DNA of 64,000 nucleotides, from the IMG/VR virus record IMGVR_UViG_3300025141_000055, positions 18,134-82,133 of that record. One strand, written 5' to 3'. Positions within the stretch are counted from its first letter, which is position 1. Each line of letters begins with the position of its first letter. Shown here piece by piece: positions 1 to 64,000 of the stretch. The position numbers and the translations under genes were made by a program. The notes under the pieces are model-generated. The model ran no database searches. It worked only from the letters and a program-made list of their open reading frames with translations, and was not told the origin of the DNA. Origin of the DNA: a virus.

Positions 1-17
1 ATTGTTCCCTAAACCTC

Positions 18-239
18 ATGAAAGACAATGTGAACCACCCTTCTCATTACACCTTTGGGGAAGTTGAGTGTATTGATGCTTTAAAGGCCTCTCTAGGATC
101 TGAGGGGTTTAAAGGCTACTGTCGAGGCGCCTGTATTAAGTATTTATGGCGTGTAGACCATAAAAACGGCGTGGAGGATCTTAAAAAGTGCGCTTGGTAC
201 CTACAAAAGCTCATCGAAATATCTGAGGAAGGAGGTTAG
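18..239 (+). CDS. DUF3310 family phage protein
   Basis: DNVNHPSHY...ECIDA...IKYLWR...KNGVEDLKKCAWYL is the typical DUF3310 pattern. Confidence 0.85.
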   Translation: MKDNVNHPSHYTFGEVECIDALKASLGSEGFKGYCRGACIKYLWRVDHKNGVEDLKKCAWYLQKLIEISEEGG

Positions 240-262
240 ACTGGCAGAGAGCTTCTTTAACT

Positions 263-556
263 ATGGATATTAGAGCCTTCGGGTCGGTTTACGGGCAAAC
301 GGCGGTACTTCCTTATGCCAGCGGTGTTTCTGTGACCTTTGATGGGAATCATATTCCCTCCCCTAGTGGTTTTGCGGCCTGTAGAGGGCTGTTCGTAGAG
401 AAGAGGTCGACGGGGGAAGGTTATTTAACCGTTCAGTTCTCAGATGGGCAGTCTCAATGGATAACTTTGAATGAATTAACGGGCAATACGGTTCTTCCTT
501 TTTCTATTAACGCTATTGCAAGCGGCACCTTAGAGAGTTGTGTAGTTCTTTTCTAA
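263..556 (+). CDS. small beta-rich, probably virion-associated protein
   Basis: Clean ORF with a TAGACT -10 box at 237-242; contains ASG/PSG motifs like the other structural genes. Confidence 0.6.
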   Translation: MDIRAFGSVYGQTAVLPYASGVSVTFDGNHIPSPSGFAACRGLFVEKRSTGEGYLTVQFSDGQSQWITLNELTGNTVLPFSINAIASGTLESCVVLF

Positions 557-874
557 ATGAACCCCTTCGAATTTGACGCAGCTAGGTTTTCTCACCGTTA
601 TCGGGCTCAAATGGGAGCGGCTAACAATCAAGCCCGTGCTGATCAAAGTGCTGACTCAGCTTTCTCAGAATTAATGAGTGACGATCAGCGTTCAATGATT
701 GGGGCCCCTTTACCCCAGGCAGCAGCGGCGCCTGGTGACCAATATGATGGTTTTAATGAAGAGGTAGGAGCCATACAGGCTATAAACGCCGAAAATATTG
801 CTACTCGCGCCAAGCGTCGTGCTCAAAAGTACTTAAGAAATGGGGATTCGGTTACTATGATGCCAGTTGCTTAG
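557..874 (+). CDS. hypothetical protein
   Basis: ATG abuts the previous stop codon (TAAATG). Confidence 0.6.
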   Translation: MNPFEFDAARFSHRYRAQMGAANNQARADQSADSAFSELMSDDQRSMIGAPLPQAAAAPGDQYDGFNEEVGAIQAINAENIATRAKRRAQKYLRNGDSVTMMPVA

Positions 875-883
875 TCTTTCTCC

Positions 884-1696
884 GTGCTGATCGATACTTT
901 TCCGTATTTCAACGAAAAAGAACTGTTGGAACTACGTATTCGCACTTTAGAGGACCATGTAGATGGTTTTCTCATAACTGATGCTAATTACACCCACAGG
1001 GGAGAGCCCAAACCCTTTACATGCGTCGAAACCCTTAAAGAACTAGGGATTAGTGACGAAAATGTGCAAGTTCTGCATGTTGAGTTACCTAGTTATAAGG
1101 ATGCTCCGGATCCTTGGGTTCGTGAGAGGGGGCAACGGGACGCCATCGGGGTCGGCCTTCATATGTTGCAAGATGACACGGTCTTTATCTGTTCCGACTG
1201 TGATGAGATAGCTAATCCCGATAAATTTCCGGAACTCTTAGAGGCTGTGGAACGTGAAAAAGAAAAAATTGTTCGTTTGTCGATGTCCATGCACTATGGT
1301 CGCGGCGATCGTCAATTAATTTCTGATAAAGGAGAACTTTTTGATTGGCGTTGCGGAGTAGTTAGTACCGTTGGTCAATTAAAGGATCAAGGGACGCTCT
1401 CTGCGATGAGGGCCAGTCAAGACAATTATTATTTTGGAGAAAGAGATGCGGGCTGGCACTTGAGTTGGATGGGGGATGCGGATAAACGCAAGACAAAGTT
1501 GCGCTCGATTGCCGAGTACTACATCTGGGATAAGCCTGAGGTACAAAAGTTATGTGAGGATTTTGTTCCCGAGGAAGGTAAAACCGACATGTTGGGACGT
1601 GAGGATCATCTGCTTACTTCGTACCCTGTCGAAGATTTACCAGAAGGAGCGGTTAAACTGGAGAGAGTAAGAAGGTATCTGTTCTCTGATGGCTAG
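884..1696 (+). CDS. glycosyltransferase family 17 (MGAT3-like GlcNAc transferase)
   Basis: D.F.YFNE.ELLELR, THRG..KP, W.RE..QRD, SDCDEI (DxD) and GWHLSW motifs match GT17. Confidence 0.8.
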   Translation: MLIDTFPYFNEKELLELRIRTLEDHVDGFLITDANYTHRGEPKPFTCVETLKELGISDENVQVLHVELPSYKDAPDPWVRERGQRDAIGVGLHMLQDDTVFICSDCDEIANPDKFPELLEAVEREKEKIVRLSMSMHYGRGDRQLISDKGELFDWRCGVVSTVGQLKDQGTLSAMRASQDNYYFGERDAGWHLSWMGDADKRKTKLRSIAEYYIWDKPEVQKLCEDFVPEEGKTDMLGREDHLLTSYPVEDLPEGAVKLERVRRYLFSDG

Positions 1697-1844
1697 TAAA
1701 ATGCCAGCTGAGGTTTTGGCGAACTTTCAAAAAGATCGTGACAACACCAAAGCTCCGAGTGGCGACGAATTAACTGGTAGAGCCAAGTCCGCCACTCGCA
1801 AACGTGCCTTGGCTAAGGCGCGTAAGGTAAAGCAGGCAAAATAG
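1689..1844 (+). CDS. small basic protein (51 aa, not in ORF track)
   Basis: MASKMPAEVLANFQK...RKRALAKARKVKQAK; overlaps the GT17 stop and fills the gap before the portal-like gene. Confidence 0.6.
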   Translation: MASKMPAEVLANFQKDRDNTKAPSGDELTGRAKSATRKRALAKARKVKQAK

Positions 1845-1873
1845 TCTCTTAGGAACATCCTCACTCAACGAAT

Positions 1874-4114
1874 ATGTCATCGGCCTCCGAAACACGATCT
1901 CAGTTTACCGAAATTCTGGAGGCCGCCCGCACTCAGGATCGGAGCAACCAATCCTCCACGATGGTGGTGTTGAGTCACCTTCAGCAGATGACTCTTTTGA
2001 TGATCAAGAAAGGGTTAACTTTTTATTGTGATCAGGATACTTATAGAAGCCGCACTTCTTTCCTAAATGATGTTATTGCCCTCAATAAACTAGATATTCG
2101 CTTTCCCGCGATAATTAGAAATTATCTTATTGATGGGTGCGGGCTTTTTTATTTTCGGCCTGACCCGAAGCTTAAGTATCAAATTTACTTCTTTACCAAA
2201 AACCAATATAGGGTTTATCACGATGTTAATGGCAATGTTGAAGAAGTTGTCATTCTTTATAGCTATAAAGTCAAACAAGGAGGGTTGGGCCTCCCAAGTA
2301 ATAGCTTTGGACAGAATAAACGCTATGTTCGCTTAACAATTACGGCTGACGAGATTAGTGAGATAGAGACTGATACGGAATTAAGCTTTGATCTTGAACC
2401 AGGCGCAGGTATTATGCCCGGGAGTAGAAAACCTAATAGCTTAGGGTTTATTCCGGCGGTCGAGGTTCTCAATAAGCCTAATGCGAGTGGGACAGAGGGC
2501 GAAGGTGAGTTTGATCCGTTTATGGAACAAATTGTTCTTCATAATCAACTAACGAAGAATATTGCTAAAAATATTGAATTCTTTGGTAACCCTACCCTTA
2601 TTAGTTCCCGTCCTCGGAGTGATTTAGTCGAAGCTAATGATACACAGAGTACTTTCCGCCCAACGATTAGTAGTCAGAGTGGATTCTCCGGGTTAGATCA
2701 ACCATCTACACGAGTTGCCGAGCCTTTTGGGGCCGGCATGGGTAGTGGCTTGAGGGTACCTCGCATAATTGCCAATGTGGAGCCTTCTGACCGAGTTGGT
2801 TATATGACTCCCGATCCCGTAAACGGGGATATGAATAGGTATACCTTATTGCTACGGGAAGAAATCCGAACCGCGTTAGGCGGCGTGGATGAGATATCTA
2901 TCTCTGCGGGTGCGACCGCCACGGAAATTAAAGGCTTAATGGGTAGAGCCCAAGCCACGGCTCTTCGAAAGAATAAAAGTTTTCTTTCTTATGGGTTTAA
3001 TCGACTTTTAGAGATGATGCTTTATCACCAAGAGGTGATTTTCCGCGACTCTTTTATTATGGCTACCGATATGAAGGAGCCTAAACCACCGGAAGAGCAA
3101 ACCGAAGAGTCCATAGAGAAATACCAGCGTGCGGTCTTTAAGTTTGAGGCCAAGTTAGACGCAGGTATGAAGACGGCCTTAGCGGAGAATAAAGTCCCCC
3201 GGGGGGTTGTGGGGCTCCCTGAGGATGGTGATCGGGAAGTTGAGTACCGTTATCAAGGGGATGTTTATGAGGACACAGCCTATGACATCAATCAAAAATC
3301 TATTGTGGTGAGGAACTTACAAGAACTTGGGGTAGATAGTATTGAAGCCCTTAAGTTTCTTTTCCCAGAGAAGACAGACTCTGAACGAGCAGAGATGTTG
3401 AAAGGATTTCCATTTCGTATGGTGCAGCAAACACAGTCTGCAATGCAACAATTCCTGGTATTATTAACTCAGATGTTGCAGTCTCCGCATCCTCTTGCGC
3501 CTAATCAACCCCTTGCGGCTGATCCTAGACTAAACATCACTCCGCTCCTATATAGGACATTCGATCACTTAGCGGAAGAATTAACTTACTCAGGTAGCTA
3601 TGAGCCAGCAGATCCAAGTTTCGACCCAGAGCCAGGACTCCCAGGCGGCACCGGCGCCGGTAGCTTCGGATCCACAGGTCTCAACAACCGCCTATCCCCA
3701 GTGGGTGGCACAAGCAGCTACCCCGGTGGTAGCTTCGGCACCTACGCAGCCCTTGCCACCCCAGGTGACTCCGGCTACGGCCCCTTCTATCAGCGCCCCG
3801 TCCAGCCTGTCAACGTCGCCATCGACCCCGTCCAATCCATGGGAGTCGGCGATGGGCTCCTTAGAGAGGATAATCGGGCAGGTGAACTCGCAGTCCCTCA
3901 GCCAGGGTCTACAGTCGCCCTCGACAGGGCCGGTCCAACCCGTTACAACACAGCCCAGTCAGCCTTCACAGGTCCAGCCTTGGGCTTACCAGGTGCCCCA
4001 GGTAGCCCCGACATTAACTACCAACGTCTTACCGACCCAGACTGGCTCTCAAACTTCTACGGCGACCCAACCGAAGGAAAGCGGTCTAACAAACGTAAGC
4101 AGAGACGTAGTTAA
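1874..4114 (+). CDS. probable portal protein with a long Gly/Pro-rich C-terminal tail
   Basis: Size, position upstream of the scaffold-like and capsid genes, and portal-like segments (LGFIPAVEV, helical SAGATATEIK..ATALRKN region). Function inferred. Confidence 0.6.
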   Translation: MSSASETRSQFTEILEAARTQDRSNQSSTMVVLSHLQQMTLLMIKKGLTFYCDQDTYRSRTSFLNDVIALNKLDIRFPAIIRNYLIDGCGLFYFRPDPKLKYQIYFFTKNQYRVYHDVNGNVEEVVILYSYKVKQGGLGLPSNSFGQNKRYVRLTITADEISEIETDTELSFDLEPGAGIMPGSRKPNSLGFIPAVEVLNKPNASGTEGEGEFDPFMEQIVLHNQLTKNIAKNIEFFGNPTLISSRPRSDLVEANDTQSTFRPTISSQSGFSGLDQPSTRVAEPFGAGMGSGLRVPRIIANVEPSDRVGYMTPDPVNGDMNRYTLLLREEIRTALGGVDEISISAGATATEIKGLMGRAQATALRKNKSFLSYGFNRLLEMMLYHQEVIFRDSFIMATDMKEPKPPEEQTEESIEKYQRAVFKFEAKLDAGMKTALAENKVPRGVVGLPEDGDREVEYRYQGDVYEDTAYDINQKSIVVRNLQELGVDSIEALKFLFPEKTDSERAEMLKGFPFRMVQQTQSAMQQFLVLLTQMLQSPHPLAPNQPLAADPRLNITPLLYRTFDHLAEELTYSGSYEPADPSFDPEPGLPGGTGAGSFGSTGLNNRLSPVGGTSSYPGGSFGTYAALATPGDSGYGPFYQRPVQPVNVAIDPVQSMGVGDGLLREDNRAGELAVPQPGSTVALDRAGPTRYNTAQSAFTGPALGLPGAPGSPDINYQRLTDPDWLSNFYGDPTEGKRSNKRKQRRS

Positions 4115-4562
4115 TCATTTTGGTATAGAAGCTCCCGGTATTCTTAATCAGTATTCATGTGCTCTCGAGGACATGTTGATTGAGAACGCTGGCAAGTTGG
4201 ATCAGTTATCGCAGCGTTCTTCTGCAATGGAGACAATCCTAACTAATCCTGATCACCTCGCTAACTACACTGATAAGTTCTTTACTGACATTGTCCCAGT
4301 GGATATTGATGGTACCGCCGGTGTAGCTCATGAAGCTGCCCAAGCTCCTCTTCCTCAACAGCCTGCTCAGGAATATCAGCCTACGTATGATATGCCTGCT
4401 GTACCTGCTGCTGGGGGTGGACAGATTGCTAACAACCCCGCCCATACTTGGGAACATTTCGGGAACGTCATGGATAGGTCCCCCCAGAATGCATGGAAGT
4501 ATTTGAGTCAAATGAGCCCAGAGGCCATGCGTAGCAAGCTTCTCTTTATGGATGGAGCTTGA
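3600..4562 (+). CDS. probable capsid scaffolding protein
   Basis: Q/P/S/T-rich N-terminus, helical middle, compact C-terminal motif; followed by a terminator; lies between portal-like and capsid genes. Confidence 0.55.
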   Translation: MSQQIQVSTQSQDSQAAPAPVASDPQVSTTAYPQWVAQAATPVVASAPTQPLPPQVTPATAPSISAPSSLSTSPSTPSNPWESAMGSLERIIGQVNSQSLSQGLQSPSTGPVQPVTTQPSQPSQVQPWAYQVPQVAPTLTTNVLPTQTGSQTSTATQPKESGLTNVSRDVVNHFGIEAPGILNQYSCALEDMLIENAGKLDQLSQRSSAMETILTNPDHLANYTDKFFTDIVPVDIDGTAGVAHEAAQAPLPQQPAQEYQPTYDMPAVPAAGGGQIANNPAHTWEHFGNVMDRSPQNAWKYLSQMSPEAMRSKLLFMDGA

Positions 4563-4582
4563 TAAGAATTTAAAACCTCCTT

Positions 4583-4613
4583 ACCCTCCTCTCTAAAGGG
4601 GAGGGTTTTTTTT
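4583..4613 (+). terminator. intrinsic terminator
   Basis: ACCCTCCTCT-ctaa-AGGGGAGGGT hairpin followed by a T-run. Confidence 0.8.
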
Positions 4614-4636
4614 GCTAGGCTATAAATGGTTACTTA

Positions 4637-4819
4637 GTGATTATGAAAGCTCTCGGCACTCTTAGACGTAAACCAGCTATTGAGAAGGATACTTCTTCGA
4701 GTAGCTCCAGCTCTGACAATAGTTCGTCTTCGTCTTCGTCTTCGTCTCCCTCCTCTTCTTCTTCCTCTTCATCAGCCTCCTCTTCATCATCTGGTTCGAG
4801 TAGTGATGTTAATCTCTAG
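4637..4819 (+). CDS. small serine-rich protein
   Basis: Basic N-terminus, then long poly-Ser tracts written with mixed Ser codons. Confidence 0.5.
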   Translation: MIMKALGTLRRKPAIEKDTSSSSSSSDNSSSSSSSSSPSSSSSSSSASSSSSGSSSDVNL

Positions 4820-4825
4820 TAATTT

Positions 4826-4969
4826 ATGGTGATATCCCCTCATCAAATCAAGTCCTCTTGGTATTACATCTTCTGGGGGCTGATGTCTTTAGCAGTGGTG
4901 GGCGGACAGTTATATGTGGGCTTAGGTTATCGAATGATGGCTAAAGCTCTTTTATCAATTTCTTTGTAG
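4826..4969 (+). CDS. small membrane protein (47 aa, not in ORF track)
   Basis: MVISPHQIKSSWYYIFWGLMSLAVVGGQLYVGLGYRMMAKAL...; resembles a small protein type I recall from picocyanobacteria and their phages. Confidence 0.65.
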   Translation: MVISPHQIKSSWYYIFWGLMSLAVVGGQLYVGLGYRMMAKALLSISL

Positions 4970-5188
4970 GCTTACTTGATCGAGTTTATTCTCGATTCTA
5001 ATCATGTGAGCTTCCATCCGATCGAGAGCAGCCGTTAGTTCACCACGTGGTACATATTTTTCCGCCACTCTTACTTCTATGCGATCAATTCGCGAATCCA
5101 TATCAGATATACGGGTGTTAGCGCGGCTAAACATAGCTGCTAGTGCTGTTAAGGACGCAAGAGAAACAGCAACCGTCGCTTCAACCAT
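4955..5188 (-). CDS. N-terminal TM helix + coiled-coil protein (holin-like architecture)
   Basis: Hydrophobic N-terminus, then EKYV.R.EL...LDRME.HM.RIENKLD. Confidence 0.6.
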   Translation of the reverse strand: MVEATVAVSLASLTALAAMFSRANTRISDMDSRIDRIEVRVAEKYVPRGELTAALDRMEAHMIRIENKLDQVSLQRN

Positions 5189-5262
5189 TAGAAAACACTC
5201 TCCCTCTTTTTAATTTTAGTCTAGAAAGAAGGTGGGTAAAATAGAGAAAAAAGAGGAAAGCT

Positions 5263-6093
5263 ATGGCGGGACCTTCGATAGCTCAAACTAATTGGAGGTA
5301 CGACGAAAGCGTCTACCACAAGATTCAATCCGGACCTCAACGGACTGGAAGCAATCTTGATCTGACCGATACCTATATTGTGATTTCGAGTGGCTACACG
5401 CCACCTTCCGGGATATGGCCCCAACAATCTTTTTATGGGGTAAATGATCTGGGAGCTGACTTCGGTAAATATCCCATCGTTACGAACATTAGTGGCTTTC
5501 TGGATAAGGATTGGCGTTTTGTTCCTCCCCCCACCTCAGGGTACTGGACAAATTATGAGGGCTCTGATATTCGGGGCTCGGGTTTACTCAGTGCTTACGA
5601 AGGGTTTAGGTACAGCTCTAATGTCCACACTGCTAACGCGAATGTACAAGGAGCCCTCGGACCTCAGCCAGGTCTAAAAGAGATTGGGGCTTATACCTGG
5701 TTTGGTTCTAATGTTCCCGATAATCAGAACTACTCCCCTTTCAATACACCCGAGGGCAATACCAGTGCTTCCGACGGGGGAGGTATTACAGGAGGGCCTG
5801 GAACTTACGAGAGGGTTAAGACCCCTATGCTTACTAATCCCACGCAGGATGCGTCAGGGGATAGAGCAGCGTGGCGATACAACTATCCCGTTTATTGCAA
5901 AACATATGCTGAAGCATCGCGATCCACTAAACCCGGACAGATGGCAACAGTCACACGTGATAGTTATCGGGGTAGATCTACGCGTTATGTAATGAATTAC
6001 GGTTCTATGTATGGCAAGTTAGGGGAAGGTATAAGGAACATAGTGCGCTCCTATAGCACTACAGTTAATAGTTCAAACCAAAAAGGGGTGTAA
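5263..6093 (+). CDS. hypothetical virion protein
   Basis: Directly upstream of the capsid gene; G/S/Y-rich; TAAAAT box at 5237-5242. Confidence 0.6.
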   Translation: MAGPSIAQTNWRYDESVYHKIQSGPQRTGSNLDLTDTYIVISSGYTPPSGIWPQQSFYGVNDLGADFGKYPIVTNISGFLDKDWRFVPPPTSGYWTNYEGSDIRGSGLLSAYEGFRYSSNVHTANANVQGALGPQPGLKEIGAYTWFGSNVPDNQNYSPFNTPEGNTSASDGGGITGGPGTYERVKTPMLTNPTQDASGDRAAWRYNYPVYCKTYAEASRSTKPGQMATVTRDSYRGRSTRYVMNYGSMYGKLGEGIRNIVRSYSTTVNSSNQKGV

Positions 6094-6175
6094 CCGCTAT
6101 TAACGCGACACCACACAGTTAATATACCTAGACAAAGCCTAGAATTGTCCCTGTAGTTTCTTTGGAATCTTATCT

Positions 6176-7291
6176 GTGTTCATAGATAATGATTTTCCCA
6201 AGATTCTTGGTGCCGAGTTGTATCGTCCGCACCCGGCGTATATCGTCGAAATGGCAGCTGAGCCTGTAGTCGTTCACGACTTTGCGAAGCAACCAGGACA
6301 GACAGTACAACTTGATCGTTATCGTTTCTTCGGTAACCCTGGCTCCAAAGAATCTCGTGAGCGAACTGCTGAGCAGACCATCGGTACTGCAAACAGTCGC
6401 AATATAGTCAAGGACAAAGTGCTCGTGACACTTCGCGAGTATACTGGTCCTGCGGATCCTAGTGATCCCACCCAGCCCAGTACATTTAAAATTGCTCGGG
6501 AGACCTTAATCACCGCGCAGCGTTTGCTGCTCGACACAGGTAACTTAAATACCTTCCATCAGTCAATAGGTAGTTTGACCCTACTTGATGACTATCGTAG
6601 ATGGCGTGACCGGGTGTTCATTAATGAGCTTCTCAAGGCAGTATCTAAGGGTCAATCCTCAGATAGCCAAGGAGGTTATTACTTCCCTGGTGGACTAGCC
6701 ACAGGTGCTCTCACCTATACCAACGCTGAACAGGCCAAATTCGACGTTAAGGACGATCTCCTTAGCGTGGTCAAGAGTCTCAGGAAGCGTAACACACCAA
6801 CTTTCCAAGACGGTTTTTATCGCTGCGTTTGCGATCCAACTTTCTTGATGCATTTGCGTCAGAACAGCGACTTCCGCGAGGTTGCTCGTTATCCTGGCAA
6901 TGGGCAGATCAATCCACTCATGTCTGGTATGCAGCCTAACGCTGCTATCTACATGGGCCAGGGCTTCGGACAGGCTACTTTTGTAGCAGGCGAGCCCATC
7001 ATGCCGACAGGCTTTGTGTTTGAAGGAGTCCGCTTCTTCGAAAGCACAAACATGCCTTCTCAGACTCAAGCTGCAACTATCGCTGGTTCCGCCACCGATT
7101 ACAATGCAGCTATCGGTATGTTCTTTGGTCCCCAAAGTTGTGGAGTAGGCATCGGAGGCAACAATGCCCAGGTGCTACTTAACAACAATGACGACTTCAG
7201 CCGCTTCATCATGATGATTTGGAGCCTCTATGCAGGTTTCGAACTTCTGAACGCTGACTTCGCCACAATTGCCTACTCATTCGACGCTTGA
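6176..7291 (+). CDS. major capsid protein
   Basis: 371 aa; HDFAKQPGQTVQLDRY N-terminus; FEGVRFFESTN and FFG...DDFSR..MIW..YAGF C-terminal pattern resembling N4-gp56-like HK97-fold capsids. Confidence 0.8.
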   Translation: MFIDNDFPKILGAELYRPHPAYIVEMAAEPVVVHDFAKQPGQTVQLDRYRFFGNPGSKESRERTAEQTIGTANSRNIVKDKVLVTLREYTGPADPSDPTQPSTFKIARETLITAQRLLLDTGNLNTFHQSIGSLTLLDDYRRWRDRVFINELLKAVSKGQSSDSQGGYYFPGGLATGALTYTNAEQAKFDVKDDLLSVVKSLRKRNTPTFQDGFYRCVCDPTFLMHLRQNSDFREVARYPGNGQINPLMSGMQPNAAIYMGQGFGQATFVAGEPIMPTGFVFEGVRFFESTNMPSQTQAATIAGSATDYNAAIGMFFGPQSCGVGIGGNNAQVLLNNNDDFSRFIMMIWSLYAGFELLNADFATIAYSFDA

Positions 7292-7305
7292 GGAGGTAAC
7301 TAATT

Positions 7306-8181
7306 ATGGCAATTAATTCTAATCAGTTGCAGGTTGCCAAGATCTATCCTGGTAACTATGCCAACGTTCTGCGTTACTGGCACACTACGCAAACCATTCA
7401 ATACAAAAACGCGAATGGTGTAGAGACAAGCATGACCAACCAGCCAGTTGGTGGTCCTGTAGGTGTTGTATTCCGTCCTGGTTGGATTGCTCAACAGGCA
7501 ATCGGCTACGTAGACATGAGCTATCAAGCTCTAGGGTCTACAAACCAGTTGAGCTACTACACCACTCCTTATGGTTCTGGTCAGAATGATGACCAACAGC
7601 CATTCCTTAATGCATCAGTAATTATTCCTTCTCCTGATTTCCATAAGGATGTCAGAGCAGATATTACTGACGCTATTACGGTTCCTGCTAATGCACTTGT
7701 TTACCGTGCTTCCCTCCGTCTGAGCGGTGGTGACTTGGTAAGTAGTGGTGTTGCAGGTGCAGATACTACTCCTGAGTTGACTCTTGTTCCTGCTATGGGT
7801 GAAGGTCTTTTTGACTCTTCCACCGTGGTTTCAGGTCAGTTCGGTGTATCTCTAACTGGTGCTACTAGCCGTATTCCTAACGGAACTGTTAACAGCACAA
7901 ATATCTGGGATTCAAGCAGCTTGTCTGCTTTGAGTGCTGCTACTCAGTGGAAACTGTTTACCACCGTCGATCTCGGCGGTGCCTCAGCTTCCGGTTTGGC
8001 TCAAGGCTCAGGTGTTTATGACCCTCGTGCTGGAGTCAACAAGCTATCTGGTGATGACAAAGCCCTCGCAATTTGTGAGGTTTGCTGGCTTATTGCCGAT
8101 GCGCCTCCTGAGCGTCAGGATGTTGCTCTTCAGCCTGATGGCATTGTGGAGTCTCAGACCTATACCTCAACTACTCCTTGA
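7306..8181 (+). CDS. probable capsid decoration / minor capsid protein
   Basis: Strong SD (GGAGG) after the capsid gene, beta-rich composition, shared terminator. Confidence 0.6.
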   Translation: MAINSNQLQVAKIYPGNYANVLRYWHTTQTIQYKNANGVETSMTNQPVGGPVGVVFRPGWIAQQAIGYVDMSYQALGSTNQLSYYTTPYGSGQNDDQQPFLNASVIIPSPDFHKDVRADITDAITVPANALVYRASLRLSGGDLVSSGVAGADTTPELTLVPAMGEGLFDSSTVVSGQFGVSLTGATSRIPNGTVNSTNIWDSSSLSALSAATQWKLFTTVDLGGASASGLAQGSGVYDPRAGVNKLSGDDKALAICEVCWLIADAPPERQDVALQPDGIVESQTYTSTTP

Positions 8182-8203
8182 TAATCATCGAGTAAAAGTT
8201 AAA

Positions 8204-8228
8204 GCCCTCTCTTCGGAGAGGGTTTTTT
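8204..8228 (+). terminator. intrinsic terminator
   Basis: GCCCTCTC-TTCG-GAGAGGGT followed by a T-run. Confidence 0.85.
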
Positions 8229-8349
8229 CATGGCCTGGTGCACTGTTACATTCCTTTATAATGCCTTTGTGGGTTTCCCACTTTTTATACCCCAAACCGA
8301 GACCACGGGGGAAAGTCTCTCATCTTACAAGTACAACCGCTCTAAGATA

Positions 8350-8424
8350 ATGGAGTTCTTCCTTATTCTCGCTGCTCTCAGTGGTGCTGCATATGGTGCA
8401 TATCGGATGACTCCTAAAAATTGA
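8350..8424 (+). CDS. tiny single-TM peptide (24 aa)
   Basis: MEFFLILAALSGAAYGAYRMTPKN, lying between two terminators. Confidence 0.45.
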   Translation: MEFFLILAALSGAAYGAYRMTPKN

Positions 8425-8429
8425 ATAAT

Positions 8430-8462
8430 AAAAGGGACCCTTTACTCAGGAGGGTCCTTTTC
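8430..8462. terminator. bidirectional terminator-like hairpin
   Basis: AAAAGGGACCCTT-loop-GAGGGTCCTTTT. Confidence 0.65.
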
Positions 8463-8495
8463 CTTTAAACTACTGTTTATATACTGTCTTTTCAC

Positions 8496-8966
8496 ATGAC
8501 CACTACCACAATGGAAACCACCTCTTATTGCTATAAACCCAGTGGGGTAAAGGTAGAAGTAATCTCTATCCATGACGATGGGGACTACTTTATGGTGAGG
8601 TCCAGCACCAGTGGGAAGGTCTTCTTTGCTCATAAAGATCAGGTAGGTCCCATAGTCGAGGAACAGGTGGAACCCGTAAATAAGGTGAGCACCCGCAGGA
8701 ACCGCCGTCACGTTAAACAAGAGCCTAAGGCTCAAAAGGTAATTAAACCCATCCCCCCTGTGGATAACCGCATTAACTTAAATACCCTTACAGAACAGGG
8801 CTTAACACAATGCTTACCAGGCGTGGGTAGTAAAACTGCTAAAGAGATTATTGAGTTACGTCAGAATCTCCCTGGGGAAAAATTCACCAAGCTCGAACAA
8901 TTAGAGGCTATTAAGAGGGTTGATTGGGTAGAAGTTTTTGCTACAGGCTCAGTGTACGTAGAATAG
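8496..8966 (+). CDS. helix-hairpin-helix (ComEA-like) DNA-binding protein
   Basis: RINLNT...L...LPGVGSKTAKEIIELR...F..LEQL. Confidence 0.75.
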   Translation: MTTTTMETTSYCYKPSGVKVEVISIHDDGDYFMVRSSTSGKVFFAHKDQVGPIVEEQVEPVNKVSTRRNRRHVKQEPKAQKVIKPIPPVDNRINLNTLTEQGLTQCLPGVGSKTAKEIIELRQNLPGEKFTKLEQLEAIKRVDWVEVFATGSVYVE

Positions 8967-8990
8967 AAGAATAAAAGGGTTTTTTAGCTT

Positions 8991-9611
8991 GTGGCCCAAC
9001 TAACGGAAAGTGAACTTCAGCAGATCCAATCGTATCTAGCTCAACAGGGTGTCGTTTTTAATGCCACTCAGACTGACGCTACAAAGCGAGAGATTGTTTA
9101 TGCGGCAGTTAATCAGTTAACTCGAAACCCTGCTCAGGTTTTTGGGTACGCCCTAGATGATTATAATTTCAGCCGGGTGGCGTATCATCTAGGGTATAAC
9201 ATTGCTACAGTCCCAGCCGGGGATTATGCTCGTTTACTCGAAGCTTGTAATAGTGTTCCGAGCGAATTTTATTATGACAAAATTGTTCAACAGATTGAAA
9301 GATGTGAGGATGCTGAGCGTCTCACAGAATTAGCCACAGGGCGCGCCACGAGTAGGCAAGAGACGATTTTAGGTGATGTTTCACGATCTATTAATATTCA
9401 GGACAAGCGGGAGACTGCGAGGATATGGCGTGAGAACTACATGTATGAATGTGATCGTCTAGCGCATATGCTCTATGTAGCGAACTATAGAGATCCAGTA
9501 GTATCACGTTATAGATTTGAAAGGTCTGGAGGAGAGTTTATACAGGCCATACCAGGCCCTCCAGACGTGTCTCGTGCCGATCGTCTCTACTTTTGGGCTA
9601 ATTGGAGATAG
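8991..9611 (+). CDS. probable head-completion / adaptor protein
   Basis: Helical 206-aa ORF downstream of the capsid module; function inferred from position. Confidence 0.4.
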   Translation: MAQLTESELQQIQSYLAQQGVVFNATQTDATKREIVYAAVNQLTRNPAQVFGYALDDYNFSRVAYHLGYNIATVPAGDYARLLEACNSVPSEFYYDKIVQQIERCEDAERLTELATGRATSRQETILGDVSRSINIQDKRETARIWRENYMYECDRLAHMLYVANYRDPVVSRYRFERSGGEFIQAIPGPPDVSRADRLYFWANWR

Positions 9612-9641
9612 ACTAGGTTTATTAGTTAACCCTAAAGTCTA

Positions 9642-11450
9642 GTGAGTATCTTATCCAAAATTCTTAGAGAAGCGGGGGGACATTTGACTAGCCCACAGGC
9701 TCGTCAAGCTTTCGTTGATGCGCTGAGCCGTTTAGATAGTAAGGCAGCACGGGAGGCACTTAATGAGATGCGTAACCTTCCTAAACTTCTTCCAGGTGTT
9801 GAGGATGCTGCGCGAGTATTCCAACCTAAGATAGGGCTCCGTTTCCCTCCGGGAGCTAGATCTATTGTCGAAACAACGACGAAGAAAGGAACTACCGTAG
9901 CGCCTGGAAGAGGAATTGGTGGCCGCTTATATAGTCCTAAGCCTCACGCTACTCCTCTAAATGAAGCACTCGTTAAGGGGACGGAGAGTATTGCGGATGC
10001 ATCTCCTGAGACCCTCTATAAGGTTCTCGAAAGCCAAGTCGCCAGTAGTGGACTCCGCGGCACTATTCATCCACAGATCCTCCAGAGGATGGCGACGGAA
10101 GGATTGGGACCAGAATTCCTTCCTCAAGTGGCTCAGCTTGTACGTAGGGGTCAGTTCCCCTCCCCGGTTGCGATAAAAGGAAGCTTGAGCAAGCTTGTGA
10201 GGCAAGCGCCTGCTCCTAAACCTCAATGGACTATTAAAGTTAGCGAGCTGAGTCCAGAGCTACGGGCTTTAAGTGTTAATGATCCCGGTACTTTTAAATC
10301 TCTTTCGGAGATCGCTCAACGAGCAGGGACTCATTACAAGGTAAATCCTCAAACTATTTTAGAAAGAATTTCTCGCCCCGGAGGGACAGAATTTTTAAGG
10401 AGACTCGACGATGGTGCACGCGAAGCCATGGGAGCTATTACTCGTACTCCGGGCGGAAAAATTGTACGTACTCCAGCTGGGGCGCGTTTTGAGCCCGTCA
10501 GTGTCCGCGTGGTGAATGGCCAGCGTCAACTAGCTGGTGGTGAGGTACCTATAGGGTTACTTGCACGTGATGCAGCAGTGGGTAATCGGGTAGCTGATCT
10601 CCAGCAGATTTTACGTAACCGAGGGGTCCAACTCGGGTTAGGAGGATTAGTCGTTGGTGGTGGTACCGCAGCTTATTTGAGTAATCAAAGCCCACCCCCT
10701 ACGGAAGGTTCTGCTCAACTTCCAGATGCCACCCCTGGAGTTATTTTCCGCGAGGATAACGGGGATGTATTAGGCGATGTAACACCACCTCCTCCGGTAC
10801 CTAATCCTCCGGGTCCTGGAAACATCGATCCAACACCCCCTCAGGGTTTAGGTTCTGACGAGAGAGATAGTGATCGTCGTGCAGCTTTAGGGCAAGCCGA
10901 TCCGGCTGCGGCTGCTATTGACCGCGCTCTTGAGCCTCTGGACCCAAGTAAGTACGGAAGTATTGCGGATTACTATGCCGCTCGGAAGGCCTATGTGGAT
11001 CAACAGGATATCCGTCGTGCTCTGATGAGATCCACGATTCACGGAGTTGAGTCACCCCAAATTGCGGCCAATCTAGCCGCCTGGGCACAGGCACACCCGG
11101 GATTAGCTTATGAACTTCAGCAGCGTCAGTTAGTTAACCCTAATGCTAGTCAACAAGGGGTCGGCTCTATTACCAATACAACTCAAATGTCCACAATGGG
11201 TGGCAATGTTCCTCAAAGTGCAGTAGCTACGGCTAATGCAGTTGAGAATCAGCTTCATACTGGAGCGACGCAGGGAGGCACTGAAATAGCCGTAGCTAAT
11301 GAAACCTTTAATTCTCCGGTTCTCCAGAATGTACGTCGAGACATCTCAGAAGCTTATCTCAATGCGGGTCGTAACCAAGCGCAAGGCAAAGGGTCTGTAG
11401 CCAAGAATTTGGCCTACCTGCAAGATAATTTTGCCCACCTACGTAGGTGA
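9642..11450 (+). CDS. large putative internal virion (ejection) protein
   Basis: A/G/R-rich with a central hydrophobic LGLGGLVVGGGTAAYL segment and a Pro-rich linker. Confidence 0.5.
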   Translation: MSILSKILREAGGHLTSPQARQAFVDALSRLDSKAAREALNEMRNLPKLLPGVEDAARVFQPKIGLRFPPGARSIVETTTKKGTTVAPGRGIGGRLYSPKPHATPLNEALVKGTESIADASPETLYKVLESQVASSGLRGTIHPQILQRMATEGLGPEFLPQVAQLVRRGQFPSPVAIKGSLSKLVRQAPAPKPQWTIKVSELSPELRALSVNDPGTFKSLSEIAQRAGTHYKVNPQTILERISRPGGTEFLRRLDDGAREAMGAITRTPGGKIVRTPAGARFEPVSVRVVNGQRQLAGGEVPIGLLARDAAVGNRVADLQQILRNRGVQLGLGGLVVGGGTAAYLSNQSPPPTEGSAQLPDATPGVIFREDNGDVLGDVTPPPPVPNPPGPGNIDPTPPQGLGSDERDSDRRAALGQADPAAAAIDRALEPLDPSKYGSIADYYAARKAYVDQQDIRRALMRSTIHGVESPQIAANLAAWAQAHPGLAYELQQRQLVNPNASQQGVGSITNTTQMSTMGGNVPQSAVATANAVENQLHTGATQGGTEIAVANETFNSPVLQNVRRDISEAYLNAGRNQAQGKGSVAKNLAYLQDNFAHLRR

Positions 11451-11479
11451 TTTAAACTTACTTTATTAGGCCTCTTTCC

Positions 11480-12091
11480 ATGTCCTCCGACTATCCCAAT
11501 TACGCAGGACCTGCCGGTCCAGGGTCCCTCTCCGATTATTCCGTCGTGGCAGAAGCCCCACCTTCGGTTCATGGCGAAGATCGTCCACGTCGCTCCGGGT
11601 TTGCAGGGATTATTGATGAGATAGGTCTGTTCGCGAGGAATGTTACCCCAGCTGCGGAAAGAGTGATTGATATTGTACGTATGTCGAGGGGTCAACGTCC
11701 TATTTATTCTGTATATGATAAGTACTACGGGCGTGGAGGATTAGGTCCCGGAGGGAGATATGGAGGACAGCGTTTAGGTGAGGTTATAGATGGTATAAGA
11801 AGTAGAAATCAAGAAAGATGGAATAGACAGGATAAGAGCAGAGGAACACAGCCCGCTCCTACGCCCTCTGCTGGTGAAGAAGGGACTGATTCATTATTAA
11901 AGAGTGGAGATACTTTAGTTAATAACTTACAGGCTCAGATTGATGCACTTCAGGAGGAACTCAATGCACTTAGAGAAGCCGATGCCGAGGTAGGGGTGTC
12001 AGATGTAGAATTAGGGCCGGGTGCTCGTATACCGGTTCAGCCTTGGGGAGGGGATACACTGGTAGATCCTACCCGGGCCCTCTCCCCCTAA
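11480..12091 (+). CDS. hypothetical protein with a coiled coil
   Basis: ORF track; LQAQIDALQEELNALR heptads. Confidence 0.6.
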   Translation: MSSDYPNYAGPAGPGSLSDYSVVAEAPPSVHGEDRPRRSGFAGIIDEIGLFARNVTPAAERVIDIVRMSRGQRPIYSVYDKYYGRGGLGPGGRYGGQRLGEVIDGIRSRNQERWNRQDKSRGTQPAPTPSAGEEGTDSLLKSGDTLVNNLQAQIDALQEELNALREADAEVGVSDVELGPGARIPVQPWGGDTLVDPTRALSP

Positions 12092-12115
12092 TTCAAGTAT
12101 TTGTCGTAAACACTA

Positions 12116-12673
12116 ATGGCCTCCACTTCGACTAATAAACAACCCTTAATGGTTGACCGTCCTTTCCTGAGAGGAGCGAGGTTCACTAGTGGGTCGACAA
12201 CGGTCACTAACCAGGGCAATCCTACTTTTAGTAACCTAGTTCAACTGGTGAGGGTGGGTGATATTCCCTCTGAAGATGGCGGACTCGTAGAAGATCTTTG
12301 GGTAGTCTCTAATGAGGGATACCCTGATACGGCAGGTATTTATTCTGCCGCCTTTGGTGTTTACCTTTATGCGCCGGACCAGGCAGCTCCATCTTCTTCA
12401 TCTTCCCTATTATTAGGAAAATTCGAGGTCGGACTATCAGGCAGTACTGAGGGTTTGATTCAACGTGTCGAATTACCCGCAACTATCGCCCCTACTCCAC
12501 GTACCGGTGATACTAACTTGGCAAGGCCAATTGAGCTTGGTAAGTCTGAAGCAATGTATTTAGAGAAAGGTTATATCCTATGTATTGGATACTATGGAAA
12601 TGGGCCAGCCGCTGTTTCAGGTGGTCTTAGTGCTTCCGGGTTGTCTATATTTGCCCAAGGTGGTTTTTATTAA
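12116..12673 (+). CDS. hypothetical structural protein
   Basis: Beta-rich; ends in GGFY, similar to the next gene (GGVY). Confidence 0.6.
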   Translation: MASTSTNKQPLMVDRPFLRGARFTSGSTTVTNQGNPTFSNLVQLVRVGDIPSEDGGLVEDLWVVSNEGYPDTAGIYSAAFGVYLYAPDQAAPSSSSSLLLGKFEVGLSGSTEGLIQRVELPATIAPTPRTGDTNLARPIELGKSEAMYLEKGYILCIGYYGNGPAAVSGGLSASGLSIFAQGGFY

Positions 12674-12676
12674 AAA

Positions 12677-14263
12677 GTGGGAAGCCGCATAGGTCAGAAT
12701 CACTTCGGTAGTTCTACTTTTGGTTATAAGAGTTTTGAGCGGCGCTCTTCTAAGTTTGCGTTTAAAAATCTGCACGGAGCGGACACTACGCGCCAACTAA
12801 ATAGAGCAATGCCTCCGGAAGCTAAGTTTCGTCCCCAGACGGAACTGAAGGATTTCGGTTTACTTAGTGACTATGATTATGCCTCTCTTTGGTGCAGATG
12901 GAGACGAGGGTATGAGCTTTATATGTATGCGGATCAGGCCTTTGTAGGAATGAACTATACGTTCAGATACTACATTTCCGGTACACAGAATTTGGGCCCT
13001 GCTATTCCGGGGGCGGTGTGGATGTATCCGTCTATGAAACAGGACATGGCGATGCATGTCACTACGATTAGGCCACGCGATGTTTATAACTTTCTTGACT
13101 ACGGTCTCGCTATCCAGAGTGTTACAACCTATTCTGAAGGGATCCTGGCGGTTGTTCTAAATGGAAACTTCGGGCCTCCCGTTACCTACTTTATCGGTGA
13201 AGTATTATCTGACCGCTTTAATGCGGATGGTACAGAGAAGACAAGTTACGGTAACTATACTCTTGTCAATGTTGGTACAGATGGGGTTATTGCTGATCCC
13301 TCCACTAGTGCTCATGGGGATCATAATACTTTGTTTTTAGCTAATGGAACTAATACTAGTTGGAGTGTAATCGATAGTAATACCCTCAGTGCTCCGGCGG
13401 CATCCAACCCTACCCCCGGAGATTATTTAACAACGGAGTATCGCTACAGTTGTAGTTGTCCTGATTATGTAGGACGAGAGGATTTCAATCTTTATAAGTA
13501 CAACACAAAACGAATATATCCTTACACCCTCCCTCAAGATTTGAAACCGGGCACTTACGATCCGGGGGGAACCGAAACTGGTCCGGAGAGATTACAAGAG
13601 ACTCGCGACTATCCGGGTGCAGCCCGCGACTTCGGTTTTATCTATGTCAATACTCTCTTAAAGGCTCCGGAATATAAAGATGATGGGAAGACATTTTCCG
13701 ATCCCAATATGTACTTTTATATGCCTAAGTGGTGTAAGCATCTTTATGCATCCTTTTTCGACTTAAGGAATCGCTTACCGGCTACCGCTACGGTTATTAA
13801 TCCGTGGTTAGATCAGCCCGCCGATGAGCCCATGGATGGAAGATATAGACAGTATTTCTTTAAGCAGCTTAAGAAAGAAACTGATTCACGGAAACGTGAT
13901 AAAGATCTCGCTTGGTGGGAGAAATATAGTCCTTCAATGACGGATACTCCTACGCATTTGATGTATCCGGATATGTTCCCCGCGGTCATTAAGGCCCTTA
14001 ATTTTGATACTGCTATTTCGGGAGCTGATTCTAGTCGGCCTATCGTAGCCAGTGGCTTCGTCATGACGAAAATTGGTGACTACAATCCTTTCTTACCTAT
14101 TTCCGAGCGAGATATCATTGATGGAGGGCACTATGAAGATGGTGACCTAGTTCCATTAGCTTCAGGTCTCGTTGCCCCTCTCTTTAATGGGGGGCAATAT
14201 GACGATGGGGTTACCATTCCTCCTTCTATTGAGCCTCTTTTAATTAACGGGGGTGTTTATTAA
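12677..14263 (+). CDS. structural protein with a split SWIM-like zinc finger
   Basis: YSCSCPDY ... WCKHL (CxC...CxH) with an unusually long insert between the halves. Confidence 0.55.
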   Translation: MGSRIGQNHFGSSTFGYKSFERRSSKFAFKNLHGADTTRQLNRAMPPEAKFRPQTELKDFGLLSDYDYASLWCRWRRGYELYMYADQAFVGMNYTFRYYISGTQNLGPAIPGAVWMYPSMKQDMAMHVTTIRPRDVYNFLDYGLAIQSVTTYSEGILAVVLNGNFGPPVTYFIGEVLSDRFNADGTEKTSYGNYTLVNVGTDGVIADPSTSAHGDHNTLFLANGTNTSWSVIDSNTLSAPAASNPTPGDYLTTEYRYSCSCPDYVGREDFNLYKYNTKRIYPYTLPQDLKPGTYDPGGTETGPERLQETRDYPGAARDFGFIYVNTLLKAPEYKDDGKTFSDPNMYFYMPKWCKHLYASFFDLRNRLPATATVINPWLDQPADEPMDGRYRQYFFKQLKKETDSRKRDKDLAWWEKYSPSMTDTPTHLMYPDMFPAVIKALNFDTAISGADSSRPIVASGFVMTKIGDYNPFLPISERDIIDGGHYEDGDLVPLASGLVAPLFNGGQYDDGVTIPPSIEPLLINGGVY

Positions 14264-14832
14264 TGTCATCTACTCCAGTAACCCTTCTCTTCAAACGAAC
14301 GGGTAATGCCGCTGACCGCCCTAGTGGAGCGACGGTTCAAACAGGTGAGCCGGCTATTTGTTTTGGAGCAGCAGATCCTGGACTTTACTTTAAGGATTCG
14401 GCGGGATCTATCCGAAAAGTAGGAGGCTCCGCATACGCTGCTAGTGCCCCTAACTCGACCCCGGTAGGCTCACCAGGAAATTCCACCGGAGAGATCTGGG
14501 TTGATTCCTCAACTTCCGAGAAGTATTTGAAAGTGTGGAATGGGGCAGCTTGGGACAAAGTAGGAGCGGCTTTTGCAGATACATCTGCTACAGCGACGGT
14601 TCCCTTTGCCTCTGGCGCTGCTTACGCTGATTCTGCATTAGTGGCGTCCGGCGCATTTGGAGCCATTATGGCTTCCGGTGTGATCACTGCCACAGGGGTG
14701 CCTGTCGCCGATATCTATACCGGAGCACTAACAGGAACAGGGCCTTCCGGCTCCTTCCGTTATAAAGCGGATGATACGGGTAGTCCTAGTGGAATTTATG
14801 TGGCTTATGCAGGTGGGTGGGCGTTAACTTAA
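14263..14832 (+). CDS. tail/fibre-associated protein
   Basis: LLFKRTG...RP....GEPAI...GLYFKDS.G..RKVG and GEIWVD...LKVWNG motifs typical of fibre N-termini. Confidence 0.6.
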   Translation: MSSTPVTLLFKRTGNAADRPSGATVQTGEPAICFGAADPGLYFKDSAGSIRKVGGSAYAASAPNSTPVGSPGNSTGEIWVDSSTSEKYLKVWNGAAWDKVGAAFADTSATATVPFASGAAYADSALVASGAFGAIMASGVITATGVPVADIYTGALTGTGPSGSFRYKADDTGSPSGIYVAYAGGWALT

Positions 14833-14845
14833 AGAGAGGAGAAGA

Positions 14846-15109
14846 CTACATGGAGGATAATACTGAGCCCAAACTACAGGCCTCTTCTTCGGCGGGAGAC
14901 TCGGATCCATTTAAGTATTTTTGAAGAGCGTCTTGGTTGACTCTATAAAGGGACTTAGCTCCATTTGGTTGGAGATTAACAAATATTCCTTTGGGCCAGC
15001 CTCCTGGTTGATTAGCTTCGGCTAGTGCAATCCGCTTACGTACAAACCCCGCAGAACAGTTGAGTAGTTCGGCAGTTTGAGCAATTGTAAGTAACCGAGA
15101 AGAATCCAT
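14846..15109 (-). CDS. excisionase-like HTH DNA-binding protein
   Basis: LLTIAQTAELLNCSAGFVRKRI...YRVN (HTH_17/MerR-like). Confidence 0.7.
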   Translation of the reverse strand: MDSSRLLTIAQTAELLNCSAGFVRKRIALAEANQPGGWPKGIFVNLQPNGAKSLYRVNQDALQKYLNGSESPAEEEACSLGSVLSSM

Positions 15110-15268
15110 TTGATTACAGAAGTTCAGTGTGTGAGGACGTGCAGAGGTTAGCAGGTATGATGTCTGCGCGACTGTGCCATTGTGTATTTTATATTCTCTT
15201 CATATTTAGGTCCCTCATATTAGCAAATATACATTCGCGCTAGAATAATTGGAGACTGTACTTGCTTT

Positions 15269-15520
15269 ATGGACCCTCAAGACACTTGCGTTCGTGTGGG
15301 GCTTTCCCTAGAGGATGATTTAACCCTAACGAGAGTTAAAAAGAAGGCTTATTCATTAAAGGGAGACGCGCGTGATCAATATCTTTGGAAAACCATCTTT
15401 AGATTCGTATGTCGAGAGCGCGCGTATAAATCAGTCATGCAAGAGATCGGCGTGGTCGTCGATACTAACGTTGATCTTTTTGGTGACGACGAGCGGTATA
15501 ATAACATCGACGCTGCTTAG
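15269..15520 (+). CDS. nblA: NblA-like phycobilisome degradation adaptor (copy 1)
   Basis: Gapless match to the recalled Anabaena NblA pattern LSLE...D....FLxK....VxRExxY: LSLEDDLTL...DQYLWK...VCRERAYKSVM. Confidence 0.6.
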   Translation: MDPQDTCVRVGLSLEDDLTLTRVKKKAYSLKGDARDQYLWKTIFRFVCRERAYKSVMQEIGVVVDTNVDLFGDDERYNNIDAA

Positions 15521-15524
15521 TCAG

Positions 15525-16163
15525 ATGCCCATCATCGGTAAGTTAGTGAGAGAGGCCCTACCGTGGGTACTCAAAGCAGCTGCTTTCGAAGGTGCGCGGC
15601 GTGTAGTTACCGGTGAGGAACCCTCTCCAGTTGTACCTCCTCAGACTGAAGGCGTTCCTAACACACCCCCCATCAAGGAGAGTTACTTACCTGCCATATC
15701 TCCCAGTGAACGGCTGTGGCTAGATACTATTTCATTTATGGAGGGGACTTGGAATTCTAAGAAGAATGCACCGGAATATCGGATGATGTTTGGAGGAGGG
15801 CTTGCACCTAATCTTGATATTCATCCCGATAATCCAATTACTAGTGGACGTCATACGAGTGCAGCAGCCGGAGCTTATCAATTTATGCCTTTTACCTGGG
15901 ATTCTGCAGCTAAAGCTTTAAAGTTACGTTCTTTCGGCCCTGTGGAGCAAGACCATGCGGCCCTTCGTCTGCTGAGGAACAGAGGGGTAGATCCGAGTGT
16001 AGACCCCATCTCTCCCGACACCCTTCATTTAATCGCCGGCGAGTGGGCGGCGTCTCCTCTACGCTCCGGCGCCAGTTATTATGCTCATTTGGGACAGCGG
16101 GCTAAAGCTCATAACGTTATCTTCGATTTTGCGAGAAGACGGCGTCAACAATTAATACCTTAA
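15525..16163 (+). CDS. lambda-R-type lysozyme / lytic transglycosylase
   Basis: WLDTISFMEGT, AAAGAYQF..TW, F.P..QD.AA, EWAA; start reassigned to the ATG at 15525. Confidence 0.8.
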   Translation: MPIIGKLVREALPWVLKAAAFEGARRVVTGEEPSPVVPPQTEGVPNTPPIKESYLPAISPSERLWLDTISFMEGTWNSKKNAPEYRMMFGGGLAPNLDIHPDNPITSGRHTSAAAGAYQFMPFTWDSAAKALKLRSFGPVEQDHAALRLLRNRGVDPSVDPISPDTLHLIAGEWAASPLRSGASYYAHLGQRAKAHNVIFDFARRRRQQLIP

Positions 16164-16207
16164 GATTAGAACTAATAGTCTAAAATAAGGTATACACGAG
16201 GCGTAGA

Positions 16208-17065
16208 ATGTCCGACGTTATTTGGGGTGACATCGCCCCGGGCTCTATAGGTGGGATGGACTACAGCAATACACCCGATTGGAACGTCCCCTACGATACT
16301 GGCTCGGACCCTGGTTGGACAACTAGTCCTTTCGGCAACACTCCTTTTTCGGGGGATGTTTTTAGTGGAGACCAGTTGGGAGGCCTTATGGATAATAATC
16401 CGTGGACTTCTTCTACGGGTACTGATTCGAGTTCGGGAGGAGGTATATGGGGAGCGCTTACAGATAATGCACCTGATATTATTCGTCTAGCAGGTTCTAT
16501 TTTTAGTGGTCTTGGTGGGAATGATAATGGCGGAGGAGATCCTAGTGCCGGTTTCTGGGGTCAGGAGTATCAGCGACAAGCTACCGAAGAACTCGATAAT
16601 CGAGCCGCTGCTACCTACGATCAAATTAAGGATATTATGTCCGATATTAGAGGACTAACCGGAGTAAGTACTCCGGATGCGGTTCAAAACTATATGACTC
16701 GTTTTGATGACACTATGGATCGCTTCCATACTATAGGTCGTCAAGATGTAGAAGGGTTTAGTCCTCATATTTCGGAGGAGTATGATCGCCTAGGAAACCG
16801 TATAGATGCCGCCCGAAAGCAATATAGCCTGATGAGAGATCCAGCTTTTAAACAAGCTTATAAGGATCCTGATGCGGTTTCACCAGTTAATACTCAATCT
16901 ATTAAGAGCACTATGACTCTGGGACCCGAGTTTGCTCATCACTATGATTACACTGATGCTGCTACTCAAGCGATGATCCGTGGTAGAGAGGAAGCACTTC
17001 CAGCAGCAGCGAATTTCTATGCAAATGATGCCGCTGTGCGTGAATTAATGAATTATGGTGTCTGA
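16208..17065 (+). CDS. putative internal virion protein
   Basis: G/D-rich N-terminus, helical C-terminus; TAAAAT box at 16181. Confidence 0.5.
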   Translation: MSDVIWGDIAPGSIGGMDYSNTPDWNVPYDTGSDPGWTTSPFGNTPFSGDVFSGDQLGGLMDNNPWTSSTGTDSSSGGGIWGALTDNAPDIIRLAGSIFSGLGGNDNGGGDPSAGFWGQEYQRQATEELDNRAAATYDQIKDIMSDIRGLTGVSTPDAVQNYMTRFDDTMDRFHTIGRQDVEGFSPHISEEYDRLGNRIDAARKQYSLMRDPAFKQAYKDPDAVSPVNTQSIKSTMTLGPEFAHHYDYTDAATQAMIRGREEALPAAANFYANDAAVRELMNYGV

Positions 17066-17370
17066 TGAGCGATTTCGAACGTTCCGGCCCAGAAAGGCGA
17101 GCTGAAAGCCACGTCAAACGTCGCCTACATCATGTAGACCGCAATCCGCACTTCTTTCGCTTCGCTGGAGAATTATTTAACACTGCGAAGAAGCACAAAC
17201 ACAGAGAGGATATCCGGGAAGAAAGAGAAAGAATGCAAAGAAAAAGACCTGTCGGAATAGGTTTTGGTGAGAATGATAATTATGGGCCAGATGACTCGTG
17301 GGACACTGCTGAGGAACTTAAATATAAACCCGTCCCAGAGTACTATACAAAGCAGAGAAGTGAGTGGTAG
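17065..17370 (+). CDS. hypothetical charged protein
   Basis: TGATG coupling to the previous gene. Confidence 0.6.
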   Translation: MSDFERSGPERRAESHVKRRLHHVDRNPHFFRFAGELFNTAKKHKHREDIREERERMQRKRPVGIGFGENDNYGPDDSWDTAEELKYKPVPEYYTKQRSEW

Positions 17371-17896
17371 CCTCTTGGTAATTATTAATTGAAGGCAAAT
17401 AAAAGATAAAACCGAATACTTTGGAGCTTCTTACTTTATTAAGTTCTTTATTATCTATCAATAGTTTGGGGCGCTCCTTCAGAATACAAATAGGGAAGTC
17501 AAACCCTATTCGTTGCGTAGAAAGAAGGGCCACTTCCGAAGAAGTAATAAATATAATTGCCTGATCAAACTCTTTCCGTAACCACTTTTCATAAGCTAGT
17601 TCTAACCATACACGTTGACTGGATTTTTTAAATCGAGTTGTTTTTTGAAAAAGACGCGTCTCTTTGGGTTGTTCATCCCCTGCTAGAACATCCCGGGGAG
17701 GGTATAAATAAAGATTTTTGGCTTTCCAGGTTTGTTTGAGGCCATTATCCCTCCAAGTAAAGTACTTGGTGGCCCCCACAACCTTATTAGCATGGGGACT
17801 AGAAGCCGGATCTAGGTCAATTTCCCCACCAAAAAAGGTCGTGGTGGTTCCTATTACATCAAAAGGGGAAACAAAATCTCTAGATAATAAGACCAT
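17318..17896 (-). CDS. phage DNA adenine methyltransferase-like protein with an altered catalytic motif
   Basis: IDLDPASS..AN, DNGLKQTW, DQAIIF and PICI...R match phage N6-MTases, but the NPPY position reads YPPR. Confidence 0.65.
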   Translation of the reverse strand: MVLLSRDFVSPFDVIGTTTTFFGGEIDLDPASSPHANKVVGATKYFTWRDNGLKQTWKAKNLYLYPPRDVLAGDEQPKETRLFQKTTRFKKSSQRVWLELAYEKWLRKEFDQAIIFITSSEVALLSTQRIGFDFPICILKERPKLLIDNKELNKVRSSKVFGFIFYLPSINNYQEATTHFSALYSTLGRVYI

Positions 17897-18299
17897 TGGC
17901 GTACTCGTCTATTTTTTTATTGCATTCTTCCGCATCCAAAAGATGGATGGCAACACCCGCATCATGGATCATGGCGATAAGAGCAAGATCGGATTCATGT
18001 TCTTTTTCGATAATTTTGACGACGCGTTGGAACAACTCTTCTGCTTCTTTATTCATCACTTCTTGAGCAACCGCTATATCCGCTTCGAGGTCGGTGATCG
18101 TGAGATACCTGCTTTTATCCGGTTCTTCAGGGTTAAATACCAGGATACCCTTTCCTCTTACTCCTTTATGGTCAAAATATAGTTTCGTAATATCGGCCAG
18201 AATCATCCGCATCGTGCCAGCGGCGACCATATTATCGGTTTCACTTTTTCCAAAGAGCTGTTTAATTAATAATGTGGCATTCCTAGAAGGATCAGACAT
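17880..18299 (-). CDS. hypothetical protein
   Basis: Likely start MSDPSR, coupled to the upstream stop. Confidence 0.65.
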   Translation of the reverse strand: MSDPSRNATLLIKQLFGKSETDNMVAAGTMRMILADITKLYFDHKGVRGKGILVFNPEEPDKSRYLTITDLEADIAVAQEVMNKEAEELFQRVVKIIEKEHESDLALIAMIHDAGVAIHLLDAEECNKKIDEYANGLII

Positions 18300-18618
18300 G
18301 TTGAAAGTTACTCCAAGCGGAATTAATGATGGCGTGCGGGTCATAGAGGAATTTAGAGCTATTACGCTCCTCTGGATCTAGTTTACAAAAGTGCTTTCCT
18401 TCGACAAGCCCTGACTTACCTCCGGAAGCAATACCCTGGTGAATTAGACGATCTAAAGCCACAGCGGGGATGTTTAAGCGTTGACACATCGACCGCTTCG
18501 AGAGAAAAGCCGTAGTGCGGTGTTCTTTATCGCGTTGAGCCGCTAATAATTGCAGTGAGACATCGATACCAGCGAGAGAATCGCGGATAGCTTTTATTTC
18601 GCGAAGAGAGGTGTCCAT
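18292..18618 (-). CDS. putative DNA-binding protein
   Basis: Likely start MDTSLR; FLSKRSMCQRLNIP...LVEGKHF resembles an HTH/winged helix. Confidence 0.55.
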   Translation of the reverse strand: MDTSLREIKAIRDSLAGIDVSLQLLAAQRDKEHRTTAFLSKRSMCQRLNIPAVALDRLIHQGIASGGKSGLVEGKHFCKLDPEERNSSKFLYDPHAIINSAWSNFQHV

Positions 18619-18649
18619 GTAATAAAAATAAAGGAGGGGAGAGTTTATC

Positions 18650-19075
18650 TCAGGCCAGTAAGCGAGCGGCCTGGGTGGTGAAATCGTGAGGCTCCTCAAT
18701 AAGGAGAATAATAAGCTTATTTAATTTTTCTTCGACGTCGATAGTATTTTCGCTCTTCAAAGTGAGCCAGTAGGTATAAGCACTTAGTAAATGATGGTGA
18801 GTTTGCTTCGCCTTTAGGGCTTGGAGCCTCCATTTTTCAAAGTCTAAATTGCTGTTATGGCGTGAACTACCTATTTTTAACTCTAATTCTCTTATTTTTA
18901 TCTGAGTTTCTATATCATCGAGGATAAATTGAGTGGCACTTACTTTAGCCTTGCAATCCGCCAACGAGGAGGGTGGCTCATTATCGGTATAAATCCACAA
19001 AGGGAGGTTTGGGATACGATATTTTTCCTCCCATAGAGGAGTCTTCTCCTCATTACTAGTTTCACGCAACGGCAT
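18650..19075 (-). CDS. hypothetical helical protein
   Basis: Likely start MPLRE, overlapping the end of the upstream gene. Confidence 0.6.
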   Translation of the reverse strand: MPLRETSNEEKTPLWEEKYRIPNLPLWIYTDNEPPSSLADCKAKVSATQFILDDIETQIKIRELELKIGSSRHNSNLDFEKWRLQALKAKQTHHHLLSAYTYWLTLKSENTIDVEEKLNKLIILLIEEPHDFTTQAARLLA

Positions 19076-19463
19076 GGAGTTCGGTGAGTATTTCTTCGAT
19101 AAATAAGTTGAAATCGCCATTTAAACAATAAAGGGAGTGCTGTTCGAACCGGATGTTAACTACTAACCCAAGGCGAGCTAACTTGCGAAGATGCTCACGG
19201 GTCGTATTGGGAGTTTGTCCTAGAGCCGTGGTTAACTCTTTTACGTCCGTTGGTTGTAAAAATTTTAGCTCCTCTATAAGATAACCAATTTTTTCGATTT
19301 CCCGTCTACGGATCGCACGCACTGTATCGATCTGACGGAGAGATCTAAGGAAAGCTGATCGCGCAAAAGAAGTTGGGTCGTTTTGGAAGAAACTCCCTGC
19401 GCGGCTAGCTTCTGAATGTAATGACGAATGGGCTGAGAAACTTTGGCGGCAGGACTGCGACAT
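19062..19463 (-). CDS. winged-helix HTH protein (start uncertain)
   Basis: TDVKELTTALGQTPNTTREHLRKLARLGLV...YCL is ArsR-like. Confidence 0.65.
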   Translation of the reverse strand: MSQSCRQSFSAHSSLHSEASRAGSFFQNDPTSFARSAFLRSLRQIDTVRAIRRREIEKIGYLIEELKFLQPTDVKELTTALGQTPNTTREHLRKLARLGLVVNIRFEQHSLYCLNGDFNLFIEEILTELHAVA

Positions 19464-19963
19464 ACATATAAATGATAAGGGTTAATGCAGTGCTCATCAC
19501 AGCACTTACTGCGCACGAAATGTTTATAATTTAAGTTTTTCTTCCAAAAGGTTTCATAAACAAAACGACGAGTGCGAATACTGCGACCTTCCCGCACATC
19601 TCGGCAATATCCCAGATCATCGGGTAAATAGAGGTGCTTCTCTTCGCTAATAAGGGGTCGATTCCGTTCTAACCAGGCCCAGAGATGACCTGTTTTTCCT
19701 CGGGCATTCTCAAACTCCGATCTACACACCTCACAGGCGGGAATGAGGTTGGTAGGGAGCCTGACTTTCTTTAAATCAGTAAGAGGAATGATCAAGGGGT
19801 CAGAACGCTCACAGCTGCATCGCCATACGCAACACGAGGAGTATTCATCCACTCGCCAGTGACCTCGTACCGAGGTGGCTAAAGCCCTTTCGGTGGTGGG
19901 GTGATGAGCTTCAGTTGTATCAAGGAGTCCTAAGAGGACGACAGCACGATCAGAAAACGACAT
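19274..19963 (-). CDS. zinc-binding HNH-derived protein with C-terminal HTH
   Basis: WRCSC...CEVC plus VRSKCCDEHCINPYHL; C-terminal LSVRSIQCV helix. Confidence 0.55.
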   Translation of the reverse strand: MSFSDRAVVLLGLLDTTEAHHPTTERALATSVRGHWRVDEYSSCCVWRCSCERSDPLIIPLTDLKKVRLPTNLIPACEVCRSEFENARGKTGHLWAWLERNRPLISEEKHLYLPDDLGYCRDVREGRSIRTRRFVYETFWKKNLNYKHFVRSKCCDEHCINPYHLYVCRSPAAKVSQPIRHYIQKLAAQGVSSKTTQLLLRDQLSLDLSVRSIQCVRSVDGKSKKLVIL

Positions 19964-20371
19964 GAGGAGGTTGTCAACCTATGCGCAGTGTATCAGATGG
20001 GACACGCGAGTGAGAGGAAGAAGCACCTAATGACATAGAACGCACACAAGGGCACGAAGCTCAAAACTCCTATTTTTTCTATATCCTTCTAGTGAATATT
20101 TTCGACTCTCGTTATTCCCAATTTTAAAGCTATTTAAAAGTTTTTAAACTGACGCAAAGTGAGACCTGTTTTTAAAATGGATAACCACTAAATTTTATAA
20201 GGTCCATTTAAAGCACTCAGAGGATATTTATTTAAAAGACTCTGCCTAACGCAAATTATCTGTTATGAGGTAGTTTTAAACAAGAGTTGTAGCTTAATGA
20301 ACTTACAAAGCATCGTGGGCATTGCTTACTATAGACGAAACCTTTAAGATAGAAGTAAATAGTGTATTACC

Positions 20372-20545
20372 ATGAACAAGAACGTAGCTGAGCCATCAGA
20401 AAAAATTACTTGGAAAGCTTTGCGTCTTCGAGCTTCTAAACTGGGGATTCCGGCCTGGCAATTAGCTGAAAATTTACAAGATGAGGAGCTCTGGGAGAAT
20501 ACTGAACTCGGAGTAAAAAATCGGCTAGAGTACTCAGACAAATAG
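20372..20545 (+). CDS. small hypothetical protein (57 aa, not in ORF track)
   Basis: MNKNVAEPSEKITWKALRLRASKLGIPAWQLAE... Confidence 0.5.
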   Translation: MNKNVAEPSEKITWKALRLRASKLGIPAWQLAENLQDEELWENTELGVKNRLEYSDK

Positions 20546-20597
20546 CTGTCTCAACTGAGTTAGAATCAAACTTGGGGGTGCATACTAAAATTGATAC

Positions 20598-21749
20598 ATG
20601 GCACTTGCACCTTGTCCTGTTCATGGATCCACTTATCGGGCGCTACATGAACACAGTTTCAGAGGCATCATCGATGTCATTGATGAAATCATTACGACGA
20701 TAAGTGGCGTGGGTACTGTTTCTTATGCAAAATGCCCCATCGGGTACACCCATAACTTCGAGGGGATAGTTCGTGCCCTTGAGGACTTAAACCTTACGGC
20801 GAGTGGAATCCAGACCTCTCCTATTTCCGAGGGAAGCATTCTGCCCGGTTCTGGTATTACCTTTACTCCAAGTGGAGACGCTCATATTATTGCTGTTAAC
20901 TCCCTGGGTATGGGAGGTGTTGGGGTTACTTATTCCGGCGGAATTGGGGCCCAATTCATTGTTATATCGGGGGCCGATAACATAACTAATGCGGTTATAA
21001 GTGGTGTTGTTGCAGGTCCGGGGATTACGGTTACACCTAGCGGCAGTAGCGCCATTGTCTCCACTAATATCAGTGGGCAGGGCTCTGTAGACGTTAGTTA
21101 TAACGCGGGGATAGGTCTTATCTCAGGTCAAGAAAATGCCAACGTTGTAGGTGGGTCCGGTATTAGTGTTTATGCAAGTGGTGTTTCCAAAGTTATTGAT
21201 GTAGGGGTTCTAGGTGGGGCAGATATAGGAACTAGTTATTCTGGTGCTTTCGTAACGGTGGAGAGTACCGGGGGTGGACGCGCAACTCTTTCGGGTAGTC
21301 CCGGAACTGGTTATAAAGCCGGGTCACTCTGGTTTGATACCAATGAAGGACGTCTCTTTGTTTATGCGTCTGGTAATGGGATTACTAAACCTGATTGGTA
21401 CATCACTAATGCCGAAGCTTTAGCGATTAAGAGTGAGGTTCCTCCATCTGGAACTGGCGGTAAGAACGCACCCCCACGTGACGGAAGCATTTGGTTCAAT
21501 ACCCTCATGGGTAACCTGTTTATTTATGATGCGTCCTCTAGTGGTTGGTACGAATCTGCTCCGGCCCGCACGCCTTCTTACAGCGCTATTGCTCCTACGA
21601 ATGCTGTGGATGGCTCTCTCTGGACTCGATCCACTGACGCTAATCTGACTGTTTGGAATGGTAGTAACTGGCAGGATGTAGTGGCTAGTGGCAATGATCC
21701 AGGTCAGAGCGAGGGCGAAGTTATCGGTCTGATTATGGGACTTAGCTAA
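20598..21749 (+). CDS. tail fibre / stalk protein
   Basis: Repeated GxGITV beta motifs and three GSLW/GSIW modules; C-terminus SEGEVIGLIMGLS. Confidence 0.7.
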   Translation: MALAPCPVHGSTYRALHEHSFRGIIDVIDEIITTISGVGTVSYAKCPIGYTHNFEGIVRALEDLNLTASGIQTSPISEGSILPGSGITFTPSGDAHIIAVNSLGMGGVGVTYSGGIGAQFIVISGADNITNAVISGVVAGPGITVTPSGSSAIVSTNISGQGSVDVSYNAGIGLISGQENANVVGGSGISVYASGVSKVIDVGVLGGADIGTSYSGAFVTVESTGGGRATLSGSPGTGYKAGSLWFDTNEGRLFVYASGNGITKPDWYITNAEALAIKSEVPPSGTGGKNAPPRDGSIWFNTLMGNLFIYDASSSGWYESAPARTPSYSAIAPTNAVDGSLWTRSTDANLTVWNGSNWQDVVASGNDPGQSEGEVIGLIMGLS

Positions 21750-21871
21750 TGACTAAAGAGAAGGATACCAATCAGATTCTCCCAAAGCTCAAAAAAACGC
21801 GACAGGGGAACGGCCGGAATAGCAAAGCATCTCATGGAAGAAAAAAGCCCCGTGGACAAGGCCCGCGCTAA
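21749..21871 (+). CDS. small basic phage protein (40 aa, not in ORF track)
   Basis: KKTRQGNGRNSKASHGRKKPRGQG resembles a common aquatic-phage peptide; TAATG coupling. Confidence 0.65.
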   Translation: MTKEKDTNQILPKLKKTRQGNGRNSKASHGRKKPRGQGPR

Positions 21872-21898
21872 AGTTAGAGAGTAGAATTAGAGATTATT

Positions 21899-22303
21899 GT
21901 GCTCCTATCGTTTGTTGCTGGAGAAAGCATAAATACTGGAGATGCGGTCACTCCTCACACTTCGGTATCGGGCTCGATTTTGAAGGCTTGGCCTAGCGGG
22001 GAAAGAACATCAGCCGTCTGTGGGGTGGCCATGGATATGGTGACCGCAGGCGCACTAACTCGAGTTGTATCTGACTCTAGTGTGGCTGTTTTTAGCAGTT
22101 TGGATATTGGAGAACCTTATTATGTGAGTCCTAGTGGGGGAACTTTAGTAAATTACGCTCAATTTAGAACAGAATTCCTTGCATATGCAGGCACTGCTCA
22201 GGTTTCTGGGATGTATTTATGCGAGGTTGGTACTGCTATTGGGTCTACTATGATGAAGATTCAACCAGCTATGCCTCGACTTGTACAGGATGACTCTGTA
22301 TAA
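21899..22303 (+). CDS. capsid cement/fibre-base-like protein
   Basis: AGESINTGDAV...GVA...LDIGEPYYVS..G...VGTA pattern. Confidence 0.55.
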   Translation: MLLSFVAGESINTGDAVTPHTSVSGSILKAWPSGERTSAVCGVAMDMVTAGALTRVVSDSSVAVFSSLDIGEPYYVSPSGGTLVNYAQFRTEFLAYAGTAQVSGMYLCEVGTAIGSTMMKIQPAMPRLVQDDSV

Positions 22304-22341
22304 GCGGTGTAGAATGGGAACTAAATCTACGGCTGTTATCG

Positions 22342-22857
22342 GTGGCGAATAGAGCGATATTCAACCGGAACTATTCCAGCTATCAGGCGGATGGAACAAC
22401 TGTTTATCTGGCGAATGGGCAAGGAGTAGTAACCAACCCGGCTCCTGAAGCCACGATGACGGCAGGCGCCGCCCTAATTGCTGGTGAGGTGGTGTGTGCT
22501 AGTGGTAACTTTGCTGTTCCGGCCCTGGCTTACAGTGGAGTTCAAAATTTCCAATTAAGACCAATAGGAATAGCTACGGCTGCGGCCACTAATGGATCAG
22601 ACGTTACCGTAAATTTGGATGGAGTAGCTACATTATCGGATGCGAATATTACTGCTCAAACTGCATTAAGCCCTGGGGAATATTATTTTCTTTCTAAGTA
22701 TTTAGGACAAGTAGTTAAATATGAAACCGCTTCGGGAATAATTGCCGGTTCCGGGGCATGGGCTTATGAAGCTTCTAGCCCTATAGGGCTCGCGTTATCC
22801 GCTACTGCTCTCAGTGTTCAGATCCAACCTCCTACATTTCTTTATACTGGAGGCTAA
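22342..22857 (+). CDS. capsid cement/fibre-base-like protein (paralog of the previous gene)
   Basis: AGAALIAGEVV...IGIA...LSPGEYYFLS...IGLALSAT. Confidence 0.55.
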   Translation: MANRAIFNRNYSSYQADGTTVYLANGQGVVTNPAPEATMTAGAALIAGEVVCASGNFAVPALAYSGVQNFQLRPIGIATAAATNGSDVTVNLDGVATLSDANITAQTALSPGEYYFLSKYLGQVVKYETASGIIAGSGAWAYEASSPIGLALSATALSVQIQPPTFLYTGG

Positions 22858-22869
22858 TAAGATTTAGTT

Positions 22870-23499
22870 ATGGCACAACGAAGACCCCTAGTTTTAGTAA
22901 GTGGATCACCCAGTGAGTTACCGCAGGGTGACTCCATTATTAGTAGTGCGGAAGGTGGCACTCTTATTGCGGGTAGTGGTGTAGTCGGGGGTGGTGATAC
23001 TCTCAACGAGATAAGGGTAGATATTGCATTAGCGGCGGCTGCAAGTGGTCTTCTATTTGCCGGCTCCAAACTCACCAATGATGGTGTAGCCCTCTCGGAC
23101 GCCACTGCTGCCTTAGCATCTGGTAATGCGGCTCTCGCTAACACCGCCGTAGCCTTAGCTTCAGGTAATGCCGGACTCGCCGATGCGGTTATCGCGTTGG
23201 CCTCGGGTGAAGCCGCCGTGGTGGATGCAGTGATAGCTCAGGCTTCTGGTAATGCAGCGGTGGTTAATGCCAATACGGGCCTTGCTTCCGGTCTGGCTTC
23301 CATAGTGGTAGCAGCAAATGCTCTTGCTTCGGGTAATGCTGGACTAGCTATAGCAGTTACAGCGTTAGCTTCCGGTAATGCAGCCTTGGTTGATGCACCG
23401 ATTGCACTGGCTTCGGGTAATGCAGCCTTAGCGGCAATAGCCGGTGCGCCTTGTTTAAGTGCAGGTGAGGCTACCGGTCTAATCATTGCTCTCTCCTAA
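22870..23499 (+). CDS. fibre stalk protein with 14-aa ALASGNA repeats
   Basis: Eight 14-residue repeats; N-terminus MAQRRPLV; C-terminus SAGEATGLIIALS. Confidence 0.7.
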   Translation: MAQRRPLVLVSGSPSELPQGDSIISSAEGGTLIAGSGVVGGGDTLNEIRVDIALAAAASGLLFAGSKLTNDGVALSDATAALASGNAALANTAVALASGNAGLADAVIALASGEAAVVDAVIAQASGNAAVVNANTGLASGLASIVVAANALASGNAGLAIAVTALASGNAALVDAPIALASGNAALAAIAGAPCLSAGEATGLIIALS

Positions 23500-24122
23500 T
23501 GGCTAAAAGAAGGCCCCTGGTTTATAGCGGCGGTTTATTCGCTGAGATTAATGACTATGAGAGTATTCCAATAACGGGTGAGCTTACTACTGGGAGTGGT
23601 TTTGGAAATCAAGTATTAAATCTCGCTGCTTCTGGGGAGATTAACGTTAATTTGGCTGCTAGTGCTAGCGGTCTGATCTGGGTCGGTACAAAGCTGGGTC
23701 TGGATGGCACTGACCTAGTGGCCGCTGAGGAAGGATTGGCCTCAGGCCTTGCTGCGGATACGGATGCGATTCCGGCCCTTGCTTCCGGCCTTGCGGCGAG
23801 TTCGATTGCAGTTCAAGCTCTCGCGTCGGGTAATGCGGGACTTTTGGCTGCAACCAGTGGAATGCAGCAGTCCGATTTAGCTATTACTAATGCCGCGATC
23901 GCCATTGCATCGGGTGCCGCGGGTATTGCTGATTCTCCCGAAGCTCTAGCCTCTGGCAATGCAGCCGTGGTGGAGGCAAATTATGCTTTAGGGTCCGGGT
24001 TAGCTGCTGAAGCAATTTCTACAGCAGCTCTCGCATCGGGAAATGCTGCTTTAACTCTATTTGCTTCTGACGCTCCTATAAGTGAAGGAGAGCTTTTAGG
24101 ACTTATCTTTGCGCTCGGTTAA
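23499..24122 (+). CDS. fibre stalk protein, paralog with ASG repeats
   Basis: MAKRRPLV..., LASG repeats, C-terminus SEGELLGLIFALG. Confidence 0.7.
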   Translation: MAKRRPLVYSGGLFAEINDYESIPITGELTTGSGFGNQVLNLAASGEINVNLAASASGLIWVGTKLGLDGTDLVAAEEGLASGLAADTDAIPALASGLAASSIAVQALASGNAGLLAATSGMQQSDLAITNAAIAIASGAAGIADSPEALASGNAAVVEANYALGSGLAAEAISTAALASGNAALTLFASDAPISEGELLGLIFALG

Positions 24123-24124
24123 TT

Positions 24125-24304
24125 CTATTTAATGGCTTCCCATTTGGGCGGTTTATGAGGGCATGACATACCTTTTACACGGGTTTTTGCGGCCATAAAG
24201 CACCCGCATAATTTACAGGATTTAGTTGGCCGGAAGAAGTGCTCGCATTCCTTACAAATCCTCATGCGTTCTTGGACTATCTTTTCGGGGGTGAATAGAC
24301 CCAT
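24125..24304 (-). CDS. small Cys-rich protein (DUF6171-like, 59 aa, not in ORF track)
   Basis: ERMRICKECEHF...CKLCGCFMAAK...SCP...KW. Confidence 0.7.
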   Translation of the reverse strand: MGLFTPEKIVQERMRICKECEHFFRPTKSCKLCGCFMAAKTRVKGMSCPHKPPKWEAIK

Positions 24305-24444
24305 GAGAGAAGGCTTTTACTCAAATCCTACTATTTTTAGTTCTTCCTGGGTTTGCCTTTTGAGGTTTCTCCCGGATTGTTCAATTTCTTTGATAGACTT
24401 GGTATGTTGGATTGAGTTAGACTCTTACAAGAGCGCGGGAGCTT

Positions 24445-24765
24445 ATGGCAACTTTTTATCACGCTTCCCAGGCGTCTTTAGGAGTCGGTGACACAACGGT
24501 GGTGACGTCGACGTCTAATAGCACCATTGTGTTGAGTATTTTGGTAGCTAATAGAGATGGGTCCTTTGCTGCTGATATCACGACCTCTCACAATGATGCT
24601 AGTGATGTAATTCAGAATTATTTGGCCTTCACAATACCTGTTCCGGCAGACGCAAACGTTGAGCTTCTTTCTAGTAAATATATTCTCCCAAGTGGAGAAA
24701 AGCTTGTAGCTAAAGCAAGCTCTTCCGCTGATTTGGATATCGCAGTCAGTTATGTAGAGGTGTGA
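24445..24765 (+). CDS. fibre adaptor-like beta-sandwich protein
   Basis: IVLSILVAN...YLAFTIPVPAD...KYILPSGEKL...DIAVSYVE; a type that commonly follows fibre genes in aquatic phages. Confidence 0.6.
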   Translation: MATFYHASQASLGVGDTTVVTSTSNSTIVLSILVANRDGSFAADITTSHNDASDVIQNYLAFTIPVPADANVELLSSKYILPSGEKLVAKASSSADLDIAVSYVEV

Positions 24766-24766
24766 T

Positions 24767-25390
24767 ATGGCAAATTACACTCAAGCTCTTTTTAGCTTAA
24801 GTGGTGTCGAACCACAGTATCTTCCTGCTCGAATGCGCTTACATAATAAGGAAACGCGCTATTCCCATTCCATTACTCTGGCAGAGTTATCTTCCCTAGG
24901 ATATAGCGGCCCTTTCAATAAGCCTAGTGTTAGTGATGCTCAGTACCTTACCTGGTCGACGGGAACGTCCTCATGGGTGGTAAATAGCAAGACTCCTCAA
25001 CAAAGGTTAGAGGATGCGGATCGGGAGATACGTGCCTCCATTGACGATACTCTTTCTCATGCCGTGGATGTGACGGATCCGGATTTAAGTGAGACAGCTT
25101 TCAATATTTACGCAGCCTATTATGCCAAACTTCATAGTCTGTCTCTTTCTACTACTCCTTTAACAGTTGATAAGCTTCCTACCTTAGAACTCCCTCAAGT
25201 AACTTCTAAAGCTGCCGAAGATAAAGCAGCTGAAGATGAAATTGATCGGATGTTGACGGATAATACGGCGAATTGGAAACAACATTACGAGTTGGATGGG
25301 ATGAAGTTATGGGAGGATTCCCTTCATCCTGAAGTAGGAGAAAGGTTTACACTACCTTCTGACTGGGTCGCTTCAGGGACCGCGACGTGA
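24767..25390 (+). CDS. tail fibre assembly-like protein
   Basis: EP..LP.R.R...TR...L..LGY.GP...QYLTW...W.V pattern; precedes the collar genes. Confidence 0.5.
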   Translation: MANYTQALFSLSGVEPQYLPARMRLHNKETRYSHSITLAELSSLGYSGPFNKPSVSDAQYLTWSTGTSSWVVNSKTPQQRLEDADREIRASIDDTLSHAVDVTDPDLSETAFNIYAAYYAKLHSLSLSTTPLTVDKLPTLELPQVTSKAAEDKAAEDEIDRMLTDNTANWKQHYELDGMKLWEDSLHPEVGERFTLPSDWVASGTAT

Positions 25391-25406
25391 GTCCCCCTAA
25401 AGAACT

Positions 25407-26507
25407 ATGACTAAGGGTTTCGGCGGTTTTACCGGTCAAGCTAATGTCCCTACCATTACTTATGCGAGTGGGTGTTGGACATCGGGTACCGAGATTTATT
25501 ATCAAAGAGCAACGCTGAATCAGTGGCCCACGGCTCCTGTTGAGCCTCCACAGTCCAATGTAGGTGAATTAGTCTTTGTCCTGGCGAGTGGTACTCGTGA
25601 CCAACTGATGATGTCAGATGGTTATATCTGTGCGAGTGGACAAGCGATCAGTCGCTCTACTTATTCGGGACTATTCGATACTTACGGGACTCTGTACGGA
25701 GTTGGGGATGGTGCTACTACGTTTAATGTACCTAACTATACCTTCGATAACACCGGTGATAATGGGGGTTATGGTTACTTTAGAACTACAACTAATTCGG
25801 GAGCCACCCTTGCTGAATTATCGGGAGTAGGGGTTCTTCCTCACCATACTCACACTGCATTGGGGGTATATGGTACCGCTTCCTGGGGGACTTCGTGTGG
25901 GTCAGCGGGTGGTAACAATAGAAATATGAACCCTGGCGCGTCTAACATGACTACGGGAACTACGGGAAGTGCAGGAGGAAATCAGCTAAGGCACAGACAG
26001 GTATATCCCATGCTTGCTACGAAGGAGTCTCATTATCCCATTGGGTGTTTGATTCAGTATTTGCTAGCGACAACTGAATCCAATTTTGTAGGTAATTCAA
26101 ATATCCCAGTCGATTATGTTATTCCTAGTGGGCAGCCGATTAGTAGAACGGAGAATGCCACTCTCTTTAATCAGTTTGGTACTCACTTTGGCGTGGGAGA
26201 TGGGTCTACTACCTTTAATATTCCTGATCTGAGAGGGGCTTTCACGAGAGGGACGGCAATAGCACAAACATCAGGAGCTTTACCTAGTGGTTACGTTTTA
26301 GACGATGTAGCGGAACACGAACATTATGTCTCGTTTTACAATGTCAACAACACTAATGACTGTAATGGTCCCGCTTCTTACAATGGCACGATGGCGGCTC
26401 CGGCGACCGGCGGCGCCTCTGTAGGGAGTGCAGGGGTTGATAATAGAATAGACAACATTACTGTCGTTTATCTTCTCAATGTCGATAATACTGGCGAAGC
26501 GTCTTAA
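25407..26507 (+). CDS. tail-collar protein A1 (two collar domains)
   Basis: GQAISRSTYSGLF..YGT.YG.GDG.TTFNVP and ISR...LF..FGT.FG.GDG.TTFNIPDLRG; HTH/HEH metal-binding motifs. Confidence 0.8.
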   Translation: MTKGFGGFTGQANVPTITYASGCWTSGTEIYYQRATLNQWPTAPVEPPQSNVGELVFVLASGTRDQLMMSDGYICASGQAISRSTYSGLFDTYGTLYGVGDGATTFNVPNYTFDNTGDNGGYGYFRTTTNSGATLAELSGVGVLPHHTHTALGVYGTASWGTSCGSAGGNNRNMNPGASNMTTGTTGSAGGNQLRHRQVYPMLATKESHYPIGCLIQYLLATTESNFVGNSNIPVDYVIPSGQPISRTENATLFNQFGTHFGVGDGSTTFNIPDLRGAFTRGTAIAQTSGALPSGYVLDDVAEHEHYVSFYNVNNTNDCNGPASYNGTMAAPATGGASVGSAGVDNRIDNITVVYLLNVDNTGEAS

Positions 26508-26521
26508 GGAGGTATGAACCC

Positions 26522-27061
26522 ATGACAATTGGAAAGATCTCACTTCAACCTGCTTTTCGCGGCCTGTCCTTTACCACAACCTTGGGGCGTATCTATGTTC
26601 TGGTTGACGGGCGTAGTTTAGGTAGAGCGGTTTACCCAACTCTTAGTTCAAATTGGGACGACACTGCTTATTGTGTTGCCAGCCAAGGGACAGCTGATAT
26701 CTTTTTGCCTGATCTTAATGGCCCTTCTCTCCGTGGTACCAGTTGGGGAAACCTTAATTGTGATATGAATGCTTACGATAGGGTGGCCCTCTCGGGTGAA
26801 GGTCCTATTACGTCAGGGGTAGGTTCTTACCAAGCCACTAACTTGGCCGCACATACTCATCCCTACGGTACGCAGCCTGGTTTTAGCCGCTCTAATGGTG
26901 GAGGGGATGGTAACTGTTGTTATCCTGTTAGTCAGGGAAGTTATGCAACTAAGGGACCCGATAATATTACGGGTCTGACCGCCTCAGGGGATGCTGTTGC
27001 AACGGCTTTTGAAGTACCCCACATGAAGTTGTTTCCTTATATTTGTGTTAATAATGGGTAG
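26522..27061 (+). CDS. tail-collar protein B1
   Basis: DGRSL.R..YP.L...LPDL.G..LRG...VGSYQ....HTH. Confidence 0.75.
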   Translation: MTIGKISLQPAFRGLSFTTTLGRIYVLVDGRSLGRAVYPTLSSNWDDTAYCVASQGTADIFLPDLNGPSLRGTSWGNLNCDMNAYDRVALSGEGPITSGVGSYQATNLAAHTHPYGTQPGFSRSNGGGDGNCCYPVSQGSYATKGPDNITGLTASGDAVATAFEVPHMKLFPYICVNNG

Positions 27062-27084
27062 AATGAGAGCAGCGGCAACCCATC

Positions 27085-28146
27085 ATGTCTAAGCATTACG
27101 GCGGCACAGTTAATAAAGAAGCTTCTAGCTCTAGCGCTGCTCCTGGTGCCTGGATTGGTAGGAATGTAACTCGTCAAATGCGAATAAACGAGTGGCCTCT
27201 TTCATTCACGGGATTATTGATGAATGAGGAGGGGGATTATGCTTTCGCTATTTCGAGTGGTGTAAGGGATACTAATTGTGCATCCCCAGATATCGGTGGT
27301 AAGTTTTTTGAGACTACTGGAGCTGATGTTAGTCGTACCGATTATTCTGGCTTATTTTCAGTTCTAGGGACTACGTATGGTGTAGGAGATGGTTTTAATA
27401 CTTTTACTCTCCCTGACACTGTCGGTGAATATACATATACCAAGACGCTTACTGCTTCGGGGACCCCGTTAGCTTCATTATCGGGTACTGCTGTTTTACC
27501 TCACCATACTCATACAGTTACTGGTGTATATGGTACCGCTTCCTGGGGGACTTCGTGTGGGTCAGCGGGTGGTAACAATAGAAATATGAACCCTGGTACT
27601 AATGGCTCAAACGTTGGGGCACAGGGGTCACCGGATGGTAACCACGGGAAACATCGTCAAGTGTGTCCCATGATTGCCCATAGTTATGGACCTATCCCTA
27701 TTGGCTGCGTCTTTCCCTATACCTTACCCATCATTGACCAAGATTTCGCAGCGTCGAATCTTCCCGAGCATTGTGTTATAGCGAGCGGTCAGGATGTTAG
27801 TCGTACTATATATGAGGGGTTGTTTAAACACGTTGGTACCTTATATGGTTCGGGAGATGGCTCGACGACTTTTGGTCTACCTGATTTTAGAGGAATTTTT
27901 CTCAATAATACCGGGGCTCAACCTTCCGGGATCTCGGATCTACCCTCAGGTTATATCGTAGATAGTTATGCCAACCATGATCATGCGGGTAGGGTATACA
28001 ATGTCAACAACACTAATGACTGTAATGGTCCCGCTTCTTATACTGGTGCCTTAGCTGCGCCGGCAACGGGTAATTCTTCTGTCGGTACGACTACTGAGAA
28101 TAGACCGGTTAATGTATCTGTTATCTATGCTCTTAGACTAGCGTAG
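27085..28146 (+). CDS. tail-collar protein A2 (paralog of A1)
   Basis: Same two-collar architecture; ends ENRPVNVSVIYAL. Confidence 0.8.
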   Translation: MSKHYGGTVNKEASSSSAAPGAWIGRNVTRQMRINEWPLSFTGLLMNEEGDYAFAISSGVRDTNCASPDIGGKFFETTGADVSRTDYSGLFSVLGTTYGVGDGFNTFTLPDTVGEYTYTKTLTASGTPLASLSGTAVLPHHTHTVTGVYGTASWGTSCGSAGGNNRNMNPGTNGSNVGAQGSPDGNHGKHRQVCPMIAHSYGPIPIGCVFPYTLPIIDQDFAASNLPEHCVIASGQDVSRTIYEGLFKHVGTLYGSGDGSTTFGLPDFRGIFLNNTGAQPSGISDLPSGYIVDSYANHDHAGRVYNVNNTNDCNGPASYTGALAAPATGNSSVGTTTENRPVNVSVIYALRLA

Positions 28147-28166
28147 AGTCACCCTCTTAATTATTC

Positions 28167-28712
28167 ATGGCTTATCTTGGACATATAGCGTGTAAGGCCG
28201 CACATGTAGGAGACACCTACCAAATAAGGAAGGAAACTTATCACATCTGTGACGGAAGCGCTATCTCCCGCGCTACATACGCGGGGTTAAGTGCGCTGTG
28301 GCCTACAGGAGCTTATGGAAGTACGGTGTCTGATATTCATTTACCTGACTTTAGAGAGGGGGTTTACTTTCGGGGAGCCGATCTAGGACGCGATGTAGAT
28401 GAAGATTATGCCAGTCGTACAGTTCTGTCGGGCGGCACTACCTCTCCTATTACGTCAGGGGTAGGTTCTTATCAGACGGCCAATATGGTGCAACACACTC
28501 ATCCCTACGGTACGCAGCCTGGTTTTAGTCGCTCTAATGGTGGAGGGGATGGTAACTGTTGTTATCCTGTTAGTCAGGGAAGTTTTGCATCTCCGGGACC
28601 CATTTCCATCACAAGTCCATGGCCTACCGCCTCGGGGGATGCTTCTAACAGTGCCTTTGATGTAAATCATATGAGGGTTTATGCCTATATCTGTATACTC
28701 GTAGAATATTAA
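28167..28712 (+). CDS. tail-collar protein B2 (paralog of B1)
   Basis: ICDGSAISRATYAGL...LPDFR...FRG...VGSYQ...HTH. Confidence 0.8.
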   Translation: MAYLGHIACKAAHVGDTYQIRKETYHICDGSAISRATYAGLSALWPTGAYGSTVSDIHLPDFREGVYFRGADLGRDVDEDYASRTVLSGGTTSPITSGVGSYQTANMVQHTHPYGTQPGFSRSNGGGDGNCCYPVSQGSFASPGPISITSPWPTASGDASNSAFDVNHMRVYAYICILVEY

Positions 28713-28788
28713 AACCTCTTCATTTGTGTTTAGAGGACCGGCAGCCCTCATCTCCCATGTACAGTGAGATGCCAAGGCTTTTTACAGC

Positions 28789-29361
28789 GTGGAGAATTTT
28801 ATTAGACGGTATCGGGTGGGTCCCGAGTACTGCGGCCAGATTATTAAATGGTTTGAGGATAATCCCCAGCTTCATGAAGCGGGAGTTGTAGGTACCGGGG
28901 GCTCCGTAGGGGAGGTAGTACCTACGGTTAAACAGTCAACGATTATTCAACTTTCTCTTGCGGAGGCTTACGAAATCTCGGAAGATTTTCGAGCTGTTCT
29001 TGACCATCTCTGGGATTGTGTTGCCACCTACACCATGGAGTTTGAGGAACTGACGGGGATGAATTTTTCGATGACCGAGAAGTTCATGATTGCCAGGTAT
29101 CTCCCTGGTGAAGGTTTTTTCTCTCATCATTGTGAAAGGACCGATGTGTGGTCTGCCAACAGGCTGCTCGTGTGGCTTGTTTACCTAACTAGTAATGGAG
29201 CTGAGGGAGGAACTCATTTCAGATACTTGGATCATACCGAGCATGCGGAAGCAGGTAAGCTATTAGTTTGGCCTCCGGATTTTACTCATAGTCATCGGGG
29301 AGTGACTGACGAGAAAACAAAATATATTCTCACGGGTTGGTACGATCTTATAAATTTCTAG
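28789..29361 (+). CDS. 2OG-Fe(II) oxygenase
   Basis: RYLPGEGFFSHHCE, RLLVWLVYL, GGTHF, WPPDFTHSHRG, KYILTGW. Confidence 0.9.
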   Translation: MENFIRRYRVGPEYCGQIIKWFEDNPQLHEAGVVGTGGSVGEVVPTVKQSTIIQLSLAEAYEISEDFRAVLDHLWDCVATYTMEFEELTGMNFSMTEKFMIARYLPGEGFFSHHCERTDVWSANRLLVWLVYLTSNGAEGGTHFRYLDHTEHAEAGKLLVWPPDFTHSHRGVTDEKTKYILTGWYDLINF

Positions 29362-29365
29362 GAAG

Positions 29366-30010
29366 ATGGGACAGACTCCTCAGTATCAACACTCTACGGC
29401 TACATCGCCTTTAACTCATTTCATTCGTACTTTCGATAATCTTCTTCCTGAACCTTTTTGTGAGGCGGTAATAGAGGAGTATAGCGAGCCCAATGGGTTG
29501 TGGGAAGATTCCTTCATCTACCATGAATTGGAGTCAGGAGATAGTGTGAAGGATGACACGTGGAGGACATCGTCACAGCTCAATATCTCGTTAGGTAATG
29601 TTATTAATGTCAACCCAGGTCATCGCCGTCAGTTAGATATAGATCTATTTAGTTACGTAGGTCAGGCGCTTAATGCTTACATGAACATTTTTGGTGATGT
29701 AAGTGTTCGTAAAGATAATGGGTATACATTATTGAGATATGGTCCTAATGAGTTTTATAAGGAGCATTATGACTATGTCAGTCGAGAGCAAGCTAAAGGT
29801 GCAGACGCCGGAGAGGTAAGAGAGTTAACCCTTCTTATCCAGTTAAATAGCGATTTTGAGGGAGGAGGTTTAACTTTTTTCAATGACACTTTCCGCATCC
29901 CTGTTAGTACTGGATCGGCTACTATTTTCCCCTCTTCTTTTATGTTTCCTCACCAAGCTCTTCCTGTAAAAAGCGGAACCCGTTATGCGATTGTTTCGTG
30001 GTTTCACTAA
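29366..30010 (+). CDS. 2OG-Fe(II) oxygenase (prolyl 4-hydroxylase-like)
   Basis: LLRY....YKEHYD, LN.DFEGGGL.F, FPSSFMFPH...PV.SGTRYAIVSW. Confidence 0.9.
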   Translation: MGQTPQYQHSTATSPLTHFIRTFDNLLPEPFCEAVIEEYSEPNGLWEDSFIYHELESGDSVKDDTWRTSSQLNISLGNVINVNPGHRRQLDIDLFSYVGQALNAYMNIFGDVSVRKDNGYTLLRYGPNEFYKEHYDYVSREQAKGADAGEVRELTLLIQLNSDFEGGGLTFFNDTFRIPVSTGSATIFPSSFMFPHQALPVKSGTRYAIVSWFH

Positions 30011-30050
30011 AAGTATCAGTTAATATAAAAAAAGTTGGCCCAATTTTTGG

Positions 30051-30425
30051 ATGGTCCATCAGGAATCAGATTTAGTGTTCACTCTCCAGTGTTTGCAAAA
30101 GAGGACAGCTAGAAAAAGATTCCGACGAATAATATTAGATGAGTGGGGAGGATGTGCTTATTGTGGGAGACATAAACCCTCCAGTGTGGACCACGTTATA
30201 CCGCGCGCTAAAGGAGGAGGGACTGTTAAAAGCAACCTCGTGGCGTGTTGCGGTGAGTGTAATTTATGTAAGTCTGATCTAGACTGGGGTGAATGGTTTA
30301 GACAACAGGATTTCTGGTGTCCCGATAGGGAAGTGAAAATATTAGAGTGGCTCCACCAGGCAGAAGACGTGAAGGCCCTAGAGAAAGAACAACCCTGGGT
30401 TATTCCTCTCTTAACCGCGGCGTAG
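30051..30425 (+). CDS. HNH endonuclease
   Basis: CAYCG...DHVIPRAKGG...NLVACCGECNLCK. Confidence 0.9.
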   Translation: MVHQESDLVFTLQCLQKRTARKRFRRIILDEWGGCAYCGRHKPSSVDHVIPRAKGGGTVKSNLVACCGECNLCKSDLDWGEWFRQQDFWCPDREVKILEWLHQAEDVKALEKEQPWVIPLLTAA

Positions 30426-30581
30426 TTACTGCTTAACTTTAGTGGTGAGAATACCGGCTAGCTTCTCCACAAGTTTATAGATGCGTCCATAGACCTCGTT
30501 ATCTTTCGGGGTGGGGGTCACATTCACAATAGCCAGGGCTAGTAAGTGCAGAGCGCCTATGATCCCTATAAGGTTTTCCAT
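30426..30581 (-). CDS. small holin-like membrane protein (51 aa, not in ORF track)
   Basis: MENLIGIIGALHLLALAIVNVTPTPKDNEVYGRIYKLVEKLAG; TPTPKD motif. Confidence 0.7.
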   Translation of the reverse strand: MENLIGIIGALHLLALAIVNVTPTPKDNEVYGRIYKLVEKLAGILTTKVKQ

Positions 30582-30632
30582 GCGATTGGGTGAAATCCGG
30601 TATGATTATAGTAGCAAAACGTCTTCTTTTTC

Positions 30633-30893
30633 ATGCCTGACATCCTAGATGATGCTGTTAAATCCATCATGCGTGAGAACCCGAAGATGGATAAGAGTTC
30701 CGCGTATGCAATTGCCGTTAGCACTTTACAGAAAGCGGGGGATCTAAAAAAGGGAACTTATGAGTCGACCGAAAAGGGTAAGAGAAGGGCGGAGATGAGT
30801 AAGGCCAGCCGGGCTAAAACCAGGGCAGAAAAATATAAAAAGGAGAGGGAAGCCGGCCGCAAATTTAAACGGAATACCTCGGGGAGGGACTAG
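30633..30893 (+). CDS. small basic protein
   Basis: SSAYAIAVSTLQKAG; K/R-rich C-terminus. Confidence 0.65.
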   Translation: MPDILDDAVKSIMRENPKMDKSSAYAIAVSTLQKAGDLKKGTYESTEKGKRRAEMSKASRAKTRAEKYKKEREAGRKFKRNTSGRD

Positions 30894-30895
30894 TT

Positions 30896-31657
30896 TTGGC
30901 AGATGATTAGATTCAGAAAGCAATTGAGCGCCCCGGAGCGTTCAGTAAGAAAGCGAAGGAGCGTGGGCTTACTACGGCTCAGTTTGCTGACAAGGTAGAA
31001 GCAAACCCGGAGCATTATTCGGATGGAGTTTAATTATGGATGAGTTTAATCAGGCCTTTGGCGGACAGCAGTTTGACAATGCTGGAGACGCATTTACTGC
31101 TGGGTATTTAAGAATGGCTGGCGAGACTGAGCTGCCAGGTGAATTGAATGTTCTGCGCAATCTATTAATGATGGGACGATTAGAGGATCACACTGGTGCA
31201 GTGACCGTTACTCGTGATGGTTCCTTAGAAGTTGCGCCGAGCAATAGTAACTGGGGACTGAGAGGATCCTTTGGTTATGATCCAAGCACGATGGTGTACT
31301 ATCGCACGATGATACCCGAAGGTGCCTATACACCTCCAGGTCAGTCTGTAGACAATGCACTTCTTGAATTTGAGCAGTCGTATTGATTAGTAGTGTCCTT
31401 GCAGGTAACTAATCCTTGTGGACTGTAGATGTATACGTAGTGACCAATCTGATAGTTTTGCCCGACTCCGTAGAACATCTGAAGGCAGGTGATTGTGGTG
31501 CAGAGAGTTTGCATGGGAATAGTTTCGTAGGTAATTATCAAGGGCCGCTGTATGGGCCCCATCCTGATCTATGGGAGAGACGTCGAGGACAGAGAAGCAG
31601 GCTAATTTGGCGGAGACGCTACGCAAGGTGCGTAAGTACAAGGGGAAGAAAAAGTAG
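30896..31657 (+). pseudogene. small basic phage gene split by an insertion, with an amber codon
   Basis: MADD*IQKAIERPGAFSKKAK...NPEHYS (30896-31021) resumes in the same frame at 31583 as SRTEKQANLAETLRKVRKYKGKKK*. Confidence 0.6.
31036..31386 (+). CDS. hypothetical protein inside the 561-bp insertion
   Basis: SD-like GGAG upstream; contains LRMAGE. Confidence 0.6.
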   Translation: MDEFNQAFGGQQFDNAGDAFTAGYLRMAGETELPGELNVLRNLLMMGRLEDHTGAVTVTRDGSLEVAPSNSNWGLRGSFGYDPSTMVYYRTMIPEGAYTPPGQSVDNALLEFEQSY

Positions 31658-31864
31658 AGTCTAGGAACCCTCTTATTTCAGTGGTGGCAATAACAGCCAC
31701 GAAGTAGCCTACTAAGGAAGTTGTGAATAATAAAGTGAATTTTCCCGCGAGGATTAAAGAGCTGTGGATGACGTGGGTCGTCCGGCCTGCATTCATTTTT
31801 GTGTTCATGTTAATTGTGGGAGTGGCCCTTAAGTGGGCTGAGATTGAAGAGTTGTGGATTCGGG

Positions 31865-32215
31865 TTACACGGAGTCGCTATCGCGATTAAGTACCCAAGG
31901 AGCGGTGATGCGGAGAACTTTACCATTCTGTTCCCTAGTGTATAAAGGCGCGTTAGCTTTCTTTTCTTCGATGTCCCATTCTTCATGTAGTTGAACAAAG
32001 TCTTTTTCAAGTTTTGCCATGACGATGCCTGTTCTAAATTCGGTCCAGTCAGGATGGCAGTTATCTTTAGCTCTAATTACCCATGGGTTGAGACGGATCT
32101 TGGGATAAAATCTTTCGAGAAAGATAAGGGTCTCAAAAACTAGGGCATTGAATTTGTTGTAAGGAATATCTTCCATTTCCGGTAGACTAGGAGTAACAGT
32201 TGAAGAATTACTCAT
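31865..32215 (-). CDS. hypothetical protein
   Basis: ORF track; the start may be MEDIPY. Confidence 0.55.
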   Translation of the reverse strand: MSNSSTVTPSLPEMEDIPYNKFNALVFETLIFLERFYPKIRLNPWVIRAKDNCHPDWTEFRTGIVMAKLEKDFVQLHEEWDIEEKKANAPLYTREQNGKVLRITAPWVLNRDSDSV

Positions 32216-32612
32216 GGCTCAGTGCACATTTAATAGAGAGTTGAATGCTGCTCCCGCTGAGACTGGCATGTGGGGACAGTTCAGGGTGGAGGACTCCTCT
32301 GATTGTACGTTTGACGGATACAACGGTTTTACAGCCGACGGCTCCTTCCCTCTAGCTGATCGTTACAATATGATACATGTCGATACCGGGACGGCCACAT
32401 ATACTCTTCAACCTGAGTCTTTCGGAGTTAGTGGAGCTCGGATTCTTGATGCTAATGGCACCCTATTAGGTGAGTTAGCAGCCCCCCAGACTAGCCGCAG
32501 AACTTCTTCAAGCGTTTCGTTCTCCGTAAGTGGAGGTAGTACTGCAACCTTATATGTCGATAAAACAGCACGCTCTCCTGCTATCTACAGGCTGGTAGCT
32601 GCGGTTGCATAA
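32214..32612 (+). CDS. hypothetical beta-sandwich protein
   Basis: TAGACT box at 32183-32188 and GGAG upstream. Confidence 0.6.
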   Translation: MAQCTFNRELNAAPAETGMWGQFRVEDSSDCTFDGYNGFTADGSFPLADRYNMIHVDTGTATYTLQPESFGVSGARILDANGTLLGELAAPQTSRRTSSSVSFSVSGGSTATLYVDKTARSPAIYRLVAAVA

Positions 32613-32687
32613 GGACCTGATTTAAGAGCTTACTTTTTGTTACCAAAAGTAGGGTTCCCGAGCTAAGGTGCCGTTGGAGTTTTCCTG

Positions 32688-33953
32688 GTGCTCGTGGAGG
32701 TTTCTGCTGAGGGGGTTGAACTTATAAAGCAGTTTGAGGAACTGCATTTATCAGCGCAATCGGACAGAGAAGGGGAGCTTTACATCGGATATAACCATAG
32801 AGGGGCGGACATTTGTGAAGGTCAACTTCTTCATCCTGAGGAAGCACATACGCTTTTGGTGGAGGATGCTAGATACTATGGGCGTTGTGTGACTACTTAT
32901 GTTGACCCTAAGCTTTCTCAGAATGAGTTCGACGCGTTAGTTTCTTTTTGCTTCAGTATTGGTTCTAATGCTTTTTTAGAGTCGTCCACTCTTAAACTCC
33001 TCAATCAAGGGACTAAACGCTCGATCGTAGCTAGTGAATTAATGCGGGAGGTGCCCCGTAAAAAAAGTACGGGGGAGCTTTGTTTTTTTTCTAGTCGGCG
33101 TACCGCGGAGAAAGCTCTTTTTTTACGTAAGCCGAAACATCCCTTATTAGGTCATTCGATCTACGCTAAAACCGAAACATGGCTAAAGAGGCTTCCTCTC
33201 GAGCCTGATGAGTTACAACCGGAAGAGAAGTTATTTGTTCCTAAAGGAAGTGCCCATGAATGGGCCTCCTTAACCGAGTACCCGGGTGAAAAAAATAAAG
33301 AAGTAAAGCTTGTCTCTCAACCGACGCAGGCGTGGTGGATTAATCCTAGTGACTGGAAGGTTATTAATGATAAGGATGAGGCAATGGAACATCTATCACC
33401 CCGGGGTATTTCATTAGGGGTTCCTTATTACCCCCAGAGGGAGAATGGGTCTGACTTTAGTTGTTGTTGTGCAATGTTATTAGCTGGGTTACAGCCGGAG
33501 ATGGTGGGAACACAGGAAGATTATTATGAGGAAGTTCAGCGCCGTGGGGATGAGAGGCAGGATATAACTCAGCTCGAGACTCTTAGTTCTTATGGGTTGG
33601 ATGCGGAGTTTTGTGAAACGGGGTATTGGATAACTGTAGAAGAACTAATTGAACAAGGAGCGCCGGTACCCTTGGGTATTCTTCATGAAGGTCCCTTATC
33701 GTGTCCCTCGGGATCAGGCCACTGGATATGCGCTGTAGGTCTGACTGAGGACAGAAAAAGTTTAATTTGTCATGACCCCTGGGGATATCTTTCTTTAAAG
33801 GATGGCAGCTATATCACTGAGAAAGGGGAATCAGTAATTTATTCAAAGGAGGAGCTCGCTCCCCGCTGGATGGCAGGTGGTATAGGAACGGGCTGGTTTA
33901 TTCGACCCACCAAGAAATATCTCATTGATCGGAAATTTCGATTATTATTTTGA
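32688..33953 (+). CDS. GH24 lysozyme + C39-like peptidase fusion (lysin-like, motifs eroded)
   Basis: GVELIKQFE...IGYNH, LSQNEFDALVSFCFSIG, RRTAEKALF; LGVPYYPQ, PVPLGILHEG...GSGHW...HDPWG. Confidence 0.75.
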   Translation: MLVEVSAEGVELIKQFEELHLSAQSDREGELYIGYNHRGADICEGQLLHPEEAHTLLVEDARYYGRCVTTYVDPKLSQNEFDALVSFCFSIGSNAFLESSTLKLLNQGTKRSIVASELMREVPRKKSTGELCFFSSRRTAEKALFLRKPKHPLLGHSIYAKTETWLKRLPLEPDELQPEEKLFVPKGSAHEWASLTEYPGEKNKEVKLVSQPTQAWWINPSDWKVINDKDEAMEHLSPRGISLGVPYYPQRENGSDFSCCCAMLLAGLQPEMVGTQEDYYEEVQRRGDERQDITQLETLSSYGLDAEFCETGYWITVEELIEQGAPVPLGILHEGPLSCPSGSGHWICAVGLTEDRKSLICHDPWGYLSLKDGSYITEKGESVIYSKEELAPRWMAGGIGTGWFIRPTKKYLIDRKFRLLF

Positions 33954-34191
33954 GCCAAGCAATGAATCTCCGATGACCCAAGACACGAGCGACGCCTACC
34001 TAGAGAATTGGGATTGGCGTGATGAGCAGAAAAAAGCTGAATTTATGGAGGATTTATATCAGTTCTACGGTAAAGGAGACTCCCTTTTTACCGGCTTGTG
34101 GCTGGAGTTTAAAGAGGATTTGGCCCAACACGCTCGACGCAAGGTCACCAACGGTCTTTGTAAGATTGAGGATTTGTTTAAAGCTGAATAA
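33925..34191 (+). CDS. hypothetical protein
   Basis: AEFMEDLYQFY...FTGLW; start uncertain. Confidence 0.55.
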   Translation: MIGNFDYYFEPSNESPMTQDTSDAYLENWDWRDEQKKAEFMEDLYQFYGKGDSLFTGLWLEFKEDLAQHARRKVTNGLCKIEDLFKAE

Positions 34192-34223
34192 GATCCTAAA
34201 CTTATTAAATAATAAGGACTCTT

Positions 34224-34463
34224 ATGGGCCGCGAGAGGGATTACAGAAAGGAATATGATGAGCACGGAGCCACGTCTGAGCAGAAAAAGAGACGTGCGGC
34301 CCGCAATAAAGCGCGTCGGTTTATGGAAAAGAATGGAAGGGTGAAGAAAGGAGATGGGAAAGAAGTCGACCACAAAGATCACAATCCGGAGAATAATTCC
34401 ACTAAAAATCTCCGCGTGGTAGACAAGAAGACTAATAGGGAAAAACAACCAAAACGGAGTTAA
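34224..34463 (+). CDS. small HNH-like basic protein
   Basis: RDYRKEY...RAARNKARR...GDGKEVDHKD.NP.NN...NLRVV...NR. Confidence 0.75.
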   Translation: MGRERDYRKEYDEHGATSEQKKRRAARNKARRFMEKNGRVKKGDGKEVDHKDHNPENNSTKNLRVVDKKTNREKQPKRS

Positions 34464-34472
34464 ACTAGACTG

Positions 34473-34985
34473 ATGGAACCTCAACACAATTTCCTCCAGC
34501 GCCCCGGTGGATTGGGACCAATGGCTGAGCGGGTTAAACCGCTGGGAGCTATTACTCCCAGTAACCCTGCTACCTATACCAATGACCCCAGTGCTATTGG
34601 GGCTCGTTTATCAGCTCAGTTAGATGATGTTAATCGTACTGAGAGTCAGTATCTAGTTGATCGGGGGGAGTACTCCCGACCCCCAATAGGTCCTACAAAC
34701 TATCAGGAGGCTAATATTATGCCTTCGCAGGAGCAGACGGGAGTGGCTGGCTATAACCAGCAAGGAGAGATAAAGTTTCCAGAGAGAGCTGCCGATCTGA
34801 ATAAGGCTCAGTACTTAGTTGATACTGCTAATTCAATGGATTCTCAGCTACGTGAACAGATGCAGATTTTGACCTCCCTGCCTCAACAGAATTTTGTGAA
34901 TACCCAGGATCCTTCACATTATTTTGGTACGAGTTATCGGATGCCTAATTCTTTACCTCTTCAACCTCTTCCTCCTAAAAAGTAG
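34473..34985 (+). CDS. hypothetical protein
   Basis: ORF track; Q/P/N-rich. Confidence 0.6.
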   Translation: MEPQHNFLQRPGGLGPMAERVKPLGAITPSNPATYTNDPSAIGARLSAQLDDVNRTESQYLVDRGEYSRPPIGPTNYQEANIMPSQEQTGVAGYNQQGEIKFPERAADLNKAQYLVDTANSMDSQLREQMQILTSLPQQNFVNTQDPSHYFGTSYRMPNSLPLQPLPPKK

Positions 34986-35128
34986 TGCAGACTAATCAAG
35001 CCGATACGGTTCGCATGGCCGGCATGAGGCTGGGAATGAAGCCTGCCCACATGCAGGAATGGGTCGGGAATCCTCGCGAAATCACAGCTCGGCTCCGGTA
35101 CCAACAGACTTACACCAACTCTCCTTGA
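34985..35128 (+). CDS. small protein (47 aa, not in ORF track)
   Basis: GTG overlaps the previous TAG; VQTNQADTVRMAGMRLG...RLRYQQT. Confidence 0.5.
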   Translation: MQTNQADTVRMAGMRLGMKPAHMQEWVGNPREITARLRYQQTYTNSP

Positions 35129-35149
35129 AGTTACCGCCCTGTGTCAAGC

Positions 35150-35716
35150 CTAAGGAACACTAAAAGGAGTGTAGAGGCACCACCCCGTGGCAATGTATTT
35201 ATCTCCAATATTTGGACATACTCCCCTATGGGTATGGGTCCAATAAGCGGGCCATACAGCACCGACACCTGCTTTGGCTTCTAAGATGGTGTCTTGGAGG
35301 ATGAACTCTGTCCCACACTCAGCATTGTTTAAGTAAAAAATCCACGCGAGCATTCGGTAGGGGTAGGTCGTGTTAGGCATGGGAGCATACTCCATATGTG
35401 CAGCGGAGTAGCCTTCTCCATCTTTGTAGTGCTGGAGATTGTATGTGGGAGAAATGTTGAACTGATACCCTTCTTCTAAGATGGGATATTTATCTACATA
35501 CTGATCCATTAGAGTTACCATAGCGGGTAGAAGAATAGCGTTATAAACCAGATGAAGAGGGTTGCCCAGTTCACAAGCAATATCAGTAGAGACTTTTTGG
35601 TCGCTTTTTACTTCGTTCCCTGCTACGTGTCCCGGTATCCTTAGGTCGTCGTTATTAAAGTGCTTAATAATCGTGTCACATTCTTCGGAGGTTAAAACTT
35701 TGAAGGTCTCAATCAT
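35150..35716 (-). CDS. 2OG-Fe(II) oxygenase
   Basis: NLQHY..GEGY..AHME, RMLAWIFYLN, GTEF, WPAYWTHTHRG, KYIATGW. Confidence 0.9.
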   Translation of the reverse strand: MIETFKVLTSEECDTIIKHFNNDDLRIPGHVAGNEVKSDQKVSTDIACELGNPLHLVYNAILLPAMVTLMDQYVDKYPILEEGYQFNISPTYNLQHYKDGEGYSAAHMEYAPMPNTTYPYRMLAWIFYLNNAECGTEFILQDTILEAKAGVGAVWPAYWTHTHRGVCPNIGDKYIATGWCLYTPFSVP

Positions 35717-35722
35717 GTTCTC

Positions 35723-36289
35723 TTAAGGGTTGACCTTATTCCAGGGGTCGACTCCTTTTTGAGGGTCGGAAGGAGTAAGGTTCGCTTTTTGTTGGAGTTG
35801 CAATAATCTCATTTGAGTAGCGAGAGAATCCCTTTCGGCTACAAGAGGCCCAATTTGAGCTTGAGCCCAGTTCTGTGCATTATTTGTAAGCTCATCTAAT
35901 ACCGCTGCTGTATGTGGAAATACAAAGGCGACCCCCACTCCTTGTTTGGTATGGATCTTACTGCCTCCAGTCTGTTCGGCCAGGTTGGTTAAAAATCCGT
36001 GGGCTTGTTCAGTAGTTATACCGGCAAGACATCCCAATTGAATGGGATCAATCAGGCCGCGATTGGTTTCGTAGAGAGCGGTAAATGTAGTAGTGACACG
36101 ATCATTAGCCTCTTTCTTTTTCTCACTTTTTCGTCTTGCATCTTCAACGATTGAGGCACCTCCACATATTCCTCCGGCAAAAGCTAAACCGGCTCCCGCA
36201 AACTGAGGAGAAGTAAAGGCCAGAGCGCAACTAACTCCTGCTCCACTGAGGATCGCTAGTATTATGTGAGGGTTGATTCGCTGGGTCAT
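35723..36289 (-). CDS. membrane protein (two TM helices)
   Basis: Two N-terminal hydrophobic helices. Confidence 0.6.
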   Translation of the reverse strand: MTQRINPHIILAILSGAGVSCALAFTSPQFAGAGLAFAGGICGGASIVEDARRKSEKKKEANDRVTTTFTALYETNRGLIDPIQLGCLAGITTEQAHGFLTNLAEQTGGSKIHTKQGVGVAFVFPHTAAVLDELTNNAQNWAQAQIGPLVAERDSLATQMRLLQLQQKANLTPSDPQKGVDPWNKVNP

Positions 36290-39038
36290 GTTTGATAAAA
36301 GCGGTGTCCCAATCTTTCGATTGGGTGTCTTGAGCGAACTCTACAGGGGATGGTAGCCTGTCGGGTCCTTTTGCTGCTCGGTCTGAGTGTAAATCATATG
36401 CCTTCAGACGTAACCCCTGGATCGAGGGAATACCATCTTTAAGTACCGTTTTACATCCGGGAATCTTGAGAATGTTTGTGAGTGCCTCTTTAGTTCTTTC
36501 TACGAACCGATGCTTGGCCGCAGGTTTATAACCACAGGCTTTGCAAAAGTTGGCATAGCTAGGGTATAGAGCACCATAAGCATTAGCAACATATAAACCT
36601 TTTTCACTTTCATCCGTAGAAGGTTTCCTGGCTCCTTGACCCACCGGCGTGGCGGAATTGGGAGCATAGAGACAACAATCATTAAGCCATGCAACAAATT
36701 GATTGTTGAATAGGAGGGCATCAATATTGGTTCGGTTGAGGGAAGGCACATGCTTGGTCGGGTTAACCAAGATGTCTCTCATTAGATCATGATCGAGAGT
36801 TAGAGCCCACCTTACGATTCCACTCATCTCATTAGCGAATACTCCTTCAATGCGATCTTCAAAAACACTAATCAGTTCTTTACGATCACTCGGAGGCACG
36901 ACGTGATCCATCACAATGGTCAGCCGCCTTCTTTCGAGGCCGCTAGTGGAATCGTTAGAAGTGATGTGTTCATTACTAGCGATACAGACGAGACATTCTG
37001 GTTTAAAACTAATTATTTCCTTACCATATTTGCGTTCGGCTCGCAGAGTATCAGCAGCGGACGTAAGTTTTTTCAGTACGTCCATCCGTTTGTTGTAGTT
37101 GCTCTCGTCGGTTAGAAGAACTAATCGTTTACCTATGAGGTTATAAGTCTCAAATTTATTGGTTTCTATAATTTCGAGGCTGGAGGTGTGAGTGCTGTGG
37201 AATCCAGCTAGTGCAACTAATAGTTGTTGCATTGTCGATTTACCTGTACCCCCTGGTCCTACAAGGTGCAAGAACCTTTCTCCCGCGGTATGTCCCGTGA
37301 GGATGGCTCGGGCGAAGGCGCGGATGAGAATGTCTTGATTTTTACCGAGAGAACTCTTTATCCATTTGAGAAAGTTAGGGCATTCAGAGGAACTATCGAA
37401 GGGATAGGAAAGTTTGTGTCTCAAGAACAGATCTTTATGTTTGCCTTCTTGAAACTCCAGAGTATGTGCGTTTAAGACACCATTTGTAAAAGGGATAAAT
37501 CCTCTGGACTGACTCCATATACTCTTACGTCCTCCTTCGGCCGACCGCAGGAGTTTTGCTTTCAGTATTTGGTAAACACTATTAATCGTGGCCGCGTTGT
37601 ATTTAGGAAGAACCCCTGCTGTGACAAAGGAGTCAAGGGCTTTGACAATTCTTCTTTTAATGTGTTGTTCATCTTGCACATACCAGATGTCATAGTCCAA
37701 GTGGTAGTGGTAGAACTGGTCAAGATAACTGTCGTAAACAAAGTCATCACCTTGATTAGCGACAATGATGTCAGCTACGTCGTTCTCGGAGAACTGACGT
37801 TTTTGACCTTGTCCTTTCTGTAAACTAATTAATTGAGAGGGAGTTGAAGGAGTAGACATTGAAGTGAGGGGAGGTGTTGATGTTGATCTCTCTGTGTTCG
37901 CTTTTGTTGCTACTTGCAGACTGAATATAGAAGGGTCAGCTACTGAGTTAGCTGCTTCTTTTTTATGTTTATAAAATGCATCCTTCTGTTCGGAGGAGGC
38001 GTATTTTTCAAAGGTGGACCGACTGACCTTTTTTAATTTTTTCCAAATAGCTAAAGCTCCAAGATCGGAGGCTAGAGCAATGGCGGGCTGGAGATCTTCT
38101 ACTCCACGGATGGAGTTGAGGATACGAGAGAATTTGCCATCGAGGTCATGAGGGTACTCATAGATGCTATAGAATGCATGGTGTGCAATTGTCAACGGGG
38201 ATTCCTGTACAGGTATCTCATTGATACGTAACCAGTTTGCCCACCCGATCAGTTCCTTGAAGACAACCGCCATGGTCGAACTCCGGTCCTGCACTTGGCC
38301 ACCATCGAGTACTGATCGAACAGTGTTGGAGACAAGTTTCTCCAGATCCACCCCATCGGTGCGTACGAGAATCCCTGAAATCATTTCTGCAGGGTCTGAA
38401 GCCAGGGAAGAGGGTTCGACCGGGAGGTCTAGGTAGACGAGCTGAGCCTCGTTGACTTTACTAGCCGGGATAAATTTGCCAGGAGTAGCGAAGATCGCCT
38501 GTTGACTCTTAGGACCATAAAATAAGTTGGGTACAGTCGTGGCTCTGGGGTCTGAACCCGGTATCTGGCTATATATCTGCTTGGTAAACCACTGGTAGAA
38601 AGCCGGATCAATTACATGTTGTTCCAGGCCGAATACCAAGCGAAAACGAGGCCACTGAGGCGTGGTAGATGGAGAGAGGTAAGCAAGCGTGAGATATTTC
38701 TGACAAATATCGAGATTGAGGGCTTCTTCAGGGGTGAGTTCTTGTTGTTGAACTTTGTTCCCTTTTTCGTCTTTGTAAGGCGCCTGGTTGTCTATATCAA
38801 CAATAATGAGTCCTGCTTGTGTAACTCCTGTTTTATCCGCTTGTCTTCGACCCCCAAGCATGTGCCACGCACAGAGGCCGTGACAGTGCTGTAGATGATT
38901 AGAAAGCTGAGTTACATCGAGTTCTGAAGCAACCCAGTTAGAGTTAAAAGCTTGGAAGTTACCTCCTTCGGCTATTTTACCTGTCTGGGGATGGAGAAAT
39001 GATGATACTACTTCATTTATAGAGCAAACAAACTTCAT
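36231..39038 (-). CDS. DNA primase-helicase (AEP-like N-terminus + D5-like SF3 helicase)
   Basis: IIVDIDN, PRFRLVF; IPFTNGVL; Walker A GPGGTGKST; LLTDE; ASN; RRRL. Confidence 0.9.
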   Translation of the reverse strand: MKFVCSINEVVSSFLHPQTGKIAEGGNFQAFNSNWVASELDVTQLSNHLQHCHGLCAWHMLGGRRQADKTGVTQAGLIIVDIDNQAPYKDEKGNKVQQQELTPEEALNLDICQKYLTLAYLSPSTTPQWPRFRLVFGLEQHVIDPAFYQWFTKQIYSQIPGSDPRATTVPNLFYGPKSQQAIFATPGKFIPASKVNEAQLVYLDLPVEPSSLASDPAEMISGILVRTDGVDLEKLVSNTVRSVLDGGQVQDRSSTMAVVFKELIGWANWLRINEIPVQESPLTIAHHAFYSIYEYPHDLDGKFSRILNSIRGVEDLQPAIALASDLGALAIWKKLKKVSRSTFEKYASSEQKDAFYKHKKEAANSVADPSIFSLQVATKANTERSTSTPPLTSMSTPSTPSQLISLQKGQGQKRQFSENDVADIIVANQGDDFVYDSYLDQFYHYHLDYDIWYVQDEQHIKRRIVKALDSFVTAGVLPKYNAATINSVYQILKAKLLRSAEGGRKSIWSQSRGFIPFTNGVLNAHTLEFQEGKHKDLFLRHKLSYPFDSSSECPNFLKWIKSSLGKNQDILIRAFARAILTGHTAGERFLHLVGPGGTGKSTMQQLLVALAGFHSTHTSSLEIIETNKFETYNLIGKRLVLLTDESNYNKRMDVLKKLTSAADTLRAERKYGKEIISFKPECLVCIASNEHITSNDSTSGLERRRLTIVMDHVVPPSDRKELISVFEDRIEGVFANEMSGIVRWALTLDHDLMRDILVNPTKHVPSLNRTNIDALLFNNQFVAWLNDCCLYAPNSATPVGQGARKPSTDESEKGLYVANAYGALYPSYANFCKACGYKPAAKHRFVERTKEALTNILKIPGCKTVLKDGIPSIQGLRLKAYDLHSDRAAKGPDRLPSPVEFAQDTQSKDWDTAFIKHDPANQPSHNTSDPQWSRS

Positions 39039-39086
39039 GGTGTGCTGTGACGTGCATTGACTATACCGTATTCCACTAATAGGGGA

Positions 39087-39866
39087 TCAGATGTTGGGAT
39101 GGAGCTGATAGTAGTTCTTTACTACTTCAAACCACTTCTCTTCATCTTTCTCCACCGCCTCAGGTCCGAATGTAAAAACCTGAGTGTTGAAGGCTTTCAC
39201 TGCGGTAGAAACGATAATCTGGGTTTTATCAATTGTAATCCCCAAACAATTTTCCGCTGCTGCTTTGTATGCCGCAAGTTGTAAACGGGTTTTCTTCGTC
39301 TTAAAAGCCCCGGAGATAAGGGCTTTACGTATACTGTCTTCTAATTTTTGCTCTTTACGTGGGAATTTAGCTGCGTAGGGGCCGACGCTTGTTTTAAAAT
39401 CGGCCAAAATAATTTGAGCGTTTTTGTCCATATAAATAAGGTCGCAGCAGCCCGCGTACCCATACCCGGTTTCCGCATCAAAGTAATAAAGGCGCCCTAC
39501 ACCATCATCACCCACAAACTTCGACCAGCGGGGTTGGTTAAAGGGTTTTTCGGACCAAAGTATCCGTCCCCCATCAATTAAGTCATCGATGATTTCAGGC
39601 ATTCCATCCCAATAAGGTTGATAATCCTCGGGGGGAATAACCCGTAGTCCTTTGATGTAGTTCTCTACACTCCCATGGATCCATGTCCCCCTCTCGGCAG
39701 CCTTATCTGCGACGCCGGGATTGAGCTTATTCCAGTGAGCTAGTTTTTTCCTCTGCTGTTCTGTTTGGGAGGAGCTCAGAATAGAAGTTACAGAAGGGAG
39801 AGGTTTAACCACCCCAGGACATATGTAATGTCTTCTGCCATCTATGGTGACCCTGGTGGTAGACAA
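39087..39866 (-). CDS. PD-(D/E)XK exonuclease
   Basis: LPSVTSIL, RGTWIH, SE, YAGCCD, ADFKTS, QLAAY. Confidence 0.85.
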   Translation of the reverse strand: MSTTRVTIDGRRHYICPGVVKPLPSVTSILSSSQTEQQRKKLAHWNKLNPGVADKAAERGTWIHGSVENYIKGLRVIPPEDYQPYWDGMPEIIDDLIDGGRILWSEKPFNQPRWSKFVGDDGVGRLYYFDAETGYGYAGCCDLIYMDKNAQIILADFKTSVGPYAAKFPRKEQKLEDSIRKALISGAFKTKKTRLQLAAYKAAAENCLGITIDKTQIIVSTAVKAFNTQVFTFGPEAVEKDEEKWFEVVKNYYQLHPNI

Positions 39867-39891
39867 AAAAGTAAGTGCAGACGGCCTGATA

Positions 39892-40212
39892 CTAGAACGA
39901 ATTTATGAAATCGTTGGGGTCATTAGGGAGTTTAGTCCCCACCTCACGGGGTTCAATAAAGAACTCAGATTTTTGATAGGCGTATTCCTTATCTCGTTGT
40001 TCAAGATCCCCCATTAGACATAAGGCGGCTGAATAAGCCTCCGTGGTTATTTCTGCGCACTCTTCAGCGGAGCGAGTAGAACCATCGGGGGCGACACATT
40101 CGGTTAAAAGTTGTTGTGCTGCTATCAGAGCAGTAATTTTTTCCAACTTAAGGTTAGTCTCCTTAAGCTGAGTACCGATTTCTTCGAGAGCATCAAAGAG
40201 GCGTTTGCTCAC
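39892..40212 (-). CDS. hypothetical coiled-coil protein
   Basis: ORF track. Confidence 0.6.
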   Translation of the reverse strand: MSKRLFDALEEIGTQLKETNLKLEKITALIAAQQLLTECVAPDGSTRSAEECAEITTEAYSAALCLMGDLEQRDKEYAYQKSEFFIEPREVGTKLPNDPNDFINSF

Positions 40213-40738
40213 TGTTTGGTATCGGCGGGTTAGGCCAGCCTACTTCGTATTCGATCATAGTACTAGTAGACGCATCTGGCTGCTTTTTAAAGACAAACCA
40301 TGCAGAAGTCACCGAGTCTTTTAATTGTTTCCCATCTCCTCTAAAAGAAGGACGAGGGCTAAGGATTTTTAGATTCGTAAGAGAAGCGCCTTTAAGGAAA
40401 CGTTCCCTACGTCGAGTGGGCTCAAGAAAAGTAAGGCGATCTAGGATGATTAACCCTTGTTTGGCCACGTCATGTCCATACTCCGTTACCCATGTTGAGA
40501 GGTCACCCATTCCTTGTGTGATGGCTATAACCCAGTCGACACCCCGATGTTGTTCCCACCACTCTGGTTCGGAGAGACTGTTTAGATCAAAATTGCAGGT
40601 TAAATCCGTTAGGCCCGCTTGGCGCACTTGCTGTGCTAACTGGCGATCAAAGTCGGTAGGGAGAAGGATGGATCCTTCGCAGATGCCACTATCCCGAATA
40701 GGATTAAAAATGAACTTAGGGACTTGATAAAAACCCAT
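40193..40738 (-). CDS. methyltransferase-fold protein lacking SAM-binding and catalytic motifs
   Basis: FY..P, DWVI, RLTFLEP..RR, RPSF, D....AWFVF scaffold of small phage MTases; EPxAG reads LPTDF and NPPF reads ITQG. Confidence 0.6.
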   Translation of the reverse strand: MGFYQVPKFIFNPIRDSGICEGSILLPTDFDRQLAQQVRQAGLTDLTCNFDLNSLSEPEWWEQHRGVDWVIAITQGMGDLSTWVTEYGHDVAKQGLIILDRLTFLEPTRRRERFLKGASLTNLKILSPRPSFRGDGKQLKDSVTSAWFVFKKQPDASTSTMIEYEVGWPNPPIPNSEQTPL

Positions 40739-41009
40739 GCCGGAGTTAAGTGAAGAATTTATAGACGTGGTCAGGGCTCATATGACGTATGAGCAAGCTT
40801 TTACTCATAGGGTTTTTACAGATTGTTTTTTCGAGCTTAGTCCAAAAGATCAAGAAGATGTGCTTGCTATTGTCTATGCTAACTATCTCATCAGAGGAAG
40901 ATTATTAGCCGGAATCTTAGAGTGGTCCGCGAAGGAAAAGGTAGTGATCCCTAATTTTGGGGATCTATTAGCTCCCGGAATGATTGGCATAAAGAAAGAG
41001 GTACCCTAG
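40737..41009 (+). CDS. nblA: NblA-like protein (copy 2)
   Basis: Gapless match to the recalled NblA pattern EQxFxxRxF......S....D.L...Y.....R: MTYEQAFTHRVF...LSPKDQEDVLAIVYANYLIR. Confidence 0.6.
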   Translation: MPELSEEFIDVVRAHMTYEQAFTHRVFTDCFFELSPKDQEDVLAIVYANYLIRGRLLAGILEWSAKEKVVIPNFGDLLAPGMIGIKKEVP

Positions 41010-41019
41010 GGCACCCCTT
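40991..41019 (-). terminator. terminator-like hairpin
   Basis: AAGGGGTGCC-ctag-GGTACCTCTT followed by TCTTT on the - strand. Confidence 0.5.
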
Positions 41020-41080
41020 CCAACACCACACCACCGAAAACAGTTACACCGAGGAACTGTCCGGACTCTAGAATTATAGC

Positions 41081-41935
41081 TTAGAAGTCAAGACCGGCTG
41101 CCTTGAGGGCTTCTTTTTGTTCTTCGGTTAATTCTCTCTTACCCGCGGGTTTTTTCGGGGAAGGTGTTTCACCTCCGGTCGCTTTGGTTGCGGGGGCGGG
41201 AGCTTCACTAGAGGGGACGGCTGTGGTAGCTGACGGAAGAGCTTGAGTCATCTTTGAGGATGTTCCGTCAATCTGCTTGGGGTATGCCTCATCAAAAACT
41301 GCTTTGATTTTTGAATGGTCTTCTCCCAAAGGAAGCTCGACCAAATTAGCACCGGAGATATTAGAACGTAGTGCAGAAGATACCAATTCTCCTCCATCAC
41401 TTTCAAGCCATGCTGATATATCCGCGATGAGTTTAGTTTCCTCGTCATTACTAGGTGGACGATCCCTAAATTCCAACGCGTTATAGTTTATCTTGGCGCC
41501 GTCCGCCCCAGTCACTGGGTCGCGTTCATTAAAAGATTTTTGAACGAACTTAGTTGATGTAATGACTTCACCTACGTTTATCCTGTTGTTGTATAAGGTT
41601 TGGAAGTAGGAAATAAAGTTTTTTTGACTTGATTTACCGCTGATAATACTTGTTGAGACACAACGAGGCGGTAATAAACGATGATTAGGGGAGACCCCGA
41701 TGAAGCTAATACGTATAAATTCCTCATGGTCTCGCATACCAAGGTTCCCGTAGAACGGTACGAAACCAAGGAGGATGAATTCAATGGGTATCCCATTGTC
41801 GTTTCTGTCCGTGATAGCGGCCGCAGGATCAGTATCGGATTTCCAACGACGCGCTTGAAGGTCGATACGCAGCGTGTGCGGCGGAATTTGGCAAAGAATT
41901 TCATCCGCAGAAAATTTACCAGCAATAAAAACCAT
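41081..41935 (-). CDS. replication/recombination-associated hypothetical protein
   Basis: Located between the SSB-like gene and the exonuclease; flexible acidic C-terminus ending LDF. Confidence 0.55.
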   Translation of the reverse strand: MVFIAGKFSADEILCQIPPHTLRIDLQARRWKSDTDPAAAITDRNDNGIPIEFILLGFVPFYGNLGMRDHEEFIRISFIGVSPNHRLLPPRCVSTSIISGKSSQKNFISYFQTLYNNRINVGEVITSTKFVQKSFNERDPVTGADGAKINYNALEFRDRPPSNDEETKLIADISAWLESDGGELVSSALRSNISGANLVELPLGEDHSKIKAVFDEAYPKQIDGTSSKMTQALPSATTAVPSSEAPAPATKATGGETPSPKKPAGKRELTEEQKEALKAAGLDF

Positions 41936-41966
41936 GATTTAGAGTTGTTTGTGAGTTGAGTGTTAG

Positions 41967-42611
41967 TTAGAGAGAGAAGTCGAGGGAGCCAAGAGCTGCG
42001 GGAGATACCCTACCTTTTTCGGGATCAGCTGCTTTTTCTGGGGGTTTCCGAGAACCTCTTGGGAGGTATAGAACCTTATCTAAGCCATAGTTAAGGTACT
42101 TTTTATCATCTTTCTCCGAGGTACTGACGCGTCCAACCGCAATGGTAGGGGTACCTGGAGGAAGAGATGCTAGTTGACCTGACAGCTCATTCCAACCACT
42201 AAGTTTCATCCAGCTGGTGTTCTGGTCCTCATCTTGCCAAGCTAGAGACCTGTTAGTCACAGTATCTCCATCTAGATTGTTTTCGTCGGCCTTGGGGCCT
42301 AACCCTCCCGTGGCGACAAAAATATTAATGGCAAGGAGATCTGCGAAGTTCCCTTCTCCAACAACCAGCATGGGTTGCATACGAAGAACGCCATCGGGAT
42401 CAGATTTTGTGGGACCTAGTGCAAGGCATGTGTCTCCTTGTTTAAGGTTCTTCATGGTTTTGCCAACGTAGTGGTCAGCTTTTTGAATAAGACTGACCTT
42501 GGTGCTGACTTTTCTTTCGCTTGAGGGGAGAGATTCCCCGGTTAGATTGATCGAACCATCGGTTTCAAGAGGGTTGTCTGTCACCCGAAGGCCGAGAATG
42601 AAGATGTTCAT
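41967..42611 (-). CDS. single-stranded DNA-binding protein-like (tandem OB folds)
   Basis: ATGGLG...TSWMKLSGWNEL...L..G....VGRV matches the SSB pattern. Confidence 0.65.
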   Translation of the reverse strand: MNIFILGLRVTDNPLETDGSINLTGESLPSSERKVSTKVSLIQKADHYVGKTMKNLKQGDTCLALGPTKSDPDGVLRMQPMLVVGEGNFADLLAINIFVATGGLGPKADENNLDGDTVTNRSLAWQDEDQNTSWMKLSGWNELSGQLASLPPGTPTIAVGRVSTSEKDDKKYLNYGLDKVLYLPRGSRKPPEKAADPEKGRVSPAALGSLDFSL

Positions 42612-43134
42612 TCCGTAGTATCCGATAAATAGTTGAGCGATGTACTTTAAGAGCTTTGGCGATTTCCTTTACAGGAGCGCCGCTGCTCGCGAAGGCTAGC
42701 GCAAGTGCAGTATCCGCACTGGTTAATTTAGCGGCTTTAAAGATTTTGTAACTATTATGAAAGGGGTTGATACAGTTCTTACGATTACAAGAGTTGTGTG
42801 CGTATACATCATCCCCTACTTGGAGATAATTCATTATTAATGGACGCACGTAGTACCTTTTACCTAATGCGTAGATTACTGGGGATGTATTTGTGAACCC
42901 TCCATTCCAGATATAACAAGCTTTTCTGGGGAAATCACTAAAGGCTAATCTTCTAAATAAATCACTTAAGGTTGTTGTTTCTCCTTTTTCGTAATTTAAA
43001 CTGAAGGTGTCTGCTTTTAATGCGTTAGATATATCTGCTGCTTGAGCCTGTGCATGAACTCCATCATTTGCAGTGAGGGAGATAGGTAAACTTATATTTT
43101 TACGTTCTACTGTGAGTATATATTCAGTAGACAT
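42565..43134 (-). CDS. HNH-derived zinc-loop + HTH protein
   Basis: CYIWNG...SCNRKNCINPFH...KLT...VKEIAKALKVHRSTIYRIL. Confidence 0.65.
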   Translation of the reverse strand: MSTEYILTVERKNISLPISLTANDGVHAQAQAADISNALKADTFSLNYEKGETTTLSDLFRRLAFSDFPRKACYIWNGGFTNTSPVIYALGKRYYVRPLIMNYLQVGDDVYAHNSCNRKNCINPFHNSYKIFKAAKLTSADTALALAFASSGAPVKEIAKALKVHRSTIYRILRNEHLHSRPSGDRQPS

Positions 43135-43315
43135 CGTTAGGCAAAAACTCCGCGTTCCTCATGAGTAAGTCCAACTCCTCTTCTGTTAGCTGCAGGAGAG
43201 GAGCATATTTCTTCCAAACCCTAGGCCCTCTCAGAATAAATCGGATAAGACTAATCACTGATGATGATAGGAGTGAATTCCCTAGAAGGATACTAACTCG
43301 TGGGGGAAGGAACTG

Positions 43316-44818
43316 TTAGCGAACCATATCGTAAACGCCGCCCCCACCAGGCACGTTAGGACCACGTAATTTATCAATGTTTGCATCGAGGAAGGCCTTA
43401 ATTTCTTGATTACTCTTCCCCTGGTTTCTAGCTGCCTCTAGGTCTGCGTGGCCGAAGTAGTCTGCACTTTGTCCGTGTGCGAGGCTGATGCTTCCACCGC
43501 CATTACCGCCATTACCGCCAGAGAGGTTGTCGTACAGACCACCTCCACCGGGAACATTGTGAGCACGCAGTAGTGAGGGGTTTTGGTCTAGGTAAGATTT
43601 AATTTCCTCATCAGACCATCCAGCTCCTTTTGCGGCTTGTAGATCAACGTCTCCAAAGTATGCTGCACTCTGACCTCCTCCAATTCCTATTGGGTCACGT
43701 TCATCACGATCAGGGGTAACACCATATCCGACTTGAGCGGATGAACCCAACTTGTCGTATAAACCTCCGCCTCCGGGTACGTTGGCGTCACGAAGAAGAC
43801 CGATGTTCTGATCGAGATAGGCTTTAATTTCTGTATCCGAGTAGCCTGCTCCTCTCGCCGCATCTAAATCTCTTCCGCCGAAGAAGGCGGCACTCGCGCC
43901 ATGACGAATGGATATGGGATCACGCTCTGGTGTATTCGCGTATTGACCGTGGATTGTGTCTCCTAGTTCATCAAACAAACCACCTTGACCTGGGACATTC
44001 CCTTCACGAAGAAGCTGGGGATTATCTATAAGGTATCTCTTAATCTCTGAATCCTGGAAGCCAGCTCCCCTAGCTGCCTCTAGGTCTGCGTGGCCGAAGT
44101 AGTCTCCACTTTGTCCGAGTTCTATTTCCGGACGATTACCTTGGGACCATGTACGGGATACCGAACCGATCTGCTCCGTTGGTACTCCCCCACTAATTTG
44201 CTCATATAGACCCCCGGCCATGCCCGGACGGTTTTGTTCGTGAACCAGATCCAGATTATCTCTCATCCAGTCTTGAATCTCGCCTGGCTCGTATCCCGCA
44301 TCCAATGCTTTCTTATAGTCCATGCCTCCAAAAAGACCACTCTGTCCAAATTCGGTGGCAAGATCGCCGAGGTCTCTTCTGCTGTCGAAAATATTGTTGG
44401 GATCTTCTTCGGGATCTGTGCCTACGTAGGTATCACCCGTGCCAACTCCATCCTCAGTGTTTACTCCTACTTGGTTAATGTTGGTTAAGTTAATCCCTGT
44501 GGCTGGCTCAGGGGCCAGGGTCATTGTGTTTATTTGGGTATCTCTGTTTAGTCCTCCTTTATACCCAAGAACATTTCCTCCTCTTCCTTTTGAAAGAGAT
44601 TGAAAACCAAAGGTTGGTAGATAGCCGGCCCATGCTCCGTCGGTGTTGGACACGTTGGCGAATTGCCCACCTTCGGTAGATCCACCTGTATCAGTTCCTG
44701 CGTCTGCACTTCCTTCGGGAACAGCTGCACCACTAAAGAAACCACCGAGGTCTAGCCCGAATCTGTTACCTGCTTGACGCAGAAGACTAGGGGGGACTTT
44801 ATACCTAGACGCAGTCAT
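43316..44818 (-). CDS. protein with five tandem repeats (about 52-aa core)
   Basis: G.S..YFG..DL.AAR..G.SD.EIK.YL..N..LLR..NVPG.GGLYD occurs five times. Confidence 0.75.
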   Translation of the reverse strand: MTASRYKVPPSLLRQAGNRFGLDLGGFFSGAAVPEGSADAGTDTGGSTEGGQFANVSNTDGAWAGYLPTFGFQSLSKGRGGNVLGYKGGLNRDTQINTMTLAPEPATGINLTNINQVGVNTEDGVGTGDTYVGTDPEEDPNNIFDSRRDLGDLATEFGQSGLFGGMDYKKALDAGYEPGEIQDWMRDNLDLVHEQNRPGMAGGLYEQISGGVPTEQIGSVSRTWSQGNRPEIELGQSGDYFGHADLEAARGAGFQDSEIKRYLIDNPQLLREGNVPGQGGLFDELGDTIHGQYANTPERDPISIRHGASAAFFGGRDLDAARGAGYSDTEIKAYLDQNIGLLRDANVPGGGGLYDKLGSSAQVGYGVTPDRDERDPIGIGGGQSAAYFGDVDLQAAKGAGWSDEEIKSYLDQNPSLLRAHNVPGGGGLYDNLSGGNGGNGGGSISLAHGQSADYFGHADLEAARNQGKSNQEIKAFLDANIDKLRGPNVPGGGGVYDMVR

Positions 44819-44994
44819 GAAATCAATTCTTACCAGTCTTAACAGTATAAGCCAATTCGTTTATGGTTTTTAGTTATTAATAAGGGTGTCACTGGAAGAT
44901 CTAGGCTACCCTACCTAACAACTGGCACACTAACTGTCACACTACTTTTTACTTGGTTTAGATTTTTGTAAATCTTTCTTTACATAAAGGAACA

Positions 44995-45366
44995 ATGATT
45001 AAGCCAGCACTACTTGCCGCTGCTGCCGTGTCCATGTTCGGCTCAGCTGCAATGGCTGACGTCTACGTGAACACAGAATTTAACGGTTCAGCTGTCGGTC
45101 AAGATTGGAAGGGGAGTACTACCGAGCTTCATATTGGTTGGAAGGGAAATCCTTCTGAAAATTCTGAGGTCTTCGCTCAGGTGGGCCCTGCCTTTACTTC
45201 AACTGATGGAGCTTCAGGTAGCGTCGATACTGATGTATCCGGAAAGCTAGGTGGCACAGTGGCACTTAGTGATAAGTTCGACCTTTATGGTGAAGTTTCA
45301 TTCATCACCGATGAAACAGAGGATACAGCTTATGGGACCAAGGTCGGGGGTACTTATACCTTTTGA
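44995..45366 (+). CDS. cyanophage-type small outer-membrane beta-barrel protein
   Basis: Signal peptide (AAMA), YVNTE.N, LHIGW.G, Q.GPA, SGKLGG, LYGEVSF, YGTKVG..YTF with terminal Phe. Confidence 0.8.
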   Translation: MIKPALLAAAAVSMFGSAAMADVYVNTEFNGSAVGQDWKGSTTELHIGWKGNPSENSEVFAQVGPAFTSTDGASGSVDTDVSGKLGGTVALSDKFDLYGEVSFITDETEDTAYGTKVGGTYTF

Positions 45367-45393
45367 AGTAAGCTAAATTAGTCCCCATTTAAT

Positions 45394-45433
45394 TCTCGCT
45401 AGGTTTCCTCACACACTTAGCGAGATTTTTTTT
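45394..45433 (+). terminator. intrinsic terminator
   Basis: TCTCGCTAGG...CTTAGCGAGA followed by T8. Confidence 0.7.
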
Positions 45434-45444
45434 ACCTAATAATC

Positions 45445-45702
45445 ATGCGTAAACTTCTCGACACGGCGGCAGTTGTCAGTCTTCTGATATCGGGTACCCT
45501 CGCGGCTGGGAGTATCTATGGCTACCTCTACTTCTCTACTCCTGCGAATCAAGAAAAGTTACAGAAAGTACTTATTGATAAAGTGAAGGGTGCCCTTATT
45601 CCCAGCGTGGGAGGGGGTTTGAGTAAGTCGTTACCGGGAGCAGCTTGTGGCTGGGGTAGCTTGGAAGGGTTAGTATCCCCGGGTAAAGTCAAACTTTTTT
45701 GA
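45445..45702 (+). CDS. small membrane-anchored protein
   Basis: MRKLLD.AAVVSLL...YGYLY N-terminal TM helix. Confidence 0.6.
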   Translation: MRKLLDTAAVVSLLISGTLAAGSIYGYLYFSTPANQEKLQKVLIDKVKGALIPSVGGGLSKSLPGAACGWGSLEGLVSPGKVKLF

Positions 45703-45841
45703 TGCAAAGCGCTCCAACAAACTGGTGGGTTAAATCCCTCGATAGTAAATTGTATGTAGAGAAGTGGGGGGTGTATGTCCCAGCCGATTCTCGTATACCT
45801 CCCGTCTTTGGATTAGTGAAGAGCTATTTGAAGAAGGTTTT

Positions 45842-46063
45842 CTAATCCTCCTTGCTCATCACAAAATAACGCTGGAGACCGAATCCCGGGCCCACCACGC
45901 TCTTTAATACTTTCATGGTTGACTTAGCTTTCTCATGAGATCGGAAGGCCTTAGCGTGTTCTCGAGTGCTACAGTACTCAACTAGTTTCTTTTTAGACTC
46001 GTTAATACAATCGGAAACATATCGGTCTCCCTTAGTTATTACCCATATCTCTTGTAATTTCAA
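45842..46063 (-). CDS. hypothetical protein
   Basis: ORF track. Confidence 0.5.
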   Translation of the reverse strand: MKLQEIWVITKGDRYVSDCINESKKKLVEYCSTREHAKAFRSHEKAKSTMKVLKSVVGPGFGLQRYFVMSKED

Positions 46064-46109
46064 AGAAAGGCTAGATAACTAACCGGAGCAGTATAAAGCT
46101 TTTAAAGGT

Positions 46110-46370
46110 TTATGAACTTTTGCGCGTGTTCTCTAATTTCTCCAGCCTATGTTGGGCAATTTCACTAGGGCTTTTAAACCCATCCCAGATAACAGAGAAA
46201 TGATAACGACGCGCACCCCTTTTGTCACGGCGAAGGTAGATGGCGACTACCTTTCCTTTGCGGGGGCGGGCAAAGTGTGATGAGGCTCCTACCTGTGGAC
46301 GGAGAGATTCTTTGACGTATTCTCCTACGCTGAATCTAGGTTGGGGAGCAGGTCGGTTAAGAGTAGTCAT
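46110..46370 (-). CDS. small SH3-like basic protein
   Basis: RFSVGEYV...GKVV...VIWDG...RL. Confidence 0.55.
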   Translation of the reverse strand: MTTLNRPAPQPRFSVGEYVKESLRPQVGASSHFARPRKGKVVAIYLRRDKRGARRYHFSVIWDGFKSPSEIAQHRLEKLENTRKSS

Positions 46371-46383
46371 GAAGAGGGAGTGG

Positions 46384-48273
46384 TTATTTATCCGCCCAGG
46401 TTCTACCTATATGGGCGTCAGCTTTAGATGGTACGACTTTTAAGATGGACTCAGTAGCGCGACACATCGCATCTTCAAGAATTGTCTTATATTCTTCAGC
46501 CCTTTCTTCCACTACTTCAAGAACAATCTCATCGTGGACGCAGCCAATGAGGTGGGCCTCGTCATTAAGGTTGTCATTAAGGAAGGCAATAGATAGTTTT
46601 AAGATGTCTGCACCCGCCCCTTGGATCAATGTATTTGCACATGCCATCATCTGAGCATCGTCATAAGACAGTAAACGTCTCCTCCCTGCGGGGGTGCGTA
46701 CATAGCACCAGCCATCTTCTACCATTGCAGCTCGCTCTCGATGCCATTGTTTTAGACGCGGATATGCATTGTGAAAAGCAGCGTGAGCCACCTTCGCTTC
46801 GGAAAGAGATATAACTTTGCCGGACTGGGCACTATATGTACGGTACTTTCTATACCCCATCCCATAGAGGAGTGCAAAGTTAAGAGTCTTCCCTTCTTGT
46901 CTCTGGTCTTTTGTTACTTCTTCTATGGGTACTTTATAGATAAGACTCGCTGTAACTGTATGTAGGTCCTTTCCTTCCTGAAAGGCTTGGATCATCTGAG
47001 GGATGCCAATCAGTTCTGCTCCTAACCTGAGTTCGATTTGAGATAGGTCACAGATAACGAGTTGATGACCAGGACTCGGTATAAAACATTCTCGAAATTC
47101 TTTGTGCCGTGGGATTTGCTGAGCGTTTACGGCAAAGTGATTTTTGGATTGTTTGGCGTTTCCTTTCTTACTTCCTGAGGAGGTAAATCTTCCTGAGTTG
47201 GCCCCATATTGGTTATAGCCACTATGAATCCTATGAGTAACAGGGTTGATATTGGTAATAAGTTTTTGAGCGTGCTCCAATCGGGTCTCGATCTTGACCC
47301 TTTTCCGATAAAGGCTGAGGAGTGGATCCTCGGAGGCAAACTCGGATAAGGCAACTTGATTGAGCGTCTTCTTGCCTGTTCTTCCATCAATAGGTAGTTC
47401 AACGCCGAGGACTTCAAACGCTCGGATGCATTGGATTCCTGATCCCGGGTTGAATTCTTTTCTAAGTTTTTTGCCAATTGCGATTTGTCCATCTTCTCCT
47501 CGGGGTAATTTGTAGGAGGTAGGTAAAGCCGAGTCAAGATCTTTACAAAAGTCTACAGTGATTTGATCTAATTTCTCTGTAATGGACTCTCTTAGTGCTA
47601 TTAACTTATTAACATCCACCTTAAAGCCTCTGTTACACATAGATGCCACAGGGCGAATGCACTGGGATTCAAGAGAGTAGATACTCACTAGATCTTCGTC
47701 ACACATTTCCTTTAGTTGAGCCCCGGCAATCTCGGGGAGAATATCCACATCACTCGCTGCATATTTAATCTGTTCCTCTTCCAGGTCTGGGGCTGACCAG
47801 TCAGAGACTTGTTGTTCCTTGCTTAGGTCTTGTTCTAGTCGTCTTCCTACTACCGACTTGAGGTTACATGAGACATCTGCAAAGTAAGTTTTTTTAATCT
47901 TGGGGCTAATTTTTTTCTCTTTAAAGCCAGCGCGTAGGCACCGCTCGGCCAAATAGGTATCGAAGATTTTTCCTTTGTAGTCGATGCCTAGCTGTAAATT
48001 AAACTGAAGATCAAAGTTAGCGTTGTGCGCAACTAGTAACTCTCTGGATTCTATTAAAGCAATTAATGCCGAAGTATCGGGGACCTTAAAGAAGTCAATT
48101 ACATAGACAGTTCGCTCTCCTTCCTGCGTTGTACACAGTTGAAGAAGACGCGGTTTAGCTATTCGTGCATCTAACCCCGTGGTCTCGTAGTCAAAGCATA
48201 GTTTGGGGAAGGAGTAGAGCTCTTTAACAGCTTGGTCAAACTGTTGTTGGGTGGTGATGTAATTAATATTCAT
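46384..48273 (-). CDS. polA: family A DNA polymerase with 3'-5' exonuclease domain
   Basis: ExoI DYET, ExoII HNANFDL, ExoIII YAASD; GRFTSS, motif A DLSQIELR, motif B KTLNFALLYG (Phe at the E. coli 762 position), motif C VHDE. Confidence 0.95.
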   Translation of the reverse strand: MNINYITTQQQFDQAVKELYSFPKLCFDYETTGLDARIAKPRLLQLCTTQEGERTVYVIDFFKVPDTSALIALIESRELLVAHNANFDLQFNLQLGIDYKGKIFDTYLAERCLRAGFKEKKISPKIKKTYFADVSCNLKSVVGRRLEQDLSKEQQVSDWSAPDLEEEQIKYAASDVDILPEIAGAQLKEMCDEDLVSIYSLESQCIRPVASMCNRGFKVDVNKLIALRESITEKLDQITVDFCKDLDSALPTSYKLPRGEDGQIAIGKKLRKEFNPGSGIQCIRAFEVLGVELPIDGRTGKKTLNQVALSEFASEDPLLSLYRKRVKIETRLEHAQKLITNINPVTHRIHSGYNQYGANSGRFTSSGSKKGNAKQSKNHFAVNAQQIPRHKEFRECFIPSPGHQLVICDLSQIELRLGAELIGIPQMIQAFQEGKDLHTVTASLIYKVPIEEVTKDQRQEGKTLNFALLYGMGYRKYRTYSAQSGKVISLSEAKVAHAAFHNAYPRLKQWHRERAAMVEDGWCYVRTPAGRRRLLSYDDAQMMACANTLIQGAGADILKLSIAFLNDNLNDEAHLIGCVHDEIVLEVVEERAEEYKTILEDAMCRATESILKVVPSKADAHIGRTWADK

Positions 48274-48278
48274 GAGAT

Positions 48279-48308
48279 AAAAAAAGGGCGGCCCGTACCT
48301 CCGCCCTT
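48279..48308 (-). terminator. intrinsic terminator immediately upstream of polA
   Basis: AAGGGCGG-loop-CCGCCC followed by T7 on the - strand, ending a few nt before the polA ATG. Confidence 0.7.
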
Positions 48309-48329
48309 ATACAACCTATGGAAGGGGGG

Positions 48330-49157
48330 TTAGCCCTTCCCCACCTTACCAAGGCGTGAAGGTCTAACTCTTCTACTCCATGCTGAACTGATAAAGTTCT
48401 TGATATCTCCCCACTGGGTTGTTACTTGGTGACCCTCCTGGGTCAGTTCAATGTCATAGACTACACGGCGGAGAAGGTTAGCATTAGTGAAGTAGTCTTC
48501 TTTGTAGGATCCATACTCCACAGTCTTACGCATATTTACTAGTCCATATTCCGCTAGGTAGGCCAACCCCTCTCGAAGTGCTGTATAAATTGGAGAGGCA
48601 TGATAACAATCGGCTCGGTCTACTTCGGGAGTTCTATTAACCGTGGTGTAATCCCCCGCCGTGGTTTGGCGAAAGCCTCGGAAAAGGGAGGAGTCAGGCG
48701 ACACTTCGCCTTTATATGCGATGTCGTTAACTATGGTGAGAGCAATACTTCTCAAGGGCTGGGGTACTTTCTCGGCTAGGACACTGAGGATCATTGCTGC
48801 GCCTAGTCCTTTATTGGTTCCGGATTGATGTATCTCGGCGATGATTTGATCAACACCATTGAATTGTTTAGACGGTTTTATATCGGCGAGGCTTCCTGTA
48901 GTCTTACGCCTCCGTCGTCTTTGGCGAGGTCTTGTGGTATCTCCTCCGTGTGTGACGAGTCGCGCTGCGAGATGAGCGAGAGTAGTACACTTTTTCTCCA
49001 CACTCAGAGAGAAGAGTTTTCTACAGTCAATTAGATCCACATCGATGTGTTCGGCCATATCAATCTCAATCTCATTGACTGGCCCTGTGATGGAGATTAG
49101 GGCTGTCACTTCAGCATCATTGAGTTTGGTCTCGCCGAGTCGGTATGTGACATGCAT
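48330..49157 (-). CDS. hypothetical, possibly winged-helix DNA-binding protein
   Basis: Arg-rich linker; IYTALREGL..L...GLV...Y..ELT..G resembles PadR. Confidence 0.55.
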   Translation of the reverse strand: MHVTYRLGETKLNDAEVTALISITGPVNEIEIDMAEHIDVDLIDCRKLFSLSVEKKCTTLAHLAARLVTHGGDTTRPRQRRRRRKTTGSLADIKPSKQFNGVDQIIAEIHQSGTNKGLGAAMILSVLAEKVPQPLRSIALTIVNDIAYKGEVSPDSSLFRGFRQTTAGDYTTVNRTPEVDRADCYHASPIYTALREGLAYLAEYGLVNMRKTVEYGSYKEDYFTNANLLRRVVYDIELTQEGHQVTTQWGDIKNFISSAWSRRVRPSRLGKVGKG

Positions 49158-49230
49158 TGTCTATGGGATTAAAAATGGACTACATAACACTAAAGGGAGG
49201 CTTTGCATTGAGCTTTTATGTTTTTATATT

Positions 49231-49248
49231 CTTACAATTCTTTACATT
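49231..49248. promoter_or_regulatory. HLR1 (RpaB)-like direct repeat
   Basis: CTTACAAT-TC-TTTACATT versus (G/T)TTACA(T/A)(T/A)-N2 repeat; 1 mismatch; intergenic. Confidence 0.5.
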
Positions 49249-49286
49249 TTTGTTATGCAGAGGCGGGAAGCGCTTGCATAGTGGTT

Positions 49287-49880
49287 TTAACCGTTGATGT
49301 AGTTCTCTACACTCCCATGGATCCATGTCCCCCTCTCGGCAGCCTTATCTGCGACGCCGGGATTGAGCTTATTCCAGTGAGCTAGTTTTTTCCTCTGCTG
49401 TTCTGTGAGAGCGACGGAGGCACCGGTTATCCCGTCTTGTATTTCTTCAGTGAGTTCGGCAGCCATCTGTTGAAGATCAACATGAGAAAAACATAGAGCT
49501 GCGGGGGTTTCTCTTAGGTCGGAGATTCCATACTGGGCTTCTAAAAAGGAAGAGAGGTGAATTCCATATTCCTGAACACATTCTTCAGAGCTTGCTGTTG
49601 TGATGTTGAAGAGTTGAAGAGAAGGAACAAAAAGAATGACCGATTCTCCTAGCTTAAACATGGAGTCTTTGTCGTTATCTGCCCTTATAAAGGAGTCTGG
49701 GTCATGGTAGAGCTGGGAGAGTTGGTGCAGGATCCAATCCTCTAGATCGGGGAAGGTTCTATGAGGGGCGTAGGTTTCAGCCAAGGTGGTGAGTGTCATG
49801 AAGAGCAGCTGTCTAGGCATTGAGGGTGAAGGCTGCAGTCCACTGTGGTTTCCCATCCAGGATTTTATTGCAGACTTCAA
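49287..49880 (-). CDS. hypothetical protein with an exonuclease-derived C-terminus
   Basis: C-terminal ~37 aa identical to part of 39087-39866; likely start MTLTTL near 49799. Confidence 0.6.
   Translation of the reverse strand: MKSAIKSWMGNHSGLQPSPSMPRQLLFMTLTTLAETYAPHRTFPDLEDWILHQLSQLYHDPDSFIRADNDKDSMFKLGESVILFVPSLQLFNITTASSEECVQEYGIHLSSFLEAQYGISDLRETPAALCFSHVDLQQMAAELTEEIQDGITGASVALTEQQRKKLAHWNKLNPGVADKAAERGTWIHGSVENYING
49294..49406. repeat. 113-bp exact duplicate of 39652-39764
   Basis: Direct base-by-base comparison. Confidence 0.9.
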
Positions 49881-49993
49881 GACCGTGAGGACCTTTACGT
49901 TTTTGACCTAAGGGGCATGGAGGCCGATCCTTAGGGGTAAGCTTTCTATTTTTAGCTCGGGATTCATAAAAGGTTATGAGGGTCTGTAATAAT

Positions 49994-50176
49994 TCATAAT
50001 TCTTTTGTTTGTTCTTGAGAACAGAGACCGGAGGAGATAGGGACATCGCTGGAGAAATGGGAGAGTTTGGCATATGCTCGGTCAGCCTTACGGATGAGTT
50101 TTTGCGCTACTTCGCGCTGCGTACATAATTCTGCTTTAACCGCTAATTTAATCAACCTTTTCTTAGGATTTTTCAT
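49994..50176 (-). CDS. small basic protein
   Basis: KRLIKLAVKAE.C..RE.AQKLIRKA. Confidence 0.55.
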   Translation of the reverse strand: MKNPKKRLIKLAVKAELCTQREVAQKLIRKADRAYAKLSHFSSDVPISSGLCSQEQTKEL

Positions 50177-50178
50177 AG

Positions 50179-51762
50179 TTAGTAACGAAGGGCACTTTGA
50201 AAGAGTGAGGCAGTCTCGGGGTCGTCTTCAATATTCACACTATGGATTGAATCACTAATTCCCATGAGGGTGTCTATAATCCCTAGTTCTTTAAGGGTTT
50301 CGACCTTTCTACCTAAGCAGAAAGAGCTCCATTGGATTCCATGCTCCTGCTTAAACTGATTGAGACGCCTTATAAAAGGGTCAGGTACCGAGGCTTGACC
50401 GTCTGTTATTAGGAGCACATCTGCCTTGTCAGTCATTCTAGCCTTCGTCAAGGCGTGGTCTACAACTGCAGCGAAAGAGGTACCCCCTCGGGTAACCCAC
50501 GCAAGAATAAAATCTAAGAGTTCTTCATTATTTTTACGTTGAGGGCTAAGAGTTATGGTCTTTTGAATTTTGGAATCGAATAGATTTATCTCAATTTCGC
50601 GTTTGGTTCTTAAGCAATCTTCCGAAATAACCAAGGCCAGAGCTTTACTCCATAATTCATTCTTTCCCATCATGGAACCGCTGATATCGATATATAAGAT
50701 AATGGGACCTTTGTCTAACTCTTTTACTTTTGCTTCATAGTCTTTTGTCAGAAGAGTTTTCTGAGAATATTTCAGAGCAAATAATGCTTGGCCTTCTTCG
50801 GAGCCTGCTAGGGCTAGTTCTATAGGGAATGCTTTGGTAGCTTCATCGGAGAACTTGGCTCCCACAATGTCGCTGTAGTTAGTCTGGGATGTACGGGCCC
50901 TAAGTCGTGTGCTCCAGGCTTGTCGTAGGGAACCCGTCTGCCTTATTAAAGAGCGCAAGGACTTGTTGTTGTGAAGTTTGGAGGCGAGTTTCTTTTTCTC
51001 TTCTAAGTTATCAAGACGAGCTCCGCTGCCCGGGTTCATTCCTGCTAAGGAACTAAGGGCTTTTTGAATATCATCGCTTTTCTTACACACTGAATCTATG
51101 AGAGAGGAGAGTTCAGGTTGGAGGTTGTGACGGTATTCATTTATTCTTTCTTCCATGTCTTTCCCTATTTGTTTTCCTTTCTTTCTTACTTCTGCAGCTT
51201 CGATAAGGTTTCCTTTCTCCTTAAGGTCTAGAAAAGTATTGCGGAGGTTGCTAAGTTCTTCGGCACCATCGAGTAAGAGTTGAATATCTAAGGAACCATC
51301 ATCAATTTGTTGAGAAATATACTCACTCAACTCGTTAAGTATATTGATCGAATTATTTCCTGCGTTGAATTGGTCCCCTACCGATAGTTCTACTAAGTGA
51401 GGCCATCCTGGGGCATTTATTATGTCTGTCATTAGGACTAACCAAAACGCATTTTCTGGTTTATATCCTTCGGGGAAGGGGAGCTCCTTCCCCTCATTGG
51501 TGAAATAGAAATAATCGTCAACCTCATTGAGAGCTACCACGGGGGTTATAGCTTTGCCGTTGTATAGATAGTCAAAAAGTTCTTTTCCAAAACGTGATAG
51601 TTGAGTGATGTGATAACGATCAATGAGGTATGTCACCATGGGGCGCGCATCCCGTACGAAGTCTTCCCACAGGAAATCGGAGAGAGGGGAAACGACGAGA
51701 GCTAGGGGTTCGTTGTGAGTTATGCGGATGAACTCACGTTCTTTTTGAGGTTGCATAATCAA
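50179..51762 (-). CDS. VWA (ViaA/CoxE-like) protein
   Basis: KGPIILYIDISGSM (MIDAS), GGTSF, ADVLLITDG. Confidence 0.9.
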   Translation of the reverse strand: MIMQPQKEREFIRITHNEPLALVVSPLSDFLWEDFVRDARPMVTYLIDRYHITQLSRFGKELFDYLYNGKAITPVVALNEVDDYFYFTNEGKELPFPEGYKPENAFWLVLMTDIINAPGWPHLVELSVGDQFNAGNNSINILNELSEYISQQIDDGSLDIQLLLDGAEELSNLRNTFLDLKEKGNLIEAAEVRKKGKQIGKDMEERINEYRHNLQPELSSLIDSVCKKSDDIQKALSSLAGMNPGSGARLDNLEEKKKLASKLHNNKSLRSLIRQTGSLRQAWSTRLRARTSQTNYSDIVGAKFSDEATKAFPIELALAGSEEGQALFALKYSQKTLLTKDYEAKVKELDKGPIILYIDISGSMMGKNELWSKALALVISEDCLRTKREIEINLFDSKIQKTITLSPQRKNNEELLDFILAWVTRGGTSFAAVVDHALTKARMTDKADVLLITDGQASVPDPFIRRLNQFKQEHGIQWSSFCLGRKVETLKELGIIDTLMGISDSIHSVNIEDDPETASLFQSALRY

Positions 51763-52946
51763 GAGGCGAGGTCGTTAATAGATAGGGTAATCATTTGAGT
51801 AGAGCTTTCTATGGTTTGACTGAGCTTTGTGAGATCTTGACGAGCCTTAAGGGTGATGCGGAAGCATGAGTTGGTGTCTAAAAGTTCTCCTGTTTTCTCA
51901 CTGAGAACAGTTAGGTCTTGGTGCATCTTTCTAAGTTTTGAGGCTACTTGACCTAGGTCATAGATACTCTTTGAGTCGGCCGCGCGGAGGGAATGGTATT
52001 CATTTAACAATCCATTATGAGCTCGCTTAATACTGGCGATCATTTTTTCAACCGTGGGAACTACCTGGTTTAGTACTTCCTTAATGACGACAATGTCATC
52101 TAAATTTTGGTACACCATATGGATAAGAGTTCGATGTAAATGTTCGGGGTATATGGCATCATCTCCTTGGATAAGGGCCCATCCTTTCATGAACTGAAGG
52201 ATACTGACTCGACGACGGTCACTAATAAATATTCCTCTTGAGCTTAGTAAATCGATGACTTGGGTAAAAGAGTCGAGGAAATCCTCGCTGATATCAATTT
52301 CCTGTGTGCTTTCTTGGAGCTTACCCAGATCTTCAAAGGTGAGGGTGGATTCAACTCGAGGACGTTTCTTTATGTTTAGTGCCCACGCATCTAGGAGTCT
52401 TTTAGAAGTGGGTTTATGTAGAAGGGTAACTGTGGGTCTAAAGAGGAAACGATCGCAGAAAGCTTGAAGTGCTTCCTCTTGAGGGAAGGAATTAGTAGCT
52501 GCCACGATGGATTCGATAGGAGTATGAATGATCTGCTTCCCGTTGTTGAAGGTGCGTTCGTTGAGAATGGTTAAAAGAGAGTTCAGCACCGCTGAACTAC
52601 CACGAAAAAGTTCGTCTAGAAAGGTGATGTTGGAGGAAGGAATATAACCTTCAACATCTCGGACATACTCATCCTTGAGAAGTTTCGAGACGGCTACGGG
52701 GCCAAAAAGTTCTGAGGGATCAGTGGTGGGAGATAAAAGATAACTAAAGAATTTAGCTCCTTTGAATCCCTTTGCTACCTCTCTCACTAGTTCGGACTTG
52801 CCGGTTCCCGGGACCCCAAACAAAAATGCATTTTGCTTAGTGACAATGGAGGTGAGGAGGCCATCAATGATATCTTCCCTTTCCAGGAAGGTGGTGTTTA
52901 AAGACGCTCGGTACGTCTGGAGTTTGGTGAAGAGGGTGTCGTCCAT
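51759..52946 (-). CDS. MoxR/RavA-family AAA+ ATPase
   Basis: GVPGTGKSEL, TDPSELFGP, FLDELFR..SAVLNSLLTILNER, ATN, DRFL, SDRR. Confidence 0.9.
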   Translation of the reverse strand: MDDTLFTKLQTYRASLNTTFLEREDIIDGLLTSIVTKQNAFLFGVPGTGKSELVREVAKGFKGAKFFSYLLSPTTDPSELFGPVAVSKLLKDEYVRDVEGYIPSSNITFLDELFRGSSAVLNSLLTILNERTFNNGKQIIHTPIESIVAATNSFPQEEALQAFCDRFLFRPTVTLLHKPTSKRLLDAWALNIKKRPRVESTLTFEDLGKLQESTQEIDISEDFLDSFTQVIDLLSSRGIFISDRRRVSILQFMKGWALIQGDDAIYPEHLHRTLIHMVYQNLDDIVVIKEVLNQVVPTVEKMIASIKRAHNGLLNEYHSLRAADSKSIYDLGQVASKLRKMHQDLTVLSEKTGELLDTNSCFRITLKARQDLTKLSQTIESSTQMITLSINDLAS

Positions 52947-52984
52947 AAGTTGTTGACGTTGATGAGGTGATGCGTTGATGCTTC

Positions 52985-54193
52985 TTAGAAATCGAGATCG
53001 TCGATGGTAGCTGCGTGGAGGTTTTCAATCTCTGCTTTAACCTCGTCGATACTTACGTTTCGAGCATGGAGGAGTTCTTCCCGTTGAGTAAAAAGATGGT
53101 GGAGATGTTTGGCGCGCTGTTCATAGACAACCTGCTCCGTGTTGATCTCGGAAGCTAGGCCGTCCAGTTGCTCTTGACTTGTAGCAGTTTGTATTTTGGA
53201 AATGAGGTCACGATACGTTCCGGATAGAGCTAGAGACTGTTTTAAGGTTTCTAGTCCCTCGGAAGAGTCCCGTTCCTTAACTAGGCGCTCGAGTTCCGAT
53301 CGAATCTCCCCTTTAATCACGTTGTACCGCGCGAAAGCGGTATCTTTTACTCGCGCCGAGTTCTTCTTGTCTTGGAGTTGGATTCCAACTTCACGTAATT
53401 GATCCGCCAGATTTGCTAAGGCATCAAAGCCTGGGCAATGGGAGGAAATGAGATGGAGGGTCTCAGCTGTTACCTGCCATGAACCCCGCCGTTTAGCACC
53501 ACCAGTTTGGCGTTCACCTACTTTGGAAGAGACGCGTACATCTAGGTCATCCAGAAGTTCTGCTGCTTTACCTAACGCTCGATCAGCAGCTCCTTTTCGT
53601 GCCGCTTCTAATACTTGGTTGGTGTTAGCGGCTGCTAGCTCTTGGACTTCGGTAGTGAAGTGCTGGTCCGCAGTGGAGGCTACCGACAAGAGGATGGGGT
53701 TAGGACCAATTACATTGACGTGAATGGGATCTTCAAATTCCTTTTGGGTGGGGAATAATTTTAAATAGGCTTCTTTAGCTATTTTCAAGCCCACTACATC
53801 ATCCTTAAAGAGAGGGTCTAAGAAACCACTAACGGTCGCTGACCATAGTTCGTATTCTTGGATCCATATTCCTTTAAGCTTTTGATTGTAGTGATGAGCC
53901 TTCAGCCTTATCTCACTGATAATTTTGGTGGCGTCGACGAAGTGCTCATGACATAGAAAGTGGATGTCACCATTGTGAATGGTGCACTCTTCATATAAGC
54001 GTCGTTGGAGTAATCGTAGATTCCCTAAATATTCTTTGAGCTTGCCGGAAAGGGTAGGGCGTACAGAAACGGCGTGTTGTTTCTCCAGGGTCTCGACGAC
54101 ACTCTTGGGGAGTTTGAGGTCGTCGAGTTTAATCTGGGTGCTTTGACGCAAGTTGGCACTGACCGAACAGTGAAGGAGGAAGACGTCTGTCAT
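52985..54193 (-). CDS. DUF3150-like helical protein
   Basis: Size, helical composition, FPT..EF motif and position before the AAA/VWA pair; family call tentative. Confidence 0.5.
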   Translation of the reverse strand: MTDVFLLHCSVSANLRQSTQIKLDDLKLPKSVVETLEKQHAVSVRPTLSGKLKEYLGNLRLLQRRLYEECTIHNGDIHFLCHEHFVDATKIISEIRLKAHHYNQKLKGIWIQEYELWSATVSGFLDPLFKDDVVGLKIAKEAYLKLFPTQKEFEDPIHVNVIGPNPILLSVASTADQHFTTEVQELAAANTNQVLEAARKGAADRALGKAAELLDDLDVRVSSKVGERQTGGAKRRGSWQVTAETLHLISSHCPGFDALANLADQLREVGIQLQDKKNSARVKDTAFARYNVIKGEIRSELERLVKERDSSEGLETLKQSLALSGTYRDLISKIQTATSQEQLDGLASEINTEQVVYEQRAKHLHHLFTQREELLHARNVSIDEVKAEIENLHAATIDDLDF

Positions 54194-54621
54194 TTAGCTG
54201 TACTCTTGAGACGTGTATAGGCCGTGGTGATGTTGTCGGTAACTAGATCGATTTGCTCCTTAAGAACTAATTCAACAATGAGGTGCTTTCGCTTAGTTTC
54301 GGCAACTTTGAGTTCTCTCTTTAGGCGATCGATGCGGTTGTTTAGAACATCGAGGTCTTTGTGTTGAGTAGGTACACGGCGTACCCTTACAACAATCTGG
54401 GTATCGACTTCTGGAAACTTGAATAAGGAGGAGGGTCCTTGAAAGCAGCTGAAGTCTTGTCCCTGTTTGTCTGCTACGTAAAGTGCGTTATGCAAATTAC
54501 TTTTACTAGCGTCAAATGGAGTACGAAATCCTTGCGTAAGTTGGTCTAGTGCTTCGTCGTACTCATTCCATAAGGATGCAGTAGTGCGCCCTTGAGCAAT
54601 GAGGGTGTCAGGATTAGTCAT
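54190..54621 (-). CDS. hypothetical protein
   Basis: ATGA coupling to the next gene. Confidence 0.6.
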   Translation of the reverse strand: MTNPDTLIAQGRTTASLWNEYDEALDQLTQGFRTPFDASKSNLHNALYVADKQGQDFSCFQGPSSLFKFPEVDTQIVVRVRRVPTQHKDLDVLNNRIDRLKRELKVAETKRKHLIVELVLKEQIDLVTDNITTAYTRLKSTAK

Positions 54622-54644
54622 GGGGTGAGTGGTGTAAAGGGCGG

Positions 54645-55004
54645 TTAGAGGTGGGAGTTGAGCTTTTCCATGAGGACTTCATGGCTTACAGCTCCTGTGA
54701 TGGATTCAATCACTTTGCCTTCTACAAAAAGTTTGAGAGTCGGGATACTGCGAATGCCATATTGAACCGTGGTTTCAGGGTTGTCGTCAGTGTTGACTTT
54801 TACAACCTTTACTTTCCCCTCGAGCTCGTTGGCTACGTCTTCAAGAATGGGTGCAAGTAATTTGCATGGCCCACACCAGGGAGCCCAAAAATCAACAAGA
54901 ACTGGGGTGTCATGCTGGAGAACTTCTTTATCGAAGTTCTTATTTTGGGCTGTTCCGACGTTGTGGGGACCTTCAGTGAAGTCTCGCAGTTTCCGCTTCG
55001 GCAT
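54645..55004 (-). CDS. trxA: thioredoxin
   Basis: PVLVDFWAPWCGPCK, YGIRSIPTL. Confidence 0.95.
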   Translation of the reverse strand: MPKRKLRDFTEGPHNVGTAQNKNFDKEVLQHDTPVLVDFWAPWCGPCKLLAPILEDVANELEGKVKVVKVNTDDNPETTVQYGIRSIPTLKLFVEGKVIESITGAVSHEVLMEKLNSHL

Positions 55005-55064
55005 TGATAGAAGGAGTGAAGGAGTGTGTGCACCGCGTAAGGCTCATGTGCCGCCTTACTGAGC

Positions 55065-55093
55065 ATGATACATTCCTCAGCTCACGGTGTCAA
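55065..55093 (-). promoter_or_regulatory. sigma70-type promoter upstream of trxA and the AAA/VWA genes
   Basis: TTGACA-17 nt-TATCAT on the - strand. Confidence 0.75.
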
Positions 55094-55202
55094 CTCATCC
55101 TGATAAATTTATCTTTCGCAACAGTAGGATCAGAAGTGCTGAATATTGTAACTTTCTCTTTATATCCGAAGTGACCTTCATTCTGCACTCTTCTTATTCT
55201 CT

Positions 55203-55529
55203 TTATCTTTCTGCTAGCTCAACGTAGAGCTTACGACCGCTCTCCGTTATCGTCAAAAGATTCATGCTGGCCTTGTCAGGGTGGGGTTCGACACGTACTA
55301 AGTCCATCCCGCGTTTGTTCTTCTGCGTCTTGGTCCCCAACAAACAGCAGTTACGGGAAATGGAAGCTTTAGGGACATCTAAGGATTCCACCAATTCAGC
55401 TTGGGAAATCCCTCGGTCTCCCTCTTCAGCAATAGTTAGGAAGATGACCATGGTTAGGCATGAGACTTCCCTTTGATTAAAACGGGCAAAAGGTAAAAGA
55501 CGTTTGGAAAGTTTAGGTCGAAGGATCAT
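55203..55529 (-). CDS. MarR-family winged-helix regulator
   Basis: ISQAELVESLDVPKASISR...LV...LTITESGR. Confidence 0.8.
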   Translation of the reverse strand: MILRPKLSKRLLPFARFNQREVSCLTMVIFLTIAEEGDRGISQAELVESLDVPKASISRNCCLLGTKTQKNKRGMDLVRVEPHPDKASMNLLTITESGRKLYVELAER

Positions 55530-55596
55530 GGGTGGTGGCGTGGATAAATTCGGCTGTCATTTAATTAAAATTTTTAGTGTTCCCACGGACTAAGAA

Positions 55597-55959
55597 CTAT
55601 TCAGTTCCCCCGTAGGTCATTCCAAAATCATCATGGGAGCTTTCACCTATTTCTAATCGCCCATGGCGGATACGTTCTGGGGGATTGGAGGATCTCTGTT
55701 TGAGGGGGCGACTTGGTTTTCTGAGGTCTGCCAGATAGGAGCGCGCAGTGGCTGCGGTTTGCATTACTTCTCTTAAGTTGTGATCGATCTGATTTAAGGT
55801 CTCATTAGTAATCTCTTGTGTCTCATCGTCGTCCGGCCGCTGTGAGTAAAGCACATCGCGGATCGCATCGGCGACGTGGGTAGTCTTGAGGTTTGTCGAC
55901 AGATTGTTTACCTGGTCGAGTAGTTTGGCGGCAATTTCTTGGTCATTCAAGGGTGTCAT
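55597..55959 (-). CDS. early hypothetical protein
   Basis: ATGA coupling. Confidence 0.6.
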   Translation of the reverse strand: MTPLNDQEIAAKLLDQVNNLSTNLKTTHVADAIRDVLYSQRPDDDETQEITNETLNQIDHNLREVMQTAATARSYLADLRKPSRPLKQRSSNPPERIRHGRLEIGESSHDDFGMTYGGTE

Positions 55960-56237
55960 TTCTTCTTAAGTTTGGGAGGGTTTACGCCTGTTTGCACAAG
56001 CATGGTCAACAAAATGTCTGAGTCATAAAATGCCCTCAAGTGGTCATGCATTTCTTCTGATCCAGCATCTTGTAAGTCCTCAAGAATTGTTGCATAGACA
56101 CACTTACGCAGGGTGTCGGCTTTCATATCCTTGACAAGCTGTTGTGCAAAGACTTTCTTAAGGTTGCCCAGCTGTTCCTCGTCTAGTGCTGCGAGCACGC
56201 GAGGGGTGTCAGGGTGGGTGAGATCTTCTAAAGACAT
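55956..56237 (-). CDS. early hypothetical protein
   Basis: CA-rich leader (CACACCACCC ATG). Confidence 0.6.
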   Translation of the reverse strand: MSLEDLTHPDTPRVLAALDEEQLGNLKKVFAQQLVKDMKADTLRKCVYATILEDLQDAGSEEMHDHLRAFYDSDILLTMLVQTGVNPPKLKKK

Positions 56238-56259
56238 GGGTGGTGTGTGTTAGAGGTGG

Positions 56260-56496
56260 TTAGTCGTAATCATCTGGAGCATTTTCATATAGCATTTCTT
56301 CAAGTTGTTTGAGGTAGCCTATTAGGTCCGAGATCTTCTTTTGTCTCGGTTCACTATGAGTTGTCTGGTCAGATATTGCTTCCCTAAATTCCTCCTGCAG
56401 CAGAGTAACTAAGCGCTCAGCACTGGCTCGAGAGCTACAAGAAAAGACCACGACTGATTCGCCGTGGTCGTTGAGGGTAGTCACATTAAAAGTCAT
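56260..56496 (-). CDS. early hypothetical protein
   Basis: ATGA coupling. Confidence 0.55.
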   Translation of the reverse strand: MTFNVTTLNDHGESVVVFSCSSRASAERLVTLLQEEFREAISDQTTHSEPRQKKISDLIGYLKQLEEMLYENAPDDYD

Positions 56497-56981
56497 AAAC
56501 CCGATAAAATAAGGAGCTTGCCCAACAAAGTATTGTAAAAGCTAAGCGCCTCACTATCGCTATATTCGTTACGGGCTTTAGAAACTAAGCTAATTAATTC
56601 ATTCCATTCCTCCTCTATTAGAGGAAGACTAAATTTTTCGGCAGCTCTCAACAAATCATTTATTTGAAATGATTCGGATGGGAGTACCTCATCATTAAGT
56701 AAAGGATGAATAGGATCAGTAGTAGGGTAGCGATCGTCAGGTAGATCATTGGCCTGTTTGAAATTGGATAGAGGGTGGTTAATTAGTTCCTGAGTTAAGG
56801 GGGTGGTGTCCTGCATAGAGGTGGAGGGATCGGGGCGGGGTGAAATTGAATAATGTGCATCTTTATAGAGAGTGAGGTTGTCCAGCATCTCTCTACAGTC
56901 GGCGAAATCAGAAGTGATTTCTTGCCAGGCCATAGGCGAGTCAGATGTGTTGTTCTCGATTATGGGGGTGTCATGGGTCAT
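56493..56981 (-). CDS. early hypothetical acidic protein
   Basis: ORF track. Confidence 0.55.
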   Translation of the reverse strand: MTHDTPIIENNTSDSPMAWQEITSDFADCREMLDNLTLYKDAHYSISPRPDPSTSMQDTTPLTQELINHPLSNFKQANDLPDDRYPTTDPIHPLLNDEVLPSESFQINDLLRAAEKFSLPLIEEEWNELISLVSKARNEYSDSEALSFYNTLLGKLLILSGL

Positions 56982-57006
56982 AGGGGTAGTCTCCCGTTAG
57001 ATAAGT

Positions 57007-57369
57007 TTACTCAGCAATAAGGGTGTTATCGAGAGTGAGGGATAAGTGGAGAGGAGGAAAAGTGTGAGCAAGCTGGGTGAGTAATCTCCCCCATGGCTCG
57101 GTCCAGTTCCCTGACCAGAAGCCTGCCCCGTGGTAATCACGAGTAAGCATGAAGTCATGCTGGACTTGGTTCCATATGTCCCCCTCATTATCTGGATGAA
57201 GCATTACGGCGAGAGCGTTGTCTGGGTTAAACCCAATCGTTTCCGCTTTAAATCGGAATTCTTTCCAATCCCGATCAACCCTATTAACTAGGTCAGGGTC
57301 AGGTTCGTACTCTCCGTCTAAATAGTTAGACCATAAGAGAGTCTCAAGCGCTGCTTGGGCATGAGTCAT
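57007..57369 (-). CDS. conserved phage early protein (HDFxLTRxxHGAGFW type)
   Basis: LLWS...HDFMLTRDYHGAGFW motif; start after a CAACAT leader. Confidence 0.7.
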   Translation of the reverse strand: MTHAQAALETLLWSNYLDGEYEPDPDLVNRVDRDWKEFRFKAETIGFNPDNALAVMLHPDNEGDIWNQVQHDFMLTRDYHGAGFWSGNWTEPWGRLLTQLAHTFPPLHLSLTLDNTLIAE

Positions 57370-57512
57370 GATGTTGATGTTGATGTTGATGTGATTGAGT
57401 GCTGAGGATGAGCTCAGCAGGGAACCCCTTAAGGGCTCCGTGTTGAGTTCACATGTGGGGATAGGTAGCAAAAAAGAATACCCCTGAAAGCAGGTGCCGT
57501 CAGGGGTGATGG

Positions 57513-57974
57513 TCATAGCGGGTGGTGATTCCAGCCAAGGTCAGGAATGAAGACATACATGTATTCACAGGAGCTATTAAGCCAGTACTTCTTGGCTGAC
57601 TTGAGCGTTGCCTTAGTGATTGGCGGATCGCCGTAGTCACTACCGGTAGCATTCCAAGGACCGTCGTCACCTCGCTCCCAGTGATATAGGGGTTGAGGAC
57701 CTCGGTCACCTTCCTTGCAGAAGTAGCCCTCCGCATCACGGATGACCTCATTGTTTTCGTCCCTGAGCATGCTGTCGGCGTAAGTCTTCCAGGTATCTCG
57801 GGTGCGGAGACTCGACATTGAGCCTGGCTTGATTAGTGCCTTAACCTTTTCGAGCGAGTTGTAGTGCTCTATAAGGATTGGCACTTGATGTTTTGGATAG
57901 CCGTCCCAGTGGCAGTAGACCGCACGAATGCGGCCACATGGCAACTGGTAGCCAATAGCAGATCGTGTTCCCAT
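57513..57974 (-). CDS. conserved phage early protein (MGTRS...YCHWDGYP type)
   Basis: MGTRSAIG...VYCHWDGYP...EYMYVF. Confidence 0.75.
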   Translation of the reverse strand: MGTRSAIGYQLPCGRIRAVYCHWDGYPKHQVPILIEHYNSLEKVKALIKPGSMSSLRTRDTWKTYADSMLRDENNEVIRDAEGYFCKEGDRGPQPLYHWERGDDGPWNATGSDYGDPPITKATLKSAKKYWLNSSCEYMYVFIPDLGWNHHPL

Positions 57975-58053
57975 GGTTAGAACTCCAATAGTGGGTCAGG
58001 AATACCCCTGAAAGCAGGTGCCGTCAGGGGTGATGGTTAGTAGCCTTTGAGTC

Positions 58054-58443
58054 TCATGGGTACTCTTCGGTGGGGTTGTCTTCGAGAGCTAGATCCATGA
58101 TGGAATTAGAGAGTTCCTCGATAAAATCTTGAGAACCGTGATTACAGTTGCTTAGGTGGGTATGGACATTTTCGTAGCCTCTCTTCTTTCGTTCCTCCCA
58201 ATCAAGGGATATCCAGCCCTCCGTCGCTTCGAGGGCTTCATTATTTGCGATCGTTTGCTTCTCCTCTTCGGTGTATTCCGAAGCTTCTTTTGGGACAACA
58301 ACTCCTTGATCGCAGAATTGGACTGAAATCCCGTATCCAAGGAGGATGTACGAGAGGTCTGACAGCTTGCGGTGTTCAGATTTCGCTATTCGAGATAGCA
58401 GGTCGTACTGTTTGTCTTTAAGTTGAATTGAGAGCGTTTTCAT
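58054..58443 (-). CDS. ribbon-helix-helix-like early protein
   Basis: MKTLSIQLKDKQYDLLSRIAKSEHRKLSDL. Confidence 0.6.
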   Translation of the reverse strand: MKTLSIQLKDKQYDLLSRIAKSEHRKLSDLSYILLGYGISVQFCDQGVVVPKEASEYTEEEKQTIANNEALEATEGWISLDWEERKKRGYENVHTHLSNCNHGSQDFIEELSNSIMDLALEDNPTEEYP

Positions 58444-58534
58444 AATGTTGATGTTGATGTTGATGTTGATGTTGATGTGATTGAGTGCTGAGGATGAGCT
58501 CAGCAGGGAACCCCTTAAGGGCTCCGTGTTGAGT

Positions 58535-58720
58535 TCACATAAACAAGTCTGGGTGTGACTTCTTTAGTTCCTCTGTAAGTTTGTCTAGTTCCTCATCTGT
58601 TCGTTCATAGATGTATTCATCCACTACTGCATATAAGAGGTCCGTATTCTCCTTACATGCGTAATAAAGAATGTTGCACATCTTGATCCGACGCTTAAGA
58701 GGTCCCTTTGTGTGAGGCAT
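58535..58720 (-). CDS. early hypothetical protein
   Basis: ORF track; ends in repeat A. Confidence 0.55.
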   Translation of the reverse strand: MPHTKGPLKRRIKMCNILYYACKENTDLLYAVVDEYIYERTDEELDKLTEELKKSHPDLFM

Positions 58721-58880
58721 GGTAGTGACGTAATGTAAGATAAATTCGGCACCAAAACTCAGTATCTATCTCAGTGGTGTAGTCACCTTGAGTTAGGAGA
58801 AGTTCTAGTAATTCTTTCCATTCCTCGTTGTTTAGACGAAGTTCAGGTTTAGAAGGGGTGTCCATCCGATAGCCCCACAA
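58695..58880 (-). CDS. early hypothetical protein
   Basis: ORF track; likely start MDTPS. Confidence 0.45.
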   Translation of the reverse strand: MWGYRMDTPSKPELRLNNEEWKELLELLLTQGDYTTEIDTEFWCRIYLTLRHYHASHKGTS

Positions 58881-58924
58881 GGCTGTGAGTCGGGAACAGA
58901 TTAGCCGAGGATTGGTTCAATTGA

Positions 58925-59155
58925 TCAGCCCTGCTCTGAGTAGTTGGTGAACTCGTAAGTAGGCCGAAAAACATCAGCAGATCTGACGACTTCAAACCAT
59001 GGGTAGGCCATGGAGAACTCGCTAGGTGTTGCCTTGAAATCTGCTTTGATCTTTTCAATCCATTGATTAGCTGCAACCCTGCTTGAAAAGCTGCCACAGA
59101 AATCAGTGGTGCCTTGGTCGTGGCAAACGACTGAGTAAGGATCAAGTTTGTTCAT
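58925..59155 (-). CDS. early hypothetical protein
   Basis: Follows repeat C and a CA-rich leader. Confidence 0.6.
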   Translation of the reverse strand: MNKLDPYSVVCHDQGTTDFCGSFSSRVAANQWIEKIKADFKATPSEFSMAYPWFEVVRSADVFRPTYEFTNYSEQG

Positions 59156-59226
59156 CGGATTAAGGGGTGGTGTGTGTCCCCCGAAGGGGAATGCTCAGGG
59201 GAGCCTTGAAGCTCCCCAGCAGGCCT

Positions 59227-59430
59227 TTACCTGATGAGCGGTTGAGTCAGCTCCTTGCGGGCTGTGTCGAATGCCCCTGGGAAGAGGACAAAATCAAAGG
59301 CTGTTTTGTAGTTGTGGCCTTTGTTAACCATTAGAGCGATAGTGAAGCTGATCGTTTGTTCGTTGGTGAGCTGTTGCTCTTCGGCGAAAGTGAAAGCCGC
59401 ATCTTGAAGCTCTTGTAGTGGGCGAAGCAT
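59227..59430 (-). CDS. early hypothetical protein flanked by direct repeats
   Basis: Lies between the two copies of repeat C. Confidence 0.6.
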   Translation of the reverse strand: MLRPLQELQDAAFTFAEEQQLTNEQTISFTIALMVNKGHNYKTAFDFVLFPGAFDTARKELTQPLIR

Positions 59431-59522
59431 TGGATTAGGGGGTGATGTGTAGTGCCCTTTCGGGCAATGCTCAGGGGAGCCTTGAAGCTCCCCAGCAGGC
59501 CTTTACCTGATGAGCGGTTGAC

Positions 59523-59867
59523 TCAGCGCGACATGGAAGGTTGGGGATTGTGCCCTGCATCCGGGAATGCTGGGGTGTACTCTTGTTGGGCCTTAAGGCC
59601 TGTAGCTACTTCAAAGAAGTAGAGAGCATCTATATTTTCGCCTCCAATGTGCCACCAATGAGGACCCATTGGCGTGGCCTCTTCTTTCCAGTCGTAAACA
59701 TAGAACCCTTCAGAGGTGTGATGAGGGGTCATAAATTCAATGCTGACTTTACCGTCAGAATCATCTAAAGGTTCAGAATATGAACCCTTTCTTATGTAGC
59801 TTGGTTCACCTAACTTTTCTACCAATGTTTGGTAGGTCGTGTGAACGTAACCTTGTAGGCTGCTCAT
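59523..59867 (-). CDS. conserved phage early protein (SLQG...YDWK...WHIGG type)
   Basis: MSSLQGYV.TTY..LVEKLGEP...DGKV..EF...YDWK...WHIGG. Confidence 0.75.
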   Translation of the reverse strand: MSSLQGYVHTTYQTLVEKLGEPSYIRKGSYSEPLDDSDGKVSIEFMTPHHTSEGFYVYDWKEEATPMGPHWWHIGGENIDALYFFEVATGLKAQQEYTPAFPDAGHNPQPSMSR

Positions 59868-59947
59868 GTTGTTGATGATGTGATGTGAATAAAGAGTGGT
59901 TTGAACCACTCAGGGAGAGAACCCTAGGGAATCTCTCCGGGAGTGAG

Positions 59948-60112
59948 TCAGTCCTGGTGCAAAGAGGGGTTCCGTTGTGCGGCTGTTAAGGAGGGGTGGT
60001 CATACCAATCCTCTTCAACATCCTCCGGAGCAATGTCAGGGTTGACATCCTCTTGCCCCTCATTAATTAACTCTTGCATTTCCCAATAGTCCAGGTTGTA
60101 AGGAGAGCTCAT
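59948..60112 (-). CDS. small acidic protein (54 aa, not in ORF track)
   Basis: ...EEDWYDHPSLTAAQRNPSL; ATGA coupling. Confidence 0.6.
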   Translation of the reverse strand: MSSPYNLDYWEMQELINEGQEDVNPDIAPEDVEEDWYDHPSLTAAQRNPSLHQD

Positions 60113-60282
60113 TTGTTTAGACCATTAATAGAATTTTCTAGCTCGTCGACTAGCTGATGTAGATTCAGCCATTCTTCGTCGCTCATCTTCCATTGATGGC
60201 CATGCACTCTCATTTCATTTTTGAACCAGGATCCTGCAATAGTTGCGAGGGTATCGGCAGAATGAACTTTGATGTAAGTCAT
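60109..60282 (-). CDS. small protein (57 aa, not in ORF track)
   Basis: MTYIKVHSAD..., after a CATCAACATC leader. Confidence 0.55.
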   Translation of the reverse strand: MTYIKVHSADTLATIAGSWFKNEMRVHGHQWKMSDEEWLNLHQLVDELENSINGLNK

Positions 60283-60349
60283 GATGTTGATGTGTAGAAA
60301 ATGCTGGAAGTGAACCCAGCAGGGAGCCTCGAAAGGCTCCGGGACGGGA

Positions 60350-60673
60350 TCAGTTTGTGGAGTTTTTAAAGATCGGTTTGCGTAACTCTTCTACTCCGTC
60401 CGTTACCCACTGCTTGAGGTTTTGGTAACCACAACGGCACCAGGTATAGAACGCTGGTCTTTCCCTGAGGTCGTTCTTAATACCGGGCTTTACCCAGTAT
60501 TCGTATATATCCCCAAGGGTCAACTCTTTGGAGTCCTTAAGTTGCACCTTCTCGGTCTTTAGCTGCGTGACTTGCTTCTCAAGGTCCTCAATGTATCCCT
60601 TGCGGGCCTCGAGGTGTTCAGTGAGCAGCTTGATAGTCAGGCGCCCCTGTGGATCAACTTTAGGGTCGATCAT
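60350..60673 (-). CDS. early coiled-coil protein
   Basis: Follows repeat D. Confidence 0.6.
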   Translation of the reverse strand: MIDPKVDPQGRLTIKLLTEHLEARKGYIEDLEKQVTQLKTEKVQLKDSKELTLGDIYEYWVKPGIKNDLRERPAFYTWCRCGYQNLKQWVTDGVEELRKPIFKNSTN

Positions 60674-60756
60674 CTGTTTTCTCCGTGGTGTGTGAATGAG
60701 TGGTTTGAACCACTCAGGGAGGGGACCAATTACGGAACCCCTCCGGGAGTGAGTCG

Positions 60757-61059
60757 TTAGTTAATACTTAGTGAGTAAGTATTTTCTAAATAGGAGTAGA
60801 CAGCGCCCCATATTTCAGTAGGTGGGTATTGCCCGGCGGTGTAGTCAAAATCATTTGCATCCACCGTTAGGCGGCCATTGCTGGACCTCCCCACCATTAG
60901 GGGTGTGTCTCCCAGAAAGCCGTAGCGACTCATAACTTTCTTACGGTCTGAATCTCTACGGGTCTTGTCCTGTTGCCATGCTTCCCGTGTCCCGTAGTCA
61001 AGGGTATTGATACGGGCTTGACGTTTTGCGTAAGCAAAGAGATCGTTTAAAGATTTCAT
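60757..61059 (-). CDS. early hypothetical protein flanked by repeat D copies
   Basis: Start MKSLND; DYTAGQYPPTE. Confidence 0.6.
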   Translation of the reverse strand: MKSLNDLFAYAKRQARINTLDYGTREAWQQDKTRRDSDRKKVMSRYGFLGDTPLMVGRSSNGRLTVDANDFDYTAGQYPPTEIWGAVYSYLENTYSLSIN

Positions 61060-61138
61060 CAGGTTTGGGGTGTGGTGTGAATGAGTGGTTTGAACCACTC
61101 AGGGAGGGGACCAATTAAGGAACCCCTCCGGGAGTGAG

Positions 61139-61372
61139 TCAGTCCTCTTTGTCTTCGTGTTTCTCGAGGGTGTATTCGAGATCAGCCAGACTGTCTAGGA
61201 CACCAACGATTGGGTGCTCTTCTTCTTCCCAGTTGTACCAAAGATCTTCGCCTGTATTCGCTCTAAACTCGCGTAAGGCTTTAATAACCTCGGCCGCGGC
61301 GTCTATGAGGAACACCGTTTGATCGACGGTCAACGTTGAAGAATCAAGCAGCTCAGGTAGTTGGGGGGTCAT
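61139..61372 (-). CDS. first early gene, acidic
   Basis: Start MTPQL. Confidence 0.55.
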   Translation of the reverse strand: MTPQLPELLDSSTLTVDQTVFLIDAAAEVIKALREFRANTGEDLWYNWEEEEHPIVGVLDSLADLEYTLEKHEDKED

Positions 61373-61589
61373 GGTGAGTAACCGGTGTGGATAAGAGAGG
61401 CGTGAGCCCCTCATTCAGCCGTCATGGCTCAAGGAGAGGGTCAATTTATTCCGGTTGATCATTAATGATCATGACCAAATTCGCTCAGCTGGTAATAAAT
61501 ACCTAGTAGGTTGATTGTGCGGCCGGTAGGCAACAACCCGGAAGGAAAGACTTAAAAGTAAAAGCACTCATAAAGAGCACACAACGCAC

Positions 61590-61733
61590 CGAACCTAAAC
61601 CGGTTCTAGTTCGTGTCCAAGTTCTGTCCATCCGGATTGATGATAGGAAGGGAATTCCCTGCCCACCTTCCCTGCGGGCCCCTGCGTACCTGCTGTGTAG
61701 ACAGATACGCGAACCTAAACCGGTTCTAGTTCG
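61590..61733. repeat. two 24-bp quasi-palindromic direct repeats, 120 bp apart
   Basis: CGAACCTAAACCGGTTCTAGTTCG at 61590-61613 and 61710-61733. Confidence 0.85.
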
Positions 61734-62049
61734 GGCGCGCGGGTATACACATCCACATTGAGCGGGTGACCTGTGCACATTATTCAATTATCAAGTTAAG
61801 TTTCGCGGCGTCTCGTGGTCTGGTTCTTCACTTGCGACGTTGGCTCATCACCAATCTGTCTTAACAAGGTTCACAGTCCGCGTCGTTCGCTAACTGAAGT
61901 CTAGCTACTTAAGGCAGCTTGTCGGAACATTTAAGGATTAATTAAACATTCGCCGACTTAAGTAAAAATACTTAGGTCGCGTGACCTAATTACATCATAC
62001 TCGATTATGTCAACATAATGGCATTCCTTAACAATTTCTTAACAATCGG

Positions 62050-62310
62050 CCTAGTGTTTACGTTAAATTAGGTATAATTACCTAGTTAAGTATTATAACA
62101 AGTAGGTATATATACTTAGGCATTTATACTTAGTTAAGTAGTGTAACAATTAGGTATGTATACTTAGGCATTTATACTTAAGTATTAATACTTATTGATT
62201 ATTACTTTTAAAAATTAAGTATATGTACCTAGGTACAAATGATGATAGGTATAACTACTCACCCTAGGTATCGATACTCATAGGTATAAACACCTAGGTA
62301 CTTATGCCTA
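62050..62310. other. AT-rich iterated region at the strand switch (candidate origin or packaging/terminus site)
   Basis: Multiple TAGGTA motifs, a duplicated ATACTTAGGCATTTATACTTA, and short palindromes; no credible ORF. Confidence 0.55.
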
Positions 62311-62519
62311 CCCACAATGTGTAATTTTCCAGCCTGCCCGCAATCCCCTTTTTTTTATATATACGCGCTGGGCGACGGCGGGGGCGAGAAGGGTCTAGGT
62401 ATCTTGGCGGTATTTTGGGGGTAAAGTTTTTGACTAGTAATATACTAACAGCTGCCCTAAAAAAAATCCAGGAGTGTAAATAAAGGTTAAAATAGACTCG
62501 ATGTCTTATAAATAAAGTC

Positions 62520-63032
62520 ATGTCTGCTTACGGGCCTGGTGCTGTCCAACTGGGAGCCGGAGTTCCAGGATTTAAATTTGGTGAGGTATCCGAGCCTGCT
62601 GAAGTTCCTCTTGGCCATGAGCACTGGAATATGAATAAAACAAATCCGGGTTGGTATCACGGCGACCCCTATGCGCCTTCTCCTGCTGGTGGTTTTCCTG
62701 ATCAATATCAGGGAGCACCAGCTCCAGCCGAAGCTACCGAGCATTCTCAGTTTATTGACGCAGTTAACCAGCACATCGCCCAAATGCACCTGGCGCGTGC
62801 AATTCGTGGAATTTTAGAAGAGCCTCCGGGTACTAGCCCTCAGATTGAGCATCCAAGGGGTACTAGCCCTCAGTATCCAACTCGAGAAGAACCTCTCTGG
62901 GGTCCTCCTGTCCCTGGCGCTGGTTCTTCAACTGAGTATCCAACTCGAGAAGAACCTCTCTGGGGTCCTCCTATGCCTCGAGAAGAACCTCTCTGGGGTC
63001 CTCCTATGCCTCGAGAAGAACCTCTCTGGTGA
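62520..63032 (+). CDS. Pro-rich protein with REEPLW(GPP) tandem repeats
   Basis: TAAAAT box at 62488; CTCGAGAAGAACCTCTCTGG at 62881, 62944, 62977 and 63010. Confidence 0.65.
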   Translation: MSAYGPGAVQLGAGVPGFKFGEVSEPAEVPLGHEHWNMNKTNPGWYHGDPYAPSPAGGFPDQYQGAPAPAEATEHSQFIDAVNQHIAQMHLARAIRGILEEPPGTSPQIEHPRGTSPQYPTREEPLWGPPVPGAGSSTEYPTREEPLWGPPMPREEPLWGPPMPREEPLW

Positions 63033-63103
63033 GAAGATGGACCTCACAGAGATTCAATTAGTTAGGGGAATATGCCCGTCTTCCGCTAAAGAGCAATTGA
63101 TTA

Positions 63104-64000
63104 ATGTTTAGACTCGCAGGACAAAATCCAAGCGTAGAAGAGCTTGTTTATATTCCCAAGCCTGGCGGTCGCGAATGGAAACATCCTGTCCTCAAACCAG
63201 GGATGGATGGCTTTAGCGGGCCGCCAACGCTTGAACCTATTAAGCCATATAACCCTAGTGAAGACGAGTCGGAGTTCATTCCGCTGGATTTAGCCCATAG
63301 CCACGAACGTGTTCATAAGCATCGATGGAATCAATGGCCAGATCCGGGGTACAAGGATGATTCGACATTTATAGATCTTGAATATAGACCCGGATGGAGG
63401 GAACGCCATCCAAACGGTCCAAAGGAGTTGGAGAAGCTTATTCCTTACAACCCGAAAGATGACCCAGGTAGGGAAATTGATTATCTAGCTGAGTTGCGAT
63501 ACCCACTAAGTAGACCCGTTCCTATGCCTGAATATAGGCATCGGCCAGATCCTCATTTCCCTAACTCCAGGCCAGTCCCTATACCGGAATATCAGCCGCC
63601 GGTAGATGGTCGTTGGGGAGACGCTATTCCAGTACCTATGCCTGAATATCGAGTTCCAGGACATGGGGGGTATTACCCGCAGGTAAGTGATAATACTTAC
63701 TGGGCTGGCGAAAGATTAAATATCCCAAAGGAAACATTAATAGCAGCGACACCAGGCGAGATGAGGCTCATATTAGATAAAGTCACTCAGAGGTTTAAGA
63801 ACGGTCAGTTAACAGTAGAACAATTACGATCTGCGCTTGTCGAAGCAGCCTTCATAGCTAATCCGAAGGGAGAGGGGACGCACCTGAAGCAAATGATTGA
63901 CAAGGCATACGAAAATCCTCTAACCAGCTTCCTTGTATCAAATCCCGATGCTGCCCAAGCTCTTGCCAAGAAGAGCTTGCCCATGCTTCAACAGTTTGGC
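63104..64000 (+). CDS. Pro-rich protein, truncated by the window end (not in ORF track)
   Basis: Open frame MFRLAGQNPSVEEL... to 64000; PVP(M/I)PEY occurs three times. Confidence 0.7.
   Translation, partial: MFRLAGQNPSVEELVYIPKPGGREWKHPVLKPGMDGFSGPPTLEPIKPYNPSEDESEFIPLDLAHSHERVHKHRWNQWPDPGYKDDSTFIDLEYRPGWRERHPNGPKELEKLIPYNPKDDPGREIDYLAELRYPLSRPVPMPEYRHRPDPHFPNSRPVPIPEYQPPVDGRWGDAIPVPMPEYRVPGHGGYYPQVSDNTYWAGERLNIPKETLIAATPGEMRLILDKVTQRFKNGQLTVEQLRSALVEAAFIANPKGEGTHLKQMIDKAYENPLTSFLVSNPDAAQALAKKSLPMLQQFG

Follow-up and report, generated by a model that had tools for sequence, protein, structure and literature searches.

NblA is a small adaptor that delivers the cyanobacterial light-harvesting antenna to a protease. 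Viral NblA speeds infection, directs phycobilisome degradation and cuts host light harvesting on an ocean scale, according to the available part of PMC12695635. Phage-borne NblA is described there for the Microcystis phages Ma-LMM01 and MaMV-DC and for the T7-like phage S-TIP37, with a single nblA in each. Phages with two nblA-like genes are already known as well: the genes G1 and G1b were described in uncultured marine phages related to S-EIV1 (Flores-Uribe et al., 10.1101/325100, available part; Nadel et al., 10.1101/494369). All four of the published two-nblA genomes carry talC, a class II RNR and a split DNA polymerase, and three of them also carry psbA and an integrase (10.1101/325100, available part; 10.1101/494369). 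In the published marine phage one of the two genes was active alone, and docking gave no support for a G1/G1b heterodimer (10.1101/494369). Synechocystis is reported to need an NblA1/NblA2 heterodimer (Baier et al. 2014, as cited in the available parts of PMC7966870 and 10.1101/494369).

The window, that is the whole stretch of 64,000 nucleotides analysed here, is part of an 82-kb virus record that bears cyanophage genes and stems from an uncultured marine cyanophage; near-identical DNA was found in runs labelled marine metagenome. Its TerL is 54% identical to that of Synechococcus phage S-EIVl, and the phage context assumed in the original prediction is thereby borne out. The phage resembles the G1/G1b lineage in being uncultured and marine, in a genome size of about 80-86 kb, in having S-EIV1 as nearest isolate and in carrying two divergent nblA-like genes of different clades with poor Pfam NblA scores and no close cyanobacterial counterpart, a likeness drawn from the published descriptions of G1 and G1b. 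It differs from that lineage in its PolA, which is a single unsplit ORF of 629 aa, and in that talC, psbA and class II RNR were not found by Pfam. Domains of talC and psbA were missing from the Pfam results for both the window and the first 18 kb of the genome, and PF00923 and PF00124 were each found in 0 of 5 complete relatives, from which talC and psbA are thus absent. The two nblA-like genes (copy 1 and copy 2) and their neighbours are as follows.

14263-14832, plus strand: minor-tail-protein-like gene upstream of copy 1 (phrog_356 minor tail protein, E 4.1e-16)
15269-15520, plus strand: copy 1, ORF of 83 aa, probable remote NblA homologue
15525-16163, plus strand: lysozyme/endolysin-like gene (phrog_90 endolysin, E 6.2e-19)
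39087-39866, minus strand: exonuclease gene of the replication module, near copy 2 (phrog_298 exonuclease, E 7.7e-24)
40193-40738, minus strand: methyltransferase-like gene, 181 aa (phrog_799, E 7.9e-7)
40737-41009, plus strand: copy 2, ORF of 90 aa, divergent member of the viral NblA clade
41081-41935, minus strand: conserved gene of unknown function, 284 aa, converging on copy 2 (from the ORF lists)

Copy 1 lies in the tail/lysis module, where the minor-tail-protein-like gene marks the late structural module. Copy 2, 25 kb away, is the lone opposite-strand gene in a replication block. Its start codon overlaps that of the methyltransferase-like gene head to head by 2 nt (CATG), an overlap kept in all 33 distinct copy-2 loci, and the 284-aa gene is its syntenic neighbour in 5 of 5 relatives examined. 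The nearby exonuclease gene is a point of likeness to the nblA of T7-like phages, which is also found near an exonuclease gene (available part of PMC12695635).

By homology and predicted fold, copy 2 belongs, as a divergent member, to a viral NblA clade whose typical length is 77-80 aa. The ORF exists as it had been described and reads E19-Q-A-F-T-H-R-V-F27 (EQxFxxRxF). PF04485 was its only Pfam match, but at E 0.18 and 12.8 bits, under the cut-off of 25 bits; in a six-frame PF04485 scan of the 82-kb genome it was the only match. Three of the five complete relatives pass the same cut-off with their positional orthologues, recognised by the flanking genes (30.7, 25.5 and 25.5 bits), and PF04485 was matched by 18 of 24 family members, the best at E 1.2e-7. 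The family aligns to Ma-LMM01-type NblA with a probability of 90.4 and E 1.4e-6 in hhalign, and with 38% identity over 47 aa in tblastn. A tblastn search of 50,697 phage records with a copy-2 orthologue gave nine matches, all nine at the Microcystis-phage nblA locus. The ungapped alignment to NblA that had been noticed in the letters was recovered with the family profile and goes clearly beyond chance (profile positions 14-61 on 1ojh_A 7-54, E 0.0021), and three of the four PDB matches at E<=10 were the three solved NblA structures. Copy 2 is under purifying selection.

The structure model of copy 2 (pLDDT 84.1) points the same way. Among 48,161 chains, 1ojh_A took rank 1 (Z 6.1, rmsd 1.6 Å, 52/52 residues), 2q8v_A rank 2 (Z 5.5) and 3cs5_A rank 9 (Z 4.6, rmsd 1.4 Å, 48/48 residues), with Z values that are modest in absolute terms. 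Features in common with NblA (PF04485; 1OJH from Nostoc PCC 7120, 2Q8V from T. vulcanus, 3CS5 from S. elongatus) are a core of about 50 residues that is modelled as helix-loop-helix, a helix 1 that opens with a motif of the L-[ST]-L-E type and a conserved Arg in helix 2, and the model of copy 2 superposes at 1.4-1.6 Å rmsd over whole NblA chains. The two phage proteins differ from NblA in their greater length (83 and 90 aa) and in C-terminal extensions that are conserved, and neither window protein reaches the Pfam cut-off.

Copy 1 is probably a remote, very divergent NblA. Its sequence matches to that family are sub-threshold, yet they depend on residue order, hold in both directions and keep a single register. 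The ORF is present as described and reads L12-S-L-E15 and V47-C-R-E-R-A-Y53 (VxRExxY). The family is 77-91 aa long, comes from viral records only, occupies 45 viral loci and includes 102 cluster representatives besides copy 1 itself, at 62-82% identity; a pattern scan of 185,579 species genomes gave no confirmed match. Helix 1 is invariant across the family, and a median dN/dS of 0.14 indicates purifying selection.

That copy 1 is instead an unrelated small helical protein of the tail or lysis module, such as a lysis regulator or an assembly factor, with an NblA pattern that is convergent or coincidental and with copy 2 as the only NblA of the phage, is judged rather unlikely. This reading draws on the fact that no single test was significant. 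For copy 1 a likeness beyond chance shows only at the level of its family: the window's protein had no Pfam match at E<=10, but PF04485 was the commonest match in the family, found in 23 of 32 members, all below threshold (best E 0.0043), and the orthologues score 16 bits against the cut-off of 25 (E about 0.002, PF04485 model positions 2-47). In hhalign the copy-1 family reached a probability of 10.5% with the copy-2 family, 8% with the combined set and 0.65%, over 11 columns, with Ma-LMM01-type NblA; an HMM of the Ma-LMM01 type alone misses copy 1. With the combined in-house NblA HMM the window's own copy 1 has E 11, behind the first unrelated ORF. The alignment proposed for copy 1 was likewise recovered without gaps, with profile positions 10-58 on 1ojh_A 5-53, but at an E of only 1.3. 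The same reading is also favoured by tight linkage to the lysozyme-like gene, the ATG of which begins 4 nt past the copy-1 stop and which is also found downstream of copy 1 in the relatives L055-L057, and by the conserved C-terminal extension and acidic tail of the copy 1 proteins, missing from canonical NblA.

Against an unrelated origin stands the dependence of the likeness on residue order. With the in-house NblA profile the 133 distinct copy-1 sequences have a median of 11.1 bits, a score attained by 1 of 13,300 residue shuffles, and the best reversed copy-1 sequence attains 5.4 bits where the real ones go up to 15.9. The likeness is also reciprocal, with NblA as the next-nearest family among 13,116 sequences: in that set the first 15 non-self matches of the copy-1 HMM were all copy-2 proteins, the copy-2 HMM placed 100 copy-1 sequences right after the true NblAs and ahead of any unrelated ORF, and the combined NblA HMM placed 137 of 154 copy-1 sequences ahead of the first unrelated ORF. 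Because the copy-1 sequences are so closely related (Neff about 1.8), the agreement of these matches is worth few independent observations. In a search of 177,635 distinct PDB sequences the copy 1 profile matched nothing but the 1ojh NblA at E<=10, and six-frame PF04485 scans of three relatives hit exactly two places per genome, the orthologues of copy 2 and copy 1.

The model of copy 1 is a helix-loop-helix with helices at 14-29 and 32-60 and a mediocre pLDDT of 66.2. It superposes on 2q8v_A at Z 4.5 (rmsd 2.8 Å, 53/53 residues, rank 20) and on 1ojh_A at Z 4.2 (rmsd 2.5 Å, 52/52 residues, 21% identity, rank 35). The best chain of the search reached Z 5.5; both NblA chains come within 1.3 Z of it but stand no higher than ranks 20 and 35, so the fold match does not discriminate. 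In keeping with an unrelated protein, the helical hairpin is a common fold, and 19 chains other than NblA do equally well or better. On the other side, 1ojh_A has the highest identity to the model among the best 50 matches listed, and the sequence and structure alignments put copy 1 on NblA in the same register. For copy 1 the ESM Atlas yielded no lead to NblA, and Foldseek returned nothing for either model. The family call made for both genes is therefore upheld for copy 2 by homology and fold, and is probable for copy 1 through the sub-threshold matches of its family.

Within this marine lineage of S-EIVl relatives the two genes form a conserved pair. All 10 related large records have copy 1 and 9 of them have copy 2 as well, so that the pair occurs in 9 of 10; it is also present in the window's own genome. 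As had been stated, the two proteins are little alike (BLASTP E 8.3, 3 aligned residues). Synechocystis PCC 6803 likewise retains two divergent NblA paralogues in its genome. The arrangement is different: nblA1 and nblA2 of Synechocystis are adjacent, whereas 25 kb separates the phage genes, which belong to different modules.

The original prediction held that the two proteins keep complementary halves of the NblA signature. At family level this is unsupported, because each family conserves both helices, with mean column identities of 0.87 in helix 1 and 0.92 in helix 2 for copy 1, and of 0.61 and 0.65 for copy 2. The copy-2 family consensus keeps I-I-K at L51-L52-K53 of PCC 7120 NblA, so it is the single copy-2 sequence of the window, and not its clade, that has lost the motif. 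These findings, together with the invariant helix 1 of the copy 1 family, weigh against an obligate asymmetric heterodimer, in which copy 2 would give the ClpC-binding N-terminal motif and copy 1 the phycobiliprotein-binding C-terminal helix. Such a heterodimer would fit the motif pattern of the two window proteins, which is as described, the joint occurrence of the genes and the heterodimer required in Synechocystis, but it is considered unlikely; the genes share no operon, and the activity of one published phage gene alone and the docking result for G1/G1b tell against it too.

Two separately evolving NblA-type helix-loop-helix proteins are the reading preferred here with reasonable confidence, most likely as two adaptors for different stages or substrates, since the genes sit in different modules, and not as one obligate heterodimer. 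Action at different times, which had been offered as an alternative, agrees with the gene positions in the tail/lysis and replication modules. If they work as NblA does in cyanobacteria and cyanophages, each phage protein would form a dimer and link phycobiliproteins or other proteins of the host to the ClpC-ClpP protease; the antenna would be dismantled and amino acids released during infection.

It is much less probable that one phage protein, the more divergent one being the better candidate, pairs with host NblA and redirects or poisons the host adaptor instead of forming a phage homodimer. Nadel et al. proposed the same for the inactive G1b (10.1101/494369), marine Synechococcus hold several divergent nblA genes (available part of PMC12695635), and the marine metagenome runs with near-identical DNA would be compatible with it. 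The scan of 185,579 species genomes speaks against it, as no relative of copy 1 was found there and hence no close host counterpart; in this the phage also differs from Ma-LMM01, the nblA of which is host-like. Equally doubtful is a wider scheme of an asymmetric NblA pair co-inherited throughout the lineage, in which an early copy 2 and a late copy 1 would heterodimerise or each pair with host NblA, shifting the substrates of ClpC during infection, and in which the C-terminal extensions would serve as additional docking motifs with no counterpart in cellular NblA.

To the two-nblA phages already described the lineage adds two more viral clades, which the source databases do not name; among the matches listed, every relative was unnamed or called 'hypothetical protein'. 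Divergence has gone so far in one of the two clades that it escapes Pfam. Should copy 1 be confirmed, profile searches would understate both how widespread and how variable adaptors of the NblA type are in cyanophages. Nearly every genome of the lineage keeps the pair, which makes it well suited to the question of why some phages need two such genes.

In PCC 7120 NblA, L51 and K53 are involved in phycobiliprotein binding (available part of PMC12695635). In the register of the 1ojh profile alignment the equivalents are V56 and Q58 in copy 1 and I60 and E62 in copy 2. The lysine of K53 is missing from both window proteins, as it is from the active S-TIP37 NblA, which has T66 (available part of PMC12695635); the equivalent of L51 stays hydrophobic in both.

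The IMG/VR virus record comprises 82,133 bases, of which the window covers positions 18134-82133, and was rated 100% complete by CheckV. Its large terminase (TerL) shares 54.3% identity, at 93% length coverage, with that of Synechococcus phage S-EIVl, the next matches lying below 25%. Near-identical DNA is contained in sequencing runs labelled as marine metagenome; no RNA run is among the listed runs with such DNA. Based on the cyanophage gene content, the S-EIVl-like terminase and the marine metagenome runs, the phage belongs to the cyanophages related to S-EIVl; it is uncultured and probably marine. For its polymerase, a search of 50,697 phage records gave no relative above 28% identity, and megablast with 8-kb stretches around each of the two genes described below gave no match in the same records. 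In the 18 kb that precede the window, Pfam identified the terminase, glycosyl- and methyltransferases and a C5 DNA methylase; features of the window are listed below.

Features of the window (domain assignments other than those of copies 1 and 2 are from Pfam)
15269-15520, + strand, NblA-like candidate of 83 aa (copy 1)
25407-26507, tail-collar-domain protein
27085-28146, tail-collar-domain protein
28789-29361, 2OG-Fe(II) oxygenase
29366-30010, 2OG-Fe(II) oxygenase
30051-30425, HNH endonuclease
40737-41009, + strand, divergent viral NblA of 90 aa (copy 2)
50179-52946, - strand, MoxR-type AAA+ ATPase (bpMoxR domain, E 1.5e-56) and neighbouring VWA-domain protein
Also in the window: phage lysozyme; D5-type primase-helicase; family-A DNA polymerase (629 aa, unsplit); thioredoxin; 'cyanophage outer membrane protein-like' beta-barrel

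Copies 1 and 2 had been predicted to be two NblA homologs of low mutual resemblance, each keeping a different part of the NblA signature. Both ORFs are present as described, with the motifs E19-Q-A-F-T-H-R-V-F27 in copy 2 and L12-S-L-E15 and V47-C-R-E-R-A-Y53 in copy 1, and BLASTP detects no similarity between the two proteins (E 8.3). Both genes are real. For copy 1 there are 102 further cluster representatives (62-82% identical) and 45 viral loci; for copy 2 there are 60 viral loci, with 34 distinct proteins among them. With copy 2 as query, a word-index search gave a 98% twin as its sole match and exhaustive phmmer gave three distant relatives; another phmmer match, P0108, was rejected as spurious, a repeat protein. 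Between the window and its relatives pS is saturated for both copies (about 0.75-1.0); the pN values lie at 0.20-0.35 (copy 1) and 0.35-0.50 (copy 2). Median dN/dS, from pairs with usable dS only, is 0.14 for copy 1 (60 of 171 pairs) and 0.23 for copy 2 (18 of 105 pairs). No tblastn match of either window protein was found at E≤1 in the 50,697 phage records, and PHROGs searches with both proteins returned nothing useful.

Copy 2 is an NblA. The sole Pfam match of the window protein is PF04485 (NblA), residues 17-55 aligning to model positions 3-41 at E 0.18 and 12.8 bits, below the cut-off of 25, but some of its orthologues pass: five complete related genomes have a copy-2 relative with the same flanking gene on either side, and in three of these it scores above the curated cut-off (30.7, 25.5 and 25.5 bits). 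The relatives in the two most distant genomes have no PF04485 match at E≤10. Copy 2 is the single PF04485 match in a six-frame scan of its whole genome, and 18 of 24 family members match the model at E≤1 (best E 1.2e-7). Aligned with hhalign to the Ma-LMM01-type phage NblA, the family reaches a probability of 90.4% (E 1.4e-6, 49 columns). Searched against all PDB sequences, the 24-sequence family profile returned four matches at E≤10, three of them the solved NblA structures (1ojh, from PCC 7120, at E 0.0021); this match needed the full profile, NblA not being found in the PDB with copy 2 alone or with a 4-sequence profile. A tblastn search of the phage collection with a copy-2 orthologue matched nine records, all at the Microcystis-phage nblA locus (38% identity over 47 aa, E 0.2-0.9). 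The AlphaFold model of copy 2 (pLDDT 84.1) has helices at residues 6-14, 18-31, 36-67 and 74-77, and its comparison with 48,161 chains placed NblA at ranks 1, 2 and 9: 1ojh_A (Z 6.1, rmsd 1.6 Å, 52/52 residues), 2q8v_A (Z 5.5) and 3cs5_A (Z 4.6, rmsd 1.4 Å, 48/48 residues). Such modest Z values are to be expected of a hairpin of 50 residues, and no unrelated chain outscores the top NblA chains. Foldseek of the model against the PDB gave nothing at E≤0.001.

Copy 1 is probably a remote NblA homologue as well, although no single NblA test is significant for it. The window protein has no Pfam match at E≤10. Its family gives hhalign probabilities of 0.65% against the Ma-LMM01-type NblA (only 11 columns), 10.5% against the copy-2 family (33 columns) and 8% against the combined Ma-LMM01-type and copy-2 set (50 columns), and the family profile finds NblA 1ojh_A as its sole PDB match at E 1.3. 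PF04485 is nevertheless the commonest Pfam match of the family (23 of 32 members, best E 0.0043; the runner-up family is matched by 12 members). Six-frame scans of three related genomes with PF04485 pointed to two places in each, the orthologues of copy 2 and of copy 1, the latter at 15.8-16 bits and E 0.0016-0.0019 over model positions 2-47 of 50.

For ranking, 12,930 six-frame ORFs (≥40 aa) from all retrieved loci were combined with 186 proteins into an in-house database of 13,116 entries. Copy-2 proteins occupy the first 15 non-self places in the copy-1 HMM search (E 0.044-0.51). The copy-2 HMM lists 79 Ma-LMM01-type NblAs, then 100 copy-1 sequences, and only then the first unrelated ORF (E 6.4). 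With the combined NblA HMM the best copy-1 sequence reaches E 0.0091 and 15.9 bits, and the first unrelated ORF (at E 2.5) is preceded by 137 of 154 copy-1 sequences; the copy 1 of the window is one of the 17 ranked behind this ORF (E 11). The Ma-LMM01-type HMM by itself did not find copy 1. Across 133 distinct copy-1 sequences the median score is 11.1 bits, a value reached by one of 13,300 residue shuffles; no shuffle reaches the maximum of 15.9 bits, and reversed sequences score at most 5.4. The NblA signal of copy 1 is not compositional.

All alignments of copy 1 with NblA, by sequence and by structure, share one register. The copy-1 model (pLDDT 66.2) is a predicted helix-loop-helix of residues 14-29 and 32-60; residues 10-61 superimpose on residues 5-56 of 1ojh_A (rmsd 2.5 Å, 52/52 residues, 21% identity, Z 4.2), and 2q8v_A is matched at Z 4.5 (rmsd 2.8 Å, 53/53 residues). 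NblA rows appear only at ranks 20 and 35 of the fold search, whose top Z is 5.5; judged on this model, the fold match does not discriminate for copy 1. Foldseek with the model against PDB and BFVD gave nothing at E≤0.001, the ESM Atlas gave no NblA lead, and no relative of copy 1 turned up in a pattern scan of 185,579 prokaryote species, one genome per species. The sub-threshold signals agree from independent directions; this concordance amounts to few independent observations, because the copy-1 sequences are close kin. The detection of the two genes in the original prediction was right, and perceptive for copy 1. The canonical reference alignment (A3) is narrow, consisting only of Ma-LMM01-type sequences at least 74% identical among themselves, because a genome scan with the Ma-LMM01 NblA, aimed at a cyanobacterial genome, found nothing. 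An ORF of 93 aa at 55956-56237 (- strand, starting MSLEDLTH) was considered as a third NblA-like gene and rejected (E 2.5-7, gapped alignment, chance level).

The proposed division of the NblA signature into complementary halves is not seen at the family level: conservation covers both helices in either family, with mean column identities of 0.87 (helix 1) and 0.92 (helix 2) for copy 1 and 0.61 and 0.65 for copy 2. Residues L51 and K53 of PCC 7120 NblA are reported, in the available text of PMC12695635, to mediate phycobiliprotein binding. At L51-L52-K53 the copy-2 consensus is I-I-K and the window protein has I60-L61-E62; copy 1 has V56 at the L51 position and Q58 at the K53 position, in the register of the PDB profile alignment to 1ojh. 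Loss of the lysine settles nothing, because the experimentally active NblA of S-TIP37 has T there (same text). Conserved C-terminal extensions beyond the canonical NblA core were observed in both families: G-V-x-I-D-T-N-I-D-I-F followed by an acidic tail in copy 1 (window residues 59-72, family alignment A1), and L-P-S-F-G-D-L-L in copy 2 (window residues 63-79, family alignment A4).

The two genes lie in separate modules. Copy 1 follows a minor-tail-protein gene and stops 4 nt before a lysozyme/endolysin-like gene, a downstream neighbour also present in relatives. Copy 2 is located in the replication block (exonuclease, primase-helicase, PolA) as a lone + gene between - genes, its ATG overlapping by 2 nt (CATG, window 40736-40739) the start codon of a divergent 181-aa methyltransferase-like gene. 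This head-to-head overlap is kept in 33/33 distinct copy-2 loci (within L059-L117), three of which run off their contig. It allows no intergenic promoter region, so that each gene's 5' leader must lie inside the coding sequence of the other, which would permit mutual antisense or transcriptional interference. Around both genes, scans for promoters and terminators found sites no commoner than in shuffles. Ten related large records were examined, nine picked for copy 1 and one for copy 2; all ten carry copy 1 and nine carry copy 2, the exception being a record rated 87% complete. Neither copy was found in S-EIVl at E≤10.

Two nblA-like genes in one phage have a published precedent. The available text of Flores-Uribe et al. 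describes four marine genomes of ~86 kb, with S-EIV1 as nearest isolate, three of which carry two different nblA copies (10.1101/325100). Nadel et al. reported that one of these genes, G1, complements an S. elongatus delta-nblA mutant and the other, G1b, does not; that docking gave no support for a G1/G1b heterodimer; and that Pfam NblA scores are poor for G1/G1b-type proteins. For G1b they proposed a possible pairing with a host NblA (10.1101/494369). This precedent, like the separate modules, speaks against an obligate pair, while the co-inheritance of copies 1 and 2 favours some joint role; the putative heterodimer with complementary roles of the original prediction is a minority possibility.

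The phage represents a second lineage related to S-EIVl that carries two nblA-like genes of divergent sequence. In contrast to the published lineage, talC and psbA are absent from all five complete relatives, no talC/psbA Pfam domains were found in the genome under study, and the polymerase is unsplit; this comparison of the two lineages is one of gene content. A literature search pairing S-EIVl/S-EIV1 with nblA returned no paper that reports nblA from further S-EIV1-like phages, and in the available text of Nishimura et al. the genes listed for the genus-level group of S-EIV1 include hli and ptoX but not nblA (PMC5332604). The family motifs CRERAY, CRERAF, ANYLIRG and RDQYLW and the name S-EIV have 0 occurrences in the PMC12695635 supplement.

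Several further features of the genome were observed. The tail-collar paralogues are separated by one small gene, and the 2OG-Fe(II) oxygenases are adjacent paralogues followed by the HNH endonuclease gene. The chaperone-like MoxR-VWA pair sits in the early/replication region and is unusual at this phage size. No exact terminal repeat of 20-399 bp was found between the genome ends (1-400 and 81734-82133), and two relatives (G001, G002) fall in the class with direct terminal repeats. The S-EIVl terminase CDS (L120, KJ410740, 54080-56620) measures 2,541 nt, and the 507-aa TerL of the phage matches it in two pieces spanning 2,442 nt; this suggests an insertion of ~1 kb in the S-EIVl TerL, possibly an intein, which the phage studied here does not have.
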